Below, one piece after another: positions 1-64,000 of a DNA stretch of 64,000 nucleotides. The notes under the pieces were generated by a model that did no database searches, had not been told where the DNA came from, and saw only the letters and a program-made list of their open reading frames with translations. The stretch spans positions 25,267-89,266 of the forward strand of contig CAWGUE010000011.1 in the NCBI GenBank assembly GCA_963825595.1, given 5' to 3'. Source of the stretch: an uncultured delta proteobacterium. Its GTDB lineage: Bacteria; Desulfobacterota; Desulfobacteria; Desulfobacterales; SG8-13. How positions within the stretch are numbered: position 1 is the first letter of the stretch; each line of letters begins with the position of its first letter. The translations under genes and the position numbers were made by a program.

Positions 1-399
1 ATAGGTGTCGGCCAGTCCGGTGTGATGTTTTTCCTGCTGTCGATCGTCATCTCCTATTCGGCCCTTTTCGAAGCCTTCCATATAGAAATGCCTTCGGTGT
101 ATACCGGGCTGGTGTTTTTTGCCCTGTTGTATTCGCCTGTCGATGTCATCACCGGCCTTATTCTCAGGGCACTGTCCCGCAAAAACGAATACCAGGCCGA
201 TCGCTTTGCCGTTGAAACGATACAGGATCCGCAAGCCATGGCGAGCGCCTTGAAGAAACTCTCGGTTCACAATTTGACCAATCTGAGACCGCATCCATTT
301 TATGTGTTCCTGAACTATTCCCATCCGCCGGTGTTGGCGCGTATCCGCGCGATCGCCCAGGAGAGCGTCCGGCGTTTGAATCCGGCTTTGGAAGCCTGA
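1..399 (+). CDS. M48 family (Ste24-like) zinc metallopeptidase, C-terminal part; 5' end outside window
   Basis: Frame 1 is open from base 1. The tail ...NEYQADRFA...FLNYSHPPVLARIRAI reproduces the conserved C-terminal NE(F/Y)QAD ... YSHPP(L/V)L(E/A)R signature of Ste24/M48A peptidases. Confidence 0.7.
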   Translation: MGVGQSGVMFFLLSIVISYSALFEAFHIEMPSVYTGLVFFALLYSPVDVITGLILRALSRKNEYQADRFAVETIQDPQAMASALKKLSVHNLTNLRPHPFYVFLNYSHPPVLARIRAIAQESVRRLNPALEA

Positions 400-403
400 A
401 ATC

Positions 404-1312
404 ATGGCATCTTATAAACGTGTGCTGATCGTGGCGGACATCGAAGGAAGTTCGGGTTGTTGGAGCTACGAGGCATCGGCCTTCAAGACCATGGCTTGGG
501 TCGGCGCTTGCGCCGCAATGACCAGAGATGTGCAAGCGGTGGTTACCGGACTGTTTGCCGGCGGTGTTCGGCAAGTGGTCGTAAAAGATTTCCATCGCAC
601 CGGTTATAACCTGCTGCCGGAGTGGATCGATCCTCGCGCCAGAGTCGTCGGTGGATACAAATTGGGTCCGGTACCGGGTATCGGAAATCCGTACGCTGCC
701 GAAGCGGTGCTATTTCTCGGACTTCATGCGGCCTCCGGTTCGGATGGTTTTCTGGCCCACACGCTCACCTCGAGGATTCAACATCTCGAGGTCAACGGTA
801 AACTGCTGCCGGAAGTCGCCCTTTTTTCGGCATCCCTGGCACCTTTCGGTGTGCGGCCGATCTTTTTCTCCGGCTGCCCGGTCGCTTGTGACCAGGCCCA
901 GAATTTCATTCCAGGAATTCATGTTTATCCGATCGACAAATGCGGCGGTCGCGATGGCTTCGCAGAGAATCAATGGCGAAAGGGTTTGGCCGCCGCCGCC
1001 ACTAATGCGCTCGAAAATTCTCGATCAGACGTCTATGACCCCAAGGGCCCATTTCATGCGACTCTGACCATGCGGGACGGAACCCATACGGCAAAAAAAA
1101 TGGCCCAACGTTGGGGGCTCGAGTGCCGGGGGGCCCAAATCAGATTCACACGAAACCGTTTTAAGACGCTCTACCGGGATTTGATCCGCATCTGTTATTT
1201 GACCCCGATGGCCGAGCGGTTGTTACCGCTGGCCCTGGCCGCCTCTAACTTACGGGGGCGGGCCGGGCTGGCCTGGCTCAGACGCCACTTAAAAAGAGCC
1301 AGCCGATCGTGA
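404..1312 (+). CDS. M55 family metallopeptidase (DppA-type D-aminopeptidase-like)
   Basis: N-terminal VLIVADIEGSSG (DxEG site), KDFH, LGLHAASGS..LAHT and EVNG..LPE blocks follow the DppA/M55 layout. It starts 5 nt after the upstream stop. Confidence 0.6.
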   Translation: MASYKRVLIVADIEGSSGCWSYEASAFKTMAWVGACAAMTRDVQAVVTGLFAGGVRQVVVKDFHRTGYNLLPEWIDPRARVVGGYKLGPVPGIGNPYAAEAVLFLGLHAASGSDGFLAHTLTSRIQHLEVNGKLLPEVALFSASLAPFGVRPIFFSGCPVACDQAQNFIPGIHVYPIDKCGGRDGFAENQWRKGLAAAATNALENSRSDVYDPKGPFHATLTMRDGTHTAKKMAQRWGLECRGAQIRFTRNRFKTLYRDLIRICYLTPMAERLLPLALAASNLRGRAGLAWLRRHLKRASRS

Positions 1313-1384
1313 ACCGCTGCGGTCAATCATATGGTGTAATCGAGAAATACACCATCCCGCTCCATAATAGGTCCGATTAACATA

Positions 1385-2512
1385 TCAGTCATCAAACAGT
1401 CGGCCCTGTGACGGATGCTTGCGATTCACAATGGAATTATCAAAGGATACCGGCCGATGTCCGGTGTCATACGTCAAGACGTCGTGCTCGACCTGCAGCG
1501 TGTTCTCAACACCCGCTAAAACGGATATAGGCTTTTGGATGATCAGCTCCGTTTCCTGACGGGTCATAACCGGGAATCCATAAAACCTGTTGCGGTGCTT
1601 GAATTCATGCCCGGCCGCGGTTTTCCGGCGGACAAAATCAAGGTGTCTCTCGAGGCGCCCGGTGAGACGTCGACAGCCGTTGGATATTGCCGCGGGTACG
1701 CTTTCCTGTATCGATTTCCAAAGGGACGGCTCCAGTTCAATGCCGATGCAGTTGCGGCCGCACACCATGGCTGCCGTCATTGTCGTGCCGACCCCGATAA
1801 ATGGGTCGAGCACGGTGTCTTCCATTAACGAAAACATGTTAATCAGGCGGAAGGGGAGTTCAAACGGAAAGGCCGCGCTTCGTCGCCTGATTTCTTTGTC
1901 CGCCAGATTCTGCGTCGTACCGACGAGATCCATCCAGATATCAGAAAACCAGTCATTGCGCTCTTCCCAGAAATAAGCACTCTGACGCCGCGTTTTGGCT
2001 CCTTCTTCCGAGAAAGACCGCTTCGATCCTTTGCGAAGTATGAGGATATGCTCATGTTCGAGGGTTACATAGGCGCCGGGGGACAGCATACCTGAGCCCA
2101 TAAACTTGGTGGGGGCATTGGTGGGTTTGTGCCACAGTATCAGCGGCAGAGCCTGAAACCCTATGGCGAGCATGCGCGAAAGGATGCGGGAATGATTGGG
2201 GTAGAGAGCGAAATCATCGCCGATGGTGCGCACGGCATCACCGATATTGATGCAAGCCATACCGCCTGGTTTGAGGACGCGCTGGACTTCAAGCCAGACC
2301 GGGTCAAGTGCCGTATGCATCAGTTCGAAGGCTGCCATCCCGCGCTGGTGCGCCAAGGCTTGGGCCACAGCGGGCTCGATGCGGCTGAACAGTTTGTCCC
2401 ACATTTGAATCATGGGATAGGGCGGTGAGGTGACGACCAGGTCGATGCTTCGGTCAGCCACACCTGTCATTTGCCTGGCATCACCAAAAATGACGTGATG
2501 GGTGGTCTGCAC
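1385..2512 (-). CDS. Site-specific DNA methyltransferase, beta-class amino-MTase (SPPY motif, probably N4-cytosine); no adjacent nuclease
   Basis: DLVVTSPPYP (motif IV) lies near the N-terminus and LDPFIGVGTT (motif I, FxGxG-type) lies about 200 residues later. This is the order typical of N-4/N-6 MTase family (PF01555-like) proteins. There is an unassigned C-terminal region of about 100 aa. Confidence 0.85.
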   Translation of the reverse strand: MQTTHHVIFGDARQMTGVADRSIDLVVTSPPYPMIQMWDKLFSRIEPAVAQALAHQRGMAAFELMHTALDPVWLEVQRVLKPGGMACINIGDAVRTIGDDFALYPNHSRILSRMLAIGFQALPLILWHKPTNAPTKFMGSGMLSPGAYVTLEHEHILILRKGSKRSFSEEGAKTRRQSAYFWEERNDWFSDIWMDLVGTTQNLADKEIRRRSAAFPFELPFRLINMFSLMEDTVLDPFIGVGTTMTAAMVCGRNCIGIELEPSLWKSIQESVPAAISNGCRRLTGRLERHLDFVRRKTAAGHEFKHRNRFYGFPVMTRQETELIIQKPISVLAGVENTLQVEHDVLTYDTGHRPVSFDNSIVNRKHPSQGRLFDD

Positions 2513-2929
2513 GGAATACGCTTCTCCTTTAGAGTTGGCACATACTTATCGGTTTACACACCCATCGTCAAACTTTCAATAAACCTGTTGAACAGCCGCA
2601 GCTGAACGGACCTGCACGCTGGTATTGCCGGTCATACCTTTCGTTCCGAAATATACGGATGCGTCCCGAGGGCTCGGGTACTGTCGTTTCTGGTCCTGAA
2701 ACCAGTGGACATAAAATCAGTAACATTGTAAAATAGTTAGATTCAAAGTTGTTAAAAGAGTCTTTTGGAGGACACATTGTACATCGGTTGTTTTATGCAA
2801 AAAACCATAAAAACATTCTCCCTCCAGGCTCACCCCTTAGGCCACCGCTATGCGGCTACCGAGGCAATTGACCAGACAAGACGCTTATCGGCTGATCTGC
2901 CGGCAAACCAAAAGGATAAATGAACGCGC

Positions 2930-4645
2930 ATGAACACGCTAGTTCCGATCGAACCCCACGGCGGGGAACTTGTCGATCTTTTAGTGGACGCAGAACGCTC
3001 CGCATTGCTTAAAAATCTGTCCCTCAATCTTCCGGACATTACCCTTACGGAGCGGCAGTTGTGCGATTTTGAACTGCTTGCCACCGGGACCTTTTCACCG
3101 CTCAGAGGCTTTATGAAGCGGCCGGATTACGAATCCGTTCTTGACCGCATGCGGCTTCAGGACAATACCCTTTGGCCCCTGCCAATTTGCCTGGACGTTT
3201 TCGAGAACACGGCCCGCTCATTAGAGGTGGGACAGTCCGTTGCGATTCGCGACCCGGAGGGATTCCTTTTGGGTCTCCTGAATGTCGAGGATCTTTGGCC
3301 GGTTGAGAAGGAGAAAGAAGCCGAGATGGTATTCGGGACGACCGATGTTGCCCATCCCGGTGTCGATTATCTCTTCAACCAAACCGGAACTTACTATGTC
3401 GGAGGCAGCCTTGAGGTTACCAGCCTGCCGCTGCACTTCGATTTTAAATCCCTGCGCTTGTCGCCTGCAGAAATTCGCCGCACGTTTCAAAAATTGGGAT
3501 GGCAACGCGTCATCGGTTTTCAAACCCGGCACCCGATCCACAGGCCCCATTTCGAAATGACCATCAAGGCCATGCGCCAGATTCGCGGCAACCTCCTGGT
3601 GCTGCCCATCGTGGGGATGTCCAAACCGGGTGACTTCGATCACTATACCCGCGTGCGCTGTTACCGATCCGTCGCCCGGCACTACCCCCCCGATTCCCTG
3701 TTGATCAATCTATTGCCGCTTTCTTCTCATCTGGCCGGACCGAAGGAGGCTCTCCTGCATGTCATTATTGCCCGCAATTTCGGTTGTCGTGACTTTATTG
3801 TCGGACATGACCATGCCGGCCCCGGTATGGACAGCAACGGTCATTGGTTTTACCAGGCTGGCGCGGCCCGCCGGTTGACGGAAGAGTATGCCGATGAAAT
3901 CGGCGTCAACGTCATTCCCTTCGAGGAGATGGTATACTTACCCTTCGAGGATGAGTTCAAGCCGGCGGATCAGGTACCTGAGGGCGCACAGCGCATTTCC
4001 CTCTCCGGCACGGATATACGGCAGCGGCTTCGACGCGGACGCAACATCCCCGAGTGGATGACGTTTCCGGAAGCCCTCGAGGAACTTCAGAAGGCTTATC
4101 CACCGCCCGCGCGACAGGGCTTCACGGTATTTTTTACCGGACTATCCGGAGCCGGCAAATCAACCATTGCCAAGATTCTTTACTCCCGCTTTCTCGAAAT
4201 CGGCGAGCGGCCGGTGACGCTGCTGGACGGTGACATTGTGCGGCTCAACCTTTCGAACAACCTCAGTTTTTCCAAGGAAGATCGGGACACCAATGTGAGA
4301 CGTATCGGCTTTGTCGCCAGTGAGATAACCAAAAATCGAGGAATAGCGATTTGCGCACCGATTGCACCATACGAGAAAACCCGCGGCGAAATTCGGTCAC
4401 GAATCGAAGCCTATGGCGGATTTATCGAAGTGCACGTCTCCACTCCTTTGTCGGTATGTGAGGGAAGGGACCGCAAGGGCATGTATGCCAAGGCGCGTGC
4501 GGGTATGATCAAAGGATTCACCGGTGTGGACGATCCCTATGAGGTTCCCCGTGCCCCCGAGCTGCGGATCGACACCACGGATTTGGCCCCCAACGATGCT
4601 GCCCAGGAAATTCTGCTCTTCCTCGGAGAAAAAGGCTATTTTTAA
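2930..4645 (+). CDS. sat: Bifunctional sulfate adenylyltransferase (ATP sulfurylase) / adenylylsulfate (APS) kinase
   Basis: Sulfurylase motifs QTRHPIHRPH and GHDHAGPG sit in the N-terminal 390 aa. The C-terminal 180 aa carries the APS-kinase P-loop FTGLSGAGKSTIA and LDGDIVR. Confidence 0.9.
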   Translation: MNTLVPIEPHGGELVDLLVDAERSALLKNLSLNLPDITLTERQLCDFELLATGTFSPLRGFMKRPDYESVLDRMRLQDNTLWPLPICLDVFENTARSLEVGQSVAIRDPEGFLLGLLNVEDLWPVEKEKEAEMVFGTTDVAHPGVDYLFNQTGTYYVGGSLEVTSLPLHFDFKSLRLSPAEIRRTFQKLGWQRVIGFQTRHPIHRPHFEMTIKAMRQIRGNLLVLPIVGMSKPGDFDHYTRVRCYRSVARHYPPDSLLINLLPLSSHLAGPKEALLHVIIARNFGCRDFIVGHDHAGPGMDSNGHWFYQAGAARRLTEEYADEIGVNVIPFEEMVYLPFEDEFKPADQVPEGAQRISLSGTDIRQRLRRGRNIPEWMTFPEALEELQKAYPPPARQGFTVFFTGLSGAGKSTIAKILYSRFLEIGERPVTLLDGDIVRLNLSNNLSFSKEDRDTNVRRIGFVASEITKNRGIAICAPIAPYEKTRGEIRSRIEAYGGFIEVHVSTPLSVCEGRDRKGMYAKARAGMIKGFTGVDDPYEVPRAPELRIDTTDLAPNDAAQEILLFLGEKGYF

Positions 4646-4649
4646 CTTT

Positions 4650-4683
4650 GTCATTTTGAAAATATGAAACGCTCAACTTGGGT
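4650..4683 (+). repeat. Interspersed 34-bp core repeat, copy a (solo arm)
   Basis: gtcattttgaaaatatgaaacgctcaacttgggt lies immediately 3' of the sat stop. Near-identical copies occur at 33777, 42908(rc), 50855(rc), 63034(rc) and 63201. Confidence 0.85.
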
Positions 4684-5331
4684 TAAAATTAATTCGGATA
4701 CGCCCTGCCATTCAAACGTGCCCGCTTGCACTGCTGATCATTCCCTCCACTCTGGGTAAGTCTTTGCGAGAAATACTAGCCAACCCTTCAAGTATTTAAG
4801 AGAAAAATTACCCGAGCCCTCGATTAAAATCATCTTCAAGCCAGCCCCCGTTAGCCCGCATTTTTCACGAGCCGCAGTCGTTCATTTGCAAAACGCACCC
4901 GATCCCTTGAATGATCAGACGTGCCATCCCGCATAGCGTGGGCATTCTTGGACGTAGCGTTACTTGAGTACCCGGCAAGCCCCCGAAGACTCACCGAAGT
5001 ACATATAAACAGACGAGAAGTCCAGCTTTGCTGGGAAACGCCGCAAGTGAGCGAATACAACTCGCCCCACGAGTGATTTTTAGCATTTTTACCCGATCGT
5101 TAGGGCAAAAAATGTACACCGATATCATGTTCTTAACGGAAGTGATTACAAAAACGAAATTGCTATTTCACTGATCCGATCGCAATTGTTTGTTTGGTAA
5201 TCGGAAGCGACTGCGTGATCACAAAAATAAAATCAAAAGCGCCTAATTCTTATTAAAGTTATTTTGAAGTTAACCGATATCTATTGATGTCACCAATAGT
5301 AAAAACAAGGAGGAGGCAAAAACCGGATCTC

Positions 5332-5347
5332 TGGCACTGAAATTGCT
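5332..5347 (+). promoter_or_regulatory. Sigma-54 (RpoN) -24/-12 promoter candidate upstream of giant adhesin gene
   Basis: TGGCAC-tgaaa-TTGCT is an exact match to the TGGCAC-N5-TTGCW consensus (GG at 5333-5334, GC at 5345-5346). It lies in an AT-rich intergenic region about 280 nt upstream of the ATG at 5626. Confidence 0.6.
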
Positions 5348-5625
5348 GATAGTCCTTGTAATAAGAGATCCCGCCATTTTTTCACAAACCACTCGAAAAC
5401 GGCAAACTACTTGAAAAAGTATTACGCAAAGCCGCTGGCCTAAGTCCCTGAGTAGATGGATATGGTAGCAGGGTTGCCGAGCAAAGACGTGCCATCTCTC
5501 GATGCACCTTTTTGTGCGGTGACGGTTTCATTGAGAGATGTCATGCAAGAAAATTCTATCTTCCATAGGCTAAGTAGCGGCCTGCTGTTGTCTTTCGATT
5601 GTTTTTATCATGCAGGTCGCGCGTT

Positions 5626-6309
5626 ATGCCGCTGAAGAAAATCAAGTCGATACGATGGGCTGATCGGATCTGGGCCGCCTTTAGCGCGCTTGTGCTGCTG
5701 CTGGCTGCAGATACGGCATTTGCTGCGCCTTGCGACATCCGACCTGCCGCCCCTGCCATCATCCGCCACGATCTGAGCACCAGTTACTGCGAGCTGTGCA
5801 GTTACGGCTACGTCACCATCGTCATAACCAATCCCTACGAGGGGGCGGATATGACGGGCATGACGGTGGTGGAGAATCTTGTTAATCCTGGACTGACCTT
5901 CCACAACGACCCTTCCGTGCCGGTAACCGTCAGCATCAACGGCGGCCCTGCCTGGCCTACCGGGGACCCGACCGTCATCGGTTCCACATTGACCTGGACA
6001 CCGAGTGAGATACCAGAGCTCGGTGGCCCTCTGGCGTATCGGCAGCCCTTGCCAAGCAGCTACCAGACCATCGCCATCACCTTCCCGGTGACGCGCCCTT
6101 CAGGCAACCAGGAGGGGCTGGTCGGCGCTGACCGCGATATCCAGGCACGACTCACTTACAGCACCGAAGACGCGACCGTTCCGCACGGCCTAATCCGCCA
6201 TGCCCTGGAAATCCCCAACGGTAACCACCTCGGTAGACGAACTGCCGCTGCGCGAACCGTTCCCTGCGGTATTCAAGAGGGGCCGCAATGTGGATGCGGG
6301 GCAGGATGA
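5626..6309 (+). CDS. Giant DUF11-repeat surface protein, N-terminal fragment with Sec signal peptide (frame 1; frame lost near 6195)
   Basis: MPLKKIKSIRWADRIWAAFSALVLLLAADTAFAAP looks like a signal peptide. The sense text stops making domain-like sequence after about 6195 and continues in frame 2 (TVTTSVDELPLREP...). Confidence 0.6.
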   Translation: MPLKKIKSIRWADRIWAAFSALVLLLAADTAFAAPCDIRPAAPAIIRHDLSTSYCELCSYGYVTIVITNPYEGADMTGMTVVENLVNPGLTFHNDPSVPVTVSINGGPAWPTGDPTVIGSTLTWTPSEIPELGGPLAYRQPLPSSYQTIAITFPVTRPSGNQEGLVGADRDIQARLTYSTEDATVPHGLIRHALEIPNGNHLGRRTAAARTVPCGIQEGPQCGCGAG

Positions 6310-7110
6310 AGGAGAGTACCGCCAGACCGTCTATGGCAACGTCAAGGACGATGTGATTTGGCGCATCCAGGTACAAAATGACGGCACGGCCAACCTGCAG
6401 GATCTGCGTCTGGACGACATGATGGAATCCGGTAATATCGACATCAACTACATCTGTCCGTCGATAGCCGCAGCCGACGAAATTGCTGACACCAACAATG
6501 GGTCGGTCCGTCGACCATGGGGTGCCTTTCCGCAGGTAACAGTATCAACAATTTCGATGTAGACTACCCCTTCGGCAATCCCGCAATACCTCTGCATGAC
6601 CCGGTGGATGTGCCCCAGGATGATACCCCGCATTCTCTACCTGGTGGGCAAGATCCCAGACGCATCGCCCAACGGGTCCTGTGAAACCGACCGAGAAGAC
6701 AACACCGTTTCCGACATCCAGTGGGGCTGTCAGTCCGAACCCACCCCGGCCGGCGGCATCGCCGCTACTTCGACAGGGCTAACACCGCCAGTGCCTCGGC
6801 CACCTTAAGCACCTTTCCGACGACCAATTTAACGATCCCACGTCAGAATTATCGGTTCGGAAGTAACCCTGTCACCGGTACCAAGGGCAGGGTCGAATCA
6901 CCATCACCAACAATACCGGCGGTACGGTCACAGAATCTCCAGACTTCAAAATGTATCTTCCTCCGGAGTATGTGATGGATTCCACGTTTACTCCGACGGT
7001 CAGCATGGACCCGGCGTACGGTTCCTACGATGGTATGATCGATCAAATCACATGGACCAATCCAGTTGCCGGTACCTTTCCGAATCAGTCGAGCAACAAT
7101 CCATACCGAT
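6194..7110 (+). pseudogene. Frame-scrambled segment of the giant adhesin gene (about six frame changes)
   Basis: Coherent adhesin-like text can only be followed by switching frames near 6195 (f1>f2), 6520 (f2>f1), 6635 (f1>f2), 6785 (f2>f1), 6888 (f1>f3) and 7105 (f3>f1). Examples are ...PVTGTKG|GRITITNNTGGTV... and ...NNPY|TDFLNNTEPRFTL... Confidence 0.55.
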
Positions 7111-9900
7111 TTTCTGAACAACACGGAGCCGCGCTTCACCTTGACCAGCAGCACCGCGCATCCTTTTTACCCGGCGCCGGATCAGGTCAATATGCTGCGT
7201 CACGGCGACGAACTGGAGATCACTTTCGGCATTATCCTGATCCGGCCGGAATCTTATGACAAAACGGCAGATCTCGATGTCCGCGAGGAAGATCCGAACA
7301 GCACCCCGGCGGACACCGATCCGGATAACGATATTTCACTGTCAAACCAACTGAACGTCACATTCGAAGATTTCTGTAACCCCGGAACGATTATCAATCG
7401 GACTTTCGACACAAACCATTCTCCAAATCCGGAGGACCTGGACATCGATATCATTGGTGATCCTCTGGTTTTCATCCTCACCAATGATCCGAGTCAGCGG
7501 TTGCCGCTGACCGTCGAACTGACCAACAACGGTGGCCATAGCGCGGCCGACTATGTCGCATACGTGAGCTTCGGAACGCACAATGGATGTGGTGGATCGG
7601 CCAACCAATTGCAACCCACCAGTAATCCGCCACCTCATGATGAGTGGCAGTTGCCGGTGCCGATTCCACCAAATGGAGCGGTCTTTGCCTGTACCGGTGG
7701 TGCGATATCAAGAAACGGTGGCCGGGTAAGATACGATTTTCAAGTGATAAAAAGTGCCGATCCAGCCGATATCATCGCCGATGACCTGTCATTCCGAGCC
7801 GATGTGATCGGTGAAATCACACTGAGTAACACAGATAGCCAGGGGAGGACTAACCTCTGGTTCCCAACACCCGTCAATCCGAGGGCAGACACGGGCATCG
7901 ATGATTACAACAATTACACACTCGACGGCCTTCGGGCCCGTGTGGTCGGATTCAACCTTCTCAAATCCCAGCTTGGAAACTGTACAGAAAACAACAATCC
8001 CCCACCACCACTGCCCGATCTGAATGTGCAGATCGGAGAGGAGTGCACCTATCACATCGAAACCGGTGGTTGGTTTGGCTTTAATACGCCGGGTTTTAAC
8101 ATCATCGCTGTGCAGGACATTCAGGTCGTTGACCAACTACCGAATGGCCAGGGCTACCTTTCGTCAACCAATCCGGCTTTGACCAGCACTTCAGAGATCA
8201 AGAGCATCAGTCTCAACCCGCCGGGGCTGTCACCGCTAGATGAAGGGGATTTCGACTGGACCTTTAACCGGGACGAGGTAAACGAGCGCATAAGGACCAT
8301 TGAAGAATGGTTCAAGGTCGACACAACTTCACGCCTGCTCAACGATCCCATCAACACAAGTGCCTTGCCGAACCGGCATGCAGAGCCCAGTACCAACGTG
8401 CTTGTGTCGTATTTTGATGCTGTTTTCCAGTCTGGAACCGATCCGGAAGAAGGTTATCGATTAGGACCCAGTACTGTGGGTTATCCCCGGGTAGAGGTGC
8501 GCCGTGTAGAACTCACTGTTACCGAGCCGCAGATCACAGTCGTCAAGGAAGTCTGTAACGAATCGTTGAACGGCGTGGGGCCCACGTGCAGTCCCTGGGA
8601 ACAGCTGGCCGACGACGGCGATGCCTACGACTCTTACATCTATCGCCTGACGCTGACCAACGAAGCCAGCAGCGGCGGCGTGCAGCGCGCTCCGGCTTAC
8701 GATGTCACCGTGACCGACCGGCTCGATACCAGCGATCTGGCTTATGTTCTGCCCTTTGACGCCGACGGCCTGGACAACGACGGCGATGGCGCCATCGACG
8801 AGGCCGACGAGGGCGTCATCAGCGATAACACTGTCCGGAACGGCACATCGGCAGTAATCACCTTCTCCCACACCCACAGCATCCCATTGCTGCGTATCAA
8901 TGCGGGCGATTCGGTGCAGCTTTACTACCGGGTCGATTTTGACGACGATGCCGCGCCCCTGCAGACCTTCACCAACACGGCCGTCGCCACCTACGACTCC
9001 CTGGAAGGGGCATTCGGCAACCAGACCGCGCCCCAGCTCGCCAACGGTGATTTGCCTGAAATCGGCGGCGCGCGGGTTTATACGTCACCCGCGGACTCGG
9101 CCGATGTGCGGGTCATTCCGGTGCAGACGCAACCCAAGCGGATTACTGATCTTTCCAATACACTCCTCGTTGGAGCGGGGAGCACCCAAGGCGTTTCCAT
9201 CGGCGAAGAGATCGAATACCGGCTCAACACGCTGCTGCCGGTAGCCTTGCTACGAAACTTTGTTATCCGCGATGAACTGCCCGCGGGCCTGCGCTGCAGC
9301 GAAGCCCCGGAGGTCAACCTGAACGCGCCGCCCTATTCGGCGGCAAATTTCGTGCCCGGCGGCACCTTTACCCCCACCTGTACAGACAACCTCGTTGAAT
9401 GGAATTTCGGTCATCAGCGCGTGACCAACGGCAGCATCGGCAACCGCTATGATTTCGAGATCGGGTTTATTGCCCGCGTCGAAAACACCATCGGGACCAA
9501 TGACGCCGATGTGCTTTCCAATGGGGACCCGGCCACCACCGCCACGGCGCGCTATATCGACGAAATCGGCAACCCGGTGGTGCTCACCTTCGGCCAGGTC
9601 GATGTCCTGGTGCGCGAACCGCGTATCGATCTCACCAAAGCCTTTGCCGTTGCCAATGCCGATGCCGGCGATATTCTCACGCTAACCGTAACGGCGACCA
9701 ACAGCGGCACGGCCACCGCATACAACCTGCGGGTGCTCGACGACCTGACCGGCCGCAACCTGACCTTCACGGGCACTGTGGGCGGCACCAACCCGCCGGA
9801 CACCATCGACACCACGACCCTGGGCGCCAACCGGCCGATCTTCAGCTGGAACCCACCTAACGGCATCGCCCCCGGCGAGTGCTATCAGTTTCACCTTTGA
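7066..9900 (+). CDS. Giant DUF11-repeat surface protein, central fragment (frame 1)
   Basis: 944-codon ORF with repeated modules of about 100 aa in the 'conserved repeat domain'/DUF11 style (GDILTLTVTATNSGTATAYNLRVLDDL). It has an acidic loop, DADGLDNDGDGAIDEADEG. It has no signal peptide or convincing start of its own, and it ends at a frame break at about 9877. Confidence 0.6.
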   Translation: MPVPFRISRATIHTDFLNNTEPRFTLTSSTAHPFYPAPDQVNMLRHGDELEITFGIILIRPESYDKTADLDVREEDPNSTPADTDPDNDISLSNQLNVTFEDFCNPGTIINRTFDTNHSPNPEDLDIDIIGDPLVFILTNDPSQRLPLTVELTNNGGHSAADYVAYVSFGTHNGCGGSANQLQPTSNPPPHDEWQLPVPIPPNGAVFACTGGAISRNGGRVRYDFQVIKSADPADIIADDLSFRADVIGEITLSNTDSQGRTNLWFPTPVNPRADTGIDDYNNYTLDGLRARVVGFNLLKSQLGNCTENNNPPPPLPDLNVQIGEECTYHIETGGWFGFNTPGFNIIAVQDIQVVDQLPNGQGYLSSTNPALTSTSEIKSISLNPPGLSPLDEGDFDWTFNRDEVNERIRTIEEWFKVDTTSRLLNDPINTSALPNRHAEPSTNVLVSYFDAVFQSGTDPEEGYRLGPSTVGYPRVEVRRVELTVTEPQITVVKEVCNESLNGVGPTCSPWEQLADDGDAYDSYIYRLTLTNEASSGGVQRAPAYDVTVTDRLDTSDLAYVLPFDADGLDNDGDGAIDEADEGVISDNTVRNGTSAVITFSHTHSIPLLRINAGDSVQLYYRVDFDDDAAPLQTFTNTAVATYDSLEGAFGNQTAPQLANGDLPEIGGARVYTSPADSADVRVIPVQTQPKRITDLSNTLLVGAGSTQGVSIGEEIEYRLNTLLPVALLRNFVIRDELPAGLRCSEAPEVNLNAPPYSAANFVPGGTFTPTCTDNLVEWNFGHQRVTNGSIGNRYDFEIGFIARVENTIGTNDADVLSNGDPATTATARYIDEIGNPVVLTFGQVDVLVREPRIDLTKAFAVANADAGDILTLTVTATNSGTATAYNLRVLDDLTGRNLTFTGTVGGTNPPDTIDTTTLGANRPIFSWNPPNGIAPGECYQFHL

Positions 9901-10036
9901 CGTCCGCGTCGATACCGCTGCGCAGCCCCTGGAAGTCCTGGACAATACCATCCAGGCGGATTGGACGTCACTGCCCGGTCAGACAACCGCGCTCAACAGC
10001 ACGGGGATAATCGGCGCTGACGGCAGCGAGGACGGC

Positions 10037-13000
10037 ATGCGCATCGGCGCCTTGCCCAACGCCGGTGATACGATAAACGACTACGAGACCGAAGCCAGCG
10101 ATTCTGCGACCGTCCCCCCGCTTATCCAGACCAAGACCGATCTGGACCCGGCCGTGATACCCACGATTGGGGCACACAAAAGCTTCCGTATCGACATCCG
10201 TCTGCCTGAAGGCACGACCCAGGACGTCCTTGTCACCGATAGCCTCAACAGCGCCGGTATCAGCTATTTTCTGGAGAACAACCCCGGCTACGACATCACC
10301 TACACCTTCCAGGGTATTGCCACCATCAACGGCGCGGTGCCGAATGAATCGGCCTTTACCGCCTTTCCGGTGGACAACACCAGCGGCAGCGCGGTGTGGA
10401 ATATCGGCACGGTGGTCACCCAGACCGAAAACGACCCGACCCAAAGCGCTATCGCGCCTCTTATCCGCATCGAGTATTTCGCCCGGGTAAACAATGACCT
10501 TGACACCGACAACGGCGATACCTTGCAGAATTCGGTGGTCGTGAATTACACCAACGGCGAGACCGGTGGGCAAGAAGCCTTGACGGATAACACGGCAGCC
10601 GTGACCGTGGTCGAACCTCTGATCAGTGCGACCAAAACGGTTATCAATGTCACGCCCGGCAAACTGCCTGCCGATCCGGCCGCCGGTGGCGATATTCTCG
10701 AATATGCCGTCGCCATTCTCAACAGCGGTACCGCCACCGCCATGGACGTCAATGTGGTGGATACCCTGCCGGCCGGGCTGCCGCTGTACACCAGTTTTAC
10801 CCCCACGGCGAGCATCGGCGGTTCGGCAGTGGTCGGTTTTGTTGCAACGCCGGACAATGCGCCGGCCGGCCCCCTTGTCTGGGGGCATGACAACGGTGAT
10901 GACAGCCTGGATATTCCCGTTGGTCAATCCCTGATCCTGACCTACCGTGTTGTGGTTCAGTCGCTGAGCGGTTCGTTCAGCAACAGTGTTTGGGTGGATT
11001 GGACCTCCCTTGATGGCGACAGCGGATACGAACGAACCGGTGAAGGTTGTCCCAGCTGGACTGCACCCAATGATTATTGCACGGGCGCGGTGGTCGCCAT
11101 CATCCCCACGGTGGATGACACCAGCATTGCCAAGGCCGTCACCGACGATACATATGATGTTCCGCCCCTCAGTACGGCAGTGGATGCCATTGCCCGTGTG
11201 GGCGATACCATCACCTATCGCCTGGCATTGGATCTGCGCGGCGGACTGATAAGCAACGTCCAGGTCCAGGATGTGCTGCCCACAGGCATGGCTTTTGTCG
11301 ATGTGGTCAGCATCAATGGCGATACCACTGCGGATTACACCTCGCCTGCCGGTGGACCGGGCTCCAATTTCGCCTATGCGCCGATACCTGCCGCCAATGT
11401 GCCTGCAGCCGGTCAAACCGGAACCCTGACCTGGACCATCGGCGACGTGGTCAACGATCCCTTCGGTGACCCAACCACCGATATCCTCGAAATCTATTAT
11501 CGCGCGACAATCCTGCCGGATGCCGGTATTGCCCACGTCGCTTCGACCACCCTGACCAATACGGCGACGCTGAGCTACACGGATGCGCCGGTCCTTACCG
11601 GTAATGCCGTTGCCACCGTGTACCAGCCGGTCATCGCTGCTGTCACCAAAACAGAACGCAACGGTCTCACCAGCCCGGCGACGGTGGATGTGGTCAACGA
11701 TACCATGCTTTTCCGGTTGGAGGCGTGCAACACCGGATCGGCGCCGGCCTACAGCATCGAGATGGCCGATCAACTGGCCACCCAATTAGATGAAACCAGC
11801 ATTGCCAATCTGGTGGTGTCTGCCAATGGGGCTGTTCTCAGCGCCGGTAGTGACTTCACTTACACGCCGCCGGCTGTTCGCGGCGGCACCCTGGATTTTC
11901 TGCTGACCACCCCGGTCAACCCCGGCGAGTGCCTCAGCATCGATTACGACATCGGATTTTATACCGATTTTGGTCCCAACCAGACCTGGAACAACAGCGT
12001 CAGCGTTGACAGCTACTGGTCGCTACCCGCCCAGTCCGGCCAGCGCTACGGACCGGTAGGGCCGGCGATCTTCGAAATGACCAATACGACGACCGTCGAA
12101 CCCCTGGAAAAAACCATTGTCACGCCAGTCTCCGCCCTGGCGGCCATCGGTGATCGGATCGTCTACCGGATCACCGTCCCCGTCACGCCGGTAAACGCGG
12201 CCCTGCACGACGTGCGCATCCTCGATGACCTGAGTGCTTCGGCTGCGGACCTAAGTTTCGTCAGTGTTGCAAAGGTCTCCGGCTCACAGCCGTGGACCCC
12301 GGTTAATACCGGCAGCGCCACCAACCTGGTGATCGAAGATACGACCACCGGCATCGACATTCCAGCCGGGGAACAGATCGTCCTCGATATAACGGTGGTG
12401 TTGGAGGATACACCGACGAACGTCAGTGGTCTGCAGTTCAGCAACACCGCCGATTATACCTTCAACACGGTCAACGACGATCCTGCGAGCCAGACGCCCG
12501 GTGGGTCGGACACGACCCCCGATATAACCATCATCGGCCCGGATGCGATCACACTGGATAAAACCGGTCCGGCGACCATGCAGGTGGGTACTCCCGCCGG
12601 CTTCACGCTGAATGTGCACAACCCGAGCACCGGCACTGCCTGGAACCCGACCATTACCGATCGGTTGCCCCATGGTGCGACCGGAGGTATGTGCGCCAGC
12701 GGGCCGAGCAATGTGACCGCGCAAATCATTTTGGCGGACGGGACGCCGGCGCCAGCGCCGCTCGTTGAGAACACCGATTATTCAGTGAGCTTCAGCGGAG
12801 AACCCTCCTGCGAATGGACCATCAGTCTTTTGTCAGCAGCCGGCGGACTGGCGCCCGGTCAGCGCCTGATCGTCGGTTACGACCTCGAACTGGATCTGTC
12901 GACCGAAAATGGAACCGTTCTGACAAATGTCGCCGGGGCCACGCAATGGTTCAGCGCCGATCCCGAAGCAGCGGGTGCCGCGCCGCGCACTTATGACCGC

Positions 13001-16000
13001 GAATTGACCGATGGCACGCCGGGCACCCTCGATCACGAGGATAGCCACACCGTTACTTGCGAAGCGCCGATCCTGGCGTTCATCAAGAGCGTGCAGAACG
13101 TGACCACCGGGCAGAACCCGGGCAGCAACGCCAGCCCCGGAGATACATTGCGCTACACCATCCAGCTCAGCAACTCCGGGCCCGTGGGAATAGCCTCTTT
13201 TTCCATCGTGGACGAGGTCGATCGTTTCAATGCCCCACCGGTTTTCGCCCCCGGCAGCCTGAGTCTGATCAGCGCTCCCGCGGGCGCCGACACCTCTGGC
13301 ACGAATGCCATGGGTGGCATCCACGGCACAGGCCTGCTGAATGTCGCCAATCTTGCCATCGGTGCTCAGGGTGACGCCAACGATACCATCGTGGTCGTAT
13401 TCGAGATCGCCCTGGCGCCGGCGATCACCCATGGGACCGTGGTGCTCAACCAGGCCGAACTCGTCTCCGCGAACCCCGATCGGCTTCAAAGCGATGATCC
13501 CAACGTGTCCGGTGACGCTGATCCCACAGAGACGCTGATCACTTCGGCGCCGGCTTTCGAGGTGCAGAAGATTTCCACCATCATGACCGGGGATCCCAAC
13601 GTTCTGATGGCCGGCGAAACCCTGCGTTACACCATCACCATTAAAAACATCGGTTCAGAGGATGCCGTCAACGCGCGTCTGCGGGACGATACCCCGGCCA
13701 ATACCACTTACGTGGCCAACAGCACGACTCTCAACGGTAATGCCGTACCCGACCCGAGCCCCGGCATCAATCCGTTGCATGCCGGCATCCTGATCAATGC
13801 ACCGGAAAACGTTACTGCCGGATATCTGCGCGCCGATACCGCACCGGGGGCAACCAATGTGGCCACGGTGACCTTCGACGTGGTGGTCGATCCGAGCGCC
13901 ATGAACGGTCTGATCATCGAGAACCAGGGATTCTTGGGCGCCAGTGGCGCGGGAAGCGGCCTGCAGCCCGAGCAGCCGTCAGATGATCCGGCCACGCCGA
14001 TTCCCGACGATCCAACCCGCAACGTGGTCGGCAACCTGCCGTTGCTTTATGCCCACAAGACCGTGCAGATCCAAGAAGATTTCGGCTCAGCGGGGATCGT
14101 CGATCCGGGTGACGTGCTGCGCTACACCATCGTCATCAGCAACTATGGCGCCATCCCGGCGACGGGAGTGACGCTCACTGACACCGTGCCCGCCAACACC
14201 AGCTATGAAGCCAACTCCCTGCGTCTGAACGGTGCGTCAGTAGGTCCCGATGGCGGTGTGTCGCCGCTGATCGCCGGCCTCACGGTGCATTCCTCCGACA
14301 ATCCGGGTGCCGGCATCATTTCTGCCGGTAGCAGCGCTGTGATCACTTTTGACGCCAGAGTCAATGCCGGCGTACCCACCGGCACCCTTATCAGTAACCA
14401 GGGCAGTCTTACTTCCAACGAACTGTCACCAGAACCGACCGATGCGGACGGACTGCCGTCCAACGGCTATCAGCCGACCGTCATCGTCGTCGGTGACGCA
14501 CAGCTGCTCTCAGTGACCAAGGAAGTGGCCATCGTGGGTGGCGGCGCTGCCACAGCGGGCGGCCAGTTGGCCTATACGATTCGGGTGACCAACATTGGCA
14601 CCTTACCCGCCACGCGCGTGATGGTGACCGACGATCTCAGCCCTCCGCTGGGCAATCAGGTGGCCTACATCCCCGGATCGGGCACGCTGAACGGCTCGGC
14701 GTCTGGGGTGACTTACGCAAGTTCGACCCTCACGGCGGACTATGCCGCCCAGTATGGAGATTTGCAACCCGGCAACAGTGCCGTCGTGCGCTTCCGCGTG
14801 CAGATCGACCCCGCACTGGCCATCGGGACAACCATCACCAATACCGGCGTCGTTCGCTGGAACGATCCGGCACAGACCGCATCGGCCAGCGTATCGCTTG
14901 ACCTGGGCGGTATACCGGGCAGCGGCATCTTCAACGGCAACGTTTGGCACGACGCCAACCTGGACAGGATATGCGACACCTCCACCGAGACATTGTTGGA
15001 GGGTTGGTCGGTGGTGCTCTATCGTAACAGTCAGTTGGTCACCACGGTGTTGACCGATGCCAGCGGTGCTTACCGACTCAGCGGCCTTGTCCCCAACGAG
15101 GGGACAACGGAACTTTATGAACTGCGCTTCCTTGCGGCGGGGGCAGGTCCGAACACGGCCTCGCTGGGTATGGCCGACTCGCCGTTCACCAATGGCCCGC
15201 AACGGATCAGCGCCATTACCGTAACGTCGGGCGGCTATCTGCAGAATCTGAATATGCCGCTCTGGCCCAACGGTGCCGCATACAACTCGGTTGCACGGGA
15301 ACCGGTGGCCGGAGTCCGACTCACGCTGCTGAATGCAGCCACCGGCACACCTTTGCCGAGCCAGTGCTTCGACGACCCGATTCAGCAGAATCAGGTCACG
15401 GCTCAGGACGGTTTCTACAAGTTCGACTTGAACTTCAGTGATGGGTCTTGTCCGGCAGGCGGCGCCTATCTCATCGAGGTCACACCACCGGCCACCGGTT
15501 ACATGCCCGCGCCGTCTGAAATCATCTCGCCCGCCAGTGACATGACCACCGCGGCATTTTCCGTTCCAACGTGCCCCGGAAGCGCTAACGATGCGGTGCC
15601 GGCCACTGGCGATTTCTGCGAGGTGACGACCTTTCCTGCAATACCGCCACTGTCGGTCCTGCCGGGTGCTGCCGGTACCACTTATTATCTTCACCTGGTG
15701 CTGAGCAACGGGAACCTGCCGGGTCACAGCCAGGTGTTCAACAACCCCATCCCCATCGATCCGGAACTGGGCGGAGCCGTGGCCATAACCAAGACCTCGT
15801 CCGCGGTCAACGTGGTTCGGGGGGAGTTGGTGCCTTACACGATCACCGTGTCCAATGTGTTCGGCGCGCCGCTTTACGACATCCGTATCGTCGACCGCCT
15901 ACCGGCCGGCTTCAAATACGTTGCCGGTTCGGCTCGCCTGGACGGTCAACCGGCCGAACCGCCCATCAACGGCCGGGAAGTGTTCTGGGATGATCTCGAC

Positions 16001-16768
16001 CTGCAAGTCAACCAGAGAAAAACCATCAAGTTCTTACTGGTGGTGGGTTCCGGCGTCACCGAAGGCGAATACGTCAACCGGGCGCAGGTGATCAACACCG
16101 CCACAGGAGATGCGGTTTCGGGGGAAGCGACCGCCACCGTGCGGGTCGTGCCCGATCCGGATTTCGACTGCACCGATTTCATCGGCAAGGTATTCGACGA
16201 CGGCAATCTGAACGGACGACAGGACACGGGCGAAAAAGGCTTGGTCGGTGTTCGCGTTGTGACGGTGCGCGGTTTGATCGCCACCACAGACGAACACGGA
16301 CGCTTTCACATCACCTGTGCGGCTGTGCCCGACGAGGATCGCGGCAGCAACGTCATCCTGAAGCTGGACGAGCGCAGCCTGCCGACCGGCTATCGCTTGA
16401 CCACCGAAAATCCGCGTGTTCAGCGGGCCACCCGCGGCAAGATGATCCGCTTCAACTTTGGCGCGACCATCCACCGCGTGGTCCGCATCGATATAGCCGG
16501 CGGCGTGTTCGAGCCCGATACCAGCGAACTGCGGCTGCAGTGGAAGCCCCGGCTTGTCCAGTTGCTGGAAGAGCTGAAGAAGGCGCCGTCCCTGCTGCGC
16601 TTGTCATACCTCGCCGATGTCGAACCGAAAGGCCTGGTTAATAAACGTCTGGCTGCATTGAAAAAGGAAATCACCAGGCAGTGGGAACGGTCGGATGGTG
16701 GCTATCGACTGACTGTTGAAACCGAAATTTTCTGGCGACGCGGTGCGCCGCTGACGAGCCGTCGATAA
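10037..16768 (+). CDS. Giant DUF11-repeat surface protein, C-terminal fragment (frame 2, open from about 9863)
   Basis: The frame-2 text upstream of the first ATG continues the domain cut at 9877 (GIAPGE|AISFTFDVRVDTAAQ). It has many DUF11-like modules (GDILEYAVAILNSGTATAMDVNVVDTLP, GDTLRYTIQLSNSG, GETLRYTITIKNIGSEDAVNARLRDDTP, GDVLRYTIVISNYGAIPATGVTLTDTVP). It also has two SdrD-B/Cna-B-like modules (GNVWHDANLDRICD.., IGKVFDDGNLNGRQDTGEKGLVGVRV). Confidence 0.7.
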   Translation: MRIGALPNAGDTINDYETEASDSATVPPLIQTKTDLDPAVIPTIGAHKSFRIDIRLPEGTTQDVLVTDSLNSAGISYFLENNPGYDITYTFQGIATINGAVPNESAFTAFPVDNTSGSAVWNIGTVVTQTENDPTQSAIAPLIRIEYFARVNNDLDTDNGDTLQNSVVVNYTNGETGGQEALTDNTAAVTVVEPLISATKTVINVTPGKLPADPAAGGDILEYAVAILNSGTATAMDVNVVDTLPAGLPLYTSFTPTASIGGSAVVGFVATPDNAPAGPLVWGHDNGDDSLDIPVGQSLILTYRVVVQSLSGSFSNSVWVDWTSLDGDSGYERTGEGCPSWTAPNDYCTGAVVAIIPTVDDTSIAKAVTDDTYDVPPLSTAVDAIARVGDTITYRLALDLRGGLISNVQVQDVLPTGMAFVDVVSINGDTTADYTSPAGGPGSNFAYAPIPAANVPAAGQTGTLTWTIGDVVNDPFGDPTTDILEIYYRATILPDAGIAHVASTTLTNTATLSYTDAPVLTGNAVATVYQPVIAAVTKTERNGLTSPATVDVVNDTMLFRLEACNTGSAPAYSIEMADQLATQLDETSIANLVVSANGAVLSAGSDFTYTPPAVRGGTLDFLLTTPVNPGECLSIDYDIGFYTDFGPNQTWNNSVSVDSYWSLPAQSGQRYGPVGPAIFEMTNTTTVEPLEKTIVTPVSALAAIGDRIVYRITVPVTPVNAALHDVRILDDLSASAADLSFVSVAKVSGSQPWTPVNTGSATNLVIEDTTTGIDIPAGEQIVLDITVVLEDTPTNVSGLQFSNTADYTFNTVNDDPASQTPGGSDTTPDITIIGPDAITLDKTGPATMQVGTPAGFTLNVHNPSTGTAWNPTITDRLPHGATGGMCASGPSNVTAQIILADGTPAPAPLVENTDYSVSFSGEPSCEWTISLLSAAGGLAPGQRLIVGYDLELDLSTENGTVLTNVAGATQWFSADPEAAGAAPRTYDRELTDGTPGTLDHEDSHTVTCEAPILAFIKSVQNVTTGQNPGSNASPGDTLRYTIQLSNSGPVGIASFSIVDEVDRFNAPPVFAPGSLSLISAPAGADTSGTNAMGGIHGTGLLNVANLAIGAQGDANDTIVVVFEIALAPAITHGTVVLNQAELVSANPDRLQSDDPNVSGDADPTETLITSAPAFEVQKISTIMTGDPNVLMAGETLRYTITIKNIGSEDAVNARLRDDTPANTTYVANSTTLNGNAVPDPSPGINPLHAGILINAPENVTAGYLRADTAPGATNVATVTFDVVVDPSAMNGLIIENQGFLGASGAGSGLQPEQPSDDPATPIPDDPTRNVVGNLPLLYAHKTVQIQEDFGSAGIVDPGDVLRYTIVISNYGAIPATGVTLTDTVPANTSYEANSLRLNGASVGPDGGVSPLIAGLTVHSSDNPGAGIISAGSSAVITFDARVNAGVPTGTLISNQGSLTSNELSPEPTDADGLPSNGYQPTVIVVGDAQLLSVTKEVAIVGGGAATAGGQLAYTIRVTNIGTLPATRVMVTDDLSPPLGNQVAYIPGSGTLNGSASGVTYASSTLTADYAAQYGDLQPGNSAVVRFRVQIDPALAIGTTITNTGVVRWNDPAQTASASVSLDLGGIPGSGIFNGNVWHDANLDRICDTSTETLLEGWSVVLYRNSQLVTTVLTDASGAYRLSGLVPNEGTTELYELRFLAAGAGPNTASLGMADSPFTNGPQRISAITVTSGGYLQNLNMPLWPNGAAYNSVAREPVAGVRLTLLNAATGTPLPSQCFDDPIQQNQVTAQDGFYKFDLNFSDGSCPAGGAYLIEVTPPATGYMPAPSEIISPASDMTTAAFSVPTCPGSANDAVPATGDFCEVTTFPAIPPLSVLPGAAGTTYYLHLVLSNGNLPGHSQVFNNPIPIDPELGGAVAITKTSSAVNVVRGELVPYTITVSNVFGAPLYDIRIVDRLPAGFKYVAGSARLDGQPAEPPINGREVFWDDLDLQVNQRKTIKFLLVVGSGVTEGEYVNRAQVINTATGDAVSGEATATVRVVPDPDFDCTDFIGKVFDDGNLNGRQDTGEKGLVGVRVVTVRGLIATTDEHGRFHITCAAVPDEDRGSNVILKLDERSLPTGYRLTTENPRVQRATRGKMIRFNFGATIHRVVRIDIAGGVFEPDTSELRLQWKPRLVQLLEELKKAPSLLRLSYLADVEPKGLVNKRLAALKKEITRQWERSDGGYRLTVETEIFWRRGAPLTSRR

Positions 16769-16772
16769 CGGA

Positions 16773-19700
16773 ATGATGGAAACCATGTCTCTTACCCCAA
16801 TCATGCTGATGCGATTCCTTGTGAAGCGCGGTATCGCCATTTTGTGTTTGTGTGCGGTCACCGCGGCCGTCGCAGAGGCTGATTTTTCAGGGGAAACCGG
16901 AGTGAGGGAGACCGCTTCGCGCGGAGCCACGTCCGAGATTCATCTGCCGGCCGACCAGCCCTTCACGCCTTGGATCCATGACCCGGCCATATTCGAAGAG
17001 AACGAGGGCGATCGCACGGAGATGGGCGAGACCATCGAACAGGATGCCAAAACGATCAAGGTCGATAACCTGGTTCCGTCGATCCATTTCGACCTGGGCG
17101 AAGCGGAGATTCCCGCGGACTACCTTGAGCGTCTTCGCGAGGTCCTCGACAGCATGCGCGATCGCCTCAACGTGCGACTCCACTTTATAGGTCATACCGA
17201 CAATCTGCCGCTCCGCGATGCCTTGCAAAAACGTTATGGCGACAACGTCGGGCTATCGCGCGAGCGGGCGGGCACCACTGCCGAATATTGCCAACGCGCC
17301 CTGAACCTTCCACCCGAAGCCATTTCCTACGAAGGGCGCGGCGACAGCCAGCCCGTTGCCGACAATGCAACCGAGGAAGGGCGTCAGCTCAACCGGCGTG
17401 TGGAAGTGCAGGTCTGGTACGATGAGATCGTTGAAAAGCTTGTCGAAACCGAAGTGATTGTCCCGCGTGAAGTGAGCCGCATCAAGGTCTGCCGGACCGA
17501 GACGGTTTGTAAGTTACGCTACAAGGAAGGCCATTCTCACCGCGCGCGCGTGAAGAATTTAATTACCCCGTTTCATTACGACGAAGGCATGGCGGATGTC
17601 CCCGAAACATTTCTGCGACAGGTCGGACATGCGTTGAACAACCTTCGCGCCAAACAGAATCTGGTCGTCAAATTCATCGCTTACACCGATAACATTCCGC
17701 TGAAAGCACGGGACGAGCGCATCTACGGCGACCACACTGGGCTTTCCAAAGCGGTTGCCCGTCGCATTTCACTTGCCGTTCAGGAAGACATGCAATTGCC
17801 CAATGCCGCCATAGAAAGCGAGGGCAGAGGTGCGTCACAACCGGTGGCCTCCAACGATACGCAGCAGGGCCGGGCGCTGAATCGGCGCGTGGAGGTGGAA
17901 TTCTGGCATGACGACCCCCTGCAGGATCTGCCCGATGAGCCCCAACTATGCCCGGACGCTGCCGGTGCCGAGACTGTCGTGCGAATTTACAACGCATCCT
18001 CGGGGCCTATCGATCCGATCCTGTTCGCGAACGGCCAACCGGTTGTGCCCGCCGGCTACACCGAGCATTTACAGCGCGTCATGGATGAGATCAGCGACAA
18101 GACCCATGTTCGATTGCGATTTGTCGGCTATACCGGCAACAAACGTCTGGATCGACGCACGGCGGCGGTTTACGGAGATGACATTGGCTTGTCCATTGCG
18201 CGCGCACGTCGTGCCATGGGGGCTGTCAGCAAGCAGATGGGGTTGACAGAGGGGCAGGCTGAATTCGACGGGCGCGGCTATGTCCAGTCCGATGACGTGG
18301 TGAACGCCGGTTTCATCGAATCCGATACCTCGCGTGTCCGGGTGCAGGTGGTCTACGATGAGCCTGTTCTGCTCGATGACTACGAGGGGGTCGAGATCAC
18401 ACCCATAACCCGCGAGGTAACCACGGCCGATCCTTTCGGGCTGAATCTCATGCGCATCACGGTCGACGGAAAGCCGCTCGACGATCCGGGTAAATGCAGC
18501 TCGGACGTGCAGCGCTGTACCGACGTGGCCCTTGAAAACGCTCAAATCCAATTCAAATACGACAGCTTGAAACCGGTACCGCGGTTGAACGTGACCGCTT
18601 GGCCGCGCACGATCCGCTACCAGGACAAAGAGGATACGGCATTTGCAGAAAACCTGGTGCGCTTCCGCCTGTATACCAACTACCGCAGCTTCATCGAGCG
18701 GGCGGAAGTTAGAATTTTCAGAGAGAAACAGTCCGTCCGCGATGTGCCCATCGCTGTCATTGCCATGGACGCTGACGGTATGGCCCAATGGCAGGCTGAG
18801 TTCGCGGTCTTCTCGGCGCCGGTGGAAAAGTTGCAATACCTGGTGCGGGTTTACGACAAGCAGGGATATTTTGACGAGACGAAGACCCAACCTCTGTGGG
18901 TGGTCGATCAGATCGACCCCTCGGCTGCCGAAGCGGATCCCGGTCAGGAACTGCTGGTTGGTTATGGCGAAAGTCGTATCGCCAGCCGTAACATCCCGCT
19001 CAGCGGCGGTACGGTGCAGGTATACGGCACCGCGATACCGCAAGGACACCGTGTCTGGCTGGCCGGTTATGCCGTACCCGTGGACAACACAGGCAGTTTC
19101 GTCGCTGAACAAATACTGCCGGGGGGGATTCATACCGTCGAGGTGGGTGTTCTGGACAATTTCGGCAACGGCGAGCTTTTCCTGCGCGACCTTGAACTGA
19201 AAAAAAGCGACTGGTTTACCGTGGGGATCGCCGACCTGACCGTATCCGGAAACAAGACCGATGGGCCGGCCGAATTGCTCGCGCCGGATACTCCCGAATA
19301 CAGTGAAGACATGAGCTTCGCCGGTCGACTGGCGTTTTACACAAATGGCCAATTCAAAAACGGCTGGTCACTGACGGCGAGCGCCGATACGCGCGAAGGA
19401 CCTCTGGACGAGATTTTCACCAACTTCATGGACAAGTCCCCCGAGGCCCTGTTTAGAAGGTTGGACACGGATGTCCACTACCCGACATTCGGCGATGACA
19501 GCACCGTCGTTGAAGATGCGCCGACCAAGGGCAAGTTTTACGTCAAAATGGAAAAAGATGAAACCTACGGGCTCTGGGGCAACTTCATGATCGGATACAA
19601 CGATAATGATCTGGTGCGGGTGGATCGCGGCCTGTACGGTGCCAATCTGCATTACCAGCCCCTTGGCATCACCGGTTTCGGCGAACCACGCCTCCTTTTG

Positions 19701-21887
19701 GACGGGTTTGCGGCGGATCCGGGCACCGTGGCCGGGCGCGATGAGTTTCTCGGAACGGGCGGGTCGCTTTATTTTCTAAAACGGCAGGACGTATTAATGG
19801 GATCCGAGCGGGTACGCATCGAAGTCCGCGACAAGGCTTCCGGGATTGTTCTGGAGGTCAAGAATCTGACGCCAGTCCTCGATTACGACATCGACTATCT
19901 GCAAGGACGAATCCTGCTGGCCCAACCCCTGTCAGCAACGGCAGACGACCGTCTGCTGGTGCGCAGTGACTCGATCAGCGGGAATCCGGCTTTTCTGGTG
20001 GTTCGTTATGAATTCACCCCCGGATTCGAAGAGCCGGACACGCTGGCGGTCGGCGGCAGGGTTCATTACTGGCTCAATGATTACATGAAGGTCGGTGTGA
20101 CCGCCAGCCGAGATGAAGAGGCGGACATCGAAAACAGGTTGGGCGGAGCGGATGTGACCCTGCGCAAGTCCGCGGAGTCTTGGCTCAGGCTGGAAGCCGG
20201 CAACAGCAAAGGGCCGGGAGTGCTATCGACGACCTCCGTTGACGGCGGTTTCGACTTTATTCCCGCAGATTCCTTCGGCGGTGTCGAGGCCGACGCGTCA
20301 GCCTATCGGGTCGATGCCAGTGTCGGCGTCAAGGATTTCTTCGACAATGGGCGCGGCCGTGTCACCCTTTACATGCAGGATCTGGGGGCGGGGTATTCGG
20401 CACCGGGCCTGGCCACTGCCCGGGATCTGACCCAATACGGCGGAACGGCGGCGCTACCTATTACCGACCGTTTAGGTGCTCAATTAAAGGTGGATATGCA
20501 AGTTCAGCGTGAGGGACTCGACACGCAGACCGGCGAGCTGGATCTTGATTACCGGATGGGTGAGCATTGGACTTTGAGTTCCGGTGTGCGTCATGACAAC
20601 CGCGAGGACAACTCGCCGGTCGTGCCGGAAACCCAGGAAGAGGGTGACCGCACGGATGCAGTGGCCCAGCTGCTGTACGATTCCCATAAACGCTGGACAA
20701 CCTATGGTTTCGCCCAGGGAACGATTCAGACCAGCGGCAATCGCGAGGACAACAACCGCATCGGTGCCGGTGGCAGTTGGCGTTTGACCGACCGGTTCAA
20801 CGTGGCCGGTGAGGTTTCCGGTGGAGATCTTGGCCCGGGTGGCCGGCTCGGGACCGAGTACCTGTATTCCGACCGGACCACGCTTTACAACAACTATACC
20901 CTCGAGAACGAACGCACCGATAATGGCCTGCGCGCCAGGAAGGGCAACTTGGCTTCCGGTTTTCGCACGCGATATTCCGACAGCGCCAGCGTCTACCTCG
21001 AAGAGCGCTATGTCCATGGCGATGTGCCCACCGGGCTGACGCATGCCACCGGTGTTGACCTCGCGCCGACCGATCGCCTTAATTTAGGCGCGAATCTCGA
21101 TTTCGGCACTCTCGTGGACCGACAGACCGCGGCCGAATTGGAGAGATTCGCATTGGGTGTGAGCGCCGGTTACGGGTTCGACAAGTTAAAGATCGCCAGC
21201 GCCCTGGAATATCTGGTCGAAAATACCGAGCAGCCGGATACCAGTTTTTCCAAACGCACCACCTGGTTGTTTAAAAACAGCTTAAAGTACCAACTGTCCG
21301 AAGACTGGCGCATCATCGGTAAATTCAATTATGCCGTGAGTGAGAGTTCGCTGGGAGAGTTCTTTGACGGCGATTACACCGAAGCGGTCCTGGGCTACGC
21401 GTATCGCCCCGTCCAGAATGACCGTCTGAATGCGCTCTTCAAATACACGTATTTCTACAATCTGCCGACCGCCGATCAGGTGGCCGGCACGGCTACTGGC
21501 GTCATTCAGCGCAGCCACATCGGTGCGGTGGATGTCATATACGATCTGACACCCCGCTGGACTGTGGGCGGCAAGTACGCCTACCGCCATGGTCAGGTGG
21601 CCCAGGATCGGGAAAATCCGGAGTTCTTCGACAGTCGTGCCCACCTGTATGTGCTCCGTGCGGACTGGCACTTCCTCCACCGCTGGGATGCGCTTTTCGA
21701 GTTGCGCCTACTCGATCTGCCGGATGCACAAGACAGCCGCAGCGGGGCGCTGGTGGGACTATACCGCCACCTTGGCAATCACATGAAGCTGGGGGTCGGC
21801 TATAACTTCAGTGATTTTTCGGATGATCTGACCCAAATGGATTACCGCCACCAGGGGCTGTTCATCAATGTGATCGGGAAGATGTAA
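16773..21887 (+). CDS. Giant outer-membrane protein: signal peptide, three tandem OmpA_C-like peptidoglycan-binding modules, long beta-rich C-terminal region (putative barrel)
   Basis: Three OmpA-type units are present: HFIGHTDNLPL..GLSRERA..GRGDSQPVADN..NRRVEVQVW; KFIAYTDNIPL..GLSKAVA..GRGASQPVASN..NRRVEVEFW; RFVGYTGNKRL..GLSIARA..GRGYVQSDD. The C-terminal ~700 aa has an alternating aromatic/Gly strand pattern (KLGVGYNFSDF, RWTVGGKYAYRHGQ). It starts 4 nt after the adhesin stop. Confidence 0.8.
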   Translation: MMETMSLTPIMLMRFLVKRGIAILCLCAVTAAVAEADFSGETGVRETASRGATSEIHLPADQPFTPWIHDPAIFEENEGDRTEMGETIEQDAKTIKVDNLVPSIHFDLGEAEIPADYLERLREVLDSMRDRLNVRLHFIGHTDNLPLRDALQKRYGDNVGLSRERAGTTAEYCQRALNLPPEAISYEGRGDSQPVADNATEEGRQLNRRVEVQVWYDEIVEKLVETEVIVPREVSRIKVCRTETVCKLRYKEGHSHRARVKNLITPFHYDEGMADVPETFLRQVGHALNNLRAKQNLVVKFIAYTDNIPLKARDERIYGDHTGLSKAVARRISLAVQEDMQLPNAAIESEGRGASQPVASNDTQQGRALNRRVEVEFWHDDPLQDLPDEPQLCPDAAGAETVVRIYNASSGPIDPILFANGQPVVPAGYTEHLQRVMDEISDKTHVRLRFVGYTGNKRLDRRTAAVYGDDIGLSIARARRAMGAVSKQMGLTEGQAEFDGRGYVQSDDVVNAGFIESDTSRVRVQVVYDEPVLLDDYEGVEITPITREVTTADPFGLNLMRITVDGKPLDDPGKCSSDVQRCTDVALENAQIQFKYDSLKPVPRLNVTAWPRTIRYQDKEDTAFAENLVRFRLYTNYRSFIERAEVRIFREKQSVRDVPIAVIAMDADGMAQWQAEFAVFSAPVEKLQYLVRVYDKQGYFDETKTQPLWVVDQIDPSAAEADPGQELLVGYGESRIASRNIPLSGGTVQVYGTAIPQGHRVWLAGYAVPVDNTGSFVAEQILPGGIHTVEVGVLDNFGNGELFLRDLELKKSDWFTVGIADLTVSGNKTDGPAELLAPDTPEYSEDMSFAGRLAFYTNGQFKNGWSLTASADTREGPLDEIFTNFMDKSPEALFRRLDTDVHYPTFGDDSTVVEDAPTKGKFYVKMEKDETYGLWGNFMIGYNDNDLVRVDRGLYGANLHYQPLGITGFGEPRLLLDGFAADPGTVAGRDEFLGTGGSLYFLKRQDVLMGSERVRIEVRDKASGIVLEVKNLTPVLDYDIDYLQGRILLAQPLSATADDRLLVRSDSISGNPAFLVVRYEFTPGFEEPDTLAVGGRVHYWLNDYMKVGVTASRDEEADIENRLGGADVTLRKSAESWLRLEAGNSKGPGVLSTTSVDGGFDFIPADSFGGVEADASAYRVDASVGVKDFFDNGRGRVTLYMQDLGAGYSAPGLATARDLTQYGGTAALPITDRLGAQLKVDMQVQREGLDTQTGELDLDYRMGEHWTLSSGVRHDNREDNSPVVPETQEEGDRTDAVAQLLYDSHKRWTTYGFAQGTIQTSGNREDNNRIGAGGSWRLTDRFNVAGEVSGGDLGPGGRLGTEYLYSDRTTLYNNYTLENERTDNGLRARKGNLASGFRTRYSDSASVYLEERYVHGDVPTGLTHATGVDLAPTDRLNLGANLDFGTLVDRQTAAELERFALGVSAGYGFDKLKIASALEYLVENTEQPDTSFSKRTTWLFKNSLKYQLSEDWRIIGKFNYAVSESSLGEFFDGDYTEAVLGYAYRPVQNDRLNALFKYTYFYNLPTADQVAGTATGVIQRSHIGAVDVIYDLTPRWTVGGKYAYRHGQVAQDRENPEFFDSRAHLYVLRADWHFLHRWDALFELRLLDLPDAQDSRSGALVGLYRHLGNHMKLGVGYNFSDFSDDLTQMDYRHQGLFINVIGKM

Positions 21888-22010
21888 TAACGTGAATATT
21901 GAACGAAAACTACAAACAGTTGTGAATCAGCCATGATGAAGAATGGTTATACAGTTTTTGGAAACAATGCTAACCGCTTGCGGTTTGAGCATTCGATCCT
22001 TCGGATGTCT

Positions 22011-22050
22011 TATTTAGTGCCCATCCGCGGTTTCATAAAGGGCACTGATA
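22011..22050 (+). repeat. Hairpin repeat module (agtgccc...gggcact) 3' of the OmpA-barrel gene
   Basis: tatttagtgcccatccgcggtttcataaagggcactgata recurs as a reverse complement at 44921-44957, 3' of an unrelated minus-strand gene. Both copies are in the sense orientation of the upstream gene. Confidence 0.6.
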
Positions 22051-22266
22051 AGTTTCCGATCCAGAAATGTGCAATTTTTCGCAAGTTCAAGGAAATCAAG
22101 GAATTGTGCGGAGGCATACTTCTGTATGCCGCACAAGCGATTTCGCCGATTGACGCCGAAATTGCGGAAAAGGGCCATTTATGGACGGAAACTAATTAAG
22201 ACACCGGAAACCCGACGCTTATTACGGGGATGACCTTTAATGACGAACCAAGGTGAGGAGGCCAAC

Positions 22267-22779
22267 ATGCGCTGCTGGCTGAAAGCGATTATTCTGGGGA
22301 TTTCAATGTTTGGGTTGAGCCTTGCGGCTTATGGCCAGGAAGTCTCCAGAGAACAAATCAAGGGCCTTGATGAACAGGTCCAGGAAATCAAGAGTGATGT
22401 TCTGCGTATTGCCGCGGAACTGCACCAGCTTGAAGAGAAGCTACTCTATCCATCCAACACGCAGGTTGCCGTCTTCGTGTCGCTTGCCAACGACACCACG
22501 TTCCGTCTCGACTCGGTCGAGATCCAGCTGAGCGGCAAACCGGTCGCCCATCACATCTACACCTTCAAAGAGCTTGAAGCTCTCCAAAAGGGTGGTGTGC
22601 AGCGCATTTACACCGGCAATATCCGAACCGGTGGACATGATCTACAAGTGACCGCTACCGGAAAATCCGCCGGAGGCACCGATATCCAGCAAACGGATCG
22701 CTTCAGGGTCAATAAGGATGTGGGCCCCAAAATCGTGGAATTATCACTTGCAGCCCATAGCATTGCGCTTAAGGAGTAA
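22267..22779 (+). CDS. Secreted 170-aa protein (signal peptide + short coiled coil + beta-rich domain), first gene of motor cluster
   Basis: A GAGGAGG RBS precedes the ATG at 22267. MRCWLKAIILGISMFGLSLAAYGQ looks like a signal peptide. I recognise no family. Confidence 0.6.
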   Translation: MRCWLKAIILGISMFGLSLAAYGQEVSREQIKGLDEQVQEIKSDVLRIAAELHQLEEKLLYPSNTQVAVFVSLANDTTFRLDSVEIQLSGKPVAHHIYTFKELEALQKGGVQRIYTGNIRTGGHDLQVTATGKSAGGTDIQQTDRFRVNKDVGPKIVELSLAAHSIALKE

Positions 22780-22786
22780 GTCGTTC

Positions 22787-24679
22787 ATGTCCAGGCTGAT
22801 CGTTTTACTGACAAGTCTGCTGTTCTTCATTGCCTCTTCGGCGGCGGCCGATCGTTCCGCTCCCAAAGAGCTGAAGGATCTCTATTTCGGAGAGGCCTTG
22901 TACTGCGCCTATCAAGGAGACTGGTTCGATTCGATCGCCAGGCTCGACATCGAGCTGGGACAGCATCATGGGCTCGATGAACCTGAGCGCGACACTCTAT
23001 ACTACCATATCAACCAGGCCGAGTTCGCCGTGGGTGATTTTGAACTGGCCTACCGGATGCACCATCGCGCCGGACGAGCTATTAAACGGGTCATCGAGGG
23101 CAACGTTGAGGAGCAGGTGCGCAACGAGGCCATCTTCCGTCTGGCCCGGATCTACTTCCAGAAAGATCAGCCGGTCAATGCCCTGCATGCCGTGGACCGC
23201 ATCCATGGCGACGTTCCTGAAAGGATTCGCGACGACGTGGCTTTCCTGCGCGCCCATATCCTCATGGCCAACGGCCGTTTCGTCGAGGCCGCAGAAATTC
23301 TGCAAAGGCTTCAGGGGGTCAAAAGCCTTGAAGGATTCAGTTCCTATAACCTCGGTATTGCACTGATGAAGGACGGTAAGGTGCAGGAGGGGCGCCAGTG
23401 TCTCGACCGTACGGGCCAGATCAGCGCCAAAGACCCCGCCACACTGGCGATAAAGGACAAATCGAATTTGGTCTTCGGCACCAAATTGCTGGAGGAAAAC
23501 AATTACGAGGGCGCCAAGCAGGTCCTCGACCGGGTGCGTTTGACCGGCCCCTTCTCCAACCGGGCCCTGCTGGGCGCAGGCTGGACCGATGCCTTCGAGG
23601 AACGTTTCGACAGGGCTCTGGTGCCCTGGAGTATCCTGGTTAACAGAGAGGTCACAGACGCTGCGGTTCAGGAAGCCATGCTCGCCGTACCCTATGCATA
23701 CGGCAAACTGAACGTGCACAGTAAAGCGGCGTTGCTGTACGGCAGTGCGCTCGAGAGGTTCGGCACCGAAATCGACAAGCTTGACGAATCCATCAAGAGT
23801 ATCCGCGAAGGACATTTTCTAAAAGCCCTGGTGCGGCAGGAACTGAAACAGGATGCCAATTGGGTCGTAAAGCTGCGCCGGCTGCCGCAAACACCAGAGA
23901 CATACTACTTGCTGGAATTAATGGCCTCCCACGATTTCCAGGAATCTCTTAAAAACTATCTTGATCTGGAGCAACTGCGCCAAAAGCTGCAAGCCTGGGA
24001 AGGGGATCTGGATGCTTTCGAAGAGATTATTGAACAGCGGCGGGCATATTACCATCCACTGCTGCCCGCCATCGACAGGGAATTTCGGCGGTTGGACTCG
24101 CAAATGCGCCTGCGCCTGGAACAGCGCGACCGTATCGAAAAACGCCTCAAGACCATGTTGGTTGTCCCGAACCCGGACTATCTGGCGACTTCCACGGAAA
24201 GGATCGTCAGCGAAAAGATCAATCATCTGGAACGCAACCTGTCGGCCGGTGGAGCGGCCATACCCACAGTGATCGGCGCCCGCATCGAACGTTTGCGGGG
24301 CGTTCTGAAGTGGAACATCTACACCGACTATGACCGACGATTCACTGAAGCGCATAAGCATCTTCAGGACCTGAATAGTGAGATCGACATGTTGAAGAAG
24401 CAGTATACCGCCTTTGTGCGCACCCGCCAGGCCGCCACGCAAAGTTACCAGGGTTACGGGGATGCGATCCGCCGCCAACGAATCCTGATTCGGGAGGCGC
24501 ATGAAAAAGTAGGACAACTGATGGCGCGTCAGGGCCATATGCTGGAACTCATGGCCGTAAATGAACTCAGCCGGCGTCGTGATCGGCTGGCCGAGTTCCA
24601 AATCAAGGCACGCTTTGCCATGGCGGACAGTTACGACCGTGCCACCAGGGCCCAGACCCAGGAGAGAGTGGGACGATGA
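22787..24679 (+). CDS. Secreted TPR-like + long coiled-coil protein (630 aa)
   Basis: An AAGGAG RBS precedes the ATG at 22787. The signal peptide is MSRLIVLLTSLLFFIASSAAA. The N-terminal half is TPR-like and helical, and the C-terminal ~300 aa is heptad-rich (LKNYLDLEQLRQKLQAWEGDLDAFEEIIEQRR). The stop overlaps the next start (ATGA). Confidence 0.65.
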   Translation: MSRLIVLLTSLLFFIASSAAADRSAPKELKDLYFGEALYCAYQGDWFDSIARLDIELGQHHGLDEPERDTLYYHINQAEFAVGDFELAYRMHHRAGRAIKRVIEGNVEEQVRNEAIFRLARIYFQKDQPVNALHAVDRIHGDVPERIRDDVAFLRAHILMANGRFVEAAEILQRLQGVKSLEGFSSYNLGIALMKDGKVQEGRQCLDRTGQISAKDPATLAIKDKSNLVFGTKLLEENNYEGAKQVLDRVRLTGPFSNRALLGAGWTDAFEERFDRALVPWSILVNREVTDAAVQEAMLAVPYAYGKLNVHSKAALLYGSALERFGTEIDKLDESIKSIREGHFLKALVRQELKQDANWVVKLRRLPQTPETYYLLELMASHDFQESLKNYLDLEQLRQKLQAWEGDLDAFEEIIEQRRAYYHPLLPAIDREFRRLDSQMRLRLEQRDRIEKRLKTMLVVPNPDYLATSTERIVSEKINHLERNLSAGGAAIPTVIGARIERLRGVLKWNIYTDYDRRFTEAHKHLQDLNSEIDMLKKQYTAFVRTRQAATQSYQGYGDAIRRQRILIREAHEKVGQLMARQGHMLELMAVNELSRRRDRLAEFQIKARFAMADSYDRATRAQTQERVGR

Positions 24680-27600
24680 ACTGGATCCGGCTATCTATAT
24701 TGACGCTATTGCTGATTTTATCGGCCTGCCAATCGATCGGTGACAAGGATACGATTGCCGGTTTGCGTCACGTGCAGATTGAGATCAAGGAAGAAAAGAT
24801 CGAAGGCGGGCTCGACAAGGCCATGCTGGGTTATCAGCGCTTTCTGGAAGAAACGCCGCAGTCGGACTTAACACCCGAGGCCATTCGTCGCCTGGCCGAT
24901 CTGAAGATCGAAAAAGAGTACGGTACGTTCACCGAGGGTACCGAAACTGCGGATCAGGATTCAGCAGCGGTGTTGCCCGCTCCCAAACCGGCAAAGGCGC
25001 TCTTCAAACACTCCCCTGCCAAACACCGGATCCCGTCAAGAGGGGGAGAGCGCGTACCGGCACCTGCTCCGACTCTGGAGTCCGAGACGGATTTTGAAAG
25101 GCGCGCGACCCGACCGGCGCATGTGCCTGCTGCCGCAGCGCCTATGGGTGAACACACCGAAGGGATGGATGATCTTGAAAGGGCCAGCGCCCGTGAGGCC
25201 ATCGAGCTCTACAATAAACTGCTCAACGATTACCCCCTTTACGACCGCAACGACCAGGTGCTGTACCAGATGTCCCGTGCCTATGAGGAATTGGGACAGC
25301 CTGAGGAAGCCATGACGGTCATGGACCGGATGGTCCGCGAATTTCCGCGCTCCCGCTATATCGATGAGGTTCAATTCCGGCGAGCTGAACGCTTCTTTGC
25401 CTACAAACATTATCTGGATGCCGAGGACGCTTACAAAAGCGTTGTGGATATCGGTGTCGGTTCGTCCTTCTATGAGCTTGCCCTGTATAAACTGGGCTGG
25501 ACGTTCTATAAGCAAGAGCTCTATGAAGACGGCCTGCATAACTTCGTTGCCCTCCTGGATCACAAGGTATCCGTGGGGTACGATTTCAAGCAGACCGAAG
25601 ACGAGGCTGAACACAAGCGGACGCAAGACACCTTCCGCGTTATCAGCCTGAGTTTTTCCAACCTCGGGGGATCCGATTCCGTGGTGGAATACTTCTCCCG
25701 TCTCGGCAAGCGCAGTTACGAGGACAGCGTTTACAGCAACCTGGCCGAATTTTACTTCGACAAGCGCCGTTATGCCGACGCCAGCGCTACCTATAACGCC
25801 TTCGTGAGCCGCAACCCATTCCACAAGGTAGCGCCGAACTTCCACATGCGGGTCATCGAAATTCATACCGCCGGCGGCTTCCCCAGTTTGGTCCTCGAGG
25901 CCAAAAAGGCTTTCGCCACCACCTACGGGTTGAAGGCCGAATACTGGACGTATCACGAATCCAGCGAGCGTTCGGACGTTCTGGGTCATTTAAAAACCAA
26001 CCTGACCGACCTGGCGAATCATTATCATGCTTGCTACCAGAACCCGAAAATGGCCGCCGAGAAACCGTCCAATTTCGAAGAGGCATTGCATTGGTATCGA
26101 GAGTATCTGACCTCATTTCCAATGGATACCGAATCGCCGGGCATCAACTACCAGTTGGCGGACCTGCTGCTCGAAAACAAGTCGTTTGGCGCAGCGGCAG
26201 TGGAGTACGAGAAGACCGCTTACGACTACCCATCCCACGACAAATCCTCCCACGCCGGCTATGCGGCGGTTTGCGCCTATCGGGAACACCTGGGCGCCGC
26301 CACGCCGGAAGGCAAAGATTGGATCAAGCGTGAGGTCGTGCGCAGTTCGCTCAAGTTCGCCGATACTTTTCCAGAACACGACAAGGCCGCTATCGTCCTC
26401 GGGGCGGCGGCAGACGATCTTTACGGCATGGAAGAATATGAGCAGGCGCTGGCTGCCGCGAACACACTCCTTGAGATATTCCCCGACACCGATGTTGATG
26501 TCGTCCGATCGGCCCGGCTGGTCATCGCCCATTCGTCTTATGAGCTTCAGCGATACAGCGAAGCCGAGACCGCTTATCTGGAAGTACTGGCCTTGCTGCC
26601 AACAGGCGACAAGACGCGCGATGGCCTGGTCGATAACCTGGCGGCATCGATTTACAAGCAGGGCGAACTGGCCAAAGCCGATGAGGATTATCGGGGTGCG
26701 GCGGACCACTTTTTGCGGGTGAGCCGGATGGCGCCAACCTCTACTATTCGGCCAACCGCTGAATACGATGCTTCCGCGGCGCTGATACAACTCAAGGACT
26801 GGGAGATGGCGGTCACCGTGCTTCTCGGATTCCGAAACACCTTCCCCGGGCACGAGCTGCAGCCCGAGGTGACCAAGAAGATCGCCTATGTCTACCGGGA
26901 AAACGGCCAACTCTCCCTGGCGGCCAGCGAATACGAGCGTATCGAAACAGAATCCAATGACGACGAAATCAGGCGTGAGGCCCTTCTGGTGGCAGCGGAA
27001 TTGCATGAAAAGGATGGCAACAGCCTTGGCACGCTCGAGGTTTACCGGCGGTATGTGAGCTATTTCCCTCAACCAGTGGAGCTTAACCTGGAAACGCGCA
27101 ACAAAATCGCCGATATCCTGAAGGCGCAGAACGACCGGATGTCCTATCTGAAAGAGCTCGAGGCGATCGTTGCGATTGACGCTTCTGCGGGTGCCGACCG
27201 AACACCCCGGACGCGTTACTTAGCCGCAAAGGCCGCCTTGGTTCTGGCCGAATCGCATTATGATCAGTTCGTGGCCGTCAGGCTGGTCAAACCCTTCGAG
27301 GTTAATCTGCGTAAAAAGCGCGATTTGATGAAGGCCGTCACGACTGAATTCAATAAACTCATCGATTATGAAATCGGAGAGATCACGGCCGCATCGACAT
27401 TCTATCTGGCCGAGATTTACGCCCACTTCTACAAAGCCTTGATGACCTCTGAGCGTCCTGACGGGCTGAGTCCCTTGGAACTGGAAGAATATGAACTGGC
27501 CATCGAAGAGCAAGCCTATCCGTTCGAAGAGAAGGCCATCGCCGTTCACGAGAGTAACCTCGAGCTGATCTCACGGGGCGTCTACAATGAGTGGGTCGAC

Positions 27601-27879
27601 AAGAGCCTGCAGAAATTGGCGGCACTTGTACCGGCCCGCTATGCCAAACCGGAGGAGAACAGCGGCATAATGAGTTCACTGGATACATTTGTTTTCGTTG
27701 TTGACCGACCTCCCGTTTCTGCTCAACCGGAGTCTGAGCCCGGGTCCACGGTGGAGGAAGATGGAGCAGGGGAGGGTGAACAGATCCAAGGACCCGATAC
27801 GGCCACAGGTGATGACCCTGCAGAGCCTGAGGAATTTAAAGATCCAGGGATGACAGCGGCGGAGCGCGCCGCACGTTAG
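24676..27879 (+). CDS. Large TPR-repeat lipoprotein (1067 aa), GltD/AgmU-like by architecture
   Basis: Lipobox LLILSAC. Multiple TPR-type units are present (YQMSRAYEELGQPEEAMTVMDRMVREFPRSRY..., ALYKLGWTFYKQELYEDGL...). The tail is acidic. Confidence 0.7.
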   Translation: MNWIRLSILTLLLILSACQSIGDKDTIAGLRHVQIEIKEEKIEGGLDKAMLGYQRFLEETPQSDLTPEAIRRLADLKIEKEYGTFTEGTETADQDSAAVLPAPKPAKALFKHSPAKHRIPSRGGERVPAPAPTLESETDFERRATRPAHVPAAAAPMGEHTEGMDDLERASAREAIELYNKLLNDYPLYDRNDQVLYQMSRAYEELGQPEEAMTVMDRMVREFPRSRYIDEVQFRRAERFFAYKHYLDAEDAYKSVVDIGVGSSFYELALYKLGWTFYKQELYEDGLHNFVALLDHKVSVGYDFKQTEDEAEHKRTQDTFRVISLSFSNLGGSDSVVEYFSRLGKRSYEDSVYSNLAEFYFDKRRYADASATYNAFVSRNPFHKVAPNFHMRVIEIHTAGGFPSLVLEAKKAFATTYGLKAEYWTYHESSERSDVLGHLKTNLTDLANHYHACYQNPKMAAEKPSNFEEALHWYREYLTSFPMDTESPGINYQLADLLLENKSFGAAAVEYEKTAYDYPSHDKSSHAGYAAVCAYREHLGAATPEGKDWIKREVVRSSLKFADTFPEHDKAAIVLGAAADDLYGMEEYEQALAAANTLLEIFPDTDVDVVRSARLVIAHSSYELQRYSEAETAYLEVLALLPTGDKTRDGLVDNLAASIYKQGELAKADEDYRGAADHFLRVSRMAPTSTIRPTAEYDASAALIQLKDWEMAVTVLLGFRNTFPGHELQPEVTKKIAYVYRENGQLSLAASEYERIETESNDDEIRREALLVAAELHEKDGNSLGTLEVYRRYVSYFPQPVELNLETRNKIADILKAQNDRMSYLKELEAIVAIDASAGADRTPRTRYLAAKAALVLAESHYDQFVAVRLVKPFEVNLRKKRDLMKAVTTEFNKLIDYEIGEITAASTFYLAEIYAHFYKALMTSERPDGLSPLELEEYELAIEEQAYPFEEKAIAVHESNLELISRGVYNEWVDKSLQKLAALVPARYAKPEENSGIMSSLDTFVFVVDRPPVSAQPESEPGSTVEEDGAGEGEQIQGPDTATGDDPAEPEEFKDPGMTAAERAAR

Positions 27880-27950
27880 AGTGTTGACCAGGGTGGCCTG
27901 CCGGACGCTGCTTTGCAGTGAGAGCGGGTCGAGGGAAGGGAGACGCAGCG

Positions 27951-28646
27951 ATGAGCGCTATATATATCGGAAACGACGCAAGGCTAAAAAAACGACTCTG
28001 CACCGGATTGATCGTTTTGGCGATGGTGCTCTCGGTTCTTATCGGCTGTGCCACCGATGGGAAGGTTTCGCCGAGCACGGTTGCGGACAACCGGACAGAA
28101 GTTAAAGAGACCTCTGTGATGCGGCTTGAAGATGGTCGGGAAGGGTTCCTCATATCGGAAGTTCCCCAGATGGACGAGGCGTCGCGCAGGGACTTCGAGC
28201 GTGCCGTGGCCCTGCTTTATGAACAGAACTACGACACGGCCATTGAACTTCTGGAAAAGATCATCGAGCAGTCTCCCGGCGTTACGGCGCCCTATATCAA
28301 TATTGCGATAGCCTACCAGAACGTTGGCAAAACGGAACAGGCCGAGGAGCATCTAAAAACCGCACTCGGGCTGGTTCCCGGGCACCCGGTGGCAAGTAAC
28401 GAATATGGGTTGTTGTTTCGCAAAAGCGGGCGATTTGCCGAGGCCCGCGCGATGTATGAGAAGGTCCTGACGCGCTTTCCGGATTATTATCCGGTGCACA
28501 GAAACCTGGGGATACTCTGCGATCTGTATATGGATGACCTGACCTGTGCCCTCGAACATTACGAGATTTACAGCCAGGCCATGCCCGAAGATCGGCAGGT
28601 CAAATTATGGATTACCGATTTGCGCGCCCGGTTGGGACGCGATTGA
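27951..28646 (+). CDS. Small TPR-repeat lipoprotein (231 aa), GltE/AglT-like by architecture
   Basis: ATG at 27951 with lipobox VLIGC. TPR units: AVALLYEQNYDTAIELLEKIIEQSPG, NIAIAYQNVGKTEQAEEHLKTAL, GLLFRKSGRFAEARAMYEKVL. Confidence 0.7.
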   Translation: MSAIYIGNDARLKKRLCTGLIVLAMVLSVLIGCATDGKVSPSTVADNRTEVKETSVMRLEDGREGFLISEVPQMDEASRRDFERAVALLYEQNYDTAIELLEKIIEQSPGVTAPYINIAIAYQNVGKTEQAEEHLKTALGLVPGHPVASNEYGLLFRKSGRFAEARAMYEKVLTRFPDYYPVHRNLGILCDLYMDDLTCALEHYEIYSQAMPEDRQVKLWITDLRARLGRD

Positions 28647-28734
28647 AATCGAGGTCTCAAGGCCTGAATGCCGGAGCCGGCCCATGGGCCTGCTTCAGGA
28701 TGAATATTCAGGGCTGTGCCTAAGGAGAGGGAGG

Positions 28735-29022
28735 ATGAATCGCAAATTAGCACTGTGTCTATGCATTGTCCTATTCCCGGCCGTCTTGGCCTTGGCTCAG
28801 GATGTGGACAAAGACCAGGAGTCGGAAGCCAAGGAGCTATCCGGTATGTCCATTGTCGGCAACGATGAAGCGCCGAAGTCTCTCTATATCGTTCCCTGGA
28901 AAAGCTCGGAAATCGGTATGGAGACCAATTTAAACATGCTGTTGAACGACGGCGATGGGCCGGTGGATCGCGATGTTTTCATGCGGCAGCTTGAGTTTTA
29001 TCAAATCAGCACCGCGAGATAG
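28735..29022 (+). CDS. Small secreted protein (95 aa) preceding the ExbB gene
   Basis: An AAGGAGAGGGAGG RBS precedes the ATG at 28735. The signal peptide is MNRKLALCLCIVLFPAVLALAQD. The longer ORF-track start at 28546 overlaps the upstream gene and has no RBS. Confidence 0.55.
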   Translation: MNRKLALCLCIVLFPAVLALAQDVDKDQESEAKELSGMSIVGNDEAPKSLYIVPWKSSEIGMETNLNMLLNDGDGPVDRDVFMRQLEFYQISTAR

Positions 29023-29142
29023 TGTCCGTCCAGAAATAAGGAAGCCTCGGCTTCGCCCCTTACAGAACTCTTTTCAGGAAGAGCGAGGGGAATAAGTTGA
29101 TGGCGCCTGAATAACTTCGTCAATTTGTTTAGGAGGAAAGTC

Positions 29143-29799
29143 ATGGGATTCTATTCAATTGTGGCATTTTTTCAGAAGGGTGGAATGTTCATGTACCCCA
29201 TTCTGTTCGTGTTTGCCATTGGCACTGCCATCGCAGTGGAGCGTTGGTTTCAGTTGACCCGTGTCCACAGCGCAAACAGCAAAGCATGGAATGTGGTGCA
29301 ACCGGCATTGGCCAAAGGAGAGTTCGAAAAAGCCCGCCAAATGGTCAGCAAGGACAAATCAAGCATGGCGCAAATGCTGGGGATGGGACTCGCGCGCCAG
29401 GGTGCGGTCCGGCGTCGCGAGGACATCGAAATCGCCATGGAAGAGAGCATGATGGAAATCATCCCCCAGTTGGAAAAGCGCACGCCCTATGTGGCGCTGC
29501 TGTCCAATATCGCCACCCTGCTGGGACTGCTGGGCACCATTATGGGGTTGATCCAGGCCTTTACCGCGGTGGCCAATGCGAACCCGGCCGAGAAGGCCGA
29601 TCTGCTGTCCGCCAGTATCTCGGTGGCCATGAACACCACGGCCTTTGGTCTGATGTCGGCGATTCCGCTCCTGCTCCTGCATGCCAAGCTGACGTCGACC
29701 ACGGGGCATATCGTTGACAGCCTGGAGATGGCATCGGTCAAGGCGCTGAACAGCATCTCCAATTTCGCCAAGCGCCAATTCGAGGCGAGCTCATCATGA
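29143..29799 (+). CDS. MotA/TolQ/ExbB proton-channel family protein (copy 1)
   Basis: An AGGAGG RBS lies 7 nt upstream of the ATG at 29143. It has three TM segments and the conserved LLGLLGTIMGLIQAF and AMNTTAFGL blocks of the TolQ/ExbB family. Confidence 0.9.
   Translation: MGFYSIVAFFQKGGMFMYPILFVFAIGTAIAVERWFQLTRVHSANSKAWNVVQPALAKGEFEKARQMVSKDKSSMAQMLGMGLARQGAVRRREDIEIAMEESMMEIIPQLEKRTPYVALLSNIATLLGLLGTIMGLIQAFTAVANANPAEKADLLSASISVAMNTTAFGLMSAIPLLLLHAKLTSTTGHIVDSLEMASVKALNSISNFAKRQFEASSS
29373..29788 (+). repeat. Near-identical direct repeat, arm 1 (3' two-thirds of exbB copy 1)
   Basis: By hand alignment to 32604..33019 there are 12 mismatches in 416 positions and no indels. The preceding 230 nt of the two genes differ at about 52 positions. 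Confidence 0.9.
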
Positions 29800-30287
29800 C
29801 CAGACGACATCATAAAAAAATACGAATGCGGACGACACCCGAACTGGATGTGACCACTTTCATGAACCTGATGGTGGTGCTCATACCGTTTCTACTCATT
29901 AGTGCCGTCTTTTCACGTGTGGCGATCATGGAGTTGAGCGTTCCGACCAGTGCCGGCGGGATGGCTTCGAACACACCGAACTTTGCCATCGAGGTGATTG
30001 TCCGACAGGCAGGATTTGAGATCGCCAATGGGTCATCAGTAGAGGCTGCCGTTCCGAAAAAAGACGATCAGTATGATATGGAAATGCTTTCAAAATTGCT
30101 CTTGCGCCTGAAGGCCCAGTACCCGGATAAGGAAGACGCGACCATCTTGATGGAACCGGGCATAGAGTATGATTATCTCATTCAGGTCATGGACGCTGTA
30201 CGGAGTGCCAAAGTACAGGAGGAAGACAGTGAAGAGGTTCAGAAAATATTACTCTTTCCCGACATATCCATAGGAGATGCGCCATGA
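29796..30287 (+). CDS. Biopolymer transporter ExbD/TolR family protein (1 of 2)
   Basis: The basic N-terminus plus the single TM LDVTTFMNLMVVLIPFLLI carries the conserved Asp-in-TM context. There are ATGA overlaps on both sides. Confidence 0.85.
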   Translation: MTRRHHKKIRMRTTPELDVTTFMNLMVVLIPFLLISAVFSRVAIMELSVPTSAGGMASNTPNFAIEVIVRQAGFEIANGSSVEAAVPKKDDQYDMEMLSKLLLRLKAQYPDKEDATILMEPGIEYDYLIQVMDAVRSAKVQEEDSEEVQKILLFPDISIGDAP

Positions 30288-30778
30288 GAAGTAGCCGACG
30301 TATGCGACGGATGGGGCGTAACAGGATCAAGGGGACCGGTTTACTCCTGACATCGCTGATGGATATCTTTACCATTCTGGTGTTCTTTCTGCTTTTCCAC
30401 TCATCCGGCAGTGATGTTCAGGAGCCACCCAAGGACATCCATCTGCCCGAATCCGCCGTCGAAAGCAAACCGAGGGAAACCGTGGAGATCACTATCAGCC
30501 CCGAATTGGTCATTGTTCAGGGTAAGGCCGTGATCGGTACCCCCGAATTGCTGGATACAGAGTTTGATACGGTTGCGGAAATAACAGAGCGGCTGAAGCA
30601 GCTCGAACGCAACATTATCGGAATAAGCACCAAAACGGTCGTTGAAAGCAAGGAGGTCACTATCCTTGCGGATAAAACGATTCCGTTCAGAGTGCTTAAA
30701 AAAATAATGTCAACCTGCACGGGCTCTGGATACGGAAGGATTTCTCTGGCCGTTATTCAGAGGGCCGATCAAAGTTAG
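30284..30778 (+). CDS. Biopolymer transporter ExbD/TolR family protein (2 of 2)
   Basis: LLLTSLMDIFTILVFFLLF TM with Asp, and a periplasmic ExbD-like domain. ATGA overlap with the upstream gene. Confidence 0.85.
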   Translation: MRSSRRMRRMGRNRIKGTGLLLTSLMDIFTILVFFLLFHSSGSDVQEPPKDIHLPESAVESKPRETVEITISPELVIVQGKAVIGTPELLDTEFDTVAEITERLKQLERNIIGISTKTVVESKEVTILADKTIPFRVLKKIMSTCTGSGYGRISLAVIQRADQS

Positions 30779-30788
30779 TGGGAATGCC

Positions 30789-32270
30789 GTGAATACATCC
30801 TTATTGGAACAGGAATTGGCGCCACTGAACGCGCAGATTGAGCAAATCCTGAAAAAACGTGAGGTGCTCGAAGGTGAGCTGCGTGTTGTAGAGGCAGAGC
30901 TCGAAAAGTTCTCCGCCGCCAGACAGAGATTCGATGCTTTGCAGGATGTCTGCAATGCCCTCGACAAACTGGGGGAACTCAAAGCGGGGCAACTTTTCTG
31001 GAAAGGGATCCCGGGAATCGAGGATGCCGCCGGACACCTGGAACGGGCGCGGGGCCGCGTTGCGCGTTTCGAGGAGAAGATCAGCGGTATTACCGAAAAC
31101 CAGGCATCTCTTCAGACCGAGGTAGATAAACGCTGCGCGGAACTGGATTACCTTTATGAAGAGGTCCGTGATGCGCACGAGCGTGAAGAACGGCGTAAGG
31201 AAGAGTTCGTTATAGAGCGTGAGATATCGGCCGTTCCTTACAGGGTGATGATCATGCCCTGGACCAAGGATGCCGAAAGTGAAAGGCGCTTCCGTCGCGC
31301 GGTGCTCGTGGCGCTGCTTTTCTGCTTTGTCTTTGGTTCTATCATTCCCCTGGTAGAAGTGCCGGTGCCGGATCAATCGGTCGCCGTGGTCGAGATTCCG
31401 GAACGATTGGCCAAGCTGGTCAAGAAGGAACCGCCCAAGCCGGCGCCGCCGCCGAAACCGGAGCCGAAACAGAGCCAGGAAGAGCCGGAAAAGCCTCGCG
31501 AAGAAAAGGCCGAACCCAAGCCGGAACAGAAAAAGCCGGATAAACCTCAGAAGGTTGCGCCGAAACCCAAACCTGTGCAAGTGGCCGACGGCGGGAGTCA
31601 AAAAGCAGCCGCCCGGAAAAAAGCCGAACGCGTCGGGGTTTTGGCATTCAAGAAGGCCTTTGCTGACCTGATGGACGAAACACCGATTGCAAAACTCGGC
31701 ACCGAAGCCCGTCTGAGCAAAGAAACTCCCCGGGTAGCTGGTCAGGCCGTGGCACAACGCTCGCTGGTTGCCATGCAGGCCAAGGGCGGCTCAAGTGGCG
31801 GAATCGGCAATGCAGGGGTCAGCCGCAACGTCGGCAGCGGCAACGCCAACCGGCTTGGTGGCGGGGGGATCGGAAGAGGGGGCGGCAGCGGCAACGGTGC
31901 GGGTTTTAGCCGGGTCGAAAGTTCCCTCGCAGATCTGACCGAATCGACCAGGCCCCTGAGCGACGGGATGGCTCTCGGACGAACCGACGAGGAAATTCAG
32001 ATCGTATTCGATCGCTACAAGGCGGCGCTTTATCGGATCTACAACAGGGAATTGCGCAAGGACCCGACGTTGCGCGGGAAGATGTTGCTGCGAATCAGTA
32101 TCGAAACCAATGGTTCGGTGTCTTTGTGCGCGGTGGAGTCGACCGATCTGGCTTCGCCTGAACTGGTGGCCCTGATTCTTGAACGCATCAAGAGGTTCAA
32201 CTTTGGCCCCAAAGACGGTGTGCCGAAAATCACCATCCTGTATCCGATCGACTTCCTGCCCGCCGCTTAG
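30789..32270 (+). CDS. TonB-like energy transducer with AgmX/PglI-type C-terminal domain and long N-terminal cytoplasmic coiled coil
   Basis: Coiled coil of about 170 aa, TM AVLVALLFCFVFGSIIPLV, and a Pro/Lys/Glu-rich spacer KKEPPKPAPPPKPEPKQ...KPKP. A Gly-rich stretch follows. The C-terminus is IQIVFDRYKAALYRIYNRELRKDPTLRGKMLLRISIETNGSV...ITILYPIDF (TonB_C/AgmX pattern). Confidence 0.75.
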   Translation: MNTSLLEQELAPLNAQIEQILKKREVLEGELRVVEAELEKFSAARQRFDALQDVCNALDKLGELKAGQLFWKGIPGIEDAAGHLERARGRVARFEEKISGITENQASLQTEVDKRCAELDYLYEEVRDAHEREERRKEEFVIEREISAVPYRVMIMPWTKDAESERRFRRAVLVALLFCFVFGSIIPLVEVPVPDQSVAVVEIPERLAKLVKKEPPKPAPPPKPEPKQSQEEPEKPREEKAEPKPEQKKPDKPQKVAPKPKPVQVADGGSQKAAARKKAERVGVLAFKKAFADLMDETPIAKLGTEARLSKETPRVAGQAVAQRSLVAMQAKGGSSGGIGNAGVSRNVGSGNANRLGGGGIGRGGGSGNGAGFSRVESSLADLTESTRPLSDGMALGRTDEEIQIVFDRYKAALYRIYNRELRKDPTLRGKMLLRISIETNGSVSLCAVESTDLASPELVALILERIKRFNFGPKDGVPKITILYPIDFLPAA

Positions 32271-32373
32271 GGTAGTGAACAGGATCATTGCAGGATATGA
32301 AAATTGAAGTTGTCGCTTTCGTAGCTCGAATGTCGAAATTCAAATTCCGGCGTTGCCGGCCCAGGAGGAAAAA

Positions 32374-33087
32374 ATGGGAATCTATTCGATGCTGGCATTT
32401 TTCCACAAGGGTGGAATGTTCATGTATCCCATCCTGCTCGTGTTTGTGGCGGGCATGGCCATCGCGGTGGAGCGTTGGTTTCAGTTGACCCGCGTTCGCA
32501 GTGTGAACAGCAAAATATGGAACGTGCTCTATCCGATGCTTGCCAAAGGCGAGTTCGACAAAGTGCGGGCCATTGTCAACAAGGACAAATCCACTATCGC
32601 TCGAATGCTGGGGATGGGACTCGCACGCCAGGGTGCGGTCCGGCGTCGCGAGGACATCGAAATCGCCATGGAAGAGAGCATGATGGAAATCATCCCCCAG
32701 TTGGAAAAGCGCACACCCTATGTGGCGCTGCTGTCCAATATCGCCACCCTGCTGGGACTGCTGGGCACCATCATGGGATTGATCCAGGCCTTTACCGCGG
32801 TGGCCAATGCGAACCCGGCCGAGAAGGCCGATCTGCTGTCCGCCAGTATCTCGGTGGCCATGAACACCACGGCCTTTGGTCTGATGTCGGCGATTCCGCT
32901 TTTGCTCCTGCATGCCAAGCTGACGTCGACCACGGGACATATCATTGACAGCCTGGAGATGGCATCGGTCAAGGCGCTGAACAGCATATCCAGTTTTGCC
33001 AAGCGCCAGTTCGAGGCGAAATCGGAATCTGCGGGTGAAAACCAGCCGGCTTCCACCGGCAAACCGTCGTTGGAAGCGGCTTCGTAG
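32374..33087 (+). CDS. MotA/TolQ/ExbB proton-channel family protein (copy 2, paralogue of 29143..29799 with 23-aa C-terminal extension)
   Basis: An AGGAGG RBS precedes the ATG at 32374. It is collinear with copy 1 at a constant offset of 3231 nt with no gaps. Confidence 0.9.
   Translation: MGIYSMLAFFHKGGMFMYPILLVFVAGMAIAVERWFQLTRVRSVNSKIWNVLYPMLAKGEFDKVRAIVNKDKSTIARMLGMGLARQGAVRRREDIEIAMEESMMEIIPQLEKRTPYVALLSNIATLLGLLGTIMGLIQAFTAVANANPAEKADLLSASISVAMNTTAFGLMSAIPLLLLHAKLTSTTGHIIDSLEMASVKALNSISSFAKRQFEAKSESAGENQPASTGKPSLEAAS
32604..33019 (+). repeat. Near-identical direct repeat, arm 2 (3' part of exbB copy 2)
   Basis: See arm 1. The two arms bracket exbD-exbD-tonB-like. Confidence 0.9.
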
Positions 33088-33275
33088 AGGCCATTGCCAA
33101 CACGCCTCAGAACGATTTGTCAGCGACAAACCAGAGACTGATCAAATGCGGCGGGTCTTGGTCACGGGTTTCGCCCAAACCAAGATGCGACAACATTTTC
33201 TTGGTCGGTCAATGGACCACCACCAACCGTTTCTGTCTTTGAGACGGGTAACCAAAGCACTCTCGCCTAAAAGAA

Positions 33276-33306
33276 ACGGCCGCCCGAAAAAGGCGGCCGT
33301 TTTTTC
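33276..33306 (+). terminator. Rho-independent terminator after the motor cluster
   Basis: acggccgcc-cgaaaaa-ggcggccgt is a 9-bp GC stem, followed by tttttt. Confidence 0.8.
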
Positions 33307-33539
33307 ATTTCAGCTCAAAAGTCGACTAAACATAAGTCACAATAGCCTTCAATTTTTTCATCATATTAAATGGTCGCAAAGGTATCCATCTGTGGTATGT
33401 TTCCCGATACCTCCGACTGCTATGATAAACAGGATGACCCTGTTTTTCATCTCGATATACTTTTCGCGCGACCGGGGAGTATATAAGAAATCTCTTTAGA
33501 GAGACTCAAACTCAAATTGAGCGATTTTTAAGTTTGCCG

Positions 33540-33810
33540 CAGATACAAGGAAAATGTCGTTTCGCTATAGTCTACTATGCGGTACGGCATTTGACGCCGT
33601 AGATGCGGTGAAATTGGAAATCCCGTAGGGTTTTATGCGGTCGAAGACAGAATACCACGGCTTTACCCGTGGATGAATGAGATTCTCCTCGTCTCTGCGT
33701 TAGCAGAGGAGGTCGGCTCCTCAGGAGCCGATAGACTTATCTAGGACCCCGGGTTTACCCGGGGAGAATCATTATTGTCATTTCTAAAATATGAAACGCT
33801 CAACTTGGGT
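33540..33810 (+). repeat. Composite repeat: hairpin modules + 34-bp core (copy b)
   Basis: The core gtcatttctaaaatatgaaacgctcaacttgggt is at 33777-33810. Upstream modules (ggaaaatgtcgtttcgc, ctatgcgg-hairpin-gatgcggtg, gaaattggaaatcccgtaggg) recur in reverse complement at 50940-51060. Four GC hairpins lie at 33655-33765. Confidence 0.75.
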
Positions 33811-34321
33811 CAAAGAAAAAGCTGCCGTCAATGTAAAGGCTATACTCGGAGGAAAATCATAGACATTGAAAAATATCCAACAATGACCAATTTATGCTTG
33901 AACAGCGCATAGGTGTCAGGGTAGGAGCTCGATTCTGAAACGGAGCGCCGCTACCAAAAATTAACGCGTACCGGCTTTTGCTATGGTGGCAAGCGCATAC
34001 TTTTTAGAGATGCTCGCGTTACAGAACAATGGATTGCTTGCGGTGCGAGCCGACTGACCGGTTACATTTCTCCTGAGGGCGGCGTCTATCCCTTGGGTCT
34101 TTTTCCAGGAAGCCGATTTTCGGACCGGCGCGGTACCCTGAGAGTCGTTCGGCGATATCTGGTGTCAATCCCCCGTTTTTCAATCTTTTGGGGTGGGAAG
34201 ATTAAATCGTGCGAATCCCGCCACCGGTTTGATCTCCACCACGGCGGATGCCCGGGTGCCTGGAAAATAGCGCATGCGTGACGATGTCGCCCACGGTGAA
34301 AACAGGTGAATAGGATAATAA

Positions 34322-35206
34322 ATGAATGGGATGTCTGAAATTTCGACGGTGAGCCGGGCCAAATATGAATGCCTGCAAACGATACTTCAGGAGATGGAAC
34401 GTGTGCTGGTGGCTTTTTCCGGCGGGGTGGACAGCACCTTGCTCTTGAAAGCCGCGGCGGACGTCCTGGGAGACCGGGTGCTGGCCGTGACGGCCCTGTC
34501 GGCGACCACACCGGACCACGAGCGGCGGGATGCCGCCCAATTCGCCCACTCCATGGGCGTTCACCACCTGGAGATCGCATCCCATGAATTGACGATCCCG
34601 GCATTTATCGCAAACCCGCCGGACAAGTGTTATATTTGCAAAAAAAGCCGTTTCGGAGAACTCGTGCGGCTGGCATCCGAAAAAGGGATTTCCTGGGTGG
34701 TGGACGGAGAAAACATGGATGACGCTGCCGACTATCGCCCGGGGAGCCGCGCCGCAAGGGAACTGGGGGTTCGCAGCCCGCTGCGGGAGGCTGGTATGAC
34801 CAAATCGGAAATCCGCCAATTGTCTCGATGGCTGGGGCTTCCGACCTGGAACAAACCCTCTTACGCTTGCCTGGCATCGCGGATTCCTTACGGGCATACT
34901 ATTACGCCCGAAAAATTGAAACAGGTAGATGCCGGGGAAGCGTTTATCCGGGGACTGGGCATTTCATGGCAGGTAAGAATCCGGCATGAGGAAAATACGG
35001 CCCGAATCGAAGTCGAAACCGAAGCCATTGCTCGTTTCATGGACAAAGACGTTCGCCAACTGGTTGTCTCCCGTCTCAGGGCGCTGGGATTTGAATTCGT
35101 TGCGCTGGATCTGGAAGGTTACACCACCGGAAGCTTAAATCGCGTCATTGATACAGAAACCGGCATGCAAGCGGACACACCGGAAGAAAGGGTTGCCAAT
35201 GGATAA
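34322..35206 (+). CDS. larE: Nickel-pincer (NPN) cofactor biosynthesis sulfur transferase LarE (PP-loop ATP pyrophosphatase)
   Basis: PP-loop VAFSGGVDSTLLLK, DYRPGSRA, NKPSYACLASRIPYG, and a C-terminal FVALDLEGYTTGSLN. It carries Cys-x2-Cys (CYICKK) in addition to the ACLASR cysteine. Confidence 0.85.
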   Translation: MNGMSEISTVSRAKYECLQTILQEMERVLVAFSGGVDSTLLLKAAADVLGDRVLAVTALSATTPDHERRDAAQFAHSMGVHHLEIASHELTIPAFIANPPDKCYICKKSRFGELVRLASEKGISWVVDGENMDDAADYRPGSRAARELGVRSPLREAGMTKSEIRQLSRWLGLPTWNKPSYACLASRIPYGHTITPEKLKQVDAGEAFIRGLGISWQVRIRHEENTARIEVETEAIARFMDKDVRQLVVSRLRALGFEFVALDLEGYTTGSLNRVIDTETGMQADTPEERVANG

Positions 35207-36047
35207 CCAGCATCTTATGGAATTACTGAAACGGGTCCAAAGCGGGCAGACGGATCTGGACGCCGCCATGATCCAACTCAAAAAGCTTCCGTTTGAAAAT
35301 CTCGGATACGCCAGAATCGACCATCACCGCTGTGTGCGCACGGGGGTGTCGGAGGTGATCTTTTGTGAGGGCAAGACCGTTGAACAGACCCAGGGCATCG
35401 TTCAACGGTTGGCGTGTGATCACGACAATATTCTGGCGACCCGGGCGAGCCGTGAGGTATATGAGGGTATCCGGGAAGTGATGGATAATTGCGAATACCA
35501 CCCCACGGCCCGCATTGTGGTCATCAATCCTCGGGAGGTCGACCGGGTGGGCAATGTCGCCGTCGTCACCGCCGGCACTTCGGACATTCCCGTGGCCGAA
35601 GAGGCGGCAGTGACCGCGGAAACTCTCGGCAGCCGGGTCAATCGCATCTATGATGCCGGGGTCGCCGGCATTCACCGGATCTTAAACGTCCGGGAAGATC
35701 TGTACCAGGCCAATGTCGCGGTGGTGGTGGCGGGTATGGAGGGCGCGCTAACCAGCGTCGTGGGGGGATTGGTGTCCTGTCCGGTGATCGGCGTGCCCAC
35801 CAGTATCGGTTATGGGGCCAGTTTCGGCGGTGTGGCGGCACTGCTCTGCATGCTCAACAGCTGCGCTTCCGGGGTGTCGGTGGTCAATATCGACAATGGG
35901 TTCGGCGCGGGCTATCAGGCCAGTCTGATCAATAAGCTCGGCACGAGGCACGGAGAAAATAAGTCCCACGAAACGGACGCCGTCGACCAAACGGAAAGAA
36001 AGGGTGGAGCGACCGACGCTAAAATTGCTATGGTGAAGCCATCTTGA
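35199..36047 (+). CDS. larB: Nickel-pincer cofactor biosynthesis protein LarB (AIR-carboxylase-like NaAD carboxylase/hydrolase)
   Basis: The ATG at 35199 overlaps the larE stop (ATGGATAA). The PurE-like core is VAVVTAGTSDIPVAEEAAVTAETLG...AGVAGIHR...VVVAGMEGAL. Confidence 0.8.
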   Translation: MDNQHLMELLKRVQSGQTDLDAAMIQLKKLPFENLGYARIDHHRCVRTGVSEVIFCEGKTVEQTQGIVQRLACDHDNILATRASREVYEGIREVMDNCEYHPTARIVVINPREVDRVGNVAVVTAGTSDIPVAEEAAVTAETLGSRVNRIYDAGVAGIHRILNVREDLYQANVAVVVAGMEGALTSVVGGLVSCPVIGVPTSIGYGASFGGVAALLCMLNSCASGVSVVNIDNGFGAGYQASLINKLGTRHGENKSHETDAVDQTERKGGATDAKIAMVKPS

Positions 36048-36161
36048 GGCTCTCGCGTAGAACATCCACAGTCGGATCGCCGCCAGACACCACTTTGATC
36101 CAAGCGAATCACGGGTGTTGACAGATAACTGAAAACTTTTGGCCACAATTCGGAGGATCCA

Positions 36162-37361
36162 TTGAAAATCGCTTACTTTGATTGTTTTGCCGGCGCCAGC
36201 GGGGATATGATCCTCGGGGCATTGCTGGACGCGGGATTGACGATCGAGCGCCTCCGAGAGGAAATCTCCAAACTGCTTTTATCCCATTACGAACTGGATG
36301 TCGAAAAGGTGGTCAAGAAGGGGATCGGTGGCAGTCAGGTTCATGTCATCATCGATCAGGCCCACCATCACCACCATCATCGCCGCCTTTCCCACATCAG
36401 GGATATTATCGAGAACAGTGATCTGGATGCCCCGATAAAGGAGAAGAGCACAAAAATCTTTGCCCGGCTGGCTGAAGCTGAAGCCCGGGTTCACCGATCG
36501 CGTGTGGAATCGGTCCATTTCCACGAATTGGGGGCCATGGACACCATCATCGACGTGGTGGGTAGCGTTGTCGGCTTGACGGCCCTTGGAATCGACAAGG
36601 TATTCTGCTCACCGCTGCACGTGGGCAGCGGTACCATCGAATGTGCCCACGGCACCCTGCCGGTGCCGGCGCCGGCCACGGCGGAGTTGATCAAGGGTAA
36701 ACCCGTCTGTTCCACTGGCGTCAAGGGTGAGCTGCTCACCCCCACCGGCGCCGCCATACTGACCACCCTGTCATCGGGGTTTGGCCCCATGCCTGACATG
36801 ACCGTGGGATACATCGGTTACGGGGCCGGCACCGCCGACCCTGACATCCCCAATCTACTGCGGGTGACCATAGGAGAAGCCAGGGATGATACAGGGGATT
36901 ACGATGTGGAACAGATCGTTTTGATCGAGACAAACATCGACGACATGAATCCCCAATTATATGATTACCTGATCGGGCTGTTGTTGAACGAAGGGGCCTT
37001 GGATGTCTTTCTCACGCCCGTGCAGATGAAGAAAAATCGTCCCGGTACCCTGCTGACGGTGATTTGCCTGCCCGATGCGGTGGGTAAATTTGCGGGTATT
37101 CTCATGCAGGAGACAACCACCATCGGGTTGCGCTGGCGGGTGGAAAATCGCATCAAAGCCAGACGCCTGATAAAAGAGATTGATACCAGCTATGGTCCTA
37201 TTCACATCAAACTGGCTCAAAACAACGGTCAGGTCATCAACCTGACCCCCGAGTATGATGATTGCAAGCGGGTCGCACTGGAGAAAAACATTCCGCTAAA
37301 AAAAATATTGGATGATGTGCGGATGGCGGCCCTGAAACAGATTCACTCGATGGACGAGTAA
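36162..37361 (+). CDS. larC: Nickel-pincer cofactor biosynthesis protein LarC (nickel insertion, DUF111 family), single-polypeptide form
   Basis: TTG start. MKIAYFDCFAGASGDMILGALLDAG is the canonical LarC/DUF111 N-terminus. There is a His tract, QAHHHHHHRR. Confidence 0.85.
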   Translation: MKIAYFDCFAGASGDMILGALLDAGLTIERLREEISKLLLSHYELDVEKVVKKGIGGSQVHVIIDQAHHHHHHRRLSHIRDIIENSDLDAPIKEKSTKIFARLAEAEARVHRSRVESVHFHELGAMDTIIDVVGSVVGLTALGIDKVFCSPLHVGSGTIECAHGTLPVPAPATAELIKGKPVCSTGVKGELLTPTGAAILTTLSSGFGPMPDMTVGYIGYGAGTADPDIPNLLRVTIGEARDDTGDYDVEQIVLIETNIDDMNPQLYDYLIGLLLNEGALDVFLTPVQMKKNRPGTLLTVICLPDAVGKFAGILMQETTTIGLRWRVENRIKARRLIKEIDTSYGPIHIKLAQNNGQVINLTPEYDDCKRVALEKNIPLKKILDDVRMAALKQIHSMDE

Positions 37362-37625
37362 ACAGATGGGGTCAATGGACCCCAAAAGTATCGGTTTTAG
37401 TTTCGCGGCCCTCATATGTATGGATCGATTTGGAGATATCAAGGCAACGTGAGGGGTCACTCTATGCAATATCCGCCACCACAATCTTGATTCGGTGAGC
37501 AGAAAATTGAACATAAGGCATAAACACAAAAGGCTTTAAAGGATGACGGCGCTAACGCGTACTGACATGTAAGCCTGGTAATGAAGAAGCCTATCTTTCA
37601 CAAAAGTTTCAGCGCGCCGTCGTAG

Positions 37626-38228
37626 GCAACAATCACATCGACAATTGCGCCCGCCTTTGCCACGGTCCATGAAGAAATCCGTCAAGCAGCCCCAGTTTTC
37701 AGCGGAATTAGTCACAGTCGACTGAAAGCGTCTCCGGGAATTTTTTGGCCCTGTTATGATGAATCCCACCCGGGTACTCCCCGGTTGTACGAAGACGGAT
37801 TCGGATTCCGCGATCGCCGGGCGCGCTTTCTGCCGATCGAATTTCCCGACATCCTCATGGAGCCCACGGAGGAATATCCCTACATATTGATCACGGGGCG
37901 TTTGTTGGAGCATTTCAATACCGGTGAAATGTCGCGACGAAGTATTAAACTCTCCAAGCTCAAACCGTCGTCTTATCTGAATATGAATCCGGAGGATGCA
38001 GACGAGGCTGATCTTTGTGAAAATGACCGCGTGCGCATAACCAGCCCCCATGGATCGGTCTTATTGCCGTTGAAGATAGAGGCAAGCATGCAACGCGGGT
38101 ATATTTTTGCGCCGATACACTTCAGCGAACCCAATTTTAACTCCTTGATGAGTGCCGTGCCTATCGACCCCAAGGCACGCATGCCGGCCCTCAAAGTGGT
38201 GCCTGTAAAAGTAGAAAAACAAAATTAG
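37626..38228 (+). pseudogene. 5'-truncated remnant of a molybdopterin oxidoreductase (formate dehydrogenase alpha-like); only the C-terminal ~200 codons remain
   Basis: The frame opens at 37626 right after a TAG. The text ...FSGISHSRLKASPGIFWPCYDESHPGTPRLYEDGF...YPYILITGRLLEHFNTGEMSRRS...DRVRITSPHGSVLLPLKI...IFAPIHF matches the C-terminal (molybdopterin dinucleotide-binding) end of FdhA-type enzymes. No N-terminal ~600 aa lies upstream. Confidence 0.65.
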
Positions 38229-38850
38229 GAAAGATCATTCGCTTTAATACGTCCTTTCAAGTCACTGTCAAAGATAAGACACCCCTCCCCTAAGTTTCCA
38301 AAATGTCCGTATTTGAATTAACATCTTCGTTTCATGTTGACCTTTGGCAATTCACAAATAAAGCCTTAATGCATGAATAATCCTACAAGGGTAACCTATT
38401 GAATATAAACTTCTTTCTTATAAGAGGCGCAGGGCGCACAGCAGGATTGTATGACCATACCTCCAATTAGTCTTTCGGCGAAGGGTTCTTAAACTTAAAA
38501 AAGTCAGCAATAATAGTTAGTTATAATGTTATAAGTTTATTTGGAATGTTATTTGCGTAACTCTCTTAAGCATAATTTTCATTGGAGTTGTCTCAGAGTT
38601 TTGGATCCCTAAAGGTTTGTCTACAGTTGGCACAATGTAAAAAAGGTTGTCTAAAAGTGGCCAGATTTTAATATTTGAACATTCTGGGTAAATACGCTTC
38701 TTTCATGCGCACACTCGGCGATAGGCGCTCATCCTTATAAATGTAAGAACGAAGTCGATCGCTTCGCTTCGGAATGATGCAGGATACGGGTAACGCAATA
38801 CCGATTGGCTGCGTGTTTTTATTATATAATTTGAACAAGGACTCTGGTGT

Positions 38851-40101
38851 ATGATTTCGGTTATAAAAGGATTTGGACGTCGTTATGTGTTGGGACTGCT
38901 GACGATGATATGCTTCCTAACGCTTGTTATGGTTGGATGCGGCGGCGGGGGTGGCGGAGTTGGTGAACCCTTACTCCCCACCAATGGGGTTTTTGTGGAC
39001 AGTCCTGTTGAAGGTCTGGACTATGAAACAGGTTCTGAGTTCGGACTGACGGGTATTAGCGGCAGATTTAATTATCGTGAAGGCGAAATAATTACCTTTT
39101 CTATCGGCGATGTGATCTTGGGACAAGCGGCGGGAAAAGACATGCTGACCCCCATTGATCTGGTACCAGGAGCCGCTGACGAGACTGATTCAAGCGTGAC
39201 CAATATTTGCCGTTTGCTGCAATCCCTTGATCAGGATGGAAACTTACAAAACGGTATTCTGATCACGGCGCAAATCCGTGCCGAGGTGGATGGCCGAGCG
39301 ATTGACTTTAGTTTGAGTATCAGCCAATTTGAAAACGACCCGGCCATTGTGGGCCTGTTCGATACCTTGAACGCGCTGAATCTTTTTACAGCCGATACGC
39401 CTCGCCAACTCATTTCTGCGGCCGTGGCCCAAAATCATTTGCGCGCGACCCTAAATAACCCAGATATAGACGGCGACGGCTATACTGCGATCCAGGGCGA
39501 TTGCGACGACCATAACGCTGCCATTAACCCAGGCGCTATCGATGTTTGTGGCGACGGTATCGATCAGGATTGCAGCGGAGAAGATCAGGTGTGCGATGCG
39601 GTAGACCCGGATATAGACGGCGACGGCTATACCGAGAGTCAGGGCGATTGCGACGACCATAACGCTGCCATTAACCCAGGCGCTATCGACGTTTGCGGCG
39701 ACGGTATCGATCAGGATTGCAGCGGAGAAGACCAGGTGTGCGATCCGGGCAGCGGCGCATACGAAACACAACTGCTGGAGCTGATCAGCGCTTATCGAAT
39801 TTCGAACGCGCGGTCCCCTCTCAGCTTCGATGCTCTTTTAAATTCGCTGGCCGCAGAGCATAGTGAATACATGCATGCCAACAACAGTATGAACCATGAT
39901 GGATTTTATGACCGTGCCGCTCGTTCCGGATTTAGCTATTGTGTGGAGAATGTAGGCTGGAATTATCCGTCTGCTGAATCCCAGTTCGAAGGCTGGAGAA
40001 ATTCTTCCGGACACAACCAGAATATGTTGAACACCCAAATCGACTATGCCGGTATCTCAAAGGTGGGCAGTTTTGTAACCTTTTTCGCGTGTGGGAATTA
40101 G
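38851..40101 (+). CDS. Lipoprotein with two MopE-like Cys/Asp-rich (putative metal-binding) repeats and a C-terminal CAP/SCP (PR-1-like) domain
   Basis: Lipobox LVMVGCGGGG. DIDGDGYT..QGDCDDHNAAINPGAIDVCGDGIDQDCSGEDQVCD occurs twice. The CAP-like tail is AAEHSEYMHANNSMNHDGF...GWRNSSGHNQNML. Confidence 0.7.
   Translation: MISVIKGFGRRYVLGLLTMICFLTLVMVGCGGGGGGVGEPLLPTNGVFVDSPVEGLDYETGSEFGLTGISGRFNYREGEIITFSIGDVILGQAAGKDMLTPIDLVPGAADETDSSVTNICRLLQSLDQDGNLQNGILITAQIRAEVDGRAIDFSLSISQFENDPAIVGLFDTLNALNLFTADTPRQLISAAVAQNHLRATLNNPDIDGDGYTAIQGDCDDHNAAINPGAIDVCGDGIDQDCSGEDQVCDAVDPDIDGDGYTESQGDCDDHNAAINPGAIDVCGDGIDQDCSGEDQVCDPGSGAYETQLLELISAYRISNARSPLSFDALLNSLAAEHSEYMHANNSMNHDGFYDRAARSGFSYCVENVGWNYPSAESQFEGWRNSSGHNQNMLNTQIDYAGISKVGSFVTFFACGN
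39463..39744 (+). repeat. Tandem 147-bp (49-codon) duplication inside the CAP-lipoprotein gene
   Basis: 39463-39597 and 39610-39744 are near-identical at the DNA level (about 8 mismatches by eye). The period is exactly 147 nt. Confidence 0.85.
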
Positions 40102-40214
40102 TGCCAGGAGAAGGCCATGGCATTTTCGGTGCCCGTGTAAAGGCAAAGCGAGTAGATCTTGCCGCGGGCTGTGGGTAAGGCTCGATCCGATTCTTCAAAT
40201 CCAGAAAAAGAAAA

Positions 40215-40244
40215 AGCGCTGAACATTGTTCAGCGCTTTTTTTG
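40215..40244. terminator. Bidirectional rho-independent terminator
   Basis: The agcgctgaac-attg-ttcagcgct hairpin is flanked by an A-run (40201-40214) and a T-run (40238-40244). It sits between the plus-strand CAP gene and the minus-strand tRNA-Pro/purA unit. Confidence 0.7.
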
Positions 40245-40254
40245 TTTTTATTAT

Positions 40255-40331
40255 TGGTCGGGAAGAGAGGATTTGAACCTCCGACCCCAGCGTCCCGAAC
40301 GCTGTGCTCTACCAGACTGAGCCACTTCCCG
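40255..40331 (-). tRNA. tRNA-Pro (anticodon CGG)
   Basis: The reverse complement folds as a cloverleaf. Acceptor CGGGAAG/CTTCCCG, D arm GCTC..GAGC, anticodon arm CAGCG-TTCGGGA-CGCTG, T arm GGAGG-TTCAAAT-CCTCT, A73, encoded CCA. Confidence 0.9.
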
Positions 40332-40381
40332 ACTAAGGGCCAATTTATTAAAGCACTTTTACTTGGTTGTCAATCCCCATA

Positions 40382-41674
<1,293 letters not shown>

Positions 41675-41758
41675 TCACTCCTTTGTTTGAGTTTAAAACG
41701 CCCGACAACCGCGCTTGATTGGGCATACGGGCACTTCTATTCCCGCTGTCCTCGCGCT

Positions 41759-42232
41759 TCAGCATGCAGGCGTTGGGTTACGTTTTGAGCGAAAAAAATC
41801 CTGCATCAGTTGCCTGCAGGGTTCTTCAAGGATACCGGAAACCACGTCCACGCGATGATTGAGCCGAGAGTCCGCAGGCAGGTTGTACAACGAACCGGCG
41901 GCGCCCCATTTCGGATCGTATGCGCCGAAAACGATACGCTCCAATCGGGCATGTACGATCGCGCCCATGCACATCAGACAGGGTTCGACGGTAACATAAA
42001 GCGTCGTGCCGGGCAACCGGTAATTGCCTGTCATGCGACAGGCTTTTCGCAGGCTCAGAATTTCGGCATGGGCCGTTGGATCGGCCCGGGTGATGACCTG
42101 ATTATGCGCTCTCGCTAAAATGGCTCCATCGCGACCGACAATAACCGCACCTATGGGAACTTCTTCCAGTTGCCGGGCTTTTTCAGCTTCCTCAATTGCC
42201 GTCAACATTTGGGTTTCATGATCAATCGACAT
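41759..42232 (-). CDS. tadA: tRNA adenosine(34) deaminase
   Basis: CDA-fold zinc motifs HAEILSL and TVEPCLMCMGAIVHARLERIVFGAYDPKWGA. Confidence 0.9.
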   Translation of the reverse strand: MSIDHETQMLTAIEEAEKARQLEEVPIGAVIVGRDGAILARAHNQVITRADPTAHAEILSLRKACRMTGNYRLPGTTLYVTVEPCLMCMGAIVHARLERIVFGAYDPKWGAAGSLYNLPADSRLNHRVDVVSGILEEPCRQLMQDFFRSKRNPTPAC

Positions 42233-42520
42233 ACCCTATTACTTACTGGAAACGCTGATAGCGATCAACTTCTTTTACCGACCGGCTTCGGCCTATTCTG
42301 TTTATTTCATGGGCCCGACTGGGGCCTGCATAGCGAGTGCATGCGAGCATGTGTGAATTTCGATACTCCTGGCAGCAAAACCGAACGCCTGAAGGCGGAA
42401 ACATTTCAATTTGCTCTACGATAAAAATCCCATTTATGAATCGGACACTGTATAGTACCATCAAACATGCTTGGATGGACGCTATTTAGGTAGCAATAAA
42501 GTAGAGGAACATCCTGAACA

Positions 42521-42841
42521 ATGCCTTTGCGCCCGATAATTCACATTTTTCTTCATTTTCTTGTCCCCGGAGCCATTGCCCGGCTGGCTTTTCCCAAAAA
42601 TTGGGGTACCGCCTGGATGGTGATGACGCTGACGCTGGTGGTGGATTTGGACCACATGCTGACGACACCGATGTATGATCCAAATCGCTGTAGTTTAGGA
42701 TTTCATCCGCTCCACAGTGCAGCGGCCATTGGAGTTTATACAGCGACGCTGTTGATTCCGAAACTGCGGCTGATAGCTATCGGACTGCTGGTTCACATGC
42801 TGCTGGATTGGAGTGATTGCGTTTGGATGAGGTGGGGATGA
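42521..42841 (+). CDS. Small membrane protein, DUF6122-like
   Basis: HIFLHFLVPGAI...VVDLDHML..PMYDPNRCSLGFHPLHS matches my recollection of the DUF6122 pattern. The assignment is from memory only. Confidence 0.5.
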   Translation: MPLRPIIHIFLHFLVPGAIARLAFPKNWGTAWMVMTLTLVVDLDHMLTTPMYDPNRCSLGFHPLHSAAAIGVYTATLLIPKLRLIAIGLLVHMLLDWSDCVWMRWG

Positions 42842-42907
42842 CGCCCCAAATGCCCTATCGGGTGATGCGCCCAATACCGATCTTTTGGCATGTGCTGATG
42901 ACTTATT

Positions 42908-42967
42908 CCCAATTTGCGCGTTTCATATTTTCGAAATAACGAAATTAAAAACCGCTCAGTTTGGGTT
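42908..42967 (-). repeat. 34-bp core repeat (copy c) with truncated inverted partner arm
   Basis: cccaatttgcgcgtttcatattttcgaaataac (rc of the core) is followed by gaaattaaaa and then aaccgctcagtttgggtt (the distal half of the core in the opposite orientation). It sits about 80 nt upstream of tRNA-Arg. Confidence 0.75.
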
Positions 42968-43045
42968 ATGGGTTACCATCGGATCGGGAATATTTTCATT
43001 GACATCCCAATAGGATTTGCATATCTATCCGAATTTAGTTCATAC

Positions 43046-43123
43046 GCGCCCGTAGCTCAGCCCGGATAGAGCGCCGGACTACGAATCCGTAGGTCGCAGG
43101 TTCAAATCCTGCCGGGCGCACCA
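43046..43123 (+). tRNA. tRNA-Arg (anticodon ACG)
   Basis: Acceptor GCGCCCG/CGGGCGC, D arm GCTC..GAGC, anticodon loop CTACGAA, T arm GCAGG-TTCAAAT-CCTGC, A73, encoded CCA. Confidence 0.9.
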
Positions 43124-43418
43124 GTAAAATCAATGGGTATCAGAAAGTTCAACGTCTGGTGTCCTTTTTTTATTGGTCGTATTCCCCAAACAAATCCTGT
43201 ACCAATTATCCCGCACGTATCTTACCTGAAATATAATGAAAACGTGATTATGGAGCTTGTTTTTTGTGTCCACTTTTCGGGTGGTTATTTCATTGATATT
43301 TGAATCTGAAATTGATGGATTCAGTCCAGTCGGCAAGACTGGATTTTGTCGAGGCTGGAAATAGATAGGGGGCACCATCCGGTGCCCCCTTATTTATTCT
43401 GTATCCGTCCAGCTGACT

Positions 43419-44159
43419 TTATTGGTCGTTGCTGCTGTCGGTGCTGTCATCCTGGCCGTACGCACTGGCCTTTTGTACCATGGATTGGGTCTTGGTCTGA
43501 GTCTGGGTTTGCTCGTCGTTATGCAGCTGAGTCTGGGTTTGGACTTGCGTTGCGGTTCGGGCTTGTGTTTGGGTCTGGGTCTGAACCTGAGACTGCTCTT
43601 GAACTTGCTGCTGGGACTGAGTCTGCGTGTGGGTCTGGGTATGCTCCTGGTTTTGACTCTGCGACTGCGTACCGGAACCCGGTCCATTGGCGACATTTCC
43701 GCCCTGTTGGCCACCCTGATTGCCGCCCTGGTTGCCGCTGCTGTTTCCGCCTTGGCCGCCATTGCCCGAGCCACCACCGCCGTTGCCGCCGTTGCCCCCA
43801 TTGCCACCATCGCCGGAACCGCCACCGTTGCCGCCACCGCCGGAACCACCACCGCCGTTGCCGCCACCACCAGTACCACCGCCGTCACCGCCGTTGCCGC
43901 CACTACCAGCACCGCCGCCACCGCCGCCACCAGCACCACCGCCGCCACCAGCACCACCACCACCACCACCGCCGCCACCGCCTTGGGCCAGAATCATGTT
44001 ACCCCCGAACAAAGGATTCTCGACATCGGCGACAGACGGTGCTTGATTTCCGGTACCGTCCCCGGATATCAGGTTCGAAGGAACCGCGCTCCAGGCCGGA
44101 AATGTCATGAACAACAACCCTGAACAACAAACGAATTTTTTCAAAAATTTTCTCTTCAT
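43419..44159 (-). CDS. Secreted low-complexity protein: signal peptide, ~110-residue Gly(Asn/Ser)-rich tract, then (Thr-Gln)n-rich tail
   Basis: MKRKFLKKFVCCSGLLFMTFPAWSA looks like a signal peptide. Then AQGGGGGGGGGGAGGGGGAGGGGGGG...GNGGNGGNGGGGSGNGG, then TQSQSQNQEHTQTHTQTQSQQQVQEQSQVQTQTQTQ. It is the only frame of the three open ones here that has a signal peptide and a start context. Confidence 0.6.
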   Translation of the reverse strand: MKRKFLKKFVCCSGLLFMTFPAWSAVPSNLISGDGTGNQAPSVADVENPLFGGNMILAQGGGGGGGGGGAGGGGGAGGGGGGGAGSGGNGGDGGGTGGGGNGGGGSGGGGNGGGSGDGGNGGNGGNGGGGSGNGGQGGNSSGNQGGNQGGQQGGNVANGPGSGTQSQSQNQEHTQTHTQTQSQQQVQEQSQVQTQTQTQARTATQVQTQTQLHNDEQTQTQTKTQSMVQKASAYGQDDSTDSSNDQ

Positions 44160-44443
44160 TTTTTCCTCCCCTTTCCCCTTGAATTAAATAAAAATCTGAT
44201 GTTTTATCGGCCACTATGAAGTGATTTGAGACGATATCAAAACACTGCAATCAGGCCTCACTGCCAGAACTCTTTGATTATTAAACGTGCCGGAGGAGAA
44301 AAGGTTACAAAAGATTTGACTTCTTAGTTGAGAAAAGAGGTATTATTTCGCGGATGATATGGTTCTGCCCCAAAAGTTTCTCTAATTTCACCTCCTTTCG
44401 GTGTCAAAGGGTTTTCAATGACGTATCATGCGTGATCTGTCTA

Positions 44444-44794
44444 TCAGGAATGCGGGAACCCCATGTAGCTATTGTAAATAGGGCACTCTCTGAAGTCTTT
44501 CATGCAGAACCGTATAATCTTCGGAACGTTAAAACTGTTCAGCGAGAGACAGTAGCAATCCGGTGCAGGGTCGTCCAGAACCGGGCAACCCTCTTCTTTC
44601 CCATAGTCCGGGATTCCCATGTATCGTTTGTAGATCGGGCACTGCCTGAAGTCTCTCAGGCAGAATTGGACGGCCAACGAAACGTCAAGGCTGCTCCGAG
44701 CAAGGCAGTAGCAATCCGCCGGGGGGTCATTCAGAACCGGGCACGTCTCTTTTTTATCGCTCCCACCCGATGTCCATGTCGTGAGGTTCGGCAT
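44444..44794 (-). CDS. Small cytoplasmic protein made of two tandem 5-Cys modules (C-x9-C-x-C-x14-C-x6-CPIY), unknown family
   Basis: CPVLNDPPADCYCLARSSLDVSLAVQFCLRDFRQCPIYKRYMGIP and CPVLDDPAPDCYCLSLNSFNVPKIIRFCMKDFRECPIYNSYMGFP have identical Cys spacing. Confidence 0.55.
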   Translation of the reverse strand: MPNLTTWTSGGSDKKETCPVLNDPPADCYCLARSSLDVSLAVQFCLRDFRQCPIYKRYMGIPDYGKEEGCPVLDDPAPDCYCLSLNSFNVPKIIRFCMKDFRECPIYNSYMGFPHS

Positions 44795-44920
44795 AATTGG
44801 TCGCGCCGCTCTTTAATTTCGGAATTAAGTTTGGGTTCATGCAGGGACTGTTTGTACAGGGTAGGGCCAAGGGAAATCAATAGCTTCTATTCGCTCATTC
44901 AAATCTGAATGGGACAATTC

Positions 44921-44957
44921 TCAGCGCCCTTACCAACCGCGGATGGGCACTAAATAG
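44921..44957 (-). repeat. Hairpin repeat module (partner of 22011..22050), 3' of the GGS-tail gene
   Basis: The rc reads tatttagtgcccatccgcggttggtaagggcgctgag. It starts 6 nt after the stop of the 44963..46015 gene. Confidence 0.6.
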
Positions 44958-44962
44958 TTTTT

Positions 44963-46015
44963 TTATCTGCCGCCGGCTCCACCACCTGAACCGCCACCGC
45001 CACCGGATCCACCACCACCGCCCGAGCCACCGCTGCCGCCCGAGCCACCGCTGCCGCCGGACCCCCCGCCTGAACCGTCACCACCACCCGAGCCGCCGCT
45101 GCCGCCTGCTCCGCCACTACCGCCGGAACCACCGCCCGAGCCGCCACTACCACCGGATCCGCCGCCTGAAACACCGCTGCCTTGACCCGAAACACCGGTT
45201 TGCCCGCCGGCGGCTCCCGCTATCCCCTGGAATCCTTTACCTTCCTGCATGGCAGCGGTAAATCCCTGCGCCAGGTTTTGCGGATTGGTGTGCTGGGCCT
45301 GATTCACAAACGCGCTGTGAAGGGCGCTCATATCCTCATGACTGAAGCCCTTGGATAACGCCTGGGCGAGCATGCCGGTAACGGCCTGCGAGGGGACACC
45401 GAGTCGTGAGACGTCGCGGGCGGTCTGAAAACTCTCCAACGCCAGGCTGTAAGCCTGTTCGGCGTTCATGGAACTGGCATGCTGCTGGAGCTGGCCGATA
45501 ATCTCATCGGCATCCGCCTTCGATAACCCGGCAGCGAGGCTGGCCGCCAGGACCTGCCCCAGGTTTTGCGCACGGCTTGGCTGTTCGGTGAGTCTTGCTG
45601 CGTGCTGAAAGGCGAACGAATTCCGTGCCTGGACCGTTTCCATAGCGCCCACAATCAGGGCCGGAGGCACGTTTTTGGCCATGCCCTCGAAGGCCTTGTT
45701 CATGAGTGGTTGCACGGGTGTGCCGCTGATCTTGGCCTCGACCAGCAGTGCGTGGGCCCTCTGCACCTGCTGCTCGTCAAACTGGTGTTGCAGCATGGCC
45801 TTGGTGAGCTCGATAACCGGCTGTGGTGCCAGACCGCTTTGGATGGCCTGCCGGGCGCTGACCTTTACGGCTACCGATGAGTTGGCCGGCAGGCTGTCAT
45901 CGACCGTATCGCCCAGTGCTACCGCAGCAGACAGCAACATAAAAAGCGTCGAAGTTATGGCGATAAAGCGAAAAGATAGGCTTTCAGGCTTTTGGTGAAG
46001 CGTTGAAGCTATCAT
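44963..46015 (-). CDS. Secreted helical protein with ~95-residue (Gly-Gly-Ser)n C-terminal tail
   Basis: Hydrophobic N-terminal segment FIAITSTLFMLLSAAVALG, and an Ala/Gln-rich helical body with internal repeats. The tail is GVSGQGSGVSGGGSGGSGGSGGGSGGSGGAGGSGGSGGGDGSGGGSGGSGG... Confidence 0.6.
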   Translation of the reverse strand: MIASTLHQKPESLSFRFIAITSTLFMLLSAAVALGDTVDDSLPANSSVAVKVSARQAIQSGLAPQPVIELTKAMLQHQFDEQQVQRAHALLVEAKISGTPVQPLMNKAFEGMAKNVPPALIVGAMETVQARNSFAFQHAARLTEQPSRAQNLGQVLAASLAAGLSKADADEIIGQLQQHASSMNAEQAYSLALESFQTARDVSRLGVPSQAVTGMLAQALSKGFSHEDMSALHSAFVNQAQHTNPQNLAQGFTAAMQEGKGFQGIAGAAGGQTGVSGQGSGVSGGGSGGSGGSGGGSGGSGGAGGSGGSGGGDGSGGGSGGSGGSGGSGGSGGGGGSGGGGGSGGGAGGR

Positions 46016-46048
46016 TGTTGAAAGACCCCTCTTCTTTTGAGTCCGTCC

Positions 46049-46375
46049 CTACTCAGGGACGTAAATACAATTGCGCGAGCCAAAGTCGTCCTTTTCGTAA
46101 AATTTACATTCAGGCACGTACACGGTCCCGTCGACGAGGTAAAAATATCGAAATTCAGAGTTGGCTGCCACGGTAACCGCCCAGCGTGAAGCGCTTATCT
46201 TATTGGCCATATGCGGACTGTAGGCATCCAGTGAAGAGGCGAATGCCACCCCCCGGGCCTCGGGTGCCTTGAGATAGAATGTCACCCGATCCGACTGCCG
46301 CTGGTGATAGTGGGGTGCCGCACACCCGGCAAGGTATAGAGCGGCAACCACGAGTTGGAATATTCGTAGTTTCAC
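46049..46375 (-). CDS. Lipoprotein with glycogen-binding/CBM48 (AMPK beta-like) type domain
   Basis: Lipobox YLAGC. VTFYLKAPEARGVAFASSLDAY...WAVTV..NSEFRYFYLVDGTVYVPE...EKDDFGSRNCIYV follows the AMPK1_CBM-style pattern. Confidence 0.55.
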   Translation of the reverse strand: MKLRIFQLVVAALYLAGCAAPHYHQRQSDRVTFYLKAPEARGVAFASSLDAYSPHMANKISASRWAVTVAANSEFRYFYLVDGTVYVPECKFYEKDDFGSRNCIYVPE

Positions 46376-46932
46376 GTCTTCAGGTTCACGGCCAGAATCG
46401 AGTTCTCGCCGCCGAAATCATCTTTTTCACGAATAGATATCGTTGGGTCGGGGATCCGCTTGTGTCCCTCGATAATGTAGCACAGACGATGTTCGCCGGC
46501 CGGCACTTCGAGAACCGCCTCCCAGTAACCGCTGGTGCCGCTTCTCTTCATGGGCACGGCCGACCAGCCAAGGAAACTGCCGGTGATCTCCACCTGTTTC
46601 ACATCGGGCTGATACAGGACGAACCGGTGCGTCGTCAAAAGAGACACCTCCTGCTGCGGCATTACGAAGAACATTATCAACGCTGCGGCTGCCAGACCGG
46701 CGGCAAACGTGCCGACCGGCCGCAAAAATGGCATCGAAAATCGGCGTTTTTCACGAAATACAACGGTCGGCACGCGGTCGACAACCTCCCCGCGCACCAG
46801 CTTTTCCTGCTGCAGCAGGTCCACGGCGTCGTCTTTAAAGCGCGCCTGTCCATGCACGGTTTCGACGAACACGATCTTTTCATCCAGGTCGAGCTCATCG
46901 TCTATGTAACTGCTTATTAGATATTCTTTCAT
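46372..46932 (-). CDS. Anti-sigma factor: cytoplasmic N-terminus, one TM, periplasmic CBM48-like domain
   Basis: The N-terminus ISSYIDDELDLDEK is typical of anti-sigma factors, and the TM is VGTFAAGLAAAALIMFFV. The C-terminus is FVLYQPDVKQVEITGSFLGWSAVPMKRSG.SGYWEAVLEVPAGEHRLCYIIEG...EKDDFGGENSILAV. It overlaps both the sigma gene and the lipoprotein gene by 4 nt. Confidence 0.7.
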   Translation of the reverse strand: MKEYLISSYIDDELDLDEKIVFVETVHGQARFKDDAVDLLQQEKLVRGEVVDRVPTVVFREKRRFSMPFLRPVGTFAAGLAAAALIMFFVMPQQEVSLLTTHRFVLYQPDVKQVEITGSFLGWSAVPMKRSGTSGYWEAVLEVPAGEHRLCYIIEGHKRIPDPTISIREKDDFGGENSILAVNLKT

Positions 46933-47405
46933 CCTTCACCTGCGTTCATCATTTCCTTGAGTTTCACCCGGGCACGGTGAACCCGGACTTTGACATTACC
47001 CTCACTGGTACCGGTGACCCGTGCGATCTCCCGGTAGGTCAGGTCGCTGCTGACCGCCAGCGATAGGGCATCGCGCTCCTCCGGCGCCAGTTTCTGCATG
47101 GCGGCCAATACCCGGCGGTAGTCTTCGCGCACCAGCAGTTGCGTTTCCGGGTTGGGCTGGGGATTCCCCGGTTCCTCGAACGACGTTGAATCGGTGTCCT
47201 TTTTGCGGTAGCCGTCGATGAGGGCGTTCCTGGCAATGGTGTAAAGCAGGGTCGGGCTTAACTCCGCTTCACCGTACTTTTCCAGGTACCGTGTAAAGCT
47301 CTCCTGCAGGATATCGCTCGACAGGTGGTAATCTCCCGTGCTCCGCATCAGGTATCCAAAAAGCCGATCCCGGTGTTTCCTATAAAATTCCCTGAATTGT
47401 CCCAC
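46929..47405 (-). CDS. ECF-type RNA polymerase sigma-70 family factor
   Basis: Region 2 is LFGYLMRSTGDYHLSSDILQESFTRYL and region 4 is LSLAVSSDLTYREIARVTGTSEGNVKVRVHRARVKLKE. GTG start. Confidence 0.85.
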   Translation of the reverse strand: MGQFREFYRKHRDRLFGYLMRSTGDYHLSSDILQESFTRYLEKYGEAELSPTLLYTIARNALIDGYRKKDTDSTSFEEPGNPQPNPETQLLVREDYRRVLAAMQKLAPEERDALSLAVSSDLTYREIARVTGTSEGNVKVRVHRARVKLKEMMNAGEG

Positions 47406-47962
47406 TGTTATTAATAAAACGGATGAACCGGTAAAAGGTTACAAAATAAGAACCATTTCGGTGCATACCAGTTGAATGTCCTCGGATGCAAGCCAATGCT
47501 TGTCATACTTTAAGGCAACGGTCCGATTATGAAATCAAAAGACGCAAGGGGTACGATAGGAGGGTCAAGCGTTAACTCAGAGAGCTTCTGCCACTTCCCA
47601 GCGAATCCTTGCGCCTTCACGGATTCAGTACAGAAGTCCTCTTTTGATGTAAAGCAAAAAGAGAGTCCCGAACAAAAAGCGGATAAAAATTGATTAGAAG
47701 CCAACTCAAAATTAGGATTTTGGTTAAAGGTCAAGGCGGATTCAAGTTTCCCCGTTGTGCGGGATTCCCCGCCTGATCGATTCTTCTTTGTGGGTCGCAG
47801 CCCGCAGGCATACTGAAGTATGTCGAGGACGTGAAACGAGAAACCAACGCGGAGATTGGGCCAAAAGACCATTTTGAGATGGCATCTAGGCTGTAACAGG
47901 GCACGGTCTGGATGGTAATGCAAGCGTAGTTTGAAGGATCGGTCATTGGATAGAACGTGATG

Positions 47963-49522
47963 CTATGCGTTGATTTGGTATCGATTGATTTTGTTCAGTA
48001 ATCCCTGCCGGGTGAGCCCCAGGATACGCGCTGCCTGGGAGCGGTTTCCCTTTGAGGCTTGCAGGGCCCGTGTCACCATGTGTCGTTCAATTCTTTCTAT
48101 GGCCTCCGGCAATGTCACGTTTTCGGCACTCGCTGCCGGATCTGCGACTCTGGTCCCGGCGATCTTCTCCGACAGATAGGCGGCTTTGATCTCCTTGTCG
48201 TCACCGGCCAGGGTCAAGGCTCTCTCGATCTCATTCTCCAGTTCTCTGATATTGCCCGGCCAGTCAAACTGCATCAACAGTTCCAGCGCCGGCGGCGCCA
48301 GTCGCGCTTTCGGCCGTTTGAATTTTTGGGACAGTTTTTTGATAAAGTGATCAACCAGGATCGGAATGTCCTCCTTTCTGCTCCTGAGAGGAGGCAGCAC
48401 GATAGGAAATACATGCAGGCGGTAGTAGAGGTCGTCTCTGAAACGACCTTTTTTGACTTCCTCCAGGAGATCGCGATTAGAAGAGGCGATCAGCCTGAAA
48501 TCGACCCGGTGATAGCGGTTACCGCCAACAGGCCTGACCTGGCCCTCCTGCAGGACCCTCAAGATCTTGGTCTGCATGGTATGCGGCATGTCGGCGATTT
48601 CATCTAGAAAAACCGTTCCACCGTCCGCCATTTCAAAAAGTCCCTTTTTGTCGACCACAGCACCTGTAAATGCGCCTTTTACGTGACCGAAAAGCTCGCT
48701 TTCGAGTAGATTTTCCGTCAGGGCGCCGCAGTTTTCAGCGACAAAGGGCTTGCCCTTAAAGGGGCTGTTGTAATGGATGGCTTTGGCGAACAATTCTTTC
48801 CCCGTTCCGGTTTCTCCTTGGATGAACACGGTTGTCATCGTCCCGACAACTTTACCCAACAGTTCGAAGACCCTTTTCATGGCCGGACTCGATCCGATGA
48901 TGCCCTGCAGATTGAACCGGTCACGCACCTCCGACATTAGCCTCAGATTTTCTTTTTCCAAATTGTCGGCATGGGCTTTAATGTTGCCATAAAGTTTTGC
49001 ATTTTCGACGGCAATTGCGATGGTACCGGATAAGATTTCCATCAACAGCGAATCTTTTCGGGTAAAAAGCCCGCTGCGCTTGTTCAACGCGTACAATACG
49101 CCGATAATCTCGTTGCGCGATTTTAGCGGCACGCAAATCATGGATCGGGTGATAAAATCCTTTTGGATATCGAGATCGGCAGAATACCTGTCGTCTTTTG
49201 AAACATCAGGAATGGTTACCGGTTGTTTATTGTGATAGACCCATCCGGCCACACCGTAGTCGTCCGAGAACCGCATTTGGGACATATTTTCATCAGCACC
49301 GTTATGTTGTTCTTCGGCCGTGCGGATAAAATAGAATTCCTGGCTTTCAGCATCGTGCAAAGCGATAGATGCCCCCTCAATATCGAAAACCGAATTCATT
49401 TTTTTCAGGATGCTGCGGAGCATCTTGTCCAGATCGTCGATTGCGTGGATTGACGTCGAGAGATCGTACAGGAGGGTCAGGTCATCATTGGTAAGACAGA
49501 CTCCTTGAATCGGCTCGGCCAT
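47963..49522 (-). CDS. Sigma-54-dependent transcriptional activator (GAF sensor + AAA+ + Fis-type HTH)
   Basis: GAF-like N-terminus. The AAA+ core has GETGTGKELFA, the GAFTGA loop (HVKGAFTGA) and ELFGH. The C-terminal HTH is NRSQAARILGLTRQGLLNKI. Confidence 0.9.
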   Translation of the reverse strand: MAEPIQGVCLTNDDLTLLYDLSTSIHAIDDLDKMLRSILKKMNSVFDIEGASIALHDAESQEFYFIRTAEEQHNGADENMSQMRFSDDYGVAGWVYHNKQPVTIPDVSKDDRYSADLDIQKDFITRSMICVPLKSRNEIIGVLYALNKRSGLFTRKDSLLMEILSGTIAIAVENAKLYGNIKAHADNLEKENLRLMSEVRDRFNLQGIIGSSPAMKRVFELLGKVVGTMTTVFIQGETGTGKELFAKAIHYNSPFKGKPFVAENCGALTENLLESELFGHVKGAFTGAVVDKKGLFEMADGGTVFLDEIADMPHTMQTKILRVLQEGQVRPVGGNRYHRVDFRLIASSNRDLLEEVKKGRFRDDLYYRLHVFPIVLPPLRSRKEDIPILVDHFIKKLSQKFKRPKARLAPPALELLMQFDWPGNIRELENEIERALTLAGDDKEIKAAYLSEKIAGTRVADPAASAENVTLPEAIERIERHMVTRALQASKGNRSQAARILGLTRQGLLNKINRYQINA

Positions 49523-49788
49523 CGCCAGTCTCCTTGTCTCTTTTTATAATGAATTATTTGCCTGTCTGCCTAAAAAATATTCATGAAATATGTAGCTTGA
49601 CCACGAAAAGAACCCCAATGGGCTGACTATTAAGTAAGCATATAGATTGAATATATGTCAACTTAATTTACACATGTAAAGGCTCTTTGCAAAAGCCGGC
49701 GTCGCCATAAAACGAGTTATTAAAATAAAACATCACAATACCCGTAGGTTAGTGATGATTCCAGGGTTTCTTCCCGAAAGACGCGTTT

Positions 49789-49804
49789 TGGCATCAAAAC
49801 TGCT
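49789..49804 (+). promoter_or_regulatory. Sigma-54 -24/-12 promoter candidate divergent from the activator gene
   Basis: TGGCAT-caaaa-CTGCT has GG (49790-49791) and GC (49802-49803) at the canonical 10-nt spacing. It lies about 100 nt upstream of the ORF at 49905 and about 270 nt from the activator start. Confidence 0.5.
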
Positions 49805-49904
49805 TTAACATGATTTAGAATTCTTTGGGATTATTGATGAATGCATCTGATAATAGCCGGCTCACCCTGATGGGCGAACTGGCAAAACAGCAGGGAAGGG
49901 TGGC

Positions 49905-50114
49905 ATGGAGACACTGGATGAACTGATCAAAGCCCTATCCGCATCGGAGGTCAGGGTTCGCAACTGCCGGGCGCGGGCGACCTGCACGTGTAAACTATGC
50001 GGGGAGCCGGCCCGGTGGTTCCGGGATGCCGTTTCGGAATTCGAATACCGAATTTCAGCGATCTGCCAGAGATGTCAGGACAGATACTTTCATTCCGGCA
50101 ATGAACGATATTAG
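49905..50114 (+). CDS. Small Cys-rich (zinc-ribbon-like) hypothetical protein, 69 aa
   Basis: C-x6-C-x-C-x2-C ... C-x2-C pattern (NCRARATCTCKLCGE...AICQRCQD). It is preceded by GGGAAGGG and by the candidate sigma-54 promoter. I recognise no family. Confidence 0.35.
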   Translation: METLDELIKALSASEVRVRNCRARATCTCKLCGEPARWFRDAVSEFEYRISAICQRCQDRYFHSGNERY

Positions 50115-50330
50115 AACACATCGCAAAAATAGTCTCTGTGCCCATGGGGGAGCTGTTATGCAGCGACTCAAAATGCTCACATTCGAGCTGCGGGATGCTC
50201 CGCGTTTTCGTCGTTTCAAGCCTTGACCTGAACCCTGATTCTTATTTTTAAGACACGTGCGAATAATACGGCAGCCGGATCCGAAAGGCCCGTCCGGTGC
50301 ACATGGAAGATATCCCGGGGTTGAAAACGA

Positions 50331-50669
50331 CTATTTGTAGTCTTCGCGCACGGGACAGAAAACATCCATAATTTCGCAGTCGGTTATGGCCCGCCCCGAA
50401 TGGGGTACATCTGAGGGGATCGTCACAATCTGGCCGGGGATCATCCGGTAGGTTTCATCCCCAACGGTCAACTCCATTTCACCTTCCGTGATAACGGAGA
50501 CCTGCTCGTGAGGGTGCGCGTGCTCGGGTAAGGTCGATCCGGCGGCAACTGAAAAAAAACCAATGGTCATTTTTTCGCTGTGAACGAATCTGACCTTGAA
50601 CCCTTCAACCGGTTCCCGCTCTTCGATACGATTCAATTCCATGTGTGGCATATCGATTTTCCTTTCCAC
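50331..50669 (-). CDS. Cupin domain protein
   Basis: GSTLPEHAHPHEQVSVITEGEMEL and GQIVTIPSDVPHSG match the two cupin motifs. Confidence 0.8.
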   Translation of the reverse strand: MERKIDMPHMELNRIEEREPVEGFKVRFVHSEKMTIGFFSVAAGSTLPEHAHPHEQVSVITEGEMELTVGDETYRMIPGQIVTIPSDVPHSGRAITDCEIMDVFCPVREDYK

Positions 50670-50854
50670 TTAACCTTCGGTCAAAAGTGTAATTTTCCGT
50701 TTTTTATCAGAGTTTCGAAAAATAAGAAAGCCATAGCCGCAGTGCGTTCTGTATCACGGTTGCCGTCAACTTAAAGATGATTATGATTTCTCGTATCGCC
50801 GATTCGTTGGCGTAATGTCCTGCAAAGGCGGGATTGTCAGCCATGCACAGTGAA

Positions 50855-51090
50855 ACCCCAATTGAGCGTTTCATATTTTCGAAATGTCAAAATTAAAAAA
50901 TTTAGAAGGAATTCAGCCAATTTGATTTTCGAAAATATAAAACTCTACGGGATTTCCAATTTTTATCCGCCACAGGCGGATCACCGCATCTTCCCGTAAG
51001 CGGGATCCGCATAGCCGATCCCGCCGGTGGCGGGACGGAACGACATTTTCTCCCGCGGGGCGGGATTTCGCTATGCTCAACTTGCTCATC
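50855..51090. repeat. Composite repeat (copy d): inverted pair of 34-bp cores plus hairpin modules
   Basis: Left arm accccaattgagcgtttcatattttcgaaatgtc (50855-50888). Degenerate right arm ttgattttcgaaaatataaaactctacgggatt (50922-50954). Then atccgcc-aca-ggcggat, caccgcatc-hairpin-ccgcatag, and gaacgacattttc, which is shared with 33540-33610 (rc). Confidence 0.75.
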
Positions 51091-51244
51091 TGCGGCAACG
51101 TCGCCAAAGGCGAGCATGCCTTATAAATCGCTCGATTCGGGTAAATATTATCATATCGCCACAGGCGTTGAGCCCGGGGGGCATCCACTGCGATTGATGC
51201 GACGGTTCGACCATAAAAAATACAGCCATTTCCAGGAGGGTAGA

Positions 51245-53059
51245 GTGACGAATAAATACGCGGCAAATTGGGATTTAATTAGCTATTTCCCCGCATTCAA
51301 CGGGCCGCATATGCTGAGCTTCAAGTCGGATCTGGATCGAGACCTTACTGGGCTAAAGGTTAAGTTGGATAATTTGACGACCTTCACGGCGGAAAACAGC
51401 GAAACGTGGGCGTCAGTCTTAATCTCGACGGAAAACATCTACAGTCGCCTGGGGCACCTTTCATCATACCTGAGTTGCCTCGAAGCCGCCCATGCGGAAA
51501 ATGAGGACTATACGCTGGAGCGAGCAGGCCTGGTTCGCCGTTACGCGGCTTACGAAAAAAACGAAACCGCTATTCTTAAGGTCTTCAAAAAGCTAACCAA
51601 AAGGGTATTCTATACTTTCTGTGAGCGGTCGGGAATGAAGGATATCCAATTTCATCTCGTGCGTTGGCGGGAGCGAGCCAAATACACCATGTCCCGCAAG
51701 GAAGAGGCACTGGCTTCGGATCTGAACATCGACGGCCTTTCGGCTTGGGGCCGACTGTATGACAAGATTACCGGTAAGCTGGAGTTCGAGTTTGTGTCCA
51801 AAGAAGGCCATGTGCAGCGACGGCCGATATCCCAGTGGCGTTCACTCATGTCACATTCTGACCGGACAGTTGGCCGGGCGGCATTCGAAGGAGGTAACCG
51901 TGCCTGGCGGAGTATTGAAGATGCATGCGCAACGGCCTTAAATGCCATTGCCGGAAGCCGCCTGACCCTCTATCGCCATCGCAAGGTAACACACTATATG
52001 GACCGGGCTTTATTTGAGGCCGCCATCCGTTCCGAAACCCTTGAGGCCATGTATCAGGCTGTACTTCAAAATCTTGACACGGCACGCGAAATTCTGCGGA
52101 TTAAAGCGCGCTTTTTCGGCCGCAACGGGATTTGGTTTTTCGAGCGCGAAGCCCCCTTGCCCCTACCGGATTCGGGCCCCGTGGACTGGCCGCAGGCGGT
52201 TGAGATGGTCCACAGGGCTTTCGCTTCGTCCTACCCCGCGCTGGCCGACTATTTCAGCGGTATGCTGAAAAAGCGTTGGATCGAATCCGAAGCGCGACCA
52301 GGCAAAAGACCGGGCGCTTTTTGCACCGGATCATCTTTGATTGGAGAACAGCGGGTATATATGACCCACAACGGGACTTTGGGTGATGTGACCACGCTGG
52401 CCCATGAAGTCGGTCACGCCTGGCACGGCCACCTCTTGAAAAAAACACGGCCGTTTGCCAGGCGGTATCCCATGACACTGGCAGAGACCGCATCCATATT
52501 TGCCGAACATCTGCTCATCGAAAGTCTATACAAAGATTCGGAGCTTGACCATCGACAGAAACTTGGGCTATTGGACACCGAGTTGACGGCTGCGGCTGTT
52601 TTTTTACTCGACATCACAACCCGGTATGAATTTGAAAAAGCATTTTACGAAGAACGCCAAGAAGGGGAGGTGTCTGTTTCCCGACTCAAGGATCTTATGG
52701 TCGAGACTCAGCGTAGAATTTACGGGAACGCCTTGCTGATCGATGGTGTAGATCCGTACTTCTGGGCTTCAAAACTTCACTTCTTCATCACTGATACGGC
52801 TTTTTATAATTTCCCATATACTTTCGGATACTTGCTGGCTCGGTCGATATTTCAACGGTTTCGTCTCGAGGGCGCGGCTTTTTTACCTGAATACGAGTCG
52901 TTTCTAATGATCTCCGGCAGCAATTCCGTTGAAGAAGTGAGCCGCCGCGCATTGAAATTTGAAATAACCGATCCGTCATTTTGGGCGCAGGAAATTCAGC
53001 GTCTTCAAGAGCCATTGGAAAAATACCGCGAAGAGATGACGCGGGAGCTGGAAGGGTGA
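51245..53059 (+). CDS. M3 family oligoendopeptidase (PepF-related)
   Basis: Zinc motif HEVGHAWHG. An AGGAGG RBS lies 7 nt upstream of an in-frame GTG at 51245. The ORF-track start at 51116 would run into the repeat element. Confidence 0.8.
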   Translation: MTNKYAANWDLISYFPAFNGPHMLSFKSDLDRDLTGLKVKLDNLTTFTAENSETWASVLISTENIYSRLGHLSSYLSCLEAAHAENEDYTLERAGLVRRYAAYEKNETAILKVFKKLTKRVFYTFCERSGMKDIQFHLVRWRERAKYTMSRKEEALASDLNIDGLSAWGRLYDKITGKLEFEFVSKEGHVQRRPISQWRSLMSHSDRTVGRAAFEGGNRAWRSIEDACATALNAIAGSRLTLYRHRKVTHYMDRALFEAAIRSETLEAMYQAVLQNLDTAREILRIKARFFGRNGIWFFEREAPLPLPDSGPVDWPQAVEMVHRAFASSYPALADYFSGMLKKRWIESEARPGKRPGAFCTGSSLIGEQRVYMTHNGTLGDVTTLAHEVGHAWHGHLLKKTRPFARRYPMTLAETASIFAEHLLIESLYKDSELDHRQKLGLLDTELTAAAVFLLDITTRYEFEKAFYEERQEGEVSVSRLKDLMVETQRRIYGNALLIDGVDPYFWASKLHFFITDTAFYNFPYTFGYLLARSIFQRFRLEGAAFLPEYESFLMISGSNSVEEVSRRALKFEITDPSFWAQEIQRLQEPLEKYREEMTRELEG

Positions 53060-53174
53060 TCACGGTGGACGGGTTTGCTCAACGGATGACTTAGACACTG
53101 GCGGTGTTATTGTTAAAGTATAACATGACAAAAACGAAATAAATAATTGTAAATAATTAATAAATTAAATTTAA

Positions 53175-54137
53175 ATGGATGAGTTTGGAAAGACCATAGA
53201 CGAAACCTGCCCCCACTGCGGCGAAGCGGTCAGAGAAAATTGGAAATTCTGTCCCGCATGCGAAGCGCCTCTGGGATACGTATGTCCGCAGTGCCAAAGG
53301 CCGGCCAAAGAAAACTGGAAACGATGTCCTGAGTGTGAGGCGCGCATTGTCTGTCGGTCATGCGGCCGGCGGATTCAGTCCGGGCATGCCGACTGTGAAG
53401 CCTGTTCGGGCGGGATTAAACCGACGGATCCACCTGAAAAGAGCCTTATCGAACCGGTCACCGGTATCGAGTTCGTTGCCGTACCTCGCGGCAGTTTTAT
53501 GATGGGGGATCTCTTCGATGAGGGTCTCGAGAATGAAAAACCGGCCCACGACGTTCGACTGGACCGCTTCTACATCGGCAAATATCCGGTTACTCAGCGG
53601 CAATGGCATGGCCTGATGCCCGAAAACAACAGCCGATTTATGGGCGACACGCTTCCGGTGGAGCAGGTTACCTGGGACGAGGTGCAAATTTTTATCAAAA
53701 GGATCTCAGAGGCTGTCTCCAGTGATTACAGGGTCGATCTGCCCACCGAGGCCCAATGGGAATACGCGGCCAGAAGCGGCGGACGAAACGAGACGTATGC
53801 CGGGTCCGATACGGCAGACCCGGTGGCCTGGTATGACGAAAACAGCCGCAGCACCACCCATCCGGTGGGAATGAAGGCGCCTAACGGCCTGGGGCTATAC
53901 GATATGTGCGGCAACGTGTGGGAATGGTGCCGGGACAATTTCAAGTCCGATGCCTATCGGCATCACAAACGGGAGAATCCCGCGGTTGTTGGCCCTGGGC
54001 GCGATCGGGTGATTCGGGGCGGCGGCTGGAATGTCGACAGCTGGAGCGTGCGCTGCGCGAGGCGCTCCAATTTGCCGCGCGAACTGTACGGTCCGGGTCT
54101 CGGCTTTCGATTGGTGCTCACCGTCCGTGAAAGTTAG
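53175..54137 (+). CDS. Formylglycine-generating enzyme (SUMF1/FGE-sulfatase) family protein with N-terminal zinc-ribbon repeats
   Basis: N-terminus CPHCGE..CPACE, CPQCQR..CPECE, CRSCGR..CEAC. The FGE-like core is FMMGD...EKPAHDVRLDRFYIGKYPVTQRQW...TEAQWEYAAR...GLYDMCGNVWEWCRD...RVIRGGGW. Confidence 0.8.
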   Translation: MDEFGKTIDETCPHCGEAVRENWKFCPACEAPLGYVCPQCQRPAKENWKRCPECEARIVCRSCGRRIQSGHADCEACSGGIKPTDPPEKSLIEPVTGIEFVAVPRGSFMMGDLFDEGLENEKPAHDVRLDRFYIGKYPVTQRQWHGLMPENNSRFMGDTLPVEQVTWDEVQIFIKRISEAVSSDYRVDLPTEAQWEYAARSGGRNETYAGSDTADPVAWYDENSRSTTHPVGMKAPNGLGLYDMCGNVWEWCRDNFKSDAYRHHKRENPAVVGPGRDRVIRGGGWNVDSWSVRCARRSNLPRELYGPGLGFRLVLTVRES

Positions 54138-54146
54138 GGAGAGAAT

Positions 54147-54836
54147 ATGGCAGCGACGCCCGAAGAACCCAATAAGTTTGGAACAGAGCCGAAGCGCGTA
54201 ATGGTCTGGGATCTTCCCACCCGACTTTTCCACTGGCTGCTGGTGGTTTTTGTTGTCGTCTCCTTTACGACAGTGAACATAGGCGGCAACGCGATGCCGT
54301 ACCATCAAAAAAGTGGGTACATAATTCTGGCACTGTTACTATTTCGAGTTGGCTGGGGATTTTTTGGCAGCCGGACATCACGATTCGCTACTTTTGTTTG
54401 CTCACCAGCAGCGGTTCTGCGCTATGCTTCGGGATTGCTGCATCGGGCATCGCCTAAACACCTCGGCCACAATCCTTTGGGCGGCTGGTCGATCATTGCC
54501 ACGCTGCTGGCGCTCTTGCTCCAAGCTGGTACCGGTCTGTTCGCCAACGACGACATCTTTACCGAAGGTCCGTTGGCCCACCTGGTGAGCAAAGCCGCCA
54601 GCGACTGGTTAACCCGGATCCACAGGCTCAATTCGGATTTGATCGTCATCCTGGTTGTTATCCACGTCATGGCGATCATCTTTTATCTACTGGTCAAACG
54701 AGACAACCTGATCACACCAATGATCACCGGTTTCAAGATGTGGTCCGGCAGGGTGCACTCATCCGGCGGGCATCCCTGGGCAGCTGTGGGGTTGGCTCTG
54801 CTTTCCGCCCTTGCCGTTTATCTGCTTGTAGGCTGA
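54147..54836 (+). CDS. Cytochrome b561 / Ni-Fe-hydrogenase b-type cytochrome family membrane protein
   Basis: VWDLPTRLFHWLLVVFVVVSF, four TM segments, and conserved His residues (HW.., GHNPLGG, VIHVMA). Confidence 0.75.
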   Translation: MAATPEEPNKFGTEPKRVMVWDLPTRLFHWLLVVFVVVSFTTVNIGGNAMPYHQKSGYIILALLLFRVGWGFFGSRTSRFATFVCSPAAVLRYASGLLHRASPKHLGHNPLGGWSIIATLLALLLQAGTGLFANDDIFTEGPLAHLVSKAASDWLTRIHRLNSDLIVILVVIHVMAIIFYLLVKRDNLITPMITGFKMWSGRVHSSGGHPWAAVGLALLSALAVYLLVG

Positions 54837-54886
54837 TTCGACTCTCCGAAAATAAACGCTCTCTGCTGTATTCGGTGAATTTCGAA

Positions 54887-55345
54887 TTATTGCGATCGAA
54901 ATTTCTCGTGGCAGCTTTTGCAACTCTTGGCCACCTCGCCGAACGGCGCTTTGATGTCATCGAGATTGCCTTGCTTGGCTGCATCGGCAAGCTTGGAGGT
55001 CGCGGCTTCCAGATTGCCCGCAGCCTGCTTGAATTGATCCGGCTCCGAAAAAGCGCTCGATTTTAATTTGGTTTTGCCTTTGTCGGTTCCCGGGACGGCA
55101 AATGCTTCCCACGGTAATTTTGAAAAAGTTTCGACCAGAACGGCATTTTGTAAAACACCGTCAGGTTCGTACGGGCTCTGCCCCTTGATTACTGCGGCGA
55201 TGCGGCCGAAATGATTTGCGATCAGGACCATGACCGCCTGACGATACTCGATGGCATCCTCGGGTCGATTGAACTGCGCATGCGCGGTGCCGATAATTCC
55301 GATTGCCAAAGCTGACACCATGAATACTCGCGTCTTTTTTTGCAT
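54887..55345 (-). CDS. Cytochrome c' (class II c-type cytochrome)
   Basis: Signal peptide, a four-helix-type sequence, and the heme motif CKSCHEKFR at the extreme C-terminus. Confidence 0.75.
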   Translation of the reverse strand: MQKKTRVFMVSALAIGIIGTAHAQFNRPEDAIEYRQAVMVLIANHFGRIAAVIKGQSPYEPDGVLQNAVLVETFSKLPWEAFAVPGTDKGKTKLKSSAFSEPDQFKQAAGNLEAATSKLADAAKQGNLDDIKAPFGEVAKSCKSCHEKFRSQ

Positions 55346-55594
55346 ATGTCCTCCTCGGTTTGTTTTGATTGGGACGTTTTGGGCTTTTCAGGCGGTTCGC
55401 CTCTTGGCGATTCCAAAAAATACAGGTTTCACAGGGTAGGGCCTTCACCGTTTATCATCTTGGTCAACACTGGCAAAATGGAATGGGCTTGTCAAGGGGC
55501 GAAATAACGGCAAAATTCGGTCCGGCCGATCGCTTAATTTACTGACTCTCGGCCGCTTCCTTATGGACGATTCCGTTGTGATTTTGTAAACAAG

Positions 55595-55621
55595 CAAGGG
55601 CAGCCACCATGGCTGCCCTTG
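55595..55621 (-). terminator. Possible terminator hairpin downstream of the PilZ gene
   Basis: caagggcagcc-N5-ggctgcccttg is an 11-bp stem. On the minus strand it is followed by cttgttt. A second inverted repeat, agagaaattt/aaatttctct, lies at about 55633-55665. Confidence 0.35.
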
Positions 55622-55966
55622 AAGGGAGGAATACAGAGAAATTTGAGGATTGTTGCGAAAATTTCTCTATTACACTGACTTTAATGCAAAATTCATGCGC
55701 AATAAAACAATAATGTGTTTTAAATAATATAACAAAAGGTTAGGGCGCATTTGGACCATCATCGGATATTATATAGGGAAATTAGCGCTCAATATCTATG
55801 AAAATCAGGTGATACGTTAACTTATTATTCATAAAATCCAAGCGTGCGGCGAGATAGTCGACTCAAAATGCTATGACGGCGAACAAATTACCTGATGAGC
55901 GATATTGTATATGGTTTTCAATCAATGCCAGCGCACAGGCGGTTTCACCGACCAGGGTCGGCGGTT

Positions 55967-56635
55967 CTATACCTTCAAGATTCCAAGGAGTCGGACACCG
56001 AATCCGAATGTTGACTGATGGATTATTTGGGCCCTTATCATAACCCCGTTGTCAAACTTCGTGCCGGGAACAACAAGCCGAATATGTTGGTTCACTTTCA
56101 AACGGCTTTTGGATTCAATAAAGATTCCACCCCGGCTGATATCACGGATCAATCCCCTGTAGATATTGTTTTCGGCAGCGAAATATACGGCTGTCGCCAT
56201 TTGTTTTCTATCGAATTTTCTTAAATCTTTTGTTCTCAGCTCTTTGTTTACCGCCGTAATCAGATCCCGATATTGCGGAATATCGCAATAATATTGCTCC
56301 GTATATTCGGGAAAGACACCAATCGGATCCAGGTGTTGGACTCCATAGGAATATCTGTAGCGGGAACGAAATACATCCTTGCGCCATTTGATCTTAACTT
56401 TATGACATTCATAGGTATGGGGGGTAGTGGAATAGGGTGAATCCGCAAGGCCGATAAATATGACATCATCAAGCGTAATCAGGGTGTTGGACTCAAAATT
56501 GAATCCCCCCATGCTGTAGTTGTGCATCAGACCGATAACGACTGTACCCGTTATGAGACTTTCCCTGACGATTCGGCTGCGATGGGCATATCGTCCATTC
56601 TGACGGTTATCTTTTTTAATTTTGGCTCTTTTCAT
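55967..56635 (-). CDS. PilZ domain-containing protein (two PilZ-like halves)
   Basis: C-terminal half: RKFDRKQMATAV...GLIRDISRGGIFIES (RxxxR ... DxSxxG). N-terminal half: RSRIVRE...NYSMGGFNFES. The gene is visibly AT-richer than its surroundings. Confidence 0.65.
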   Translation of the reverse strand: MKRAKIKKDNRQNGRYAHRSRIVRESLITGTVVIGLMHNYSMGGFNFESNTLITLDDVIFIGLADSPYSTTPHTYECHKVKIKWRKDVFRSRYRYSYGVQHLDPIGVFPEYTEQYYCDIPQYRDLITAVNKELRTKDLRKFDRKQMATAVYFAAENNIYRGLIRDISRGGIFIESKSRLKVNQHIRLVVPGTKFDNGVMIRAQIIHQSTFGFGVRLLGILKV

Positions 56636-57079
56636 CGTTTACGTCTCTGTGAGAATAACGAATCCTCTCAGAAAACATAGGGCAAAGACCGTGCCACATA
56701 TTATTAAAGCAAAAATATACAAATATAACAGATAGATATACAAATTATGATCCATGGAGATAAAACAGCTTTGCATCAAGAATTGGGTGTTTTGCCGCAC
56801 TTTTTTTGCGGAAAAACACCCAATGGCCCGGGTGCGGGGTCCCTTTGATGTTAAAAGACAACGCTTTCATTCAGTGGAATCGAATGTTACACTTCTAATG
56901 AAGTGGGGTTATAATTGATCGGCTGGTTCCGGATCCAAATTCCGGATAGCTTCCGGTTGAACTCGCAGAAGTGCGAATTAACATGAAGTATGATGAGGCT
57001 TTGCATACAAATACAATCCAACATCCATGAATGGGATACCTTAATATTCCATCGACTTTCCGTTGATTGGACCGATTGA

Positions 57080-57445
57080 TTGAGGGGACCATTGAGGGAA
57101 TACAAAACAGGAAGTGATTCAGCAGATAAACCTACGGAGGGTAGAAATGCCACCAGCCCTGATTGCAACGCCGTGGTGCGAATCAGCGGTATACCCATCC
57201 ATCAGTTCAAACTCAAAGACATATCCCGCAACGGCACGTGTTTCTTAGTTGCAGAGGAGTCATCAATTCTACGGCACTTGCATGCGGGAATGGAAATAGA
57301 AATTCAGTTCCACTTAGCCGATAGCGAAGACCCGAGCGAATTTCACCGATCCGAGATCATGCATATCACCAGAGCCAATCAAGGCCAGTTCAAGGGATAT
57401 TGTTTTGTAGGCGTGCGGATCGTCAGCCGGTTGAAGGTAAGATAG
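57080..57445 (+). CDS. PilZ-like domain protein (degenerate motifs); start uncertain
   Basis: VVRISGIPIHQFKLKDISRNGTCFLV resembles the DxSxxG half of PilZ. There is no clear RxxxR. The track start is a TTG. Confidence 0.4.
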   Translation: MRGPLREYKTGSDSADKPTEGRNATSPDCNAVVRISGIPIHQFKLKDISRNGTCFLVAEESSILRHLHAGMEIEIQFHLADSEDPSEFHRSEIMHITRANQGQFKGYCFVGVRIVSRLKVR

Positions 57446-57484
57446 GGTCGCCACCATTGTCGGCCGGCAATGAAGAAGGATTCG

Positions 57485-57964
57485 TCAGAAGACAACCTTG
57501 ACCATCAAATATATCTCCCAAACCACTACGGATGCAAATGCGGTTATAATCAGCGGAAAAACCGATCGAATGTGAAACTGGCCCCCCCGCAAGACAACAC
57601 TGCCGTATACCAACAGAATAAATACCGACAGGCTGGTCAGAGCATATTTAACTGCCAGGAATGCCTGAGGACCAATGTTAAGGTAGTAGGCCATAATGGG
57701 GTTCAGCTCGACGGCGCCGTTACGGATCAATATCACGGTCAGAAAGGCGTCGATCACACTTAAAATCAGTATGGTAACGACGAACCACAGTGAAGCCGAG
57801 CTGTAGCGATCGAAGTAAACGATCCCACTTTTATCATTGCTTCGCCGCGTATGTTCGCGCTTACCGCTGATCAACGGTTTAACGACGTTGAATTTCGGTC
57901 TGTTGCGTCGATCTTTGCCTGATCGGCGATCCAGGTTGAATCGATATGTCGGACGAAGGTTCAT
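57485..57964 (-). CDS. DUF5658-like membrane protein with basic cytoplasmic N-terminus
   Basis: Arg/Lys-rich N-terminal ~60 aa, then four TM segments including DAFLTVILIRNGAVELNPIMAYYL (E-x-NP motif as I recall for DUF5658). Confidence 0.5.
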   Translation of the reverse strand: MNLRPTYRFNLDRRSGKDRRNRPKFNVVKPLISGKREHTRRSNDKSGIVYFDRYSSASLWFVVTILILSVIDAFLTVILIRNGAVELNPIMAYYLNIGPQAFLAVKYALTSLSVFILLVYGSVVLRGGQFHIRSVFPLIITAFASVVVWEIYLMVKVVF

Positions 57965-58388
57965 GTCAATATGACCTGTTAGACCATAGAAAGCGCTGTC
58001 TGTCTTGACTCTTAAAGTTCGGCCGGATTGGGATGGATCCCCATTTCAAATCTGCCAACGGGACAACCGATGTAAAGCAAGAAATATGCCTCTGAAGGTG
58101 GACATGCGCATTGCGACTTATTCTAATTGATTTTAGACGCTTGAAGGTTATGAGAGGTTGCGGAGTACCGGTCGGAGACCCGGCGCTGTGTAATAATTAC
58201 CCTATTTTCGATGTAATTGACTTCATTAACATCATCAGCGGGGATCCAAAACCCGCTGATTTCACGCCCCGCATTGGCCTATTTGCAAAATGGATATTTT
58301 TAATATTTATTATAATACACATGAATTTATGGAATCAAAGACAAACCCGATTTTTCGACGGTATCAAACAGAGCAAAGGAAGAGCTGA

Positions 58389-60200
58389 ATGAGCACCAAA
58401 CGGATTCCGGCCAGGACGAGTATTTCCGATAATGACAAATGGGACCTGACACCGCTTTTTAATAATGACGACGAATGGACCGAGCTTCATGCCACTATTG
58501 AGCAAGAGTTTGAAATTTACAACCAATTCAGCGGCCGACTGCAAGAATCGGCGGCGGTGTTAAGTCAAAGTATTGAATTTCACTTGTCGATTCTTCAACG
58601 CCTCGACCGTCTTTATACCTATGCCCACTTGCGAAGTGATCAGGACAAATCCGACCAATTTTACTTGGGCCTTCTTCAACGGGCAACCAATTTGGTGACA
58701 CGTGCATCTGAGGTCGCCAGCTTCTTGACTCCGGAAATTCAATCCATACCGGATAGGCTCGTAGAGCGTTTTGTCGAAAATACATCTTTACAGTCCTACC
58801 GTTTTTATCTCGAAAAAATCCTGCGCAACAAACCGCACACGCTTGGTCCCTCGGAAGAAAAACTTCTTGCCATGGGACTCGAGGTAACCCAGGCTCCGTT
58901 TCAGATTTTCAGTCAGTTGGACAATGTGGACCTCGACTTCGGCACGCTGACGGATGAAAAAGGCCGGGAACTCGAGTTGAGCCACGGAAACTTCATTACC
59001 CTTTTAACCTCCGCGAAACAAAGCGTTCGCCGGAATGCCTTTTTTCAATACTACGCTGCCTATGAGGCCCACAAAAATACACTGGCTGCAAGCCTCGCTT
59101 ATTCCGTTAAAAAGGATCTTTTCTACAGCCGGGCGAGACGCTTCCCCAGTTGCCGGTCGGCAAGCCTTTTTGAAGACAATATACCGGAATCGGTGTATGA
59201 CGACCTTATCACAAACGTACGGGATCATCTGCCGCCACTGTTCGCATACCTGAAATTGAAACAACAGTCGTTAAGGCTGCCGGAACTTCATTTCTACGAC
59301 ACTTATGTTCCGATCATCGCGGATGTTTCCCTTCACATGCCTTACGAAGAGGCCGTCGAGGTCGGGGTCAAAGCCCTCGAACCTCTTGGCGCCGCCTACA
59401 CCGGTGATCTCAAAGAGGGGCTTCTAGGGGGCTGGGTGGACCGCTACGAAAACCGCGGGAAACGCAGTGGTGCCTATTCATCCGGCTGCTACGATTCACC
59501 GCCGTATATCTTGTTGAATTACGACGAAAACAGTATCAACAGTCTCTACACCTTGGTGCACGAGGCCGGCCACTCCATGCACTCCCTGTATGCAAGGAAT
59601 CATCAACCGTATGTCGATCATGGATACACCATTTTTGTCGCAGAGGTTGCTTCGACTTTAAACGAAATCTTGCTTAGCCGTCATCTGTTGAATCACTATG
59701 AGGGTAACCCTCGATTGCAAGCGTATGTCCTCAATCGTGAAATCGATAACATTCGAGCGACACTTTTTCGCCAAACCATGTTCGCCGAATTTGAACAAAT
59801 CATCCATCAGATGGTCGAGAACCACCACTCATTAACCTTGGCGGACATCGTGAAAGTTTACGATGACCTGCTCCAGGCTTATTTCGGTGGTGCAATGGTC
59901 ATCGATCAACAGTTAAAATTGGAATGCTTGCGAATCCCCCATTTTTACTCTGCATTCTACGTTTACAAATACGCCACGGGCATTTCTGCAGCCATCGCGC
60001 TGGCTGAAAAGATCGCCGGGGAAGGGGAACCGGCCCGTGAATCCTATTTGAACTTTCTAAGCCTTGGCGGGAGCAAATTTCCCCTGGACGCGCTCAAAAC
60101 CGCCGGAGTGGATATGCGATCAACGGAGCCCGTGAGCCTGGCCTGTCGGCATTTTGAAAACCTGGTAGATCACTTAATTACCGTAATTCGGAAGCTGTAG
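58389..60200 (+). CDS. pepF: Oligoendopeptidase F (M3B family)
   Basis: N-terminus DKWDLTPLF, zinc motif HEAGHSMHS, length 603 aa. Confidence 0.85.
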   Translation: MSTKRIPARTSISDNDKWDLTPLFNNDDEWTELHATIEQEFEIYNQFSGRLQESAAVLSQSIEFHLSILQRLDRLYTYAHLRSDQDKSDQFYLGLLQRATNLVTRASEVASFLTPEIQSIPDRLVERFVENTSLQSYRFYLEKILRNKPHTLGPSEEKLLAMGLEVTQAPFQIFSQLDNVDLDFGTLTDEKGRELELSHGNFITLLTSAKQSVRRNAFFQYYAAYEAHKNTLAASLAYSVKKDLFYSRARRFPSCRSASLFEDNIPESVYDDLITNVRDHLPPLFAYLKLKQQSLRLPELHFYDTYVPIIADVSLHMPYEEAVEVGVKALEPLGAAYTGDLKEGLLGGWVDRYENRGKRSGAYSSGCYDSPPYILLNYDENSINSLYTLVHEAGHSMHSLYARNHQPYVDHGYTIFVAEVASTLNEILLSRHLLNHYEGNPRLQAYVLNREIDNIRATLFRQTMFAEFEQIIHQMVENHHSLTLADIVKVYDDLLQAYFGGAMVIDQQLKLECLRIPHFYSAFYVYKYATGISAAIALAEKIAGEGEPARESYLNFLSLGGSKFPLDALKTAGVDMRSTEPVSLACRHFENLVDHLITVIRKL

Positions 60201-60564
60201 GCGCTATCCGACCGATTGGGGGCAGCCATGATGGTGAGCGGCATTCGCTCAGGGTTTTTACAAGATTGGAAATATGGATCATAAGAATTGAATCCCCCGT
60301 CATGCCACCAGACGGTGGTTCAGCTTGGCATTTGATGCTGGAGGCCATTCGCAGCCAGCAAGCATTGCTTCCGCTGTCCGACAATATGAATCCGGCTTCG
60401 AACGCCCCAATTGCAATTGCCGATCAGGCGCAAAGGATGTTATACTAACCGTAGGGCGTTGAAAAATGGCGACGGCATCGAGAGGAAAGATCGCGTTGAA
60501 AAATTGCCGGGCGTCTATCGAAACGATTCGTTTCTCCTGGCGGCCGAAGCGGAGAGAAAAAGGA

Positions 60565-61680
60565 ATGAGCAGCTCTGAAATCGTTTTCCGGATAGTGGAA
60601 AACCGCAAGTGTCCTTGTTACAGCAAGGGGGATGAATTCAAATTATCAGGCAATGCCCTGCTACTGAAGTTGAAACGTGAAAAAACCTTCATTTCCACAG
60701 CGGTCATTACCCCACCTCACGAGAAAAAGACCTGCCGGATTCTCGTCGCCGATCTCACCCGCATTCTGGTCAACCATGAGAGTGTCGATCGAATTCCCGG
60801 CAAGGCCATTGAGTGCAGCGGGTGCACGGGGAGCATAAAAATCGAACCCCTACCGCGTCATCGCACCCGAGATTCCGGTACTGGAAAGGACCGCAGTCGA
60901 AAAATCGATGCAGTGGCCGGCCTACTCAGTAATTTCTCTATATTTCAGGCGCTTGACCGTCAGAACCTGAGAGAAATCGTTGCATTGTTGAAGTTGAAGA
61001 AATTCGCCCGCGATGAGACTATTTTAAAAAAGGGTGATCCGGCCCAACATCTTTACATCATTCTTGCCGGTACGGCGAATGTTCTCGACGATAAAGGTGT
61101 CCGGCTTTCATCCCTGCAGAAAGGCGATGTCTTTGGTGAGATGAGCCTGATTAGCGGCGAACCGGTCGGGGCAACAATCAGGGTCGTGGAACCGGCCACG
61201 ATTATTTTCATCAAAGGGCAGGATTTCAAACAGATACTGAACAAATTCCCATCGATTCAAATGTATCTGGCCAGACTGCTGGCCCAACGCCTGGCAAAAT
61301 CGAATCTGACCGTTGCCGAAGAAATCACCTCCGGAATGATGGGGCATCTTTCGGAAATGCCCCCGGCGGAGATTTTCCAAACCCTGAACTTGAATCAGAA
61401 GACCGGTCGGCTGTCTCTGATACTGTCTGATGGTACGGGAAAGTTGTCTTTCCGCGAGGGCGAACTGGTAGCCGCCACGTACAACGAGAAAAGCGGCAAG
61501 GAAGCGTTTTTCAAACTCCTCAAGGAAACTGACGGACGATTCAGGTTTCAGCAGGCATTGTCGGAAAATGAAAAAACAGCGCCTGTGCTCGGTACCTTCA
61601 TGGAGATTCTGCTGGAAGGGCTGCGGCGAATGGACGAGGAAAGAAACGCTCAAGAACATACCGGACCGGTTCTCGTTTAA
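60565..61680 (+). CDS. Signalling protein: N-terminal Cys-containing module + cyclic-nucleotide-binding-like domain + DUF4388 (PATAN-type) domain
   Basis: ATG at 60565 after an AAGGA RBS. cNMP-like FQALDRQNLREI...GDVFGEMSLISGEPVGATIRVVE. DUF4388-like GHLSEMPPAEIFQTLNLNQKTGRLSL...GELVAATYNEKSGKEAFFKLLKETDGRFRF. Confidence 0.65.
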   Translation: MSSSEIVFRIVENRKCPCYSKGDEFKLSGNALLLKLKREKTFISTAVITPPHEKKTCRILVADLTRILVNHESVDRIPGKAIECSGCTGSIKIEPLPRHRTRDSGTGKDRSRKIDAVAGLLSNFSIFQALDRQNLREIVALLKLKKFARDETILKKGDPAQHLYIILAGTANVLDDKGVRLSSLQKGDVFGEMSLISGEPVGATIRVVEPATIIFIKGQDFKQILNKFPSIQMYLARLLAQRLAKSNLTVAEEITSGMMGHLSEMPPAEIFQTLNLNQKTGRLSLILSDGTGKLSFREGELVAATYNEKSGKEAFFKLLKETDGRFRFQQALSENEKTAPVLGTFMEILLEGLRRMDEERNAQEHTGPVLV

Positions 61681-61922
61681 ATGGATGGCCGCACGAACAG
61701 CGCCGATGGAATGTGCCAAGGAAAACCGCAGTGTCGTCAGCCCGAAAATGCATAACATCTTTTTTCAGGACCAAACAAGATAAAAGCAACCACGAGCCTT
61801 AGATCGAGTTTTGAAACCACTTCTCGCGATAAATGACCCCAACTGTGCCTCTCTGTGCCACAGTCATGAGTGCTCCCAGCATGTGATATGTCCGGTACAA
61901 TTGATCGGGACCTGACGAATCG

Positions 61923-62957
61923 ATGATAATCTACGATCCAGAACAGACCGTAAGCTTTATTGAGTTCGGCATCCAGATTCCTGTCATGGATAGCCGGGCG
62001 CGGCGAACGTTCGAAAACCTGAAAGCGCATCCTTTGACCGGACCGCGGTTGGCGGAGTGGTACACACCCAAAAATCAGCAGTTACTGGATCGGATGGACC
62101 TCGAACGCGTGCATGATCCGGCCTATGTCGATCGATTGTTTTCAGACAAACTCGAAGCGGAAATTATCAAAACCTATGAATTGGTCGATCCGCAGGGGCG
62201 GTATAATCGTTACGACCCAGCCGCTGCAACCCAACCGCTGACAAAATTGTTCGACCGCATTCAGGAGCGGGTTTACGGTACCTGGCAGTGCTGCAACGTG
62301 GCTTTGGAGAAGGGCTTCTGTTTTTATTTCGGCGGGGGCATGCATCACGCCCAGAAATCTTTTGGAAATGGATTCTGCCTTCTGAATGACATCGTTATTG
62401 CGGTTCGCAAGCTGCAGGCGGAGAACCGGATTCAGACCGCATGGGTCATTGACACCGATGCCCACAAAGGTGACGGCACTGCCGCCCTCACCGCCGACGA
62501 TTCCTCCATCGTTACCCTCAGTATACACATGGGGCGGGGCTGGCCGCTCGATGGTCCGTCGCATGATGCGGCGGGCAGAATCAATCCGTCTTTTATCACC
62601 AGCGACATCGATATCCCTGTTTATGCCGGAGAAGAACCGCTTTACATCACAAAACTCAATGACGGTCTGGGAAAATTGGATGCCCGGCCCATTCCCGAAC
62701 TGGCGGTGGTCGTTTTCGGCGCCGATCCCTACGAAAGAGATGAACTGCCATCCACCGCCGAATTGAAGTTGAATCTGGAACAACTCCTTGCGCGCGATCA
62801 CCTGGTATACAAATTTCTGAAGGCCCGTCACATTCCCATGGCTTACCTGATGGCGGGCGGTTACGGTGAGAATAGTTGGCGGGTCTACACCCAGTTCCTG
62901 CAATGGGTGCTTGCCGATCGGCTCGCCATCGGGTCCTCATCGGGTGGGAGTGCTTGA
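61923..62957 (+). CDS. Histone deacetylase family (acetylpolyamine/acetoin-utilisation type) amidohydrolase
   Basis: GGGMHHAQKSFGNGFCLLNDI and VIDTDAHKGDGT metal-site motifs. Confidence 0.8.
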   Translation: MIIYDPEQTVSFIEFGIQIPVMDSRARRTFENLKAHPLTGPRLAEWYTPKNQQLLDRMDLERVHDPAYVDRLFSDKLEAEIIKTYELVDPQGRYNRYDPAAATQPLTKLFDRIQERVYGTWQCCNVALEKGFCFYFGGGMHHAQKSFGNGFCLLNDIVIAVRKLQAENRIQTAWVIDTDAHKGDGTAALTADDSSIVTLSIHMGRGWPLDGPSHDAAGRINPSFITSDIDIPVYAGEEPLYITKLNDGLGKLDARPIPELAVVVFGADPYERDELPSTAELKLNLEQLLARDHLVYKFLKARHIPMAYLMAGGYGENSWRVYTQFLQWVLADRLAIGSSSGGSA

Positions 62958-63033
62958 AAATCGAATATGCTGCGCCTTGTCATCGGCCGGCGCTTTGCCC
63001 TCGATCCTGAACTGAAATTTTAAAACCACTTAT

Positions 63034-63234
63034 ACCCAAGGTGAGCGTTTCATATTTTCGAAATGACAAAATTGAAAATAATTACACCGCTTTTCAATGA
63101 TAAATTCCGAAATGCGGAAGGGCGGTATAAGTGGTTGTAGAAAAAACATTCGAATAACGGACCTTTTTTGACAACCACTATATAAGGAATTCTGCCGCTT
63201 TGACTTTCGAAAATCTGAAACGCTCAATTTGGGT
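63034..63234. repeat. MITE-like element (copies e+f): two 34-bp cores in inverted orientation flanking 133 bp
   Basis: acccaaggtgagcgtttcatattttcgaaatgac (63034-63067) and tgactttcgaaaatctgaaacgctcaatttgggt (63201-63234). The interior shares ccgaaatgcggaagggc and aaggaattctgcc with 22150-22175 and 50907-50919. It contains no ORF. Confidence 0.75.
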
Positions 63235-63249
63235 TATAGTGATGCGGCA

Positions 63250-63702
63250 TTACGACTTGCTTTCGACGATAAGGGTCACGGGGCCGTCGTTGACCAACGA
63301 CACCGCCATAGCGGCACCGAAGCGGCCGGTTCCAACCCGTAATCCTTTTGCCTTCACGATTGAGACGAAGCGTTCGTAGAGCCTCTCCGCCAAATCGGGT
63401 GGTGCGGCTTCGATAAATGACGGGCGTCTTCCCTTGCGGCAATCGCCGCAGAGCGTGAACTGAGAAACCACCAGCATTTCACCGCCGATTTCTATCAGGG
63501 ATCGGTTCATTTTGCCTTCCGCATCCGCGAAGATTCTCAATCCGGCAACCTTTTCAGCCATATAATCCGCATCGGTCTCCGCATCCCCCCGGTTCACGCC
63601 GAGTAAAACGAGCAGGCCGGTGCCGATACGGGCCACTTCCCGATCATCGACTGTCACCGAGCCTTCCTTGATCCGTTGAATAACAGCGCGCATTCGATTC
63701 AT
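63250..63702 (-). CDS. dtd: D-aminoacyl-tRNA deacylase
   Basis: [16 protein letters not shown]..., VSQFTL, GRRPSF and NDGPVT motifs. Length 150 aa. Confidence 0.9.
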
Positions 63703-63717
63703 TTCCAGTAGAGCATT

Positions 63718-64000
63718 TTAGCGTTTAGGACCCCGGCCGAAAGCTTGCGCAAAGGGGTTGTGAAACGGTCGGTCCTTTTGCTTTTGATTTTTCTTTTTGC
63801 CTTCGGTCGGTCCGGGCCGGCGGGTCTTCTTCTTTTCAGGAGCCGTTGCTCGTTGCCCTGGAATCGTTTTCATCGACAGCGAAATCCGGCGGCGTTCCTG
63901 GTCAACGTCTATGACAGTTACCGTTACCCGCTGATTGAGTGCAACGATTTCCGAGGGGTCTCGTACAAAATGATCCGCCAATTCACTGATATGAACCAGG
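63718..64000 (-). CDS. Tex-like transcription accessory protein, C-terminal S1 domain and basic tail (5' part outside window)
   Basis: The frame stays open to the window edge. The text is LVHISELADHFVRDPSEIVALNQRVTVTVIDVDQERRRISLSMK (S1 fold signature), followed by a Lys/Arg-rich tail. Confidence 0.65.
   Translation of the reverse strand, partial: LVHISELADHFVRDPSEIVALNQRVTVTVIDVDQERRRISLSMKTIPGQRATAPEKKKTRRPGPTEGKKKNQKQKDRPFHNPFAQAFGRGPKR

Follow-up and report, generated by a model that had tools for sequence, protein, structure and literature searches.

A giant DUF11-type adhesin, a predicted outer-membrane barrel of about 40 strands and an Agl-Glt-like motor cluster as a possible trans-envelope adhesion machine

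The locus studied here raises the question why the gene for a giant adhesin is located directly ahead of a gene for a giant outer-membrane protein and of a cluster of Tol/Ton-like motor genes. A preliminary description of the 64-kb stretch of DNA analysed here (the window) had inferred that the adhesin and the outer-membrane platform may be the cargo or output of the motor. Our analysis favours a related reading, to which we assign a probability of roughly 0.6: the locus would encode a single c-di-GMP-controlled machine for surface adhesion that spans the envelope, with a barrel-threaded, wall-anchored adhesin as the output of the Tol/Ton-like motor. The features considered are compiled in Table 1.

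Table 1. Features of the adhesin, outer-membrane and motor genes in the window.
Feature	Position	Strand	Basis
c-di-GMP-I riboswitch aptamer, ~145 nt before adhesin start	5391..5481	+	Rfam RF01051, 73 bits (gathering score 35)
Giant fibrillar adhesin gene	5626..16768	+	11,143 nt, 3,714 codons; ORF and stop-codon maps
SdrD-B-like junction domain, two conserved cysteines	16076..16450	+	Alignment across 28 species; PDB profile match to SdrD B
Adhesin C-terminal alpha/beta domain, ~105 aa (beta-alpha-beta-alpha-beta)	16451..16765	+	AF2 pLDDT 85-94
Outer-membrane (OM) protein, 1704 aa (1700 aa from ATG 16785)	16773..21887	+	Signal peptide, three OmpA-like domains, beta-sandwich, giant barrel
Three OmpA-like peptidoglycan-binding domains	17082-17429, 17568-17921, 18015-18365	+	TIGR03350, 3 stretches; PF00691, 2
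Beta-sandwich ahead of barrel, ~240 aa	18450..19169	+	AF2 model m56d18a351d0d, residues ~30-235
Predicted OM beta-barrel, ~40 strands, ~900 aa	19170..21884	+	AF2 mean pLDDT 80.7, pTM 0.77
p179, secreted, without family match	22240..22779	+	Conserved between OM gene and first TPR gene
TPR protein, 629 aa, GltC-like by size and position	22790..24679	+	Pfam TPR
TPR lipoprotein, 1067 aa, GltD-like by size and position	24676..27879	+	CpoB/YbgF-like and BamD-like repeats; TIGR02795, E = 6e-32; LSAC lipobox
Small TPR lipoprotein, ~231 aa, GltE-like by size and position	27951..28646	+	Size and order compared with Gura_3075
p95, small secreted protein	28735..29022	+	Position conserved in L001, L002 and L087
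ExbB/TolQ-like gene	29143-29799	+	PF01618, E = 1e-24
Two ExbD/TolR-like genes	29796-30287, 30284-30778	+	PF02472, E = 2e-12 and 4e-13
GltG-like TonB/TolA-type transducer	30789..32270	+	AgmX/PglI C-terminal domain: NF033768, E = 3.9e-16; NF033760, E = 8e-16
Second ExbB copy, 88% identical to first	32374..33087	+	Family match

The maps of open reading frames and stop codons confirmed the previously described adhesin frame of about 11.1 kb and about 3,700 codons with the breaks ignored. Along the gene the open stretches shift from f1 to f2, f0, f1 and again f2, which corresponds to four frameshifts, all +1, near 6.2, 6.8, 7.1 and 9.873 kb. In addition, the stop-codon map indicates at least one in-frame stop, at position 6560; two further stops, at 6973 and 7036, belong to the frame that is bypassed. 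Accumulated within the first 4.3 kb of the gene, these breaks could mean that the adhesin is a decaying pseudogene in this genome, and that the machine does not function here or operates without the fibre. The deposited assembly, in which the adhesin is annotated only as a 227-aa fragment (P0121, 100% identical), and the gene of a relative (L003), which is likewise split into three pieces, are consistent with decay. However, the breaks in L003 are found at other positions, all shifts in the window gene have the same sign, and the sole resolvable one, at 9873, is a homopolymer length difference, with one C too many in a CCCCC run where a relative has CCC. The orthologue in L001 is intact (3,745 aa). 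Moreover, the 3′ 8.3 kb of the window gene align with it at 88% identity, gap-free or with compensated gaps save for one gap of 1 nt. The breaks gather in the most variable, N-terminal third of the protein (67% identity to L001, 89% in the remainder), where consensus errors are expected, and no further broken gene was noticed among the window ORFs examined. We also count against decay that the closest relatives come from long-read metagenome assemblies with contig_N names, in which such errors are common. Taken together, the broken frame more likely reflects assembly errors than decay, and we consider a pseudogene rather unlikely.

The elements that had been noticed in the adhesin, namely a signal peptide, many DUF11-type modules, acidic loops and two SdrD-B-like modules, are all present; the protein is a fibre built from Ig-like modules of the CLIPPER/DUF11 type and bears a Sec signal. 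The Sec-type signal peptide was judged by eye (MPLKKIKSIRWADRIWAAFSALVLLLAADTAFA, followed by AP). Family searches revealed Pfam DUF11 in 5+1 stretches, TIGR01451 in 7+1 and the isopeptide domain TIGR04226 in 2+2, together with matches to DUF7507, DUF7619 and DUF7927. One SdrD-B module is a Pfam SdrD_B match (residues 1636-1702 of a 2243-aa piece), and the second is the conserved C-terminal one, whose profile matches SdrD in the PDB (E = 1.7e-6). The acidic loops, e.g. DADGLDNDGDGAIDEADEG, yielded a weak family match (E = 0.0028). In contrast, the suggestion that the last ~90 aa may form a degenerate OmpA-type docking tail is not supported. This region belongs to a strongly conserved alpha/beta domain with a confidently predicted fold, for which HMMER gave no OmpA match and the fold search neither a significant structural match nor any OmpA structure; hhalign alone aligned it with OmpA, at 78% probability over 45 columns.

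The distance of 4 nt between the adhesin gene and the 1704-codon gene was verified for ATG 16773. The homologues of the outer-membrane protein (full-length identity of 74-91% in the 120 best clusters) mostly begin at MSLTP, which corresponds to ATG 16785 and a gap of 16 nt. The three OmpA-type modules were recovered by TIGR03350 and comprise residues 104-219, 266-383 and 415-531; the third is devoid of the GHTD/NRRV-type residues, the conserved Asp and Arg motifs. The C-terminus is confidently predicted to form a very large beta-barrel of about 40 strands. Past residue 236, the AF2 model has 44 strands that are 7 or more residues long, connected by short and long loops in alternation, and the consensus of the family ends in ...GxFxNxxxKF with an aromatic terminal residue. 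The barrel anticipated for the C-terminal ~700 aa is backed by the prediction, but its length was underestimated, as about 900 aa are assigned to the barrel and another ~240 aa to the beta-sandwich, which every family member retains alongside the barrel. Foldseek searches with the model returned only generic large outer-membrane barrels (Cir, MtrB, SprA, LptD and FimD; TM 0.1-0.2).

Comparison across genomes suggests that adhesin and barrel belong together. The two genes are adjacent in some 70 species from several phyla, usually with overlapping stop and start codons; between stop and start, values of -4, -1, +5 or +7 nt predominate, and at two loci a single ORF is present. In every locus having upstream sequence, adhesin C-terminus, OmpA region and barrel module adjoin, and the last 200 aa of the adhesin share 57-94% identity across phyla. 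Among the best 150 cluster representatives, 25 exceed 1,900 aa, all with sandwich and barrel at the C-terminus. The SdrD-B-like junction directly precedes this module in 23 of these fused giants (phmmer E = 1e-30 to 1e-53), and the full order of repeats, junction, zero to three OmpA domains, sandwich and barrel is found in 22; P0272 lacks the junction, and P0180 and P0220 deviate from the order. P0136, P0132 and P0133 correspond to the two window genes concatenated. The junction precedes the barrel module in split and fused forms alike and was also detected by phmmer in the adhesin of L085. Because the genes are adjacent or coupled in so many species and fused in many others, we regard the pair as one unit. 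Judged from gene organisation, it is the split form of a protein that elsewhere is a single chain, and the C-terminal junction of the adhesin, i.e., the SdrD-B-like domain together with the ~105-aa alpha/beta domain, is firmly linked in genetic terms to the outer-membrane gene.

The motor cluster had been placed about 380 nt downstream of the pair on the same strand. The strand is as described and the next gene, p179, starts 353 nt past the outer-membrane gene, but the first ExbB gene is located 7.2 kb downstream, behind three TPR genes. A 180-aa counterpart of p179 heads the cluster in L087. The ExbB/TolQ-like and the two ExbD/TolR-like products would constitute a proton-driven stator unit, and the GltG-like transducer comprises a cytoplasmic coiled coil, one transmembrane helix, a Pro/Lys-rich linker and the AgmX/PglI C-terminal domain. 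The Agl-Glt core complex, regarded as ancestral to the myxobacterial gliding machinery, consists of GltC, D, E and G together with AglR, Q and S and includes an extra gene (Luciano et al. 2011, PMC3169522). Its Geobacter counterpart is Gura_3077-3070, of which Gura_3077 (629 aa), Gura_3076 (1108 aa) and Gura_3075 (240 aa) are listed as homologues of MXAN_2541, MXAN_4870 and MXAN_4869, respectively (PMC3169522). As the window cluster equals Gura_3077-3070 in gene sizes and order and its transducer bears the AgmX/PglI domain, it appears to correspond gene for gene to the core complex, the GltC, D and E matches being by size and order; p95 is probably the additional gene. The analogy to gliding machines drawn earlier is thus closer than an analogy. 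Likewise in line with the preliminary description, family searches detected no type I secretion, autotransporter or T9SS families in the entire window.

Upstream of the adhesin, riboswitches of the same clan as the window aptamer are also present in L002, L003 and L009, the latter with two in tandem.

Is the motor linked to the pair beyond this genome? Of 83 loci, 35 OmpA-bearing ones from Desulfobacterota, Nitrospirota, Acidobacteriota and Gammaproteobacteria are informative, whereas in the other 48, including all cultured Microbulbifer strains, the region upstream of the giant adhesin is out of reach. Synteny with the motor, on which the proposal had been staked beforehand alongside the barrel prediction, is kept in 35 of the 35 informative loci despite reordering and fusions. 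The cluster lies downstream of the pair in 17 loci and upstream in 17, where the adhesin gene follows immediately after the GltG-like one; L087/L088 have the whole cluster ahead of a fused gene of 5,031 aa. Cluster and pair share the strand in 34 loci, the exception being L041 with a divergent cluster. The four OmpA-less relatives (L084, L085/86, L089 and L090) show no motor cluster in their visible flanks. These results suggest that OmpA domains in the barrel protein track the presence of the motor. They also imply that the barrel family does not generally depend on a motor for handling its adhesin, which weakens the variant in which the motor powers export.

We propose the following arrangement, because the fused forms place periplasmic OmpA domains between adhesin and barrel. 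The barrel would serve both as the passage across the outer membrane and as the socket for the fibre. The N-terminal adhesin stalk would be outside, with the chain running through the wide barrel lumen, and the junction domains would remain periplasmic, beside the OmpA domains, which would tether the assembly to peptidoglycan. With the TPR lipoproteins as scaffold, the ExbB/ExbD stator and the GltG-like transducer may convey the proton-motive force to the periplasmic face of the platform, where the force could drive or gate threading and exposure of the fibre, or load and release its wall anchorage. High c-di-GMP would switch expression via the leader riboswitch.

Alternatively, the barrel could be an import channel for an insoluble or polymeric substrate, which the adhesin would capture and whose uptake the TonB-like motor would energise in the manner of TonB-dependent transporters. 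Such transporters are among the best Foldseek matches, the cluster contains ExbB/ExbD and a TonB-like transducer, and cellodextrin import was proposed for the homologous ExbBD/TonB cluster of Fibrobacter by its authors. However, the TM-scores are only 0.13-0.15, family searches detected no TonB-dependent receptor or plug family, and the barrel, which many lineages carry fused in frame after an adhesin, is placed like an anchor or a translocator and not like an importer; together with the OmpA-less pairs that lack a motor in their visible flanks, this renders import improbable. That the cluster is a Tol-Pal-like envelope-maintenance system residing beside the pair without acting on it, as the CpoB/YbgF-like repeats of the 1067-aa TPR protein and the existence of OmpA-less pairs without visible motor might indicate, is the least probable reading in view of the same-strand adjacency across four taxa even though the pair switched cluster ends, the coincidence of OmpA domains with the motor, and family searches that found neither TolB nor Pal.

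The searched literature yielded no description of the assembly of adhesin, barrel and motor favoured here, but several known systems share parts of it. Like type V secretion, it relies on Sec export to the periplasm; the fused forms resemble type Va in comprising an N-terminal passenger adhesin and a C-terminal outer-membrane barrel, and the split forms resemble two-partner secretion (Vb) in encoding both in adjacent coupled genes. In contrast, the barrel is predicted to have about 40 strands instead of 12 or 16, PF03797, POTRA and TPS domains are absent, passenger and barrel are separated by periplasmic OmpA domains, and one clade is tied to a proton-driven motor. The T9SS/gliding machinery (the 36-strand SprA/Sov translocon, GldLM/PorLM and SprB) likewise combines a very large single-chain barrel and a giant repetitive adhesin with a proton-driven 5:2-type motor and TPR and OmpA-like accessory proteins (PorW, PorE). 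However, the window lacks family matches to the C-terminal sorting domain, PorK, PorN, PorV and others, the Foldseek likeness to SprA is generic only (TM 0.14-0.19), and the phyla differ. Predicted families of 38- and 40-strand barrels, single-chain and beyond the 36 strands of SprA, were assigned neither a function nor a genomic context (Solan et al. 2021, PMC8346858).

With the CLIPPER/DUF11 adhesins (PMC12617251), such as that of Acinetobacter silvestris with its C-terminal OmpA-like anchor, the window adhesin shares the signal peptide, the stalk of tandem DUF11-type Ig-like modules and the OmpA-like wall anchorage at the C-terminal end of the system. Here, however, the OmpA domains reside on the partner, or behind the junction when fused, and lead into a giant barrel; neither a barrel partner nor a motor is described in that work. 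Fibrobacter succinogenes FSU_2396-2403 (OmpA protein, two TPR, ExbB, two ExbD, TonB-like) equals the window downstream of the adhesin in gene order. Its side-by-side OmpA, TPR and ExbB/ExbD/TonB genes are induced on cellulose, and the OmpA and TPR products were recovered in a complex together with adhesion proteins (fibro-slime). Yet FSU_2396, at only ~56 kDa, is not the 1,700-aa barrel protein, and no DUF11 adhesin was reported beside these genes.

Also among the closest known systems is the Agl-Glt focal-adhesion gliding machinery of Myxococcus xanthus (PMC3169522). It and the window cluster both comprise one TolQ-like and two TolR-like genes, a GltG-type transducer with an AgmX/PglI C-terminal domain, and three periplasmic or outer-membrane TPR proteins of matching sizes with a small extra gene in one operon, and in both an outer-membrane platform with a surface adhesin is the likely output. 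In contrast to Agl-Glt, the window is devoid of the small barrels GltA, B, H and K, the vWA adhesin CglB and GltF, I and J; its output is a CLIPPER fibre of ~3,700 aa with a predicted ~40-strand barrel that three OmpA domains would fix to peptidoglycan, and gliding is not implied. The adhesin/barrel/motor operon thereby suggests a role for the widespread Agl-Glt core complex in non-gliding bacteria.

The comparative evidence indicates that the giant adhesin and the barrel of the outer membrane (OM) protein encoded next to it are one unit. Residues 560-1704 of the OM protein, used as a query against 1.84 billion cluster representatives, retrieved 3,675 clusters at E up to 0.001 and 1,086 at E up to 1e-30, giving a barrel family of at least 1,086 clusters (50% identity, E < 1e-30). 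Among the 150 best representatives, the sandwich and barrel part (hereafter the module) is C-terminal in all 25 that are longer than 1,900 aa (up to 6,889 aa), and arrays of DUF11, DUF7507 or SdrD_B precede it in nearly all of these giants. Their recurring order is repeats, an SdrD-B-like junction, an optional alpha/beta domain, zero to three OmpA domains, sandwich and barrel. The junction is found in 23 and the full order in 22 of the 25; the exceptions are P0272, which has no junction, and P0180 and P0220, which differ in order. Three of the fused proteins (P0136, P0132 and P0133) are exact concatenations of the two window genes.

A scan of loci in one genome per species, performed with a 14-sequence alignment as the query, yielded 566 relatives. 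Wherever upstream sequence exists in the 80 best loci, the C-terminus of the adhesin lies next to the OmpA region and the module. Most of the distances between adhesin stop and OM start are -4, -1, +5 or +7 nt, and at two Nitrospirota loci the pair forms a single ORF. Across Desulfobacterota, Nitrospirota, Acidobacteriota, Gammaproteobacteria and Gallionellales, identity over the adhesin's final 200 aa is 57-94%, which makes this part far more conserved than the repeats. The pairing recurs in L085, a locus without OmpA domains, where a 2,388-aa adhesin has the SdrD-B-like and alpha/beta junction domains at its end and its gene overlaps that of a 1,180-aa module by 4 nt. Two tRNA genes are located directly 3' of this OmpA-less pair (L085 13922-14143); in the window, tRNA genes are present at 40258-40331 (-) and 43046-43120 (+). 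Microbulbifer sediminum (NZ_JAJSAP010000001.1, ~347-377 kb) carries two barrel modules (L028 and L029) 16 kb apart on one strand with adhesin sequence before each, that is, a tandem duplication of the entire adhesin/barrel pair in a cultured strain.

Judged by its sequence, the window adhesin is a fibre of the CLIPPER/DUF11 type (for CLIPPER-type fibrillar adhesins see PMC12617251), combining tandem DUF11-type domains with an N-terminal signal peptide. The N-terminus resembles by inspection a Sec signal peptide (MPLKKIKSIRWADRIWAAFSALVLLLAADTAFA followed by AP). The DUF11 arrays were matched in Pfam (PF01345, E = 2.4e-45) and NCBIfam (TIGR01451, E = 1.6e-68). The adhesin pieces further match DUF7507, DUF7619 and DUF7927, contain one SdrD_B module according to Pfam, and show four matches to the isopeptide-forming pilin domain TIGR04226 (E = 2.9e-38 and 2.2e-15). 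The adhesin stop is followed by cgga and ATGATGGAAACCATG, which leaves a gap of 4 nt to the OM gene, or of 16 nt if MSLTP..., the start most homologues use, is the true start.

The adhesin is open in frame f1 to ~6.2 kb, f2 to ~6.8 kb, f0 at ~6.87-7.25 kb, f1 again up to 9.87 kb and f2 over the remainder, corresponding to four shifts, every one of them +1; in addition, there is at least one in-frame stop (6560). The gene call in the deposited assembly is a 227-aa fragment, so the breaks are present in that assembly itself. In the closest long relative (L001, 88% DNA identity) the adhesin is intact and comprises 3,745 aa. Alignment of window positions 8,473-21,886 with L001 reveals only five 1-nt gaps. 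Four form compensated pairs, and the one left over is the frameshift at 9873, where the window has an extra C in a CCCCC run. In L003, a locus with upstream genes as in the window, the adhesin is in three pieces and broken elsewhere. All breaks of the window adhesin lie in its N-terminal third (5626-9900), which is 67% identical to the L001 protein vs 89% for the remainder. Such divergence would be expected of a variable binding tip. The relatives derive from long-read metagenome assemblies. Since the shifts are uniformly +1, stand in a homopolymer context and are not conserved in position, assembly error is a more likely cause than decay, and we consider it unlikely that the adhesin is a true pseudogene in this genome. 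Programmed frameshifting was rejected in view of the intact gene in L001, the different break points in L003 and the resolved case, which is a homopolymer difference.

Two domains make up the last 230 aa of the adhesin: one is SdrD-B-like and has two conserved cysteines, the other comprises the terminal ~105 aa, for which AlphaFold2 (AF2) confidently predicts a beta-alpha-beta-alpha-beta arrangement (pLDDT 85-94). The preliminary description had noted a faint resemblance to a degenerate OmpA-type unit here. It was right in singling out a special, conserved terminal domain, whereas the evidence for an OmpA nature is weak or negative: hhalign against the OmpA-domain alignment gave 78% probability over 45 columns, HMMER gave no match to OmpA (E ~1), and Foldseek returned neither a significant match nor an OmpA structure among the 50 best.

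The OM protein starts with a signal peptide, followed by three OmpA-like domains at residues 104-219, 266-383 and 415-531. Domains 1 and 2 match PF00691 and keep the binding-site motifs (GHTD/AYTD and NRRVEV); domain 3 likewise gives a family match but reads GYTG and SRVRV, without the conserved Asp and Arg motifs. The ~1,150 further residues have no family match in Pfam or NCBIfam. The best 120 clusters share 74-91% identity with the complete protein, a strong conservation for 1,700 residues. The consensus of the barrel family ends in ...GxFxNxxxKF. AlphaFold2, supplied with a 52-sequence alignment (31-42% identical to the query), returned a model of the module with a mean pLDDT of 80.7 and a pTM of 0.77, in which a beta-sandwich (residues ~30-235) precedes 44 strands, each at least 7 residues long, between which short and long loops alternate. 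From this model we estimate a single barrel of ~40 strands, in agreement with the C-terminal barrel presumed in the preliminary description. Foldseek against the PDB retrieved only large OM barrels (Cir, MtrB, SprA, LptD, FimD and SlpA) with TM scores of 0.1-0.2. An identity of the OM protein as a component of type I or type IX secretion, an autotransporter, an usher or a TonB-dependent receptor was rejected, given that family matches are lacking and the structural likeness is generic. SprA, with 36 strands, is still named the largest known barrel in the literature, and Solan et al. 2021 (PMC8346858) predicted unnamed families of 38 and 40 strands to which no function was assigned. The OM protein may belong among these very large barrels predicted in 2021.

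The co-occurrence of the pair with the motor cluster, noted in the preliminary description for the window, recurs in other genomes. The cluster is located downstream of the pair, as in the window, in 17 of 83 loci and upstream in another 17; 48 of the 83, including all cultured Microbulbifer strains, are uninformative because the giant adhesin extends past the fetched stretch. In 16 of the 17 upstream loci the gene for the GltG-like transducer ends 35-1,057 nt before the adhesin ORF (less than 300 nt in twelve); in the remaining one (L041) p179 and a TPR gene lie on the opposite strand. The whole run of ExbB, ExbD, ExbD, GltG-like gene, adhesin and OM protein is found in a complete Woeseiaceae chromosome (L080) and in L078, and the same genes are present with fragmented ORFs in L069. 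Two independent short-read assemblies, moreover, have the complete cluster in front of a fused gene of 5,031 aa that carries three OmpA domains. No motor genes were found in the visible flanks of the four OmpA-less members inspected (L084, L085/86, L089 and L090), a thin set in which 10 kb is visible on both sides in L085 only. In these loci, with four OmpA-less cases, there is a clear pattern that wall-binding domains and motor go together.

By gene content and order, the motor operon belongs to the Glt core complexes, an operon kind that is already known. Luciano et al. 2011 (PMC3169522) defined an ancestral core complex of the Myxococcus gliding machine, their Group B genes, with GltC, GltD, GltE and GltG together with AglR, AglQ and AglS, and reported one extra small gene in non-myxobacterial core complexes, whose function is stated there as unknown. 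Their Table S3 lists Gura_3077-3070 of Geobacter uraniireducens, with which the window cluster agrees in sizes and order. For GltC, GltD and GltE the likeness is one of size and order; no NCBIfam match to these families was obtained for the cluster proteins. The transducer matches NF033768 (E = 3.9e-16, 58.9 bits vs a cut-off of 40) and, at the domain level only, NF033760 (57.7 bits vs 650). The family search detected neither the Group A genes (GltA, B, H, K, F, I and J) nor the vWA adhesin CglB among the cluster proteins; the GltJ family was matched solely via the shared C-terminal domain. Given its identity to the first ExbB, the second looks like a recent duplicate; the C-terminal two-thirds of the two proteins are nearly identical.

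Features of the adhesin/OM protein locus and the motor cluster in window coordinates, with counterparts in Geobacter uraniireducens
Feature	Position	Strand	Characteristics	Counterpart
c-di-GMP-I riboswitch (RF01051)	5391-5481	+	73 bits vs gathering 35; full model matched	
Adhesin reading frame	ATG 5626 to TAA 16768	+	11,143 nt; ORF map, discontinuous	
OM protein gene	16773-21887	+	1,704 aa	
p179	next after OM gene	+	secreted protein	
TPR protein	after p179	+	629 aa	Gura_3077 (GltC-like), 629 aa
TPR lipoprotein	after 629-aa TPR	+	1,067 aa; CpoB/YbgF-like repeats	Gura_3076 (GltD-like), 1,108 aa
TPR lipoprotein	after 1,067-aa TPR	+	~231 aa	Gura_3075 (GltE-like), 240 aa
p95	after ~231-aa TPR	+	95 aa	position of Gura_3074, unlisted in Table S3
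ExbB/TolQ-like gene	29125-29799, after p95	+	PF01618, E = 1e-24	Gura_3073 (ExbB), 211 aa
Two ExbD/TolR-like genes	after ExbB	+	PF02472, E = 2e-12 and 4e-13	Gura_3072 and Gura_3071 (ExbD), 166 aa each
GltG-like transducer	after ExbDs	+	493 aa; coiled coil, one TM helix, Pro/Lys-rich linker, AgmX/PglI C-terminal domain	Gura_3070 (GltG-like), 484 aa
Second ExbB	32353-33087	+	88% protein identity to first ExbB	

The flanks are unrelated to the cluster, with an ATP sulfurylase gene before 5.4 kb and probable Lar genes beyond 33.1 kb. Directly 3' of the cluster, three genes (34322-37361, +) encode PP-loop/NAD-synthase, AIR-carboxylase and nickel-insertion (PF01969) domains, which resemble a LarE/LarB/LarC set for the nickel-pincer cofactor. 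A gene at 38851-40101 (+) encodes a protein with MopE-type Cu-binding motifs and a CAP (cysteine-rich secretory protein) domain.

The c-di-GMP-I riboswitch is located ~145 nt upstream of the adhesin start codon, outside the stretch covered by the preliminary description. Riboswitches of the same clan are present upstream of the adhesin in L003 (9849-9939), in L002 (1205-1281, a GGC variant) and in L009 (two in tandem). The element fits an attachment function and suggests that transcription begins upstream of the adhesin. Folding of the leader RNA gave no clear expression platform, and promoter and terminator scans were uninformative. The OM gene and p179 are separated by 353 nt, including ~300 nt of AT-richer intergenic DNA (21888-22190) that is absent from L001, where the gap is 65 nt. 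Neither a gene nor an Rfam family was found in this segment, which could hold an internal promoter.

The composition of the locus, the coupling and fusion of the pair and the synteny with the motor, together with the predicted barrel, can be combined in a mechanistic model. The adhesin C-terminus would have to be periplasmic, because the fused proteins have periplasmic OmpA domains interposed between adhesin and barrel. With the fibre outside, the chain would pass through the barrel, whose predicted lumen could admit folded Ig-like modules. The fibre base would be held at the cell wall by the junction domains and the OmpA domains, and the ExbB/ExbD stator and the GltG-like transducer, on a scaffold of TPR lipoproteins, would put proton-driven force on it. 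This force might gate or drive exposure of the fibre, by analogy with the Glt OM platform, which unmasks CglB, or it might control wall anchorage, in analogy to Tol acting on Pal. The OmpA-less relatives, apparently without motor, argue against a requirement of the motor for export as such. At its widest, this model holds that the barrel with its welded CLIPPER adhesin is a previously unrecognised OM secretion and anchoring pathway, a giant-pore analogue of autotransport made as one chain or from two coupled genes in at least five phyla; that the core complex is the proton-driven engine of the wall-anchored version; and that a machine for adhesin deployment was the ancestor of the gliding and spore-coat machines of myxobacteria. 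We assign this reading a probability of roughly one in three (0.35).

In the literature searched, we found no description of a giant barrel welded to fibrillar adhesins or of such a pair as a partner of the core complex, nothing on the genes beside the core complexes of Geobacter, Saccharophagus and Marinobacter, and no link between DUF11, barrel and motor. From this locus and its relatives, the core complex would gain a definite output that can be tested, namely a giant adhesin held in a barrel anchored to the wall, and the predicted barrel would exceed SprA, the largest solved OM barrel. The repeated fusion of barrel and fibrillar adhesin points to an undescribed route by which very large folded fibres reach Gram-negative surfaces, and the riboswitch connects the system with the change between a free-living and an attached way of life. 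Genetics should be feasible, since related loci occur in cultured Microbulbifer and the motor cluster is listed for Geobacter, Marinobacter, Saccharophagus and Teredinibacter in the gene table of Luciano et al. 2011 (PMC3169522).

The absence of evidence for type I secretion, an autotransporter or type IX secretion, stated in the preliminary description, held in the Pfam and NCBIfam searches, where none was matched. ABC transporter, membrane-fusion protein and TolC genes of a type I system (LapA/SiiE type) are absent from the 64-kb window, and the adhesin has a Sec-type N-terminus, unlike type I secreted adhesins, which have no N-terminal signal peptide. A type V autotransporter has a 12-strand beta-domain, whereas ~40 strands are predicted here with no Pfam or NCBIfam match, and two-partner secretion employs a 16-strand TpsB with POTRA and a TPS domain in the cargo, none of which was matched. 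Of type IX secretion, neither a cargo sorting domain nor SprA, PorV or PorK/N was matched; the only match in the window is a weak TPR match to PorW (40.7 bits vs 250), and SprA compared with the window barrel by Foldseek yields a TM score of 0.14-0.19. The Fibrobacter cluster FSU_2396-2403 encodes an OmpA protein, two TPR proteins, ExbB, two ExbD and a TonB-like protein. It is induced on cellulose, complexes with adhesion proteins were found for its OmpA and TPR proteins, and it offers an experimental parallel to the window cluster. FSU_2396 was rejected as an orthologue of the OM protein, being only ~56 kDa in contrast to the 1,704 aa here. The Agl-Glt core complex comprises one MotA/TolQ/ExbB gene, two ExbD/TolR genes and a GltG-type transducer, all of which are likewise present in the window cluster.

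What the first reader, a model, noticed from the sequence alone, without database searches (positions are those of the whole stretch)
6194..9900. Non-random cluster of frame changes in the giant adhesin gene (six within ~0.9 kb, one more at ~9877)
Seen:
- Coherent adhesin text can only be followed by switching frames near 6195, 6520, 6635, 6785, 6888, 7105 and 9877. An example at 9877: ggc gag t gct atc reads GIAPGE|AISFTFDVRVD after skipping one nt.
- The first six alternate so that frame 1 is repeatedly lost and regained. The last one is uncompensated, and the remaining 6.9 kb stays in frame 2.
- Several sit at short runs (gggg at ~6520, cccc at ~6635, ggg at ~6888, tttt at ~7105).
- More than 45 other genes in the window are intact, so a uniform sequencing error rate does not explain this.

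Options:
- (i) A recently inactivated adhesin pseudogene next to an intact motor.
- (ii) A consensus artefact across a strain-variable segment, for example in a metagenome-assembled genome.
- (iii) Indel-based switching of expression.

Positions are by-eye estimates, within about 10 nt.
Basis: seen in the sequence. Interest (0 to 1): 0.6.

Follow-up and report, generated by a model that had tools for sequence, protein, structure and literature searches.

The report
Adhesin frameshift cluster, probably assembly error
A giant surface-adhesin gene in this uncultured sulfate-reducer genome really is chopped by a dense cluster of tiny insertions and deletions, but they most likely come from a poor long-read metagenome consensus over a strain-variable stretch, not from biology.

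Summary
The DUF11/CLIPPER adhesin gene (5626-16768, + strand) changes frame at about 6178, 6219, 6500, 6634, 6788, 6892, 7104 and 9868-9877. It also holds compensated pairs at about 6834/6857 and 7576/7616. That is 12-14 small indels, all in the first 4.25 kb and none in the last 6.9 kb.

Read through, the gene gives 3,717 aa with no in-frame stop and dN/dS of 0.17-0.48. Orthologues in two relatives are intact (3,745 and 3,749 aa).

The sites are not conserved and have no slippery motif or repeat tract. The density is too uneven for neutral decay.

The genome looks like a long-read MAG (36 contigs, N50 203 kb). My scan found about 150 frameshift candidates:
- They are clustered and enriched 3.3-fold near contig ends.
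- They break single-copy aroQ and alr.
- The bin also holds overlapping strain-variant contig ends.

Flye-style assemblies of close relatives show their own, different indels in the same N-terminal part (18 in one).

Verdict: a consensus artefact in a strain-variable, mosaic segment (about 0.78).

The parts
5626..16768 (+). Giant secreted DUF11/CLIPPER-repeat adhesin gene, frame-broken. Read through, it gives 3,717 aa with no in-frame stop.
   Evidence: Pfam DUF11, DUF7619, DUF7927 and SdrD_B hits. Intact orthologues of 3,745 and 3,749 aa.
6178..6220 (+). Two frame changes (frame 1 to 3, then 3 to 2) flanking 13 codons that match the orthologue only in frame 3.
6498..6502 (+). Frame change 2 to 1. 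One G004 haplotype contig has its own indel at the same alignment columns.
6624..6635 (+). Frame change 1 to 2.
6786..6790 (+). Frame change 2 to 1, at a site where allele types differ in length.
6834..6857 (+). Compensated pair of 1-nt length differences. About 8 codons between them are out of register.
6892..6894 (+). Frame change 1 to 3.
7103..7105 (+). Frame change 3 to 1, at the edge of a 36-nt length difference between allele types.
7576..7617 (+). Compensated pair hidden inside the open 953-aa ORF. Thirteen codons match orthologues only in frame 2.
   Evidence: and comparison of the translations
9868..9878 (+). Last, uncompensated frame change, 1 to 2. The 2,296 codons downstream are clean.
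16773..21887 (+). Intact 1,704-aa OmpA-domain outer-membrane partner gene, 4 nt downstream. It is syntenic in all relatives.

Best explanation
The indels are most likely errors of a long-read metagenome consensus, not mutations carried by a cell. The gene is a normal, functional giant adhesin.

Its N-terminal 1,400 or so residues are the strain-variable, recombining part, while the C-terminal 2,300 or so are conserved. Several strains or allele types live together in such samples. Long reads anchored in the conserved flanks are then piled onto one retained path across the divergent part. The polished consensus becomes a noisy blend with small insertions and deletions, so gene calling breaks there and nowhere else nearby.

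Shown here:
- the frame changes exist;
- orthologues are intact;
- the sites are not conserved;
- the genome carries frameshifts in single-copy housekeeping genes;
- the frameshift candidates are clustered and enriched at contig ends;
- strain variants are present in the same bin;
- related Flye-style assemblies are broken in the same region at different sites.

Inferred, not shown:
- that this genome was assembled from long reads;
- that mixed-strain read pile-ups caused this particular cluster.
For: 1. Intact orthologues exist. G002 has 3,745 aa and G018 has 3,749 aa, with the same neighbours (sat/cysC upstream, OmpA gene downstream).

2. The read-through of the window gene has no in-frame stop over 3,717 aa. 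dN/dS in the corrected frames is 0.17-0.48.

3. All 12-14 events lie in the first 4.25 kb and none in the last 6.9 kb.

4. G000 has 36 contigs, N50 203 kb and a smallest contig of 33 kb.

5. My frame-tracking scan found 153 strict frameshift candidates (2.9 per 100 kb).
- They are clustered: 19 of 121 neighbour distances are under 1 kb, against about 3% expected.
- Seven or eight of 10 sampled junctions lie inside one Pfam domain or one gene. These include leuA, aroQ, alr, a PALP enzyme and an MFS transporter.
- aroQ and alr are single-copy in the bin.

6. Candidates are enriched 3.3-fold within 2 kb of contig ends (14 found, 4.2 expected, p about 9e-5). Ordinary gene boundaries are not enriched.

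7. The bin holds overlapping strain-variant contig ends, for example C8/C32 with 13 kb at 97.2% identity. There, 1-2-nt non-homopolymer indels sit in the most substitution-rich patches.

8. Close relatives from ENA assemblies with Flye-style contig names are broken too.
- L017 has 18 frame changes, all within residues 1-1427. It has none in the last 2,263 residues, which are 97% identical to intact G002.
- L017's sites differ from the window's.
- L017 and a second allele type (L018) come from the same sample.

9. The two G004 haplotype contigs are 97.8% identical and differ by small indels in this same region. One reads through this N-terminal region in a single frame and the other is broken.

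10. The affected part is the divergent, mosaic part of the gene.

11. Nanopore consensus indels that cause frameshifts, especially in bins below 40-fold coverage, are documented (PMC9262707).
Against: - Nothing here shows directly that the indels lack read support.
- The sequencing technology of G000 is inferred from contig statistics and from relatives. It is not known.
- The indels are not at homopolymers, which is the classic Nanopore error type.
- The other 52 kb or so of coding sequence in the window shows no detectable frameshift, so a special local cause is needed.
- Part of the cluster sits beside an apparent recombination breakpoint at about 6940. That breakpoint could be natural.
- My genome-wide scan has some false positives, about 2-3 in 10.
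Confidence: 0.78

Rival explanations
1. A real, recently inactivated adhesin gene. The indels exist in the DNA of the dominant strain. One route would be import of a decayed N-terminal segment by recombination. Another would be error-prone repair around a recombination tract.
For: - Part of the cluster lies beside a switch from G002-like to G004-like sequence at about 6940.
- dN/dS is higher inside the cluster (0.32) than in the 180 codons before it (0.16).
- Surface adhesins are often lost in nature.
- Earlier notes on this genome describe decay around mobile elements (unchecked).
Against: - Twelve to fourteen lesions lie in 4.25 kb and none in 6.9 kb of the same gene.
- There is no in-frame stop in the read-through.
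- dN/dS is still well below 1.
- The same assembly breaks single-copy aroQ and alr, which cannot plausibly be real losses.
- Related long-read-style assemblies are broken in the same region at other sites.
Confidence: 0.13
2. Indel-based phase variation: a contingency locus that switches adhesin expression on and off by slipped-strand mispairing.
For: - The gene is a surface adhesin, the usual class for such switches.
- Two sites (about 6500 and about 6790) are also indel-variable between the two G004 haplotype contigs.
Against: - No homopolymer of 6 or more and no repeat tract lies at any site.
- Nine net frame changes are 'off' at once, and one reversion could not restore expression.
- The sites are not shared with L017, L019 or other relatives.
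Confidence: 0.03
3. Programmed recoding (ribosomal frameshifting or transcriptional slippage), or a natural split into several functional genes.
For: L020 has a one-base length difference within 7 nt of the window's site at about 9877.
Against: - Intact orthologues read the whole gene in one frame.
- Site positions differ between assemblies.
- About 0.04 chance coincidences within ±10 nt are expected for L020 alone, and about 1.3 pairs within 4 residues for the window against L017 (my arithmetic).
- No slippery heptamer is present.
- The downstream pieces lack signal peptides and plausible start codons.
Confidence: 0.01

Closest known systems
Residual indel errors in long-read (Nanopore) metagenome-assembled genomes that truncate gene calls (Sereika et al. 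2022, PMC9262707; IDEEL-type truncated proteins; proovframe preprint 10.1101/2021.08.23.457338)
   Same: Small indels break genes that are intact in relatives. They occur genome-wide, including in housekeeping genes. They are worse where the consensus is poor (contig ends, strain-variable stretches). The corrected frames are otherwise intact.
   Different: The classic error sits in homopolymers, and these sites do not. The local density, about 10 in 0.9 kb, is two orders of magnitude above this genome's average. That points to mixed-haplotype polishing rather than plain base-calling error. The technology used is inferred, not known.
Phase-variable adhesins switched by slipped-strand mispairing at simple repeats (for example Neisseria opa pentamer repeats, Haemophilus and Bordetella poly-nucleotide tracts; from my own knowledge)
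   Same: A surface adhesin whose reading frame is interrupted by small indels.
   Different: No repeat tract or long homopolymer is present. There are many broken sites at once, and the sites are not conserved.
Neutral pseudogene decay in bacteria
   Same: Frameshifts in a non-essential surface-protein gene next to intact neighbours.
   Different: The lesions are confined to 38% of the gene. There are no nonsense codons, and dN/dS is 0.17-0.48 in the corrected frames.
Giant DUF11/CLIPPER, SdrD-B-like, isopeptide-type repeat adhesins of Desulfobacterales and other Proteobacteria
   Same: Same domain families and the same length of about 3,700 aa. Same pairing with a large OmpA-domain outer-membrane protein.
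   Different: Nothing apart from the frame breaks. The N-terminal 1,400 or so residues have almost no Pfam match and are the variable part.

Membership tests
Long-read consensus (assembly) indel artefact | Assembly made from error-prone long reads | tested here: inconclusive
   36 contigs, N50 203 kb, none under 33 kb. Repeats of 1-13 kb are resolved inside contigs. The closest relatives sit on contigs with Flye-style 'contig_N' names. No metadata on this genome was available.
Long-read consensus (assembly) indel artefact | Frameshifts also hit single-copy housekeeping genes elsewhere in the same assembly | tested here: met
   leuA, aroQ, alr, a PALP enzyme and an MFS transporter each have one Pfam domain or gene running across the junction. 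aroQ and alr are single-copy in the bin.
Long-read consensus (assembly) indel artefact | Error density follows assembly quality (contig ends, variable patches) rather than gene function | tested here: met
   3.3-fold enrichment within 2 kb of contig ends, with no enrichment for ordinary gene boundaries. Candidates are clustered. Indels sit in the most substitution-rich patches of overlapping strain contigs.
Long-read consensus (assembly) indel artefact | Indels lack support in raw reads or in independent resequencing | not testable with these tools
No other record holds the same proteins.
Phase-variable contingency locus (slipped-strand mispairing) | Simple-sequence repeat or long homopolymer at the switch site | tested here: not met
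   The longest run within 8 nt of a site is 2-5 bases. No repeat tract lies at any site.
Programmed ribosomal frameshift | Frameshift site conserved in orthologues, with a slippery motif | tested here: not met
   G002 and G018 read the gene in one frame. Broken relatives are broken at other sites.
Decaying pseudogene | Lesions spread over the gene, nonsense codons present, dN/dS near 1 | tested here: not met
   All events lie in the first 38% of the gene. There are no in-frame stops in the read-through. dN/dS is 0.17-0.48.
DUF11/CLIPPER giant repeat adhesin | DUF11 repeats with SdrD_B, DUF7619 and DUF7927 domains, an N-terminal signal peptide, about 3,700 aa | tested here: met
   Pfam hits. 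Full-length homologues of 3,690-3,753 aa. A signal-peptide-like N-terminus is seen (by eye).

The most novel reading that the evidence does not exclude
The indels are real in at least part of the population. On this reading, the N-terminal 1,400 or so residues of this adhesin are a recombination hot zone where allele blocks from different species-level lineages are shuffled. The window is G002-like for residues 1-440, G004-like for 445-1000, and G002-like again after that. Error-prone repair of those exchanges would leave dense local indels, so that many cells carry dead or frame-scrambled adhesin alleles.
Probability: 0.07. Interest if true: 0.5.

Novelty: not a real feature. Interest (0 to 1): 0.1.

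Why it matters
If the artefact reading is right, the practical lesson concerns data quality. This genome, and related long-read MAGs that serve as species representatives, carry about 150 or more frame-breaking indels. These concentrate in strain-variable genes and at contig ends. 'Pseudogenes', 'split genes' and 'switches' seen in them, including mutL, aroQ and alr here, should not be read as biology without read support.

One piece of real biology remains. This adhesin's N-terminal third is highly variable and mosaic between lineages, while the C-terminal two thirds are conserved.

Tried and rejected
- **Independent assemblies of the same strain.** Exact look-ups of the C-terminal ORF, the OmpA partner and sat/cysC found no other record. 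A search with the 227-aa first fragment found only the window's own product, plus other fragmented N-terminal pieces from other lineages.
- **Plain tblastn.** It bridged the out-of-frame stretches in one HSP and was useless for placing the shifts. I replaced it with my own frameshift-aware alignment.
- **Loci from relatives' genomes.** I imported them through alignments and translations instead.
- **Silent-cassette antigenic variation.** There is no second copy or partial copy of the N-terminal 4.4 kb anywhere in the bin. Rejected.
- **Conserved frameshift at about 9877.** L020 has a length difference 7 nt away, but G002, G004, G018 and G029 read through, and L017 and L019 break elsewhere. Taken as coincidence.
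- **Homopolymer slippage.** Not supported.
- **Indels at sites where allele types differ in length.** Four of 10 coincide within 10 nt, against about 15% expected (my arithmetic). This is marginal and does not separate the hypotheses.
Full report
**What is there**

On the + strand a single very large gene starts at 5626 and ends at the stop at 16766-16768. Its N-terminus (MPLKKIKSIRW...AFA) looks like a signal peptide.
- sat/cysC (2930-4645) lies upstream. An intact 1,704-aa OmpA-domain gene (16773-21887) follows 4 nt downstream.
- Stop-to-stop ORFs break the gene into eight overlapping pieces in different frames.
- Pfam finds DUF11/CLIPPER repeats, DUF7619, DUF7927 and SdrD_B in the C-terminal piece, and almost nothing in the N-terminal third.
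- Homologues are giant 'DUF11 / SdrD B-like / isopeptide-forming' proteins of about 3,700-3,750 aa, mostly from Desulfobacterales.

**Checking the observation**

Same-genus relative G002 and same-family relative G018 carry intact orthologues of 3,745 and 3,749 aa with the same gene neighbours. I aligned the G002 protein to the window DNA with my own frameshift-aware dynamic programme. I also aligned the DNA of five orthologues.

The frame path is:
- 1 (5626-6177)
- 3 (6180-6218)
- 2 (6221-6499)
- 1 (6502-6633)
- 2 (6635-6787)
- 1 (6790-6891)
- 3 (6894-7103)
- 1 (7105-9876)
- 2 (9878-16765)

- The change at '~6195' is really two changes.
- Compensated pairs at about 6834/6857 and about 7576/7616 were missed, and perhaps one at 6935/6955. 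The second pair is hidden inside the 953-aa ORF, which looks intact.
- In total there are 12-14 small length differences. All lie in the first 4.25 kb, and none is detectable in the last 2,299 aligned residues (89% identical to G002).
- No site has a homopolymer of 6 or more or a repeat tract. Runs near the sites are 2-5 bases long, close to the gene's background.
- My frame-tracking scan finds no other candidate in the window.

**Is the gene otherwise alive?**

- Reading through the breaks gives 3,717 residues with no in-frame stop.
- Against G002, dN/dS in the corrected frames inside the cluster is 0.17-0.48 (0.32 overall). It is 0.16 in the 180 codons before the cluster, at dS of about 0.5.
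- The orthologue frame was therefore kept by selection for nearly all of the divergence. The indels are either very recent or not real.
- An old pseudogene is excluded. A neutral decay process cannot place every lesion in 38% of the gene.

**Are the sites programmed or switch-like?**

- Intact orthologues read straight through.
- Other broken relatives are broken at different residues.
- One near-coincidence exists: L020 has a length difference 7 nt from the window's site at about 9877. That is within what chance allows given the number of events compared.
- No repeat tract exists.
- No silent copy of the N-terminal region exists in the bin.

Programmed frameshifting, slipped-strand phase variation and cassette-type variation are all unsupported.

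**What kind of assembly is this?**

The window is C11:25267-89266 of a 5.27-Mb bin. The bin is 95% complete with 2.3% contamination. It has 36 contigs, N50 203 kb, and no contig under 33 kb. Repeats of 1-13 kb are resolved inside contigs. That profile is typical of long-read assembly, though I have no metadata to confirm it.

I trained a dicodon model on the genome's long ORFs and ran a seven-state frame-tracking Viterbi over all contigs.
- It recovers the known adhesin shifts.
- Genome-wide it gives 153 strict frameshift candidates (2.9 per 100 kb).
- These are clustered: 19 of 121 neighbour distances are below 1 kb, against about 3% expected. There are 31 clusters of two or more events and nine of three or more.
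- Of 10 randomly sampled junctions scanned against Pfam, seven or eight lie inside one domain or one gene. These include leuA, aroQ, alr, a PALP (cysteine-synthase-like) enzyme, an amidohydrolase and an MFS transporter.
- aroQ and alr are single-copy in the bin. A free-living sulfate reducer that had lost both is implausible, so the assembly contains indel errors.
- Candidates are 3.3-fold enriched within 2 kb of contig ends (14 against 4.2 expected, p about 9e-5). Ordinary gene boundaries are not enriched.
- Earlier notes from this scan on the same genome describe a mutL split by one base, three frameshifts within 215 nt in mmsA, and a triply frameshifted FG-GAP gene. I treat these as leads only. 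They agree with my scan.

**Why here?**

The bin holds strain variants.
- Contig ends overlap as diverged copies: C8/C32 over 13 kb at 97.2%, and C1/C35 over 5.4 kb at 98.8%.
- In C8/C32, substitution density runs from 2 to 123 per kb. The 1-2-nt, non-homopolymer gaps sit mostly in the patches richest in substitutions.

The adhesin's N-terminal part is the variable part.
- Window-to-G002 identity is 50-82% over residues 1-1391 and 89% afterwards.
- The window is a block mosaic: G002-like for residues 1-440, G004-like for 445-1000, and mostly G002-like for 1000-2150.

The locus misbehaves in other assemblies too.
- G004 carries it on two haplotype contigs that are 97.8% identical. One has small indels at the window-equivalent of about 6498-6517 and about 6801 and is broken. 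The other is open through this region but is cut by the contig end.
- ENA contigs with Flye-style names are fragmented: L017 (78+138+460+249+80+2374 aa), L018 (1149+2530), L019 (526+1034+2256) and L020 (1080+233+2317).
- L017 is the clearest case. It has 18 frame changes, all within residues 1-1427, and none in the last 2,263 residues, which are 97% identical to intact G002. Its indels sit in patches where it also differs most from G002.
- L017 (G002-like) and L018 (G004-like) come from the same sample, so allele types do live together.
- More fragmented N-terminal pieces on long ENA contigs turned up.

**Mechanism proposed (inferred)**

Long reads from co-existing strains are anchored by the conserved flanks and C-terminal region. 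They are piled onto one retained path across the divergent N-terminal part. Gappy alignments there give a polished consensus that is a blend with spurious small indels. Conserved parts get at most base-level mixing and stay in frame.

This accounts for the sharp regional restriction and the non-homopolymer indels. It also accounts for the compensated pairs and the fine-scale patchwork of allele states around 9.8-9.95 kb. Finally, it explains why the same region breaks at different sites in different assemblies. Residual consensus indels that cause frameshifts in Nanopore MAGs, especially below 40-fold coverage, are documented (PMC9262707).

**What remains open**

- No independent assembly of the same strain is on record.
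- A real, localised inactivation cannot be excluded. An imported decayed segment or error-prone repair beside the breakpoint at about 6940 are examples. I give this about 0.13.
- The slightly raised dN/dS inside the cluster fits both noise and brief decay.

**Verdict**

Confidence is about 0.78. Interest is low. The useful by-product is a warning about frameshift 'pseudogenes' in this genome and its long-read relatives.

Noticed in passing
window 5626-16768: The adhesin is a block mosaic relative to two other species of the genus. Residues 1-440 are G002-like, 445-1000 are G004-like, about 1000-2150 are G002-like, and about 2160-2300 are G004-like. Only about 12% of informative sites are private to the window. 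This is either natural recombination between lineages or partly a consensus blend.
   Followed up: partly
window 7576-7617: A compensated frameshift pair is hidden inside the 953-aa ORF, which looks intact. Thirteen codons (window frame 1 reads THNGCGGSANQLQ) match orthologues only in frame 2.
   Followed up: yes
G000 contigs C8:413811-426862 vs C32:1-13057, and C1:143425-148815 vs C35:41717-47107: Contig ends of the same bin overlap as diverged copies (97.2% over 13 kb, 98.8% over 5.4 kb). Substitution density is very uneven, from 2 to 123 per kb. This means co-binned strain variants.
   Followed up: partly
G000 C11:5862-6304 (about 19 kb upstream of the window), C29:72607-73678, C24:51823-52591, C30:1035-1870: aroQ, alr, leuA and a PALP (cysteine-synthase-like) gene are each split by a single frame change. 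aroQ and alr have no second copy in the bin.
   Followed up: partly
L013 (G004:C2) and L014 (G004:C23): The G004 bin carries the adhesin locus twice, on two contigs that are 97.8% identical over the first 1.85 kb. One contig ends inside the gene. The other has small indels at the window-equivalent of 6498-6517 and 6801.
   Followed up: partly
L020:7003-7012 vs window 9868-9877: An assembly from another sample (ctg94540l, 66% aa identity) has a one-base length difference within 7 nt of the window's last frame change. I judged it a coincidence but did not test it further.
   Followed up: partly
window 8500-16500: The adhesin gene has 59-64% G+C against 52% for the whole genome. This could reflect Gly/Ala/Pro/Thr-rich composition or a foreign origin. 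Not examined.
   Followed up: no
L017:14142-19245 and L018:14650-19763: In the related Flye-style contigs the downstream OmpA-domain gene is also split (1051+629 aa and 97+1587 aa). It is intact in the window.
   Followed up: no

Follow-up and report, generated by a model that had tools for sequence, protein, structure and literature searches.

The motor-like gene cluster at 22267-33087 of the window, by which we mean the whole analysed stretch of 64,000 nucleotides, appears to make up half of a conserved operon of 28 kb; the remaining half encodes a putative giant adhesin and a putative outer-membrane barrel protein. The best reading of the functional unit would be a 13-part cassette at 5391-33087: a riboswitch, the adhesin, the barrel, nine core genes and a channel paralogue (Table 1). 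Judged by sequence, membership of the cluster in the family of the Agl-Glt "core complex", as an orthologue or a new member, is solid, and profile scores support its being neither a canonical Ton nor a canonical Tol system. As to function, which we infer from genomic evidence only, we find it on balance probable that the cassette is a proton-driven trans-envelope apparatus that would export, or mechanically operate, the giant adhesin at its own barrel.

Gene content of the cassette

Ten genes lie at 22267-33087, all on the + strand, and not the eleven of the original prediction, whose three ATGA stop/start overlaps (24676, 29796 and 30284) are all real; the remaining gaps inside p1-p10 measure 7-102 nt. 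The gene contents and domains that it had given were borne out by ORF calls and by Pfam/NCBIfam profile searches (MotA_ExbB, ExbD, TPR, AgmX/PglI). The single further ORF close by (21933-22199, 88 aa) falls beyond the claimed coordinates, and a counterpart was found in none of the related loci. The boundaries themselves were drawn too narrowly, as the unit reaches further upstream, to about 5391, and takes in the riboswitch, the adhesin and the outer-membrane barrel. Similarly, the statement that TonB-dependent receptor, TolB and Pal genes are absent from the neighbourhood is literally true; what it overlooked is the pair of adhesin and OmpA-barrel genes directly upstream, in the same conserved unit.

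Table 1. Predicted parts of the cassette and their positions in the window
Part	Position	Strand	Length (aa)	Description
c-di-GMP-I riboswitch aptamer	5391-5481	+		Rfam RF01051; in the 5' leader ahead of the adhesin start
Giant fibrillar adhesin	5626-16768	+	~3,700 if intact	CLIPPER/DUF11 and isopeptide-forming domains
Outer-membrane protein	16773-21887	+	1,704	Signal peptide
p1	22267-22779	+	170	Signal peptide, periplasmic; one helix, then a beta-rich part
p2	22787-24679	+	630	Secreted, GltC-like; TPR (TPR matches), then coiled coil
p3	24676-27879	+	1067	GltD-like TPR lipoprotein, lipobox LSAC
p4	27951-28646	+	231	GltE-like TPR lipoprotein, lipobox LIGC
p5	28735-29022	+	95	Secreted (signal peptide)
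p6	29125-29799	+		AglR-like TolQ/ExbB-family proton channel; MotA_ExbB PF01618, 87 bits
p7	29796-30287	+		AglQ/S-like TolR/ExbD-family subunit; ExbD PF02472, 48 bits
p8	30284-30778	+		Second TolR/ExbD-family subunit; ExbD PF02472, 50 bits
p9	30789-32270	+	493	GltG-like force transducer; AgmX/PglI C-terminal domain NF033768
p10	32353-33087	+		Second MotA_ExbB channel, AglR-like paralogue of p6

Relationship to the Agl-Glt core complex

The core complex, the evolutionary source of the Myxococcus gliding motor, was described in Gammaproteobacteria, Geobacter, Methylibium and Fibrobacter (Luciano et al. 2011, PMC3169522), and its function was still called unknown in 2013 and 2020. Its eight genes recur in the window in unchanged order and with matching product sizes (GltC/GltD/GltE-like, a small extra, AglR/AglQ/AglS-like and GltG-like), and they form, as in the published core, one co-directional cluster. 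The products of Gura_3070-3077 of Geobacter uraniireducens have 484, 166, 166, 211, [unlisted gene], 240, 1108 and 629 aa; those of the window, taken in the Gura order, have 493, 164, 163, 224, 95, 231, 1067 and 630 aa. Order, sizes and the match to the GltG model thus agree with the earlier proposal of an Agl-Glt/Nfs-related core complex, known in non-gliders without an assigned role.

That proposal also listed parts considered as extras to this machine. Two of them are not: p2 has the position and size of the MXAN_2541/GltC homologues of published core clusters, and p5 occupies the place, between AglR and GltE, of the one "additional gene" of Luciano et al. (PMC3169522). The list was right for p1, the sole universal member previously unlisted, which every clade has immediately 5' of the GltC-like gene, conserved at 51-94%, and which has no Pfam or NCBIfam family match; the duplicated channel, p10, is limited to a Desulfobacterales-like clade. 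As for p5, all clades conserve it between the GltE-like gene and the AglR-like gene, with a conserved motif, SGMSIVGNDEAPKSLYIVPWKSSE, and profile searches gave it no family match. The position and size of p4 match the MXAN_4869 homologues; besides TPR matches, it has a weak match to the GltE model NF033758 (27.8 bits, under cut-off).

Relative to the core as published, the family of the window adds a giant CLIPPER adhesin and a giant OmpA-plus-barrel protein next to the core genes, and p1 as a ninth universal gene; in the window the cassette lies behind a c-di-GMP riboswitch, and the clade of the window has a second channel paralogue. In published accounts of the core complex we found no mention of the adhesin and barrel neighbours, of p1, of the riboswitch or of the second channel.

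Conservation of the linkage

The survey covered about 100 related loci in five bacterial groups; contigs carrying the cassette are labelled Desulfobacterales, Nitrospirota, Geothermobacteraceae, Zixibacteria and Woeseiaceae. In nearly all of these loci the core adjoins the adhesin and barrel genes. In 75 of 76 loci the barrel gene follows directly on the adhesin C-terminus, and in 69 of 82 the barrel is itself followed directly by p1 and the core. The 13 others comprise one split-alignment artefact (L012) and 12 loci of a second arrangement—core, adhesin, barrel—which is shown by all six loci where it is visible; there, no conserved gene is found past the barrel gene, so that the cassette ends at this point. 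On gammaproteobacterial MAG contigs (L024-L026) an adhesin is immediately 3' of the GltG-like gene, and that of L024 belongs to the same family as the window adhesin (45-56% identical). The gammaproteobacterial L022 has nine core genes with an adhesin on neither side; L023 has the same nine and no adhesin upstream, the only side visible. Across phyla the identity of the cassette is 57-90%, and it is an accessory element that was transferred horizontally between them.

The adhesin and the outer-membrane barrel

The adhesin carries a Sec signal peptide, as read from the sequence, and matches Pfam DUF11 (154 bits), TIGR04226 (131.5 bits) and TIGR01451 (226.5 bits); its C-terminal ~800 aa are conserved and close in a 140-aa terminal domain. 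In the window its gene, alone in the cassette, is broken, by at least three frame changes (about 6216, 6760-7100 and 9872-9891) across which intact homologues align collinearly. Either the assembly is faulty here, or the machine has been kept without its supposed cargo.

The outer-membrane protein contains three OmpA-like peptidoglycan-binding domains (about residues 80-530; Pfam OmpA, TIGR03350), an Ig-like beta-sandwich region (about residues 590-800) and a C-terminal barrel module of ~905 aa (19170-21884) that matches no Pfam or NCBIfam family. Its AlphaFold2 model shows about 35 long beta-strands at low confidence (pLDDT 50), for which reason the strand count and the lumen are unproven. 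Foldseek matches are large outer-membrane barrels only—LptD, TonB-dependent transporters, MtrB and TamA—with TM-scores of at most 0.26.

Of the barrel-family representatives, the best 150 include 27 long chains of 1,900-6,889 aa, and all but one of these (26/27) contain, in order, the adhesin conserved region, the terminal domain and the barrel, most of them also the Ig-like region. Adhesin and barrel are thus fused into one polypeptide in many distant relatives. Where the split form starts with a signal peptide and OmpA domains, 18 of the 27 have no match to the OmpA region; such fusions are therefore not read-through artefacts, and the OmpA tether is dispensable in the barrel family, while the link between adhesin and barrel is not.

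These fused relatives recall type V secretion by their N-terminal adhesin-repeat passenger and C-terminal barrel, and the split form looks like a two-partner system. However, type V barrels have 12-16 strands, whereas this module has ~900 aa and about 35 strands in a low-confidence model; autotransporter, ShlB and POTRA families gave no match to it, and the cassette has a dedicated inner-membrane motor. The type IX secretion/gliding system combines the GldLM motor, the 36-strand translocon SprA and the giant adhesin SprB. The cassette resembles it only in its design: both have a proton-driven 5:2-type motor, an outer-membrane barrel that is one very large chain, a giant surface adhesin and OmpA/TPR accessories. 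No sequence or fold relationship is evident, and the window has neither C-terminal sorting domains nor Gld or Por genes.

Motor, transducer and scaffold

The best curated matches are TolQ for p6 and TolR for p7, and the nearest solved structure to p6 is TolQ. The scores are nevertheless far under the equivalog cut-offs: 55.9 against 221 for TolQ and 38.6 against 206 for ExbB with p6, and 26.5 against 127 for TolR. As this is also true of ExbD and TonB, the view that the cluster is not a standard Ton or Tol system stands. In the alignment the membrane-helix Asp is invariant in p8; in p7 it is Asp in Nitrospirota and Asn in the delta and Geothermobacteraceae clades.

The putative transducer p9 reaches 58.9 bits for NF033768 (cut-off 40), and the GltG model (positions 342-645) aligns to its residues 173-489, from the membrane helix to the C-terminus. 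Residues 1-170 form a cytoplasmic coiled coil; after the single membrane helix come a linker rich in Pro and Lys, a stretch rich in Gly and, conserved across all clades, a TonB_C-like AgmX/PglI domain at the C-terminus. The alignment reveals in the membrane helix no His and no conserved SHLS-type motif, and the profile search no FHA domain in p9. No cluster gene reaches the cut-off of the GltJ model, which the C-terminal domain of p9 alone matches (28.7 against 450).

In p3, TIGR02795 matches over four stretches with 110.7 bits, which exceeds the cut-off of this YbgF/CpoB TPR model (90.1), and Cys18 is nearly invariant in the alignment. The AlphaFold2 model (pLDDT 80.6) is an unbroken alpha-solenoid over residues 165-985, with a disordered N-terminal linker and C-terminal tail; a Foldseek search with it returned generic long TPR scaffolds only.

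Taken with the three Pal-like OmpA domains of the barrel protein, the TolQ/TolR matches and the CpoB-type score of p3 recall Tol-Pal, with p9 as a TolA-like arm. Motor, arm and CpoB-like TPR proteins might control the binding of the OmpA domains to peptidoglycan, and so stabilise or remodel the link between outer membrane and cell wall, the adhesin being a mere neighbour or an anchored passenger; that the cassette is seemingly kept in the window despite the broken adhesin gene would fit. We regard this as unlikely, given the low equivalog scores, the heteromeric stator pair and the lack of a TolB gene or Pal lipoprotein nearby; moreover the cassette is accessory, mobile and adhesin-linked, and the 18 fusions do without an OmpA-region match.

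Tandem ExbD genes occur in some Ton clusters, and with ExbB-ExbD-TonB the cassette shares a proton-driven motor and a TonB_C-like output domain predicted to act at the outer membrane. An unusual import system of this type, in which the giant barrel would be a gated channel that takes up a large substrate caught by the adhesin and draws its energy from the GltG-like TonB_C domain, is however very improbable. The profile search found no Plug or TonB_dep_Rec domain, and there is no plug-containing 22-strand receptor; the p9 helix has no SHLS-type His; the equivalog scores are low, and the cassette has no substrate-processing or inner-membrane transporter genes. The Pro-rich linker of p9 and the TonB-dependent transporters among the barrel matches speak for import, the latter at the low TM-scores of a low-confidence model.

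Possible mode of action

Among known systems, the Agl-Glt gliding and Agl-Nfs spore-coat machines of Myxococcus xanthus also come close, with their TolQR-like motor comprising two different TolR-like subunits, their GltG-type transducer with a TonB_C-like end, their long TPR proteins bridging to outer-membrane barrels and, in gliding, an adhesin, CglB, as output. By contrast, the window has no counterpart of GltA/B/H/K, GltF, GltI, GltJ, CglB or the MglA/AglZ coupling, and its proteins fall short of the equivalog scores. A coiled coil stands in p9 where GltG has its FHA domain, a single ~900-aa barrel with OmpA domains where Myxococcus has three small porin-like barrels, and a CLIPPER fibre of several thousand residues where the Myxococcus adhesin is a VWA lipoprotein.

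This bears on whether the motor moves the adhesin relative to the cell body, as in Agl-Glt/CglB or GldLM/SprB, to produce gliding. The homology of the core and the pairing of a proton-driven motor with a giant adhesin, a plan shared by both known gliding systems, favour such an engine; it is all the same quite improbable, considering the Myxococcus-specific gliding parts that are missing, the three peptidoglycan-binding domains of the barrel protein, which argue for a static anchor, and the report that core genes are insufficient for motility and gliding is undocumented in most carriers (Luciano et al., PMC3169522).

For the reading that we prefer, export or mechanical operation of the adhesin, homology to Ton, Tol and Agl suggests that proton flow through the inner-membrane TolQR-like motor would move the GltG-like arm. 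The Myxococcus structural model has GltG lying alongside GltD, with GltC docked onto, or connecting to, outer-membrane barrels; by analogy the arm and the TPR solenoids could extend as far as the inner surface of the outer membrane. There, as linkage and fusion suggest, the motor parts would act on the adhesin-barrel module, driving or gating the passage of the adhesin through or along the barrel, or alternatively pulling on an already deployed adhesin. The linkage to adhesin, barrel and riboswitch thereby turns "unknown function" into a specific, testable hypothesis for the core motor.

Riboswitch and second channel

The RF01051 match covers the full model with 73 bits (gathering score 35, E 2e-12), and a terminator-like hairpin (5566-5584) lies ahead of the adhesin start codon. 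A riboswitch is present in two of the eight loci whose adhesin start is visible and in none of the gammaproteobacterial loci searched; in L017 the corresponding place 5' of the adhesin holds the clan relative RF03167. The predicted aptamer suggests that expression of the cassette responds to c-di-GMP, at least in the lineage of the window, which fits a role in surface attachment.

Loci L001-L003, L012 and L013 carry the second channel, p10, a spare paralogue in the Desulfobacterales-like clade; Nitrospirota and Geothermobacteraceae lack it. Its protein is 88% identical to p6; at the DNA level identity is 70-87% in the 5' part and 97-100% in the 3' part, and the 3' 60% of the gene has been homogenised with p6.

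Gene content and relation to the core complex

Ten open reading frames, p1 to p10, are counted on the + strand where the original prediction announced eleven; the features it listed are all seen in these ten, its domain calls are upheld by Pfam and NCBIfam, and its three ATGA overlaps are present, the remaining gaps within p1-p10 being 7-102 nt. In 2011 Luciano et al. defined a "core complex" of unknown function, in which they saw the evolutionary origin of the Myxococcus machines for gliding and sporulation; it is carried by several Gammaproteobacteria, one betaproteobacterium, Geobacter and Fibrobacter (PMC3169522), and its authors still called the function unknown in 2013 and 2020. Read from p9 to p2, the window genes correspond one-to-one, in mirror order, to Gura_3070-3077 of Geobacter uraniireducens, and the order p2-p9 equally matches Gura_3077-3070, Maqu_1602-1595, CJA_3319-3313 and Sfri_1230-1223; the cores of Marinobacter, Cellvibrio, Shewanella, Saccharophagus, Hahella and Teredinibacter follow the same pattern (Table S3, PMC3169522).

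Genes p1 to p10 and the published core genes of Geobacter uraniireducens (Table S3, PMC3169522)
Gene	Size (aa)	Strand	Features	Counterpart	Locus tag	Size (aa)
p1	170	+	signal peptide
p2	630	+	signal peptide, TPR repeats then long coiled coil	GltC	Gura_3077	629
p3	1067	+	lipobox LSAC, many TPR repeats	GltD	Gura_3076	1108
p4	231	+	lipobox LIGC, TPR repeats	GltE	Gura_3075	240
p5	95	+	signal peptide	unlisted gene	Gura_3074	
p6	224	+	MotA_ExbB	AglR	Gura_3073	211
p7	163	+	ExbD	AglQ	Gura_3072	166
p8	164	+	ExbD	AglS	Gura_3071	166
p9	493	+	bitopic, AgmX/PglI C-terminal domain	GltG	Gura_3070	484
p10		+	second MotA_ExbB

This match is one of order, size and domain type, completed by the alignment of the GltG model to p9, and not of the sequences of those strains. 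The Agl-Glt-related core machine that was originally proposed is thereby recovered, and we are confident that the ten flagged genes belong to the core complex. The proposal of extra parts held for only half of them: from the one-to-one match in order and size, p2 is the GltC-type protein and p5 the additional gene already noted, so that both are present in the published core, while p1, absent from the published list, and the duplicated channel p10 are indeed additional. As p1 is also kept in a gammaproteobacterial clade (51-54% identity), we count the core as nine genes.

The scaffold protein p3 scores 110.7 bits with TIGR02795 (cut-off 90.1), as a CpoB/YbgF-type TPR protein does; the hit is split in four stretches inside the protein, so the likeness is at the level of the repeats. 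AlphaFold2 confidently predicts one long solenoid (residues 165-985), for which Foldseek retrieved generic TPR scaffolds only. Both p3 and u1704, the 1,704-aa outer-membrane protein encoded upstream of p1, have thousands of relatives 70-90% identical, a striking degree of conservation for a TPR protein. Desulfobacterales-like MAGs are related to the source of the window at 88-94% identity.

Positions of the features in the window
Feature	Position	Strand	Description
N6/N4 DNA methylase	1385-2512	-	upstream flank of the cassette
Fused ATP sulfurylase/APS kinase	2930-4645	+	PUA_2, ATP-sulfurylase, APS_kinase; upstream flank of the cassette
Cassette	5391-33087		riboswitch, adhesin, u1704, core genes, p10
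Predicted riboswitch	5391-5481	+	RF01051, 73 bits (gathering 35), model 1-87 of 87
Terminator-like hairpin	5566-5584		
Adhesin gene	5626-16768		clear signal peptide; several frames
Frame breaks in the adhesin gene	near 6216; 6760-7100; 9872-9891		at least three
u1704	16773-21887		OmpA-like domains, putative barrel
Barrel module	19170-21884		~905 aa
Gap between u1704 and p1	21888-22266		379 nt, AT-richer
88-aa ORF	21933-22199		probably not a gene
p1-p10	22267-33087	+	nine core genes and second channel
p6, part compared with p10	29143-29799	+	
p10, part compared with p6	32374-33030	+	
Three consecutive ORFs	34322-37361	+	294, 299 and 399 aa
416-aa protein	38851-40101	+	MopE-type putative copper-binding motifs, CAP (cysteine-rich secretory protein) domain

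Motor and transducer

The GltG model NF033760 aligns residues 173-489 of p9 with positions 342-645 of its 650, so that the match runs from the membrane helix through to the C-terminus; where GltG has its FHA domain, p9 lacks one and shows a coiled coil. The C-terminus, already read as AgmX/PglI-type, scores 58.9 bits with NF033768 (cut-off 40) and this domain is kept across all clades. Being bitopic, with a proline-rich linker and a TonB_C-like C-terminus, p9 has the features of a GltG-type transducer. Across the cluster, the Myxococcus equivalogs remain below their cut-offs (GltG 57.7 bits for 650, GltE 27.8 for 225, GltJ 28.7 for 450), and the NCBIfam search gave no hit to a model for AglR/Q/S, GltC or GltD. 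The same holds for the equivalogs of the classical systems: ExbB (38.6 for 206), ExbD (17-19 for 153-216), TonB (16.6 for 315), TolQ (55.9 for 221) and TolR (26.5 for 127.3). The solved structure closest to p6 is TolQ, at 36 bits only. The membrane helix of p9, FRRAVLVALLFCFVFGSIIPLV, holds a His in none of the homologues, and the SHLS motif defined for the membrane helix of transducers (PMC12204202) is absent.

The cassette has no linked TonB-dependent transporter (Plug, TonB_dep_Rec), its sole outer-membrane protein matching OmpA alone in Pfam, and no TonB-dependent receptor appeared among the ORFs of at least 200 aa scanned in the rest of the window. That the motor serves an import of the TonB type finds little support, there being neither plug, nor receptor family, nor transport genes. 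TolB beta-propeller and Pal lipoprotein gave no hit among the cassette proteins, the OmpA-like domains lying inside u1704 only; for the cassette proteins and the scanned ORFs, the original prediction was thus right in placing no TonB-dependent receptor, TolB or Pal nearby.

In ExbD, TolR and MotB an Asp of the membrane helix is essential. This Asp is found in every homologue of p8; at p7 the residue is Asn in the Desulfobacterales-like and Geothermobacteraceae clades and Asp in Nitrospirota, so that the stator pair of this lineage has a single protonatable Asp. The two channel genes p6 and p10 share 97-100% of their DNA over the 3' ~60% and 70-87% over the 5' part, with 90% and 72% identity respectively at the third codon position; this mosaic looks like a recent gene conversion.

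No further gene was found in the conserved cassette; with regard to the porin-like barrels GltA/B/H and to GltK, GltF, GltI and GltJ, the model search covered GltJ only. A gliding engine would fit the ancestry of these genes and the design combining a motor with an adhesin, but the parts specific to gliding seem to be missing and three peptidoglycan anchors speak against a travelling complex.

The giant adhesin, the barrel protein and their fusions

The gene at the 5' end of the cassette matches PF01345 (DUF11, 154 bits in 5 stretches), TIGR01451 (226.5 bits in 7 stretches) and TIGR04226 (131.5 bits), and thus encodes a long secreted protein with CLIPPER/DUF11 and isopeptide-forming domains in tandem. 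A recent study (PMC12617251) showed that CLIPPER domains form isopeptide-bonded stalks in fibrillar adhesins. Intact homologues are collinear across the frame breaks of this gene, which identifies the ORFs of 944 aa and 2,243 aa as pieces of one gene of ~3,700 codons. The breaks are confined to the adhesin, the other cassette genes being intact; the window may carry a pseudogene here or, in this variable repeat gene, an error of the local assembly. In-frame stops of a similar kind occur in the adhesins of six related loci (L002, L012, L046, L058, L067 and L086).

The N-terminal part of the adhesin differs among loci; conservation across the two gene arrangements described below is found in the last ~800 aa of the protein, most of all in the terminal 140 aa. 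By eye this terminal part was suspected to be an OmpA-like anchor; it has no Pfam hit at E up to 10, and a profile-profile comparison with the OmpA domains of the cassette itself gave a probability of 0.3% (E 0.18), which lends this reading no support.

The protein u1704 starts with a signal peptide and carries three OmpA-like peptidoglycan-binding domains; its remaining ~1,150 aa have no sequence match in Pfam, NCBIfam or the PDB. AlphaFold2 models this part poorly (pLDDT 50), with Ig-like sandwiches first and then some 35 long strands in antiparallel order, for which Foldseek returned large outer-membrane barrels only (LptD, TonB-dependent transporters, MtrB, TamA) with a TM-score of at most 0.26, generic hits that assign it to no family. 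On these grounds we read the C-terminal part of u1704 as an outer-membrane barrel of very large size and unassigned family. Pfam and NCBIfam find nothing above noise in the barrel module, type V translocators included.

The last 905 aa of u1704 were searched against 1.84 billion representative proteins (50% clustering); 3,356 relatives were found at E up to 0.001, of which 987 remain when the limit is set at 1e-30. The module is always C-terminal; most members of the family are 1,100-1,300 aa long with a short N-terminal part, and roughly one in six of the best hits is fused to a giant CLIPPER adhesin. Among the best 150 relatives, 27 reach 1,900-6,889 aa, and all but one of these carry on a single chain, in this order, the conserved region of the adhesin, the 140-aa terminal domain and the barrel. 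Most of the 26 keep the Ig-like middle region between adhesin and barrel, only some the OmpA domains; in two relatives, P0364 and P0379, Pfam confirmed DUF11 repeats together with the barrel. In the split form the OmpA region stands at the start of the barrel protein, after the signal peptide, and 18 of the 27 long relatives have no match to it: these 18 are therefore not a read-through of adjacent genes. By the classic argument of gene fusion, these natural fusions indicate that adhesin and barrel work together physically.

The loss of the OmpA domains in many fused relatives also bears on the idea that the machine is a tether similar to Tol-Pal, against which stand in addition the missing TolB and Pal, the scores below threshold and the mobility of the cassette. 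A tether would on the other hand account for the TolQ/TolR-type hits, the CpoB-type repeats and the Pal-like domains, as well as for a machine left intact beside a broken adhesin.

Linkage of the core with adhesin and barrel

In 16 genome loci, compared by tblastn with all the window proteins, the same upstream neighbours are present wherever the sequence reaches, laid out as DUF11 protein (2,243 aa), u1704 and p1; contigs labelled Nitrospirota, Zixibacteria and Woeseiaceae share this layout. Metagenome contigs searched with a profile of u1704 added 80 loci, and the counts were pooled. The C-terminus of the adhesin lies directly 5' of the u1704 homologue in 75 loci out of 76; in the exception, L104, the adhesin match is still upstream, with shifted alignment coordinates. 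Directly 3' of the u1704 homologue, p1 and the core are found in 69 loci out of 82, the 13 others comprising a split-alignment artefact (L012) and a more distant class of 12 loci (~57% identity).

This distant class displays a second arrangement, in which the core is followed by the adhesin and then by the barrel protein: a gene like GltG is placed just 5' of the adhesin in all six loci with a long enough upstream flank. The second arrangement recurs in three of the four genomic contexts of the gammaproteobacterial clade, which was found through a 54%-identical p3. There (L024, L025 and L026) adhesins of 3,376-4,702 aa come straight after the GltG-like gene; that of L024 is 45-56% identical to the adhesin of the window, and thus belongs to the same family rather than being just another repeat protein. 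Two loci of this clade, L022 and L023, agree with each other in their core genes and in their p3 protein; no adhesin is present on either side of the nine core genes in L022, and the short contig L023 covers the upstream flank alone. Conserved genes 3' of the barrel gene were sought in the second arrangement and none was found, so that the cassette ends there at the barrel gene.

Metagenomes are the source of most of these relatives, whose taxonomic labels were given by the depositors. It is very probable that adhesin and barrel are part of the same unit as the core. Near-obligate, kept in two gene orders and backed by fusions, the linkage provides the core with a first candidate cargo and a first candidate partner in the outer membrane.

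L022 and L026 come from one sample (ERZ25073254) and share an upstream HerA-like gene, S24 peptidase, DoxX, ABC-F and AhpC, and the nine core genes; after the GltG-like gene, L026 has the giant adhesin and L022 unrelated genes, so that they form a natural presence/absence pair for the cargo. The stretch that separates u1704 from p1 is longer in the window than in related loci, where it measures 25-230 nt (about 40-120 nt in most); an insertion may account for it, or it may house an internal promoter. The 88-aa ORF that it contains lies outside the ten genes, has no counterpart in any locus and was discarded.

A predicted c-di-GMP riboswitch

An Rfam scan of the whole window detects a full-length c-di-GMP-I aptamer (RF01051); some 145 nt separate it from the start of the adhesin gene, and the terminator-like hairpin lies within them. 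At the same place in L017, a distant, Nitrospirota-labelled locus with ~53% adhesin identity, stands its clan relative RF03167 (c-di-GMP-I-GGC; 60.2 bits, 1205-1281). At gathering score no riboswitch is found in L038, L041, L048, L056, L095 and L104, where the adhesin start is visible, nor is one found in the gammaproteobacterial loci; it is thus a feature of lineages and not a universal one. Where present, the predicted riboswitch ties the cassette to c-di-GMP signalling, and by this to the switch between a sessile and a motile way of life. Some Geobacter GEMM-I aptamers sense cGAMP, for which reason the ligand of the window aptamer may be cGAMP instead of c-di-GMP.

A possible mechanism

By homology, p6 would form a channel around a p7/p8 heterodimer, an arrangement also obtained for AglR5-AglQ-AglS in AlphaFold modelling (PMC11761067). 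The arm would be p9, whose C-terminal domain has the TonB_C pattern and whose membrane helix is without the His of TonB and TolA. In the structural model of the Myxococcus machine, the GltD solenoid has the arm GltG alongside it and GltE bound to it, while GltC docks on the periplasmic ends of outer-membrane barrels (PMC11761067); p2-p4 and p9 could be laid out as the same chain, with p3 as the long solenoid. Linkage and fusion suggest the adhesin-barrel module as the target of this chain. In the reading that we favour, the adhesin would be exported or deployed through its barrel, or along it, with proton flow as the power or the gate; in a close variant, the adhesin would be put under mechanical tension once deployed. 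The authors of the CglB work speculated likewise for the core in general. Our reasoning is sequence-based throughout; what it shows is which parts are present and where they are predicted to lie, besides the linkage, the fusion and the riboswitch, and we would give a mechanism of export or deployment about even chances.

Compared with the core of 2011 and with the Glt and Nfs machines, the window has a dedicated outer-membrane barrel protein with OmpA domains, a CLIPPER adhesin, p1, a riboswitch, and a duplicated channel whose 3' part is homogenised with p6. Compared with type V secretion, the fused forms resemble autotransporters, with the adhesin as passenger and a C-terminal barrel; however, type V translocators (Autotransporter, ShlB/POTRA, inverse autotransporter) have 12-16 strands, and the barrel, with its module of ~905 aa, is about five times any of them. 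In the literature searched, which was incomplete, we found no paper reporting the linkage of core, adhesin and barrel, none on the tags flanking published cores (Gura_3079, Maqu_1594, Sde_2953, CJA_3312, Sfri_1222 and HCH_02635), and nothing relevant pairing DUF11 with OmpA and ExbD, or DUF11 with autotransporters.

We put forward, tentatively and with somewhat less than even confidence, that the barrel family (~900 aa), fused to a giant adhesin of the CLIPPER type or encoded beside it, constitutes an undescribed outer-membrane pathway for isopeptide-stabilised giant adhesins. Joined with the Agl-Glt core motor, its split form would draw its energy from the inner membrane through a TolQR-like proton motor, and the machine from which the gliding and spore-coat motors of Myxococcus arose would originally have served to handle an adhesin. 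The analysis in any case exposes a large family of outer-membrane barrels without curated model, which at 50% identity forms more than 3,000 clusters; it suggests by what route adhesins of several thousand residues, with an N-terminal Sec signal, might pass the outer membrane in many uncultured bacteria of sediment and soil.

Other genes near the cassette

Upstream, the cassette is flanked by the fused ATP sulfurylase/APS kinase and the DNA methylase. LarE, LarB and LarC make the nickel-pincer cofactor; the three consecutive ORFs downstream of the cassette resemble by eye LarE (PP-loop), LarB and LarC, and are followed by the 416-aa protein with its putative copper-binding motifs.
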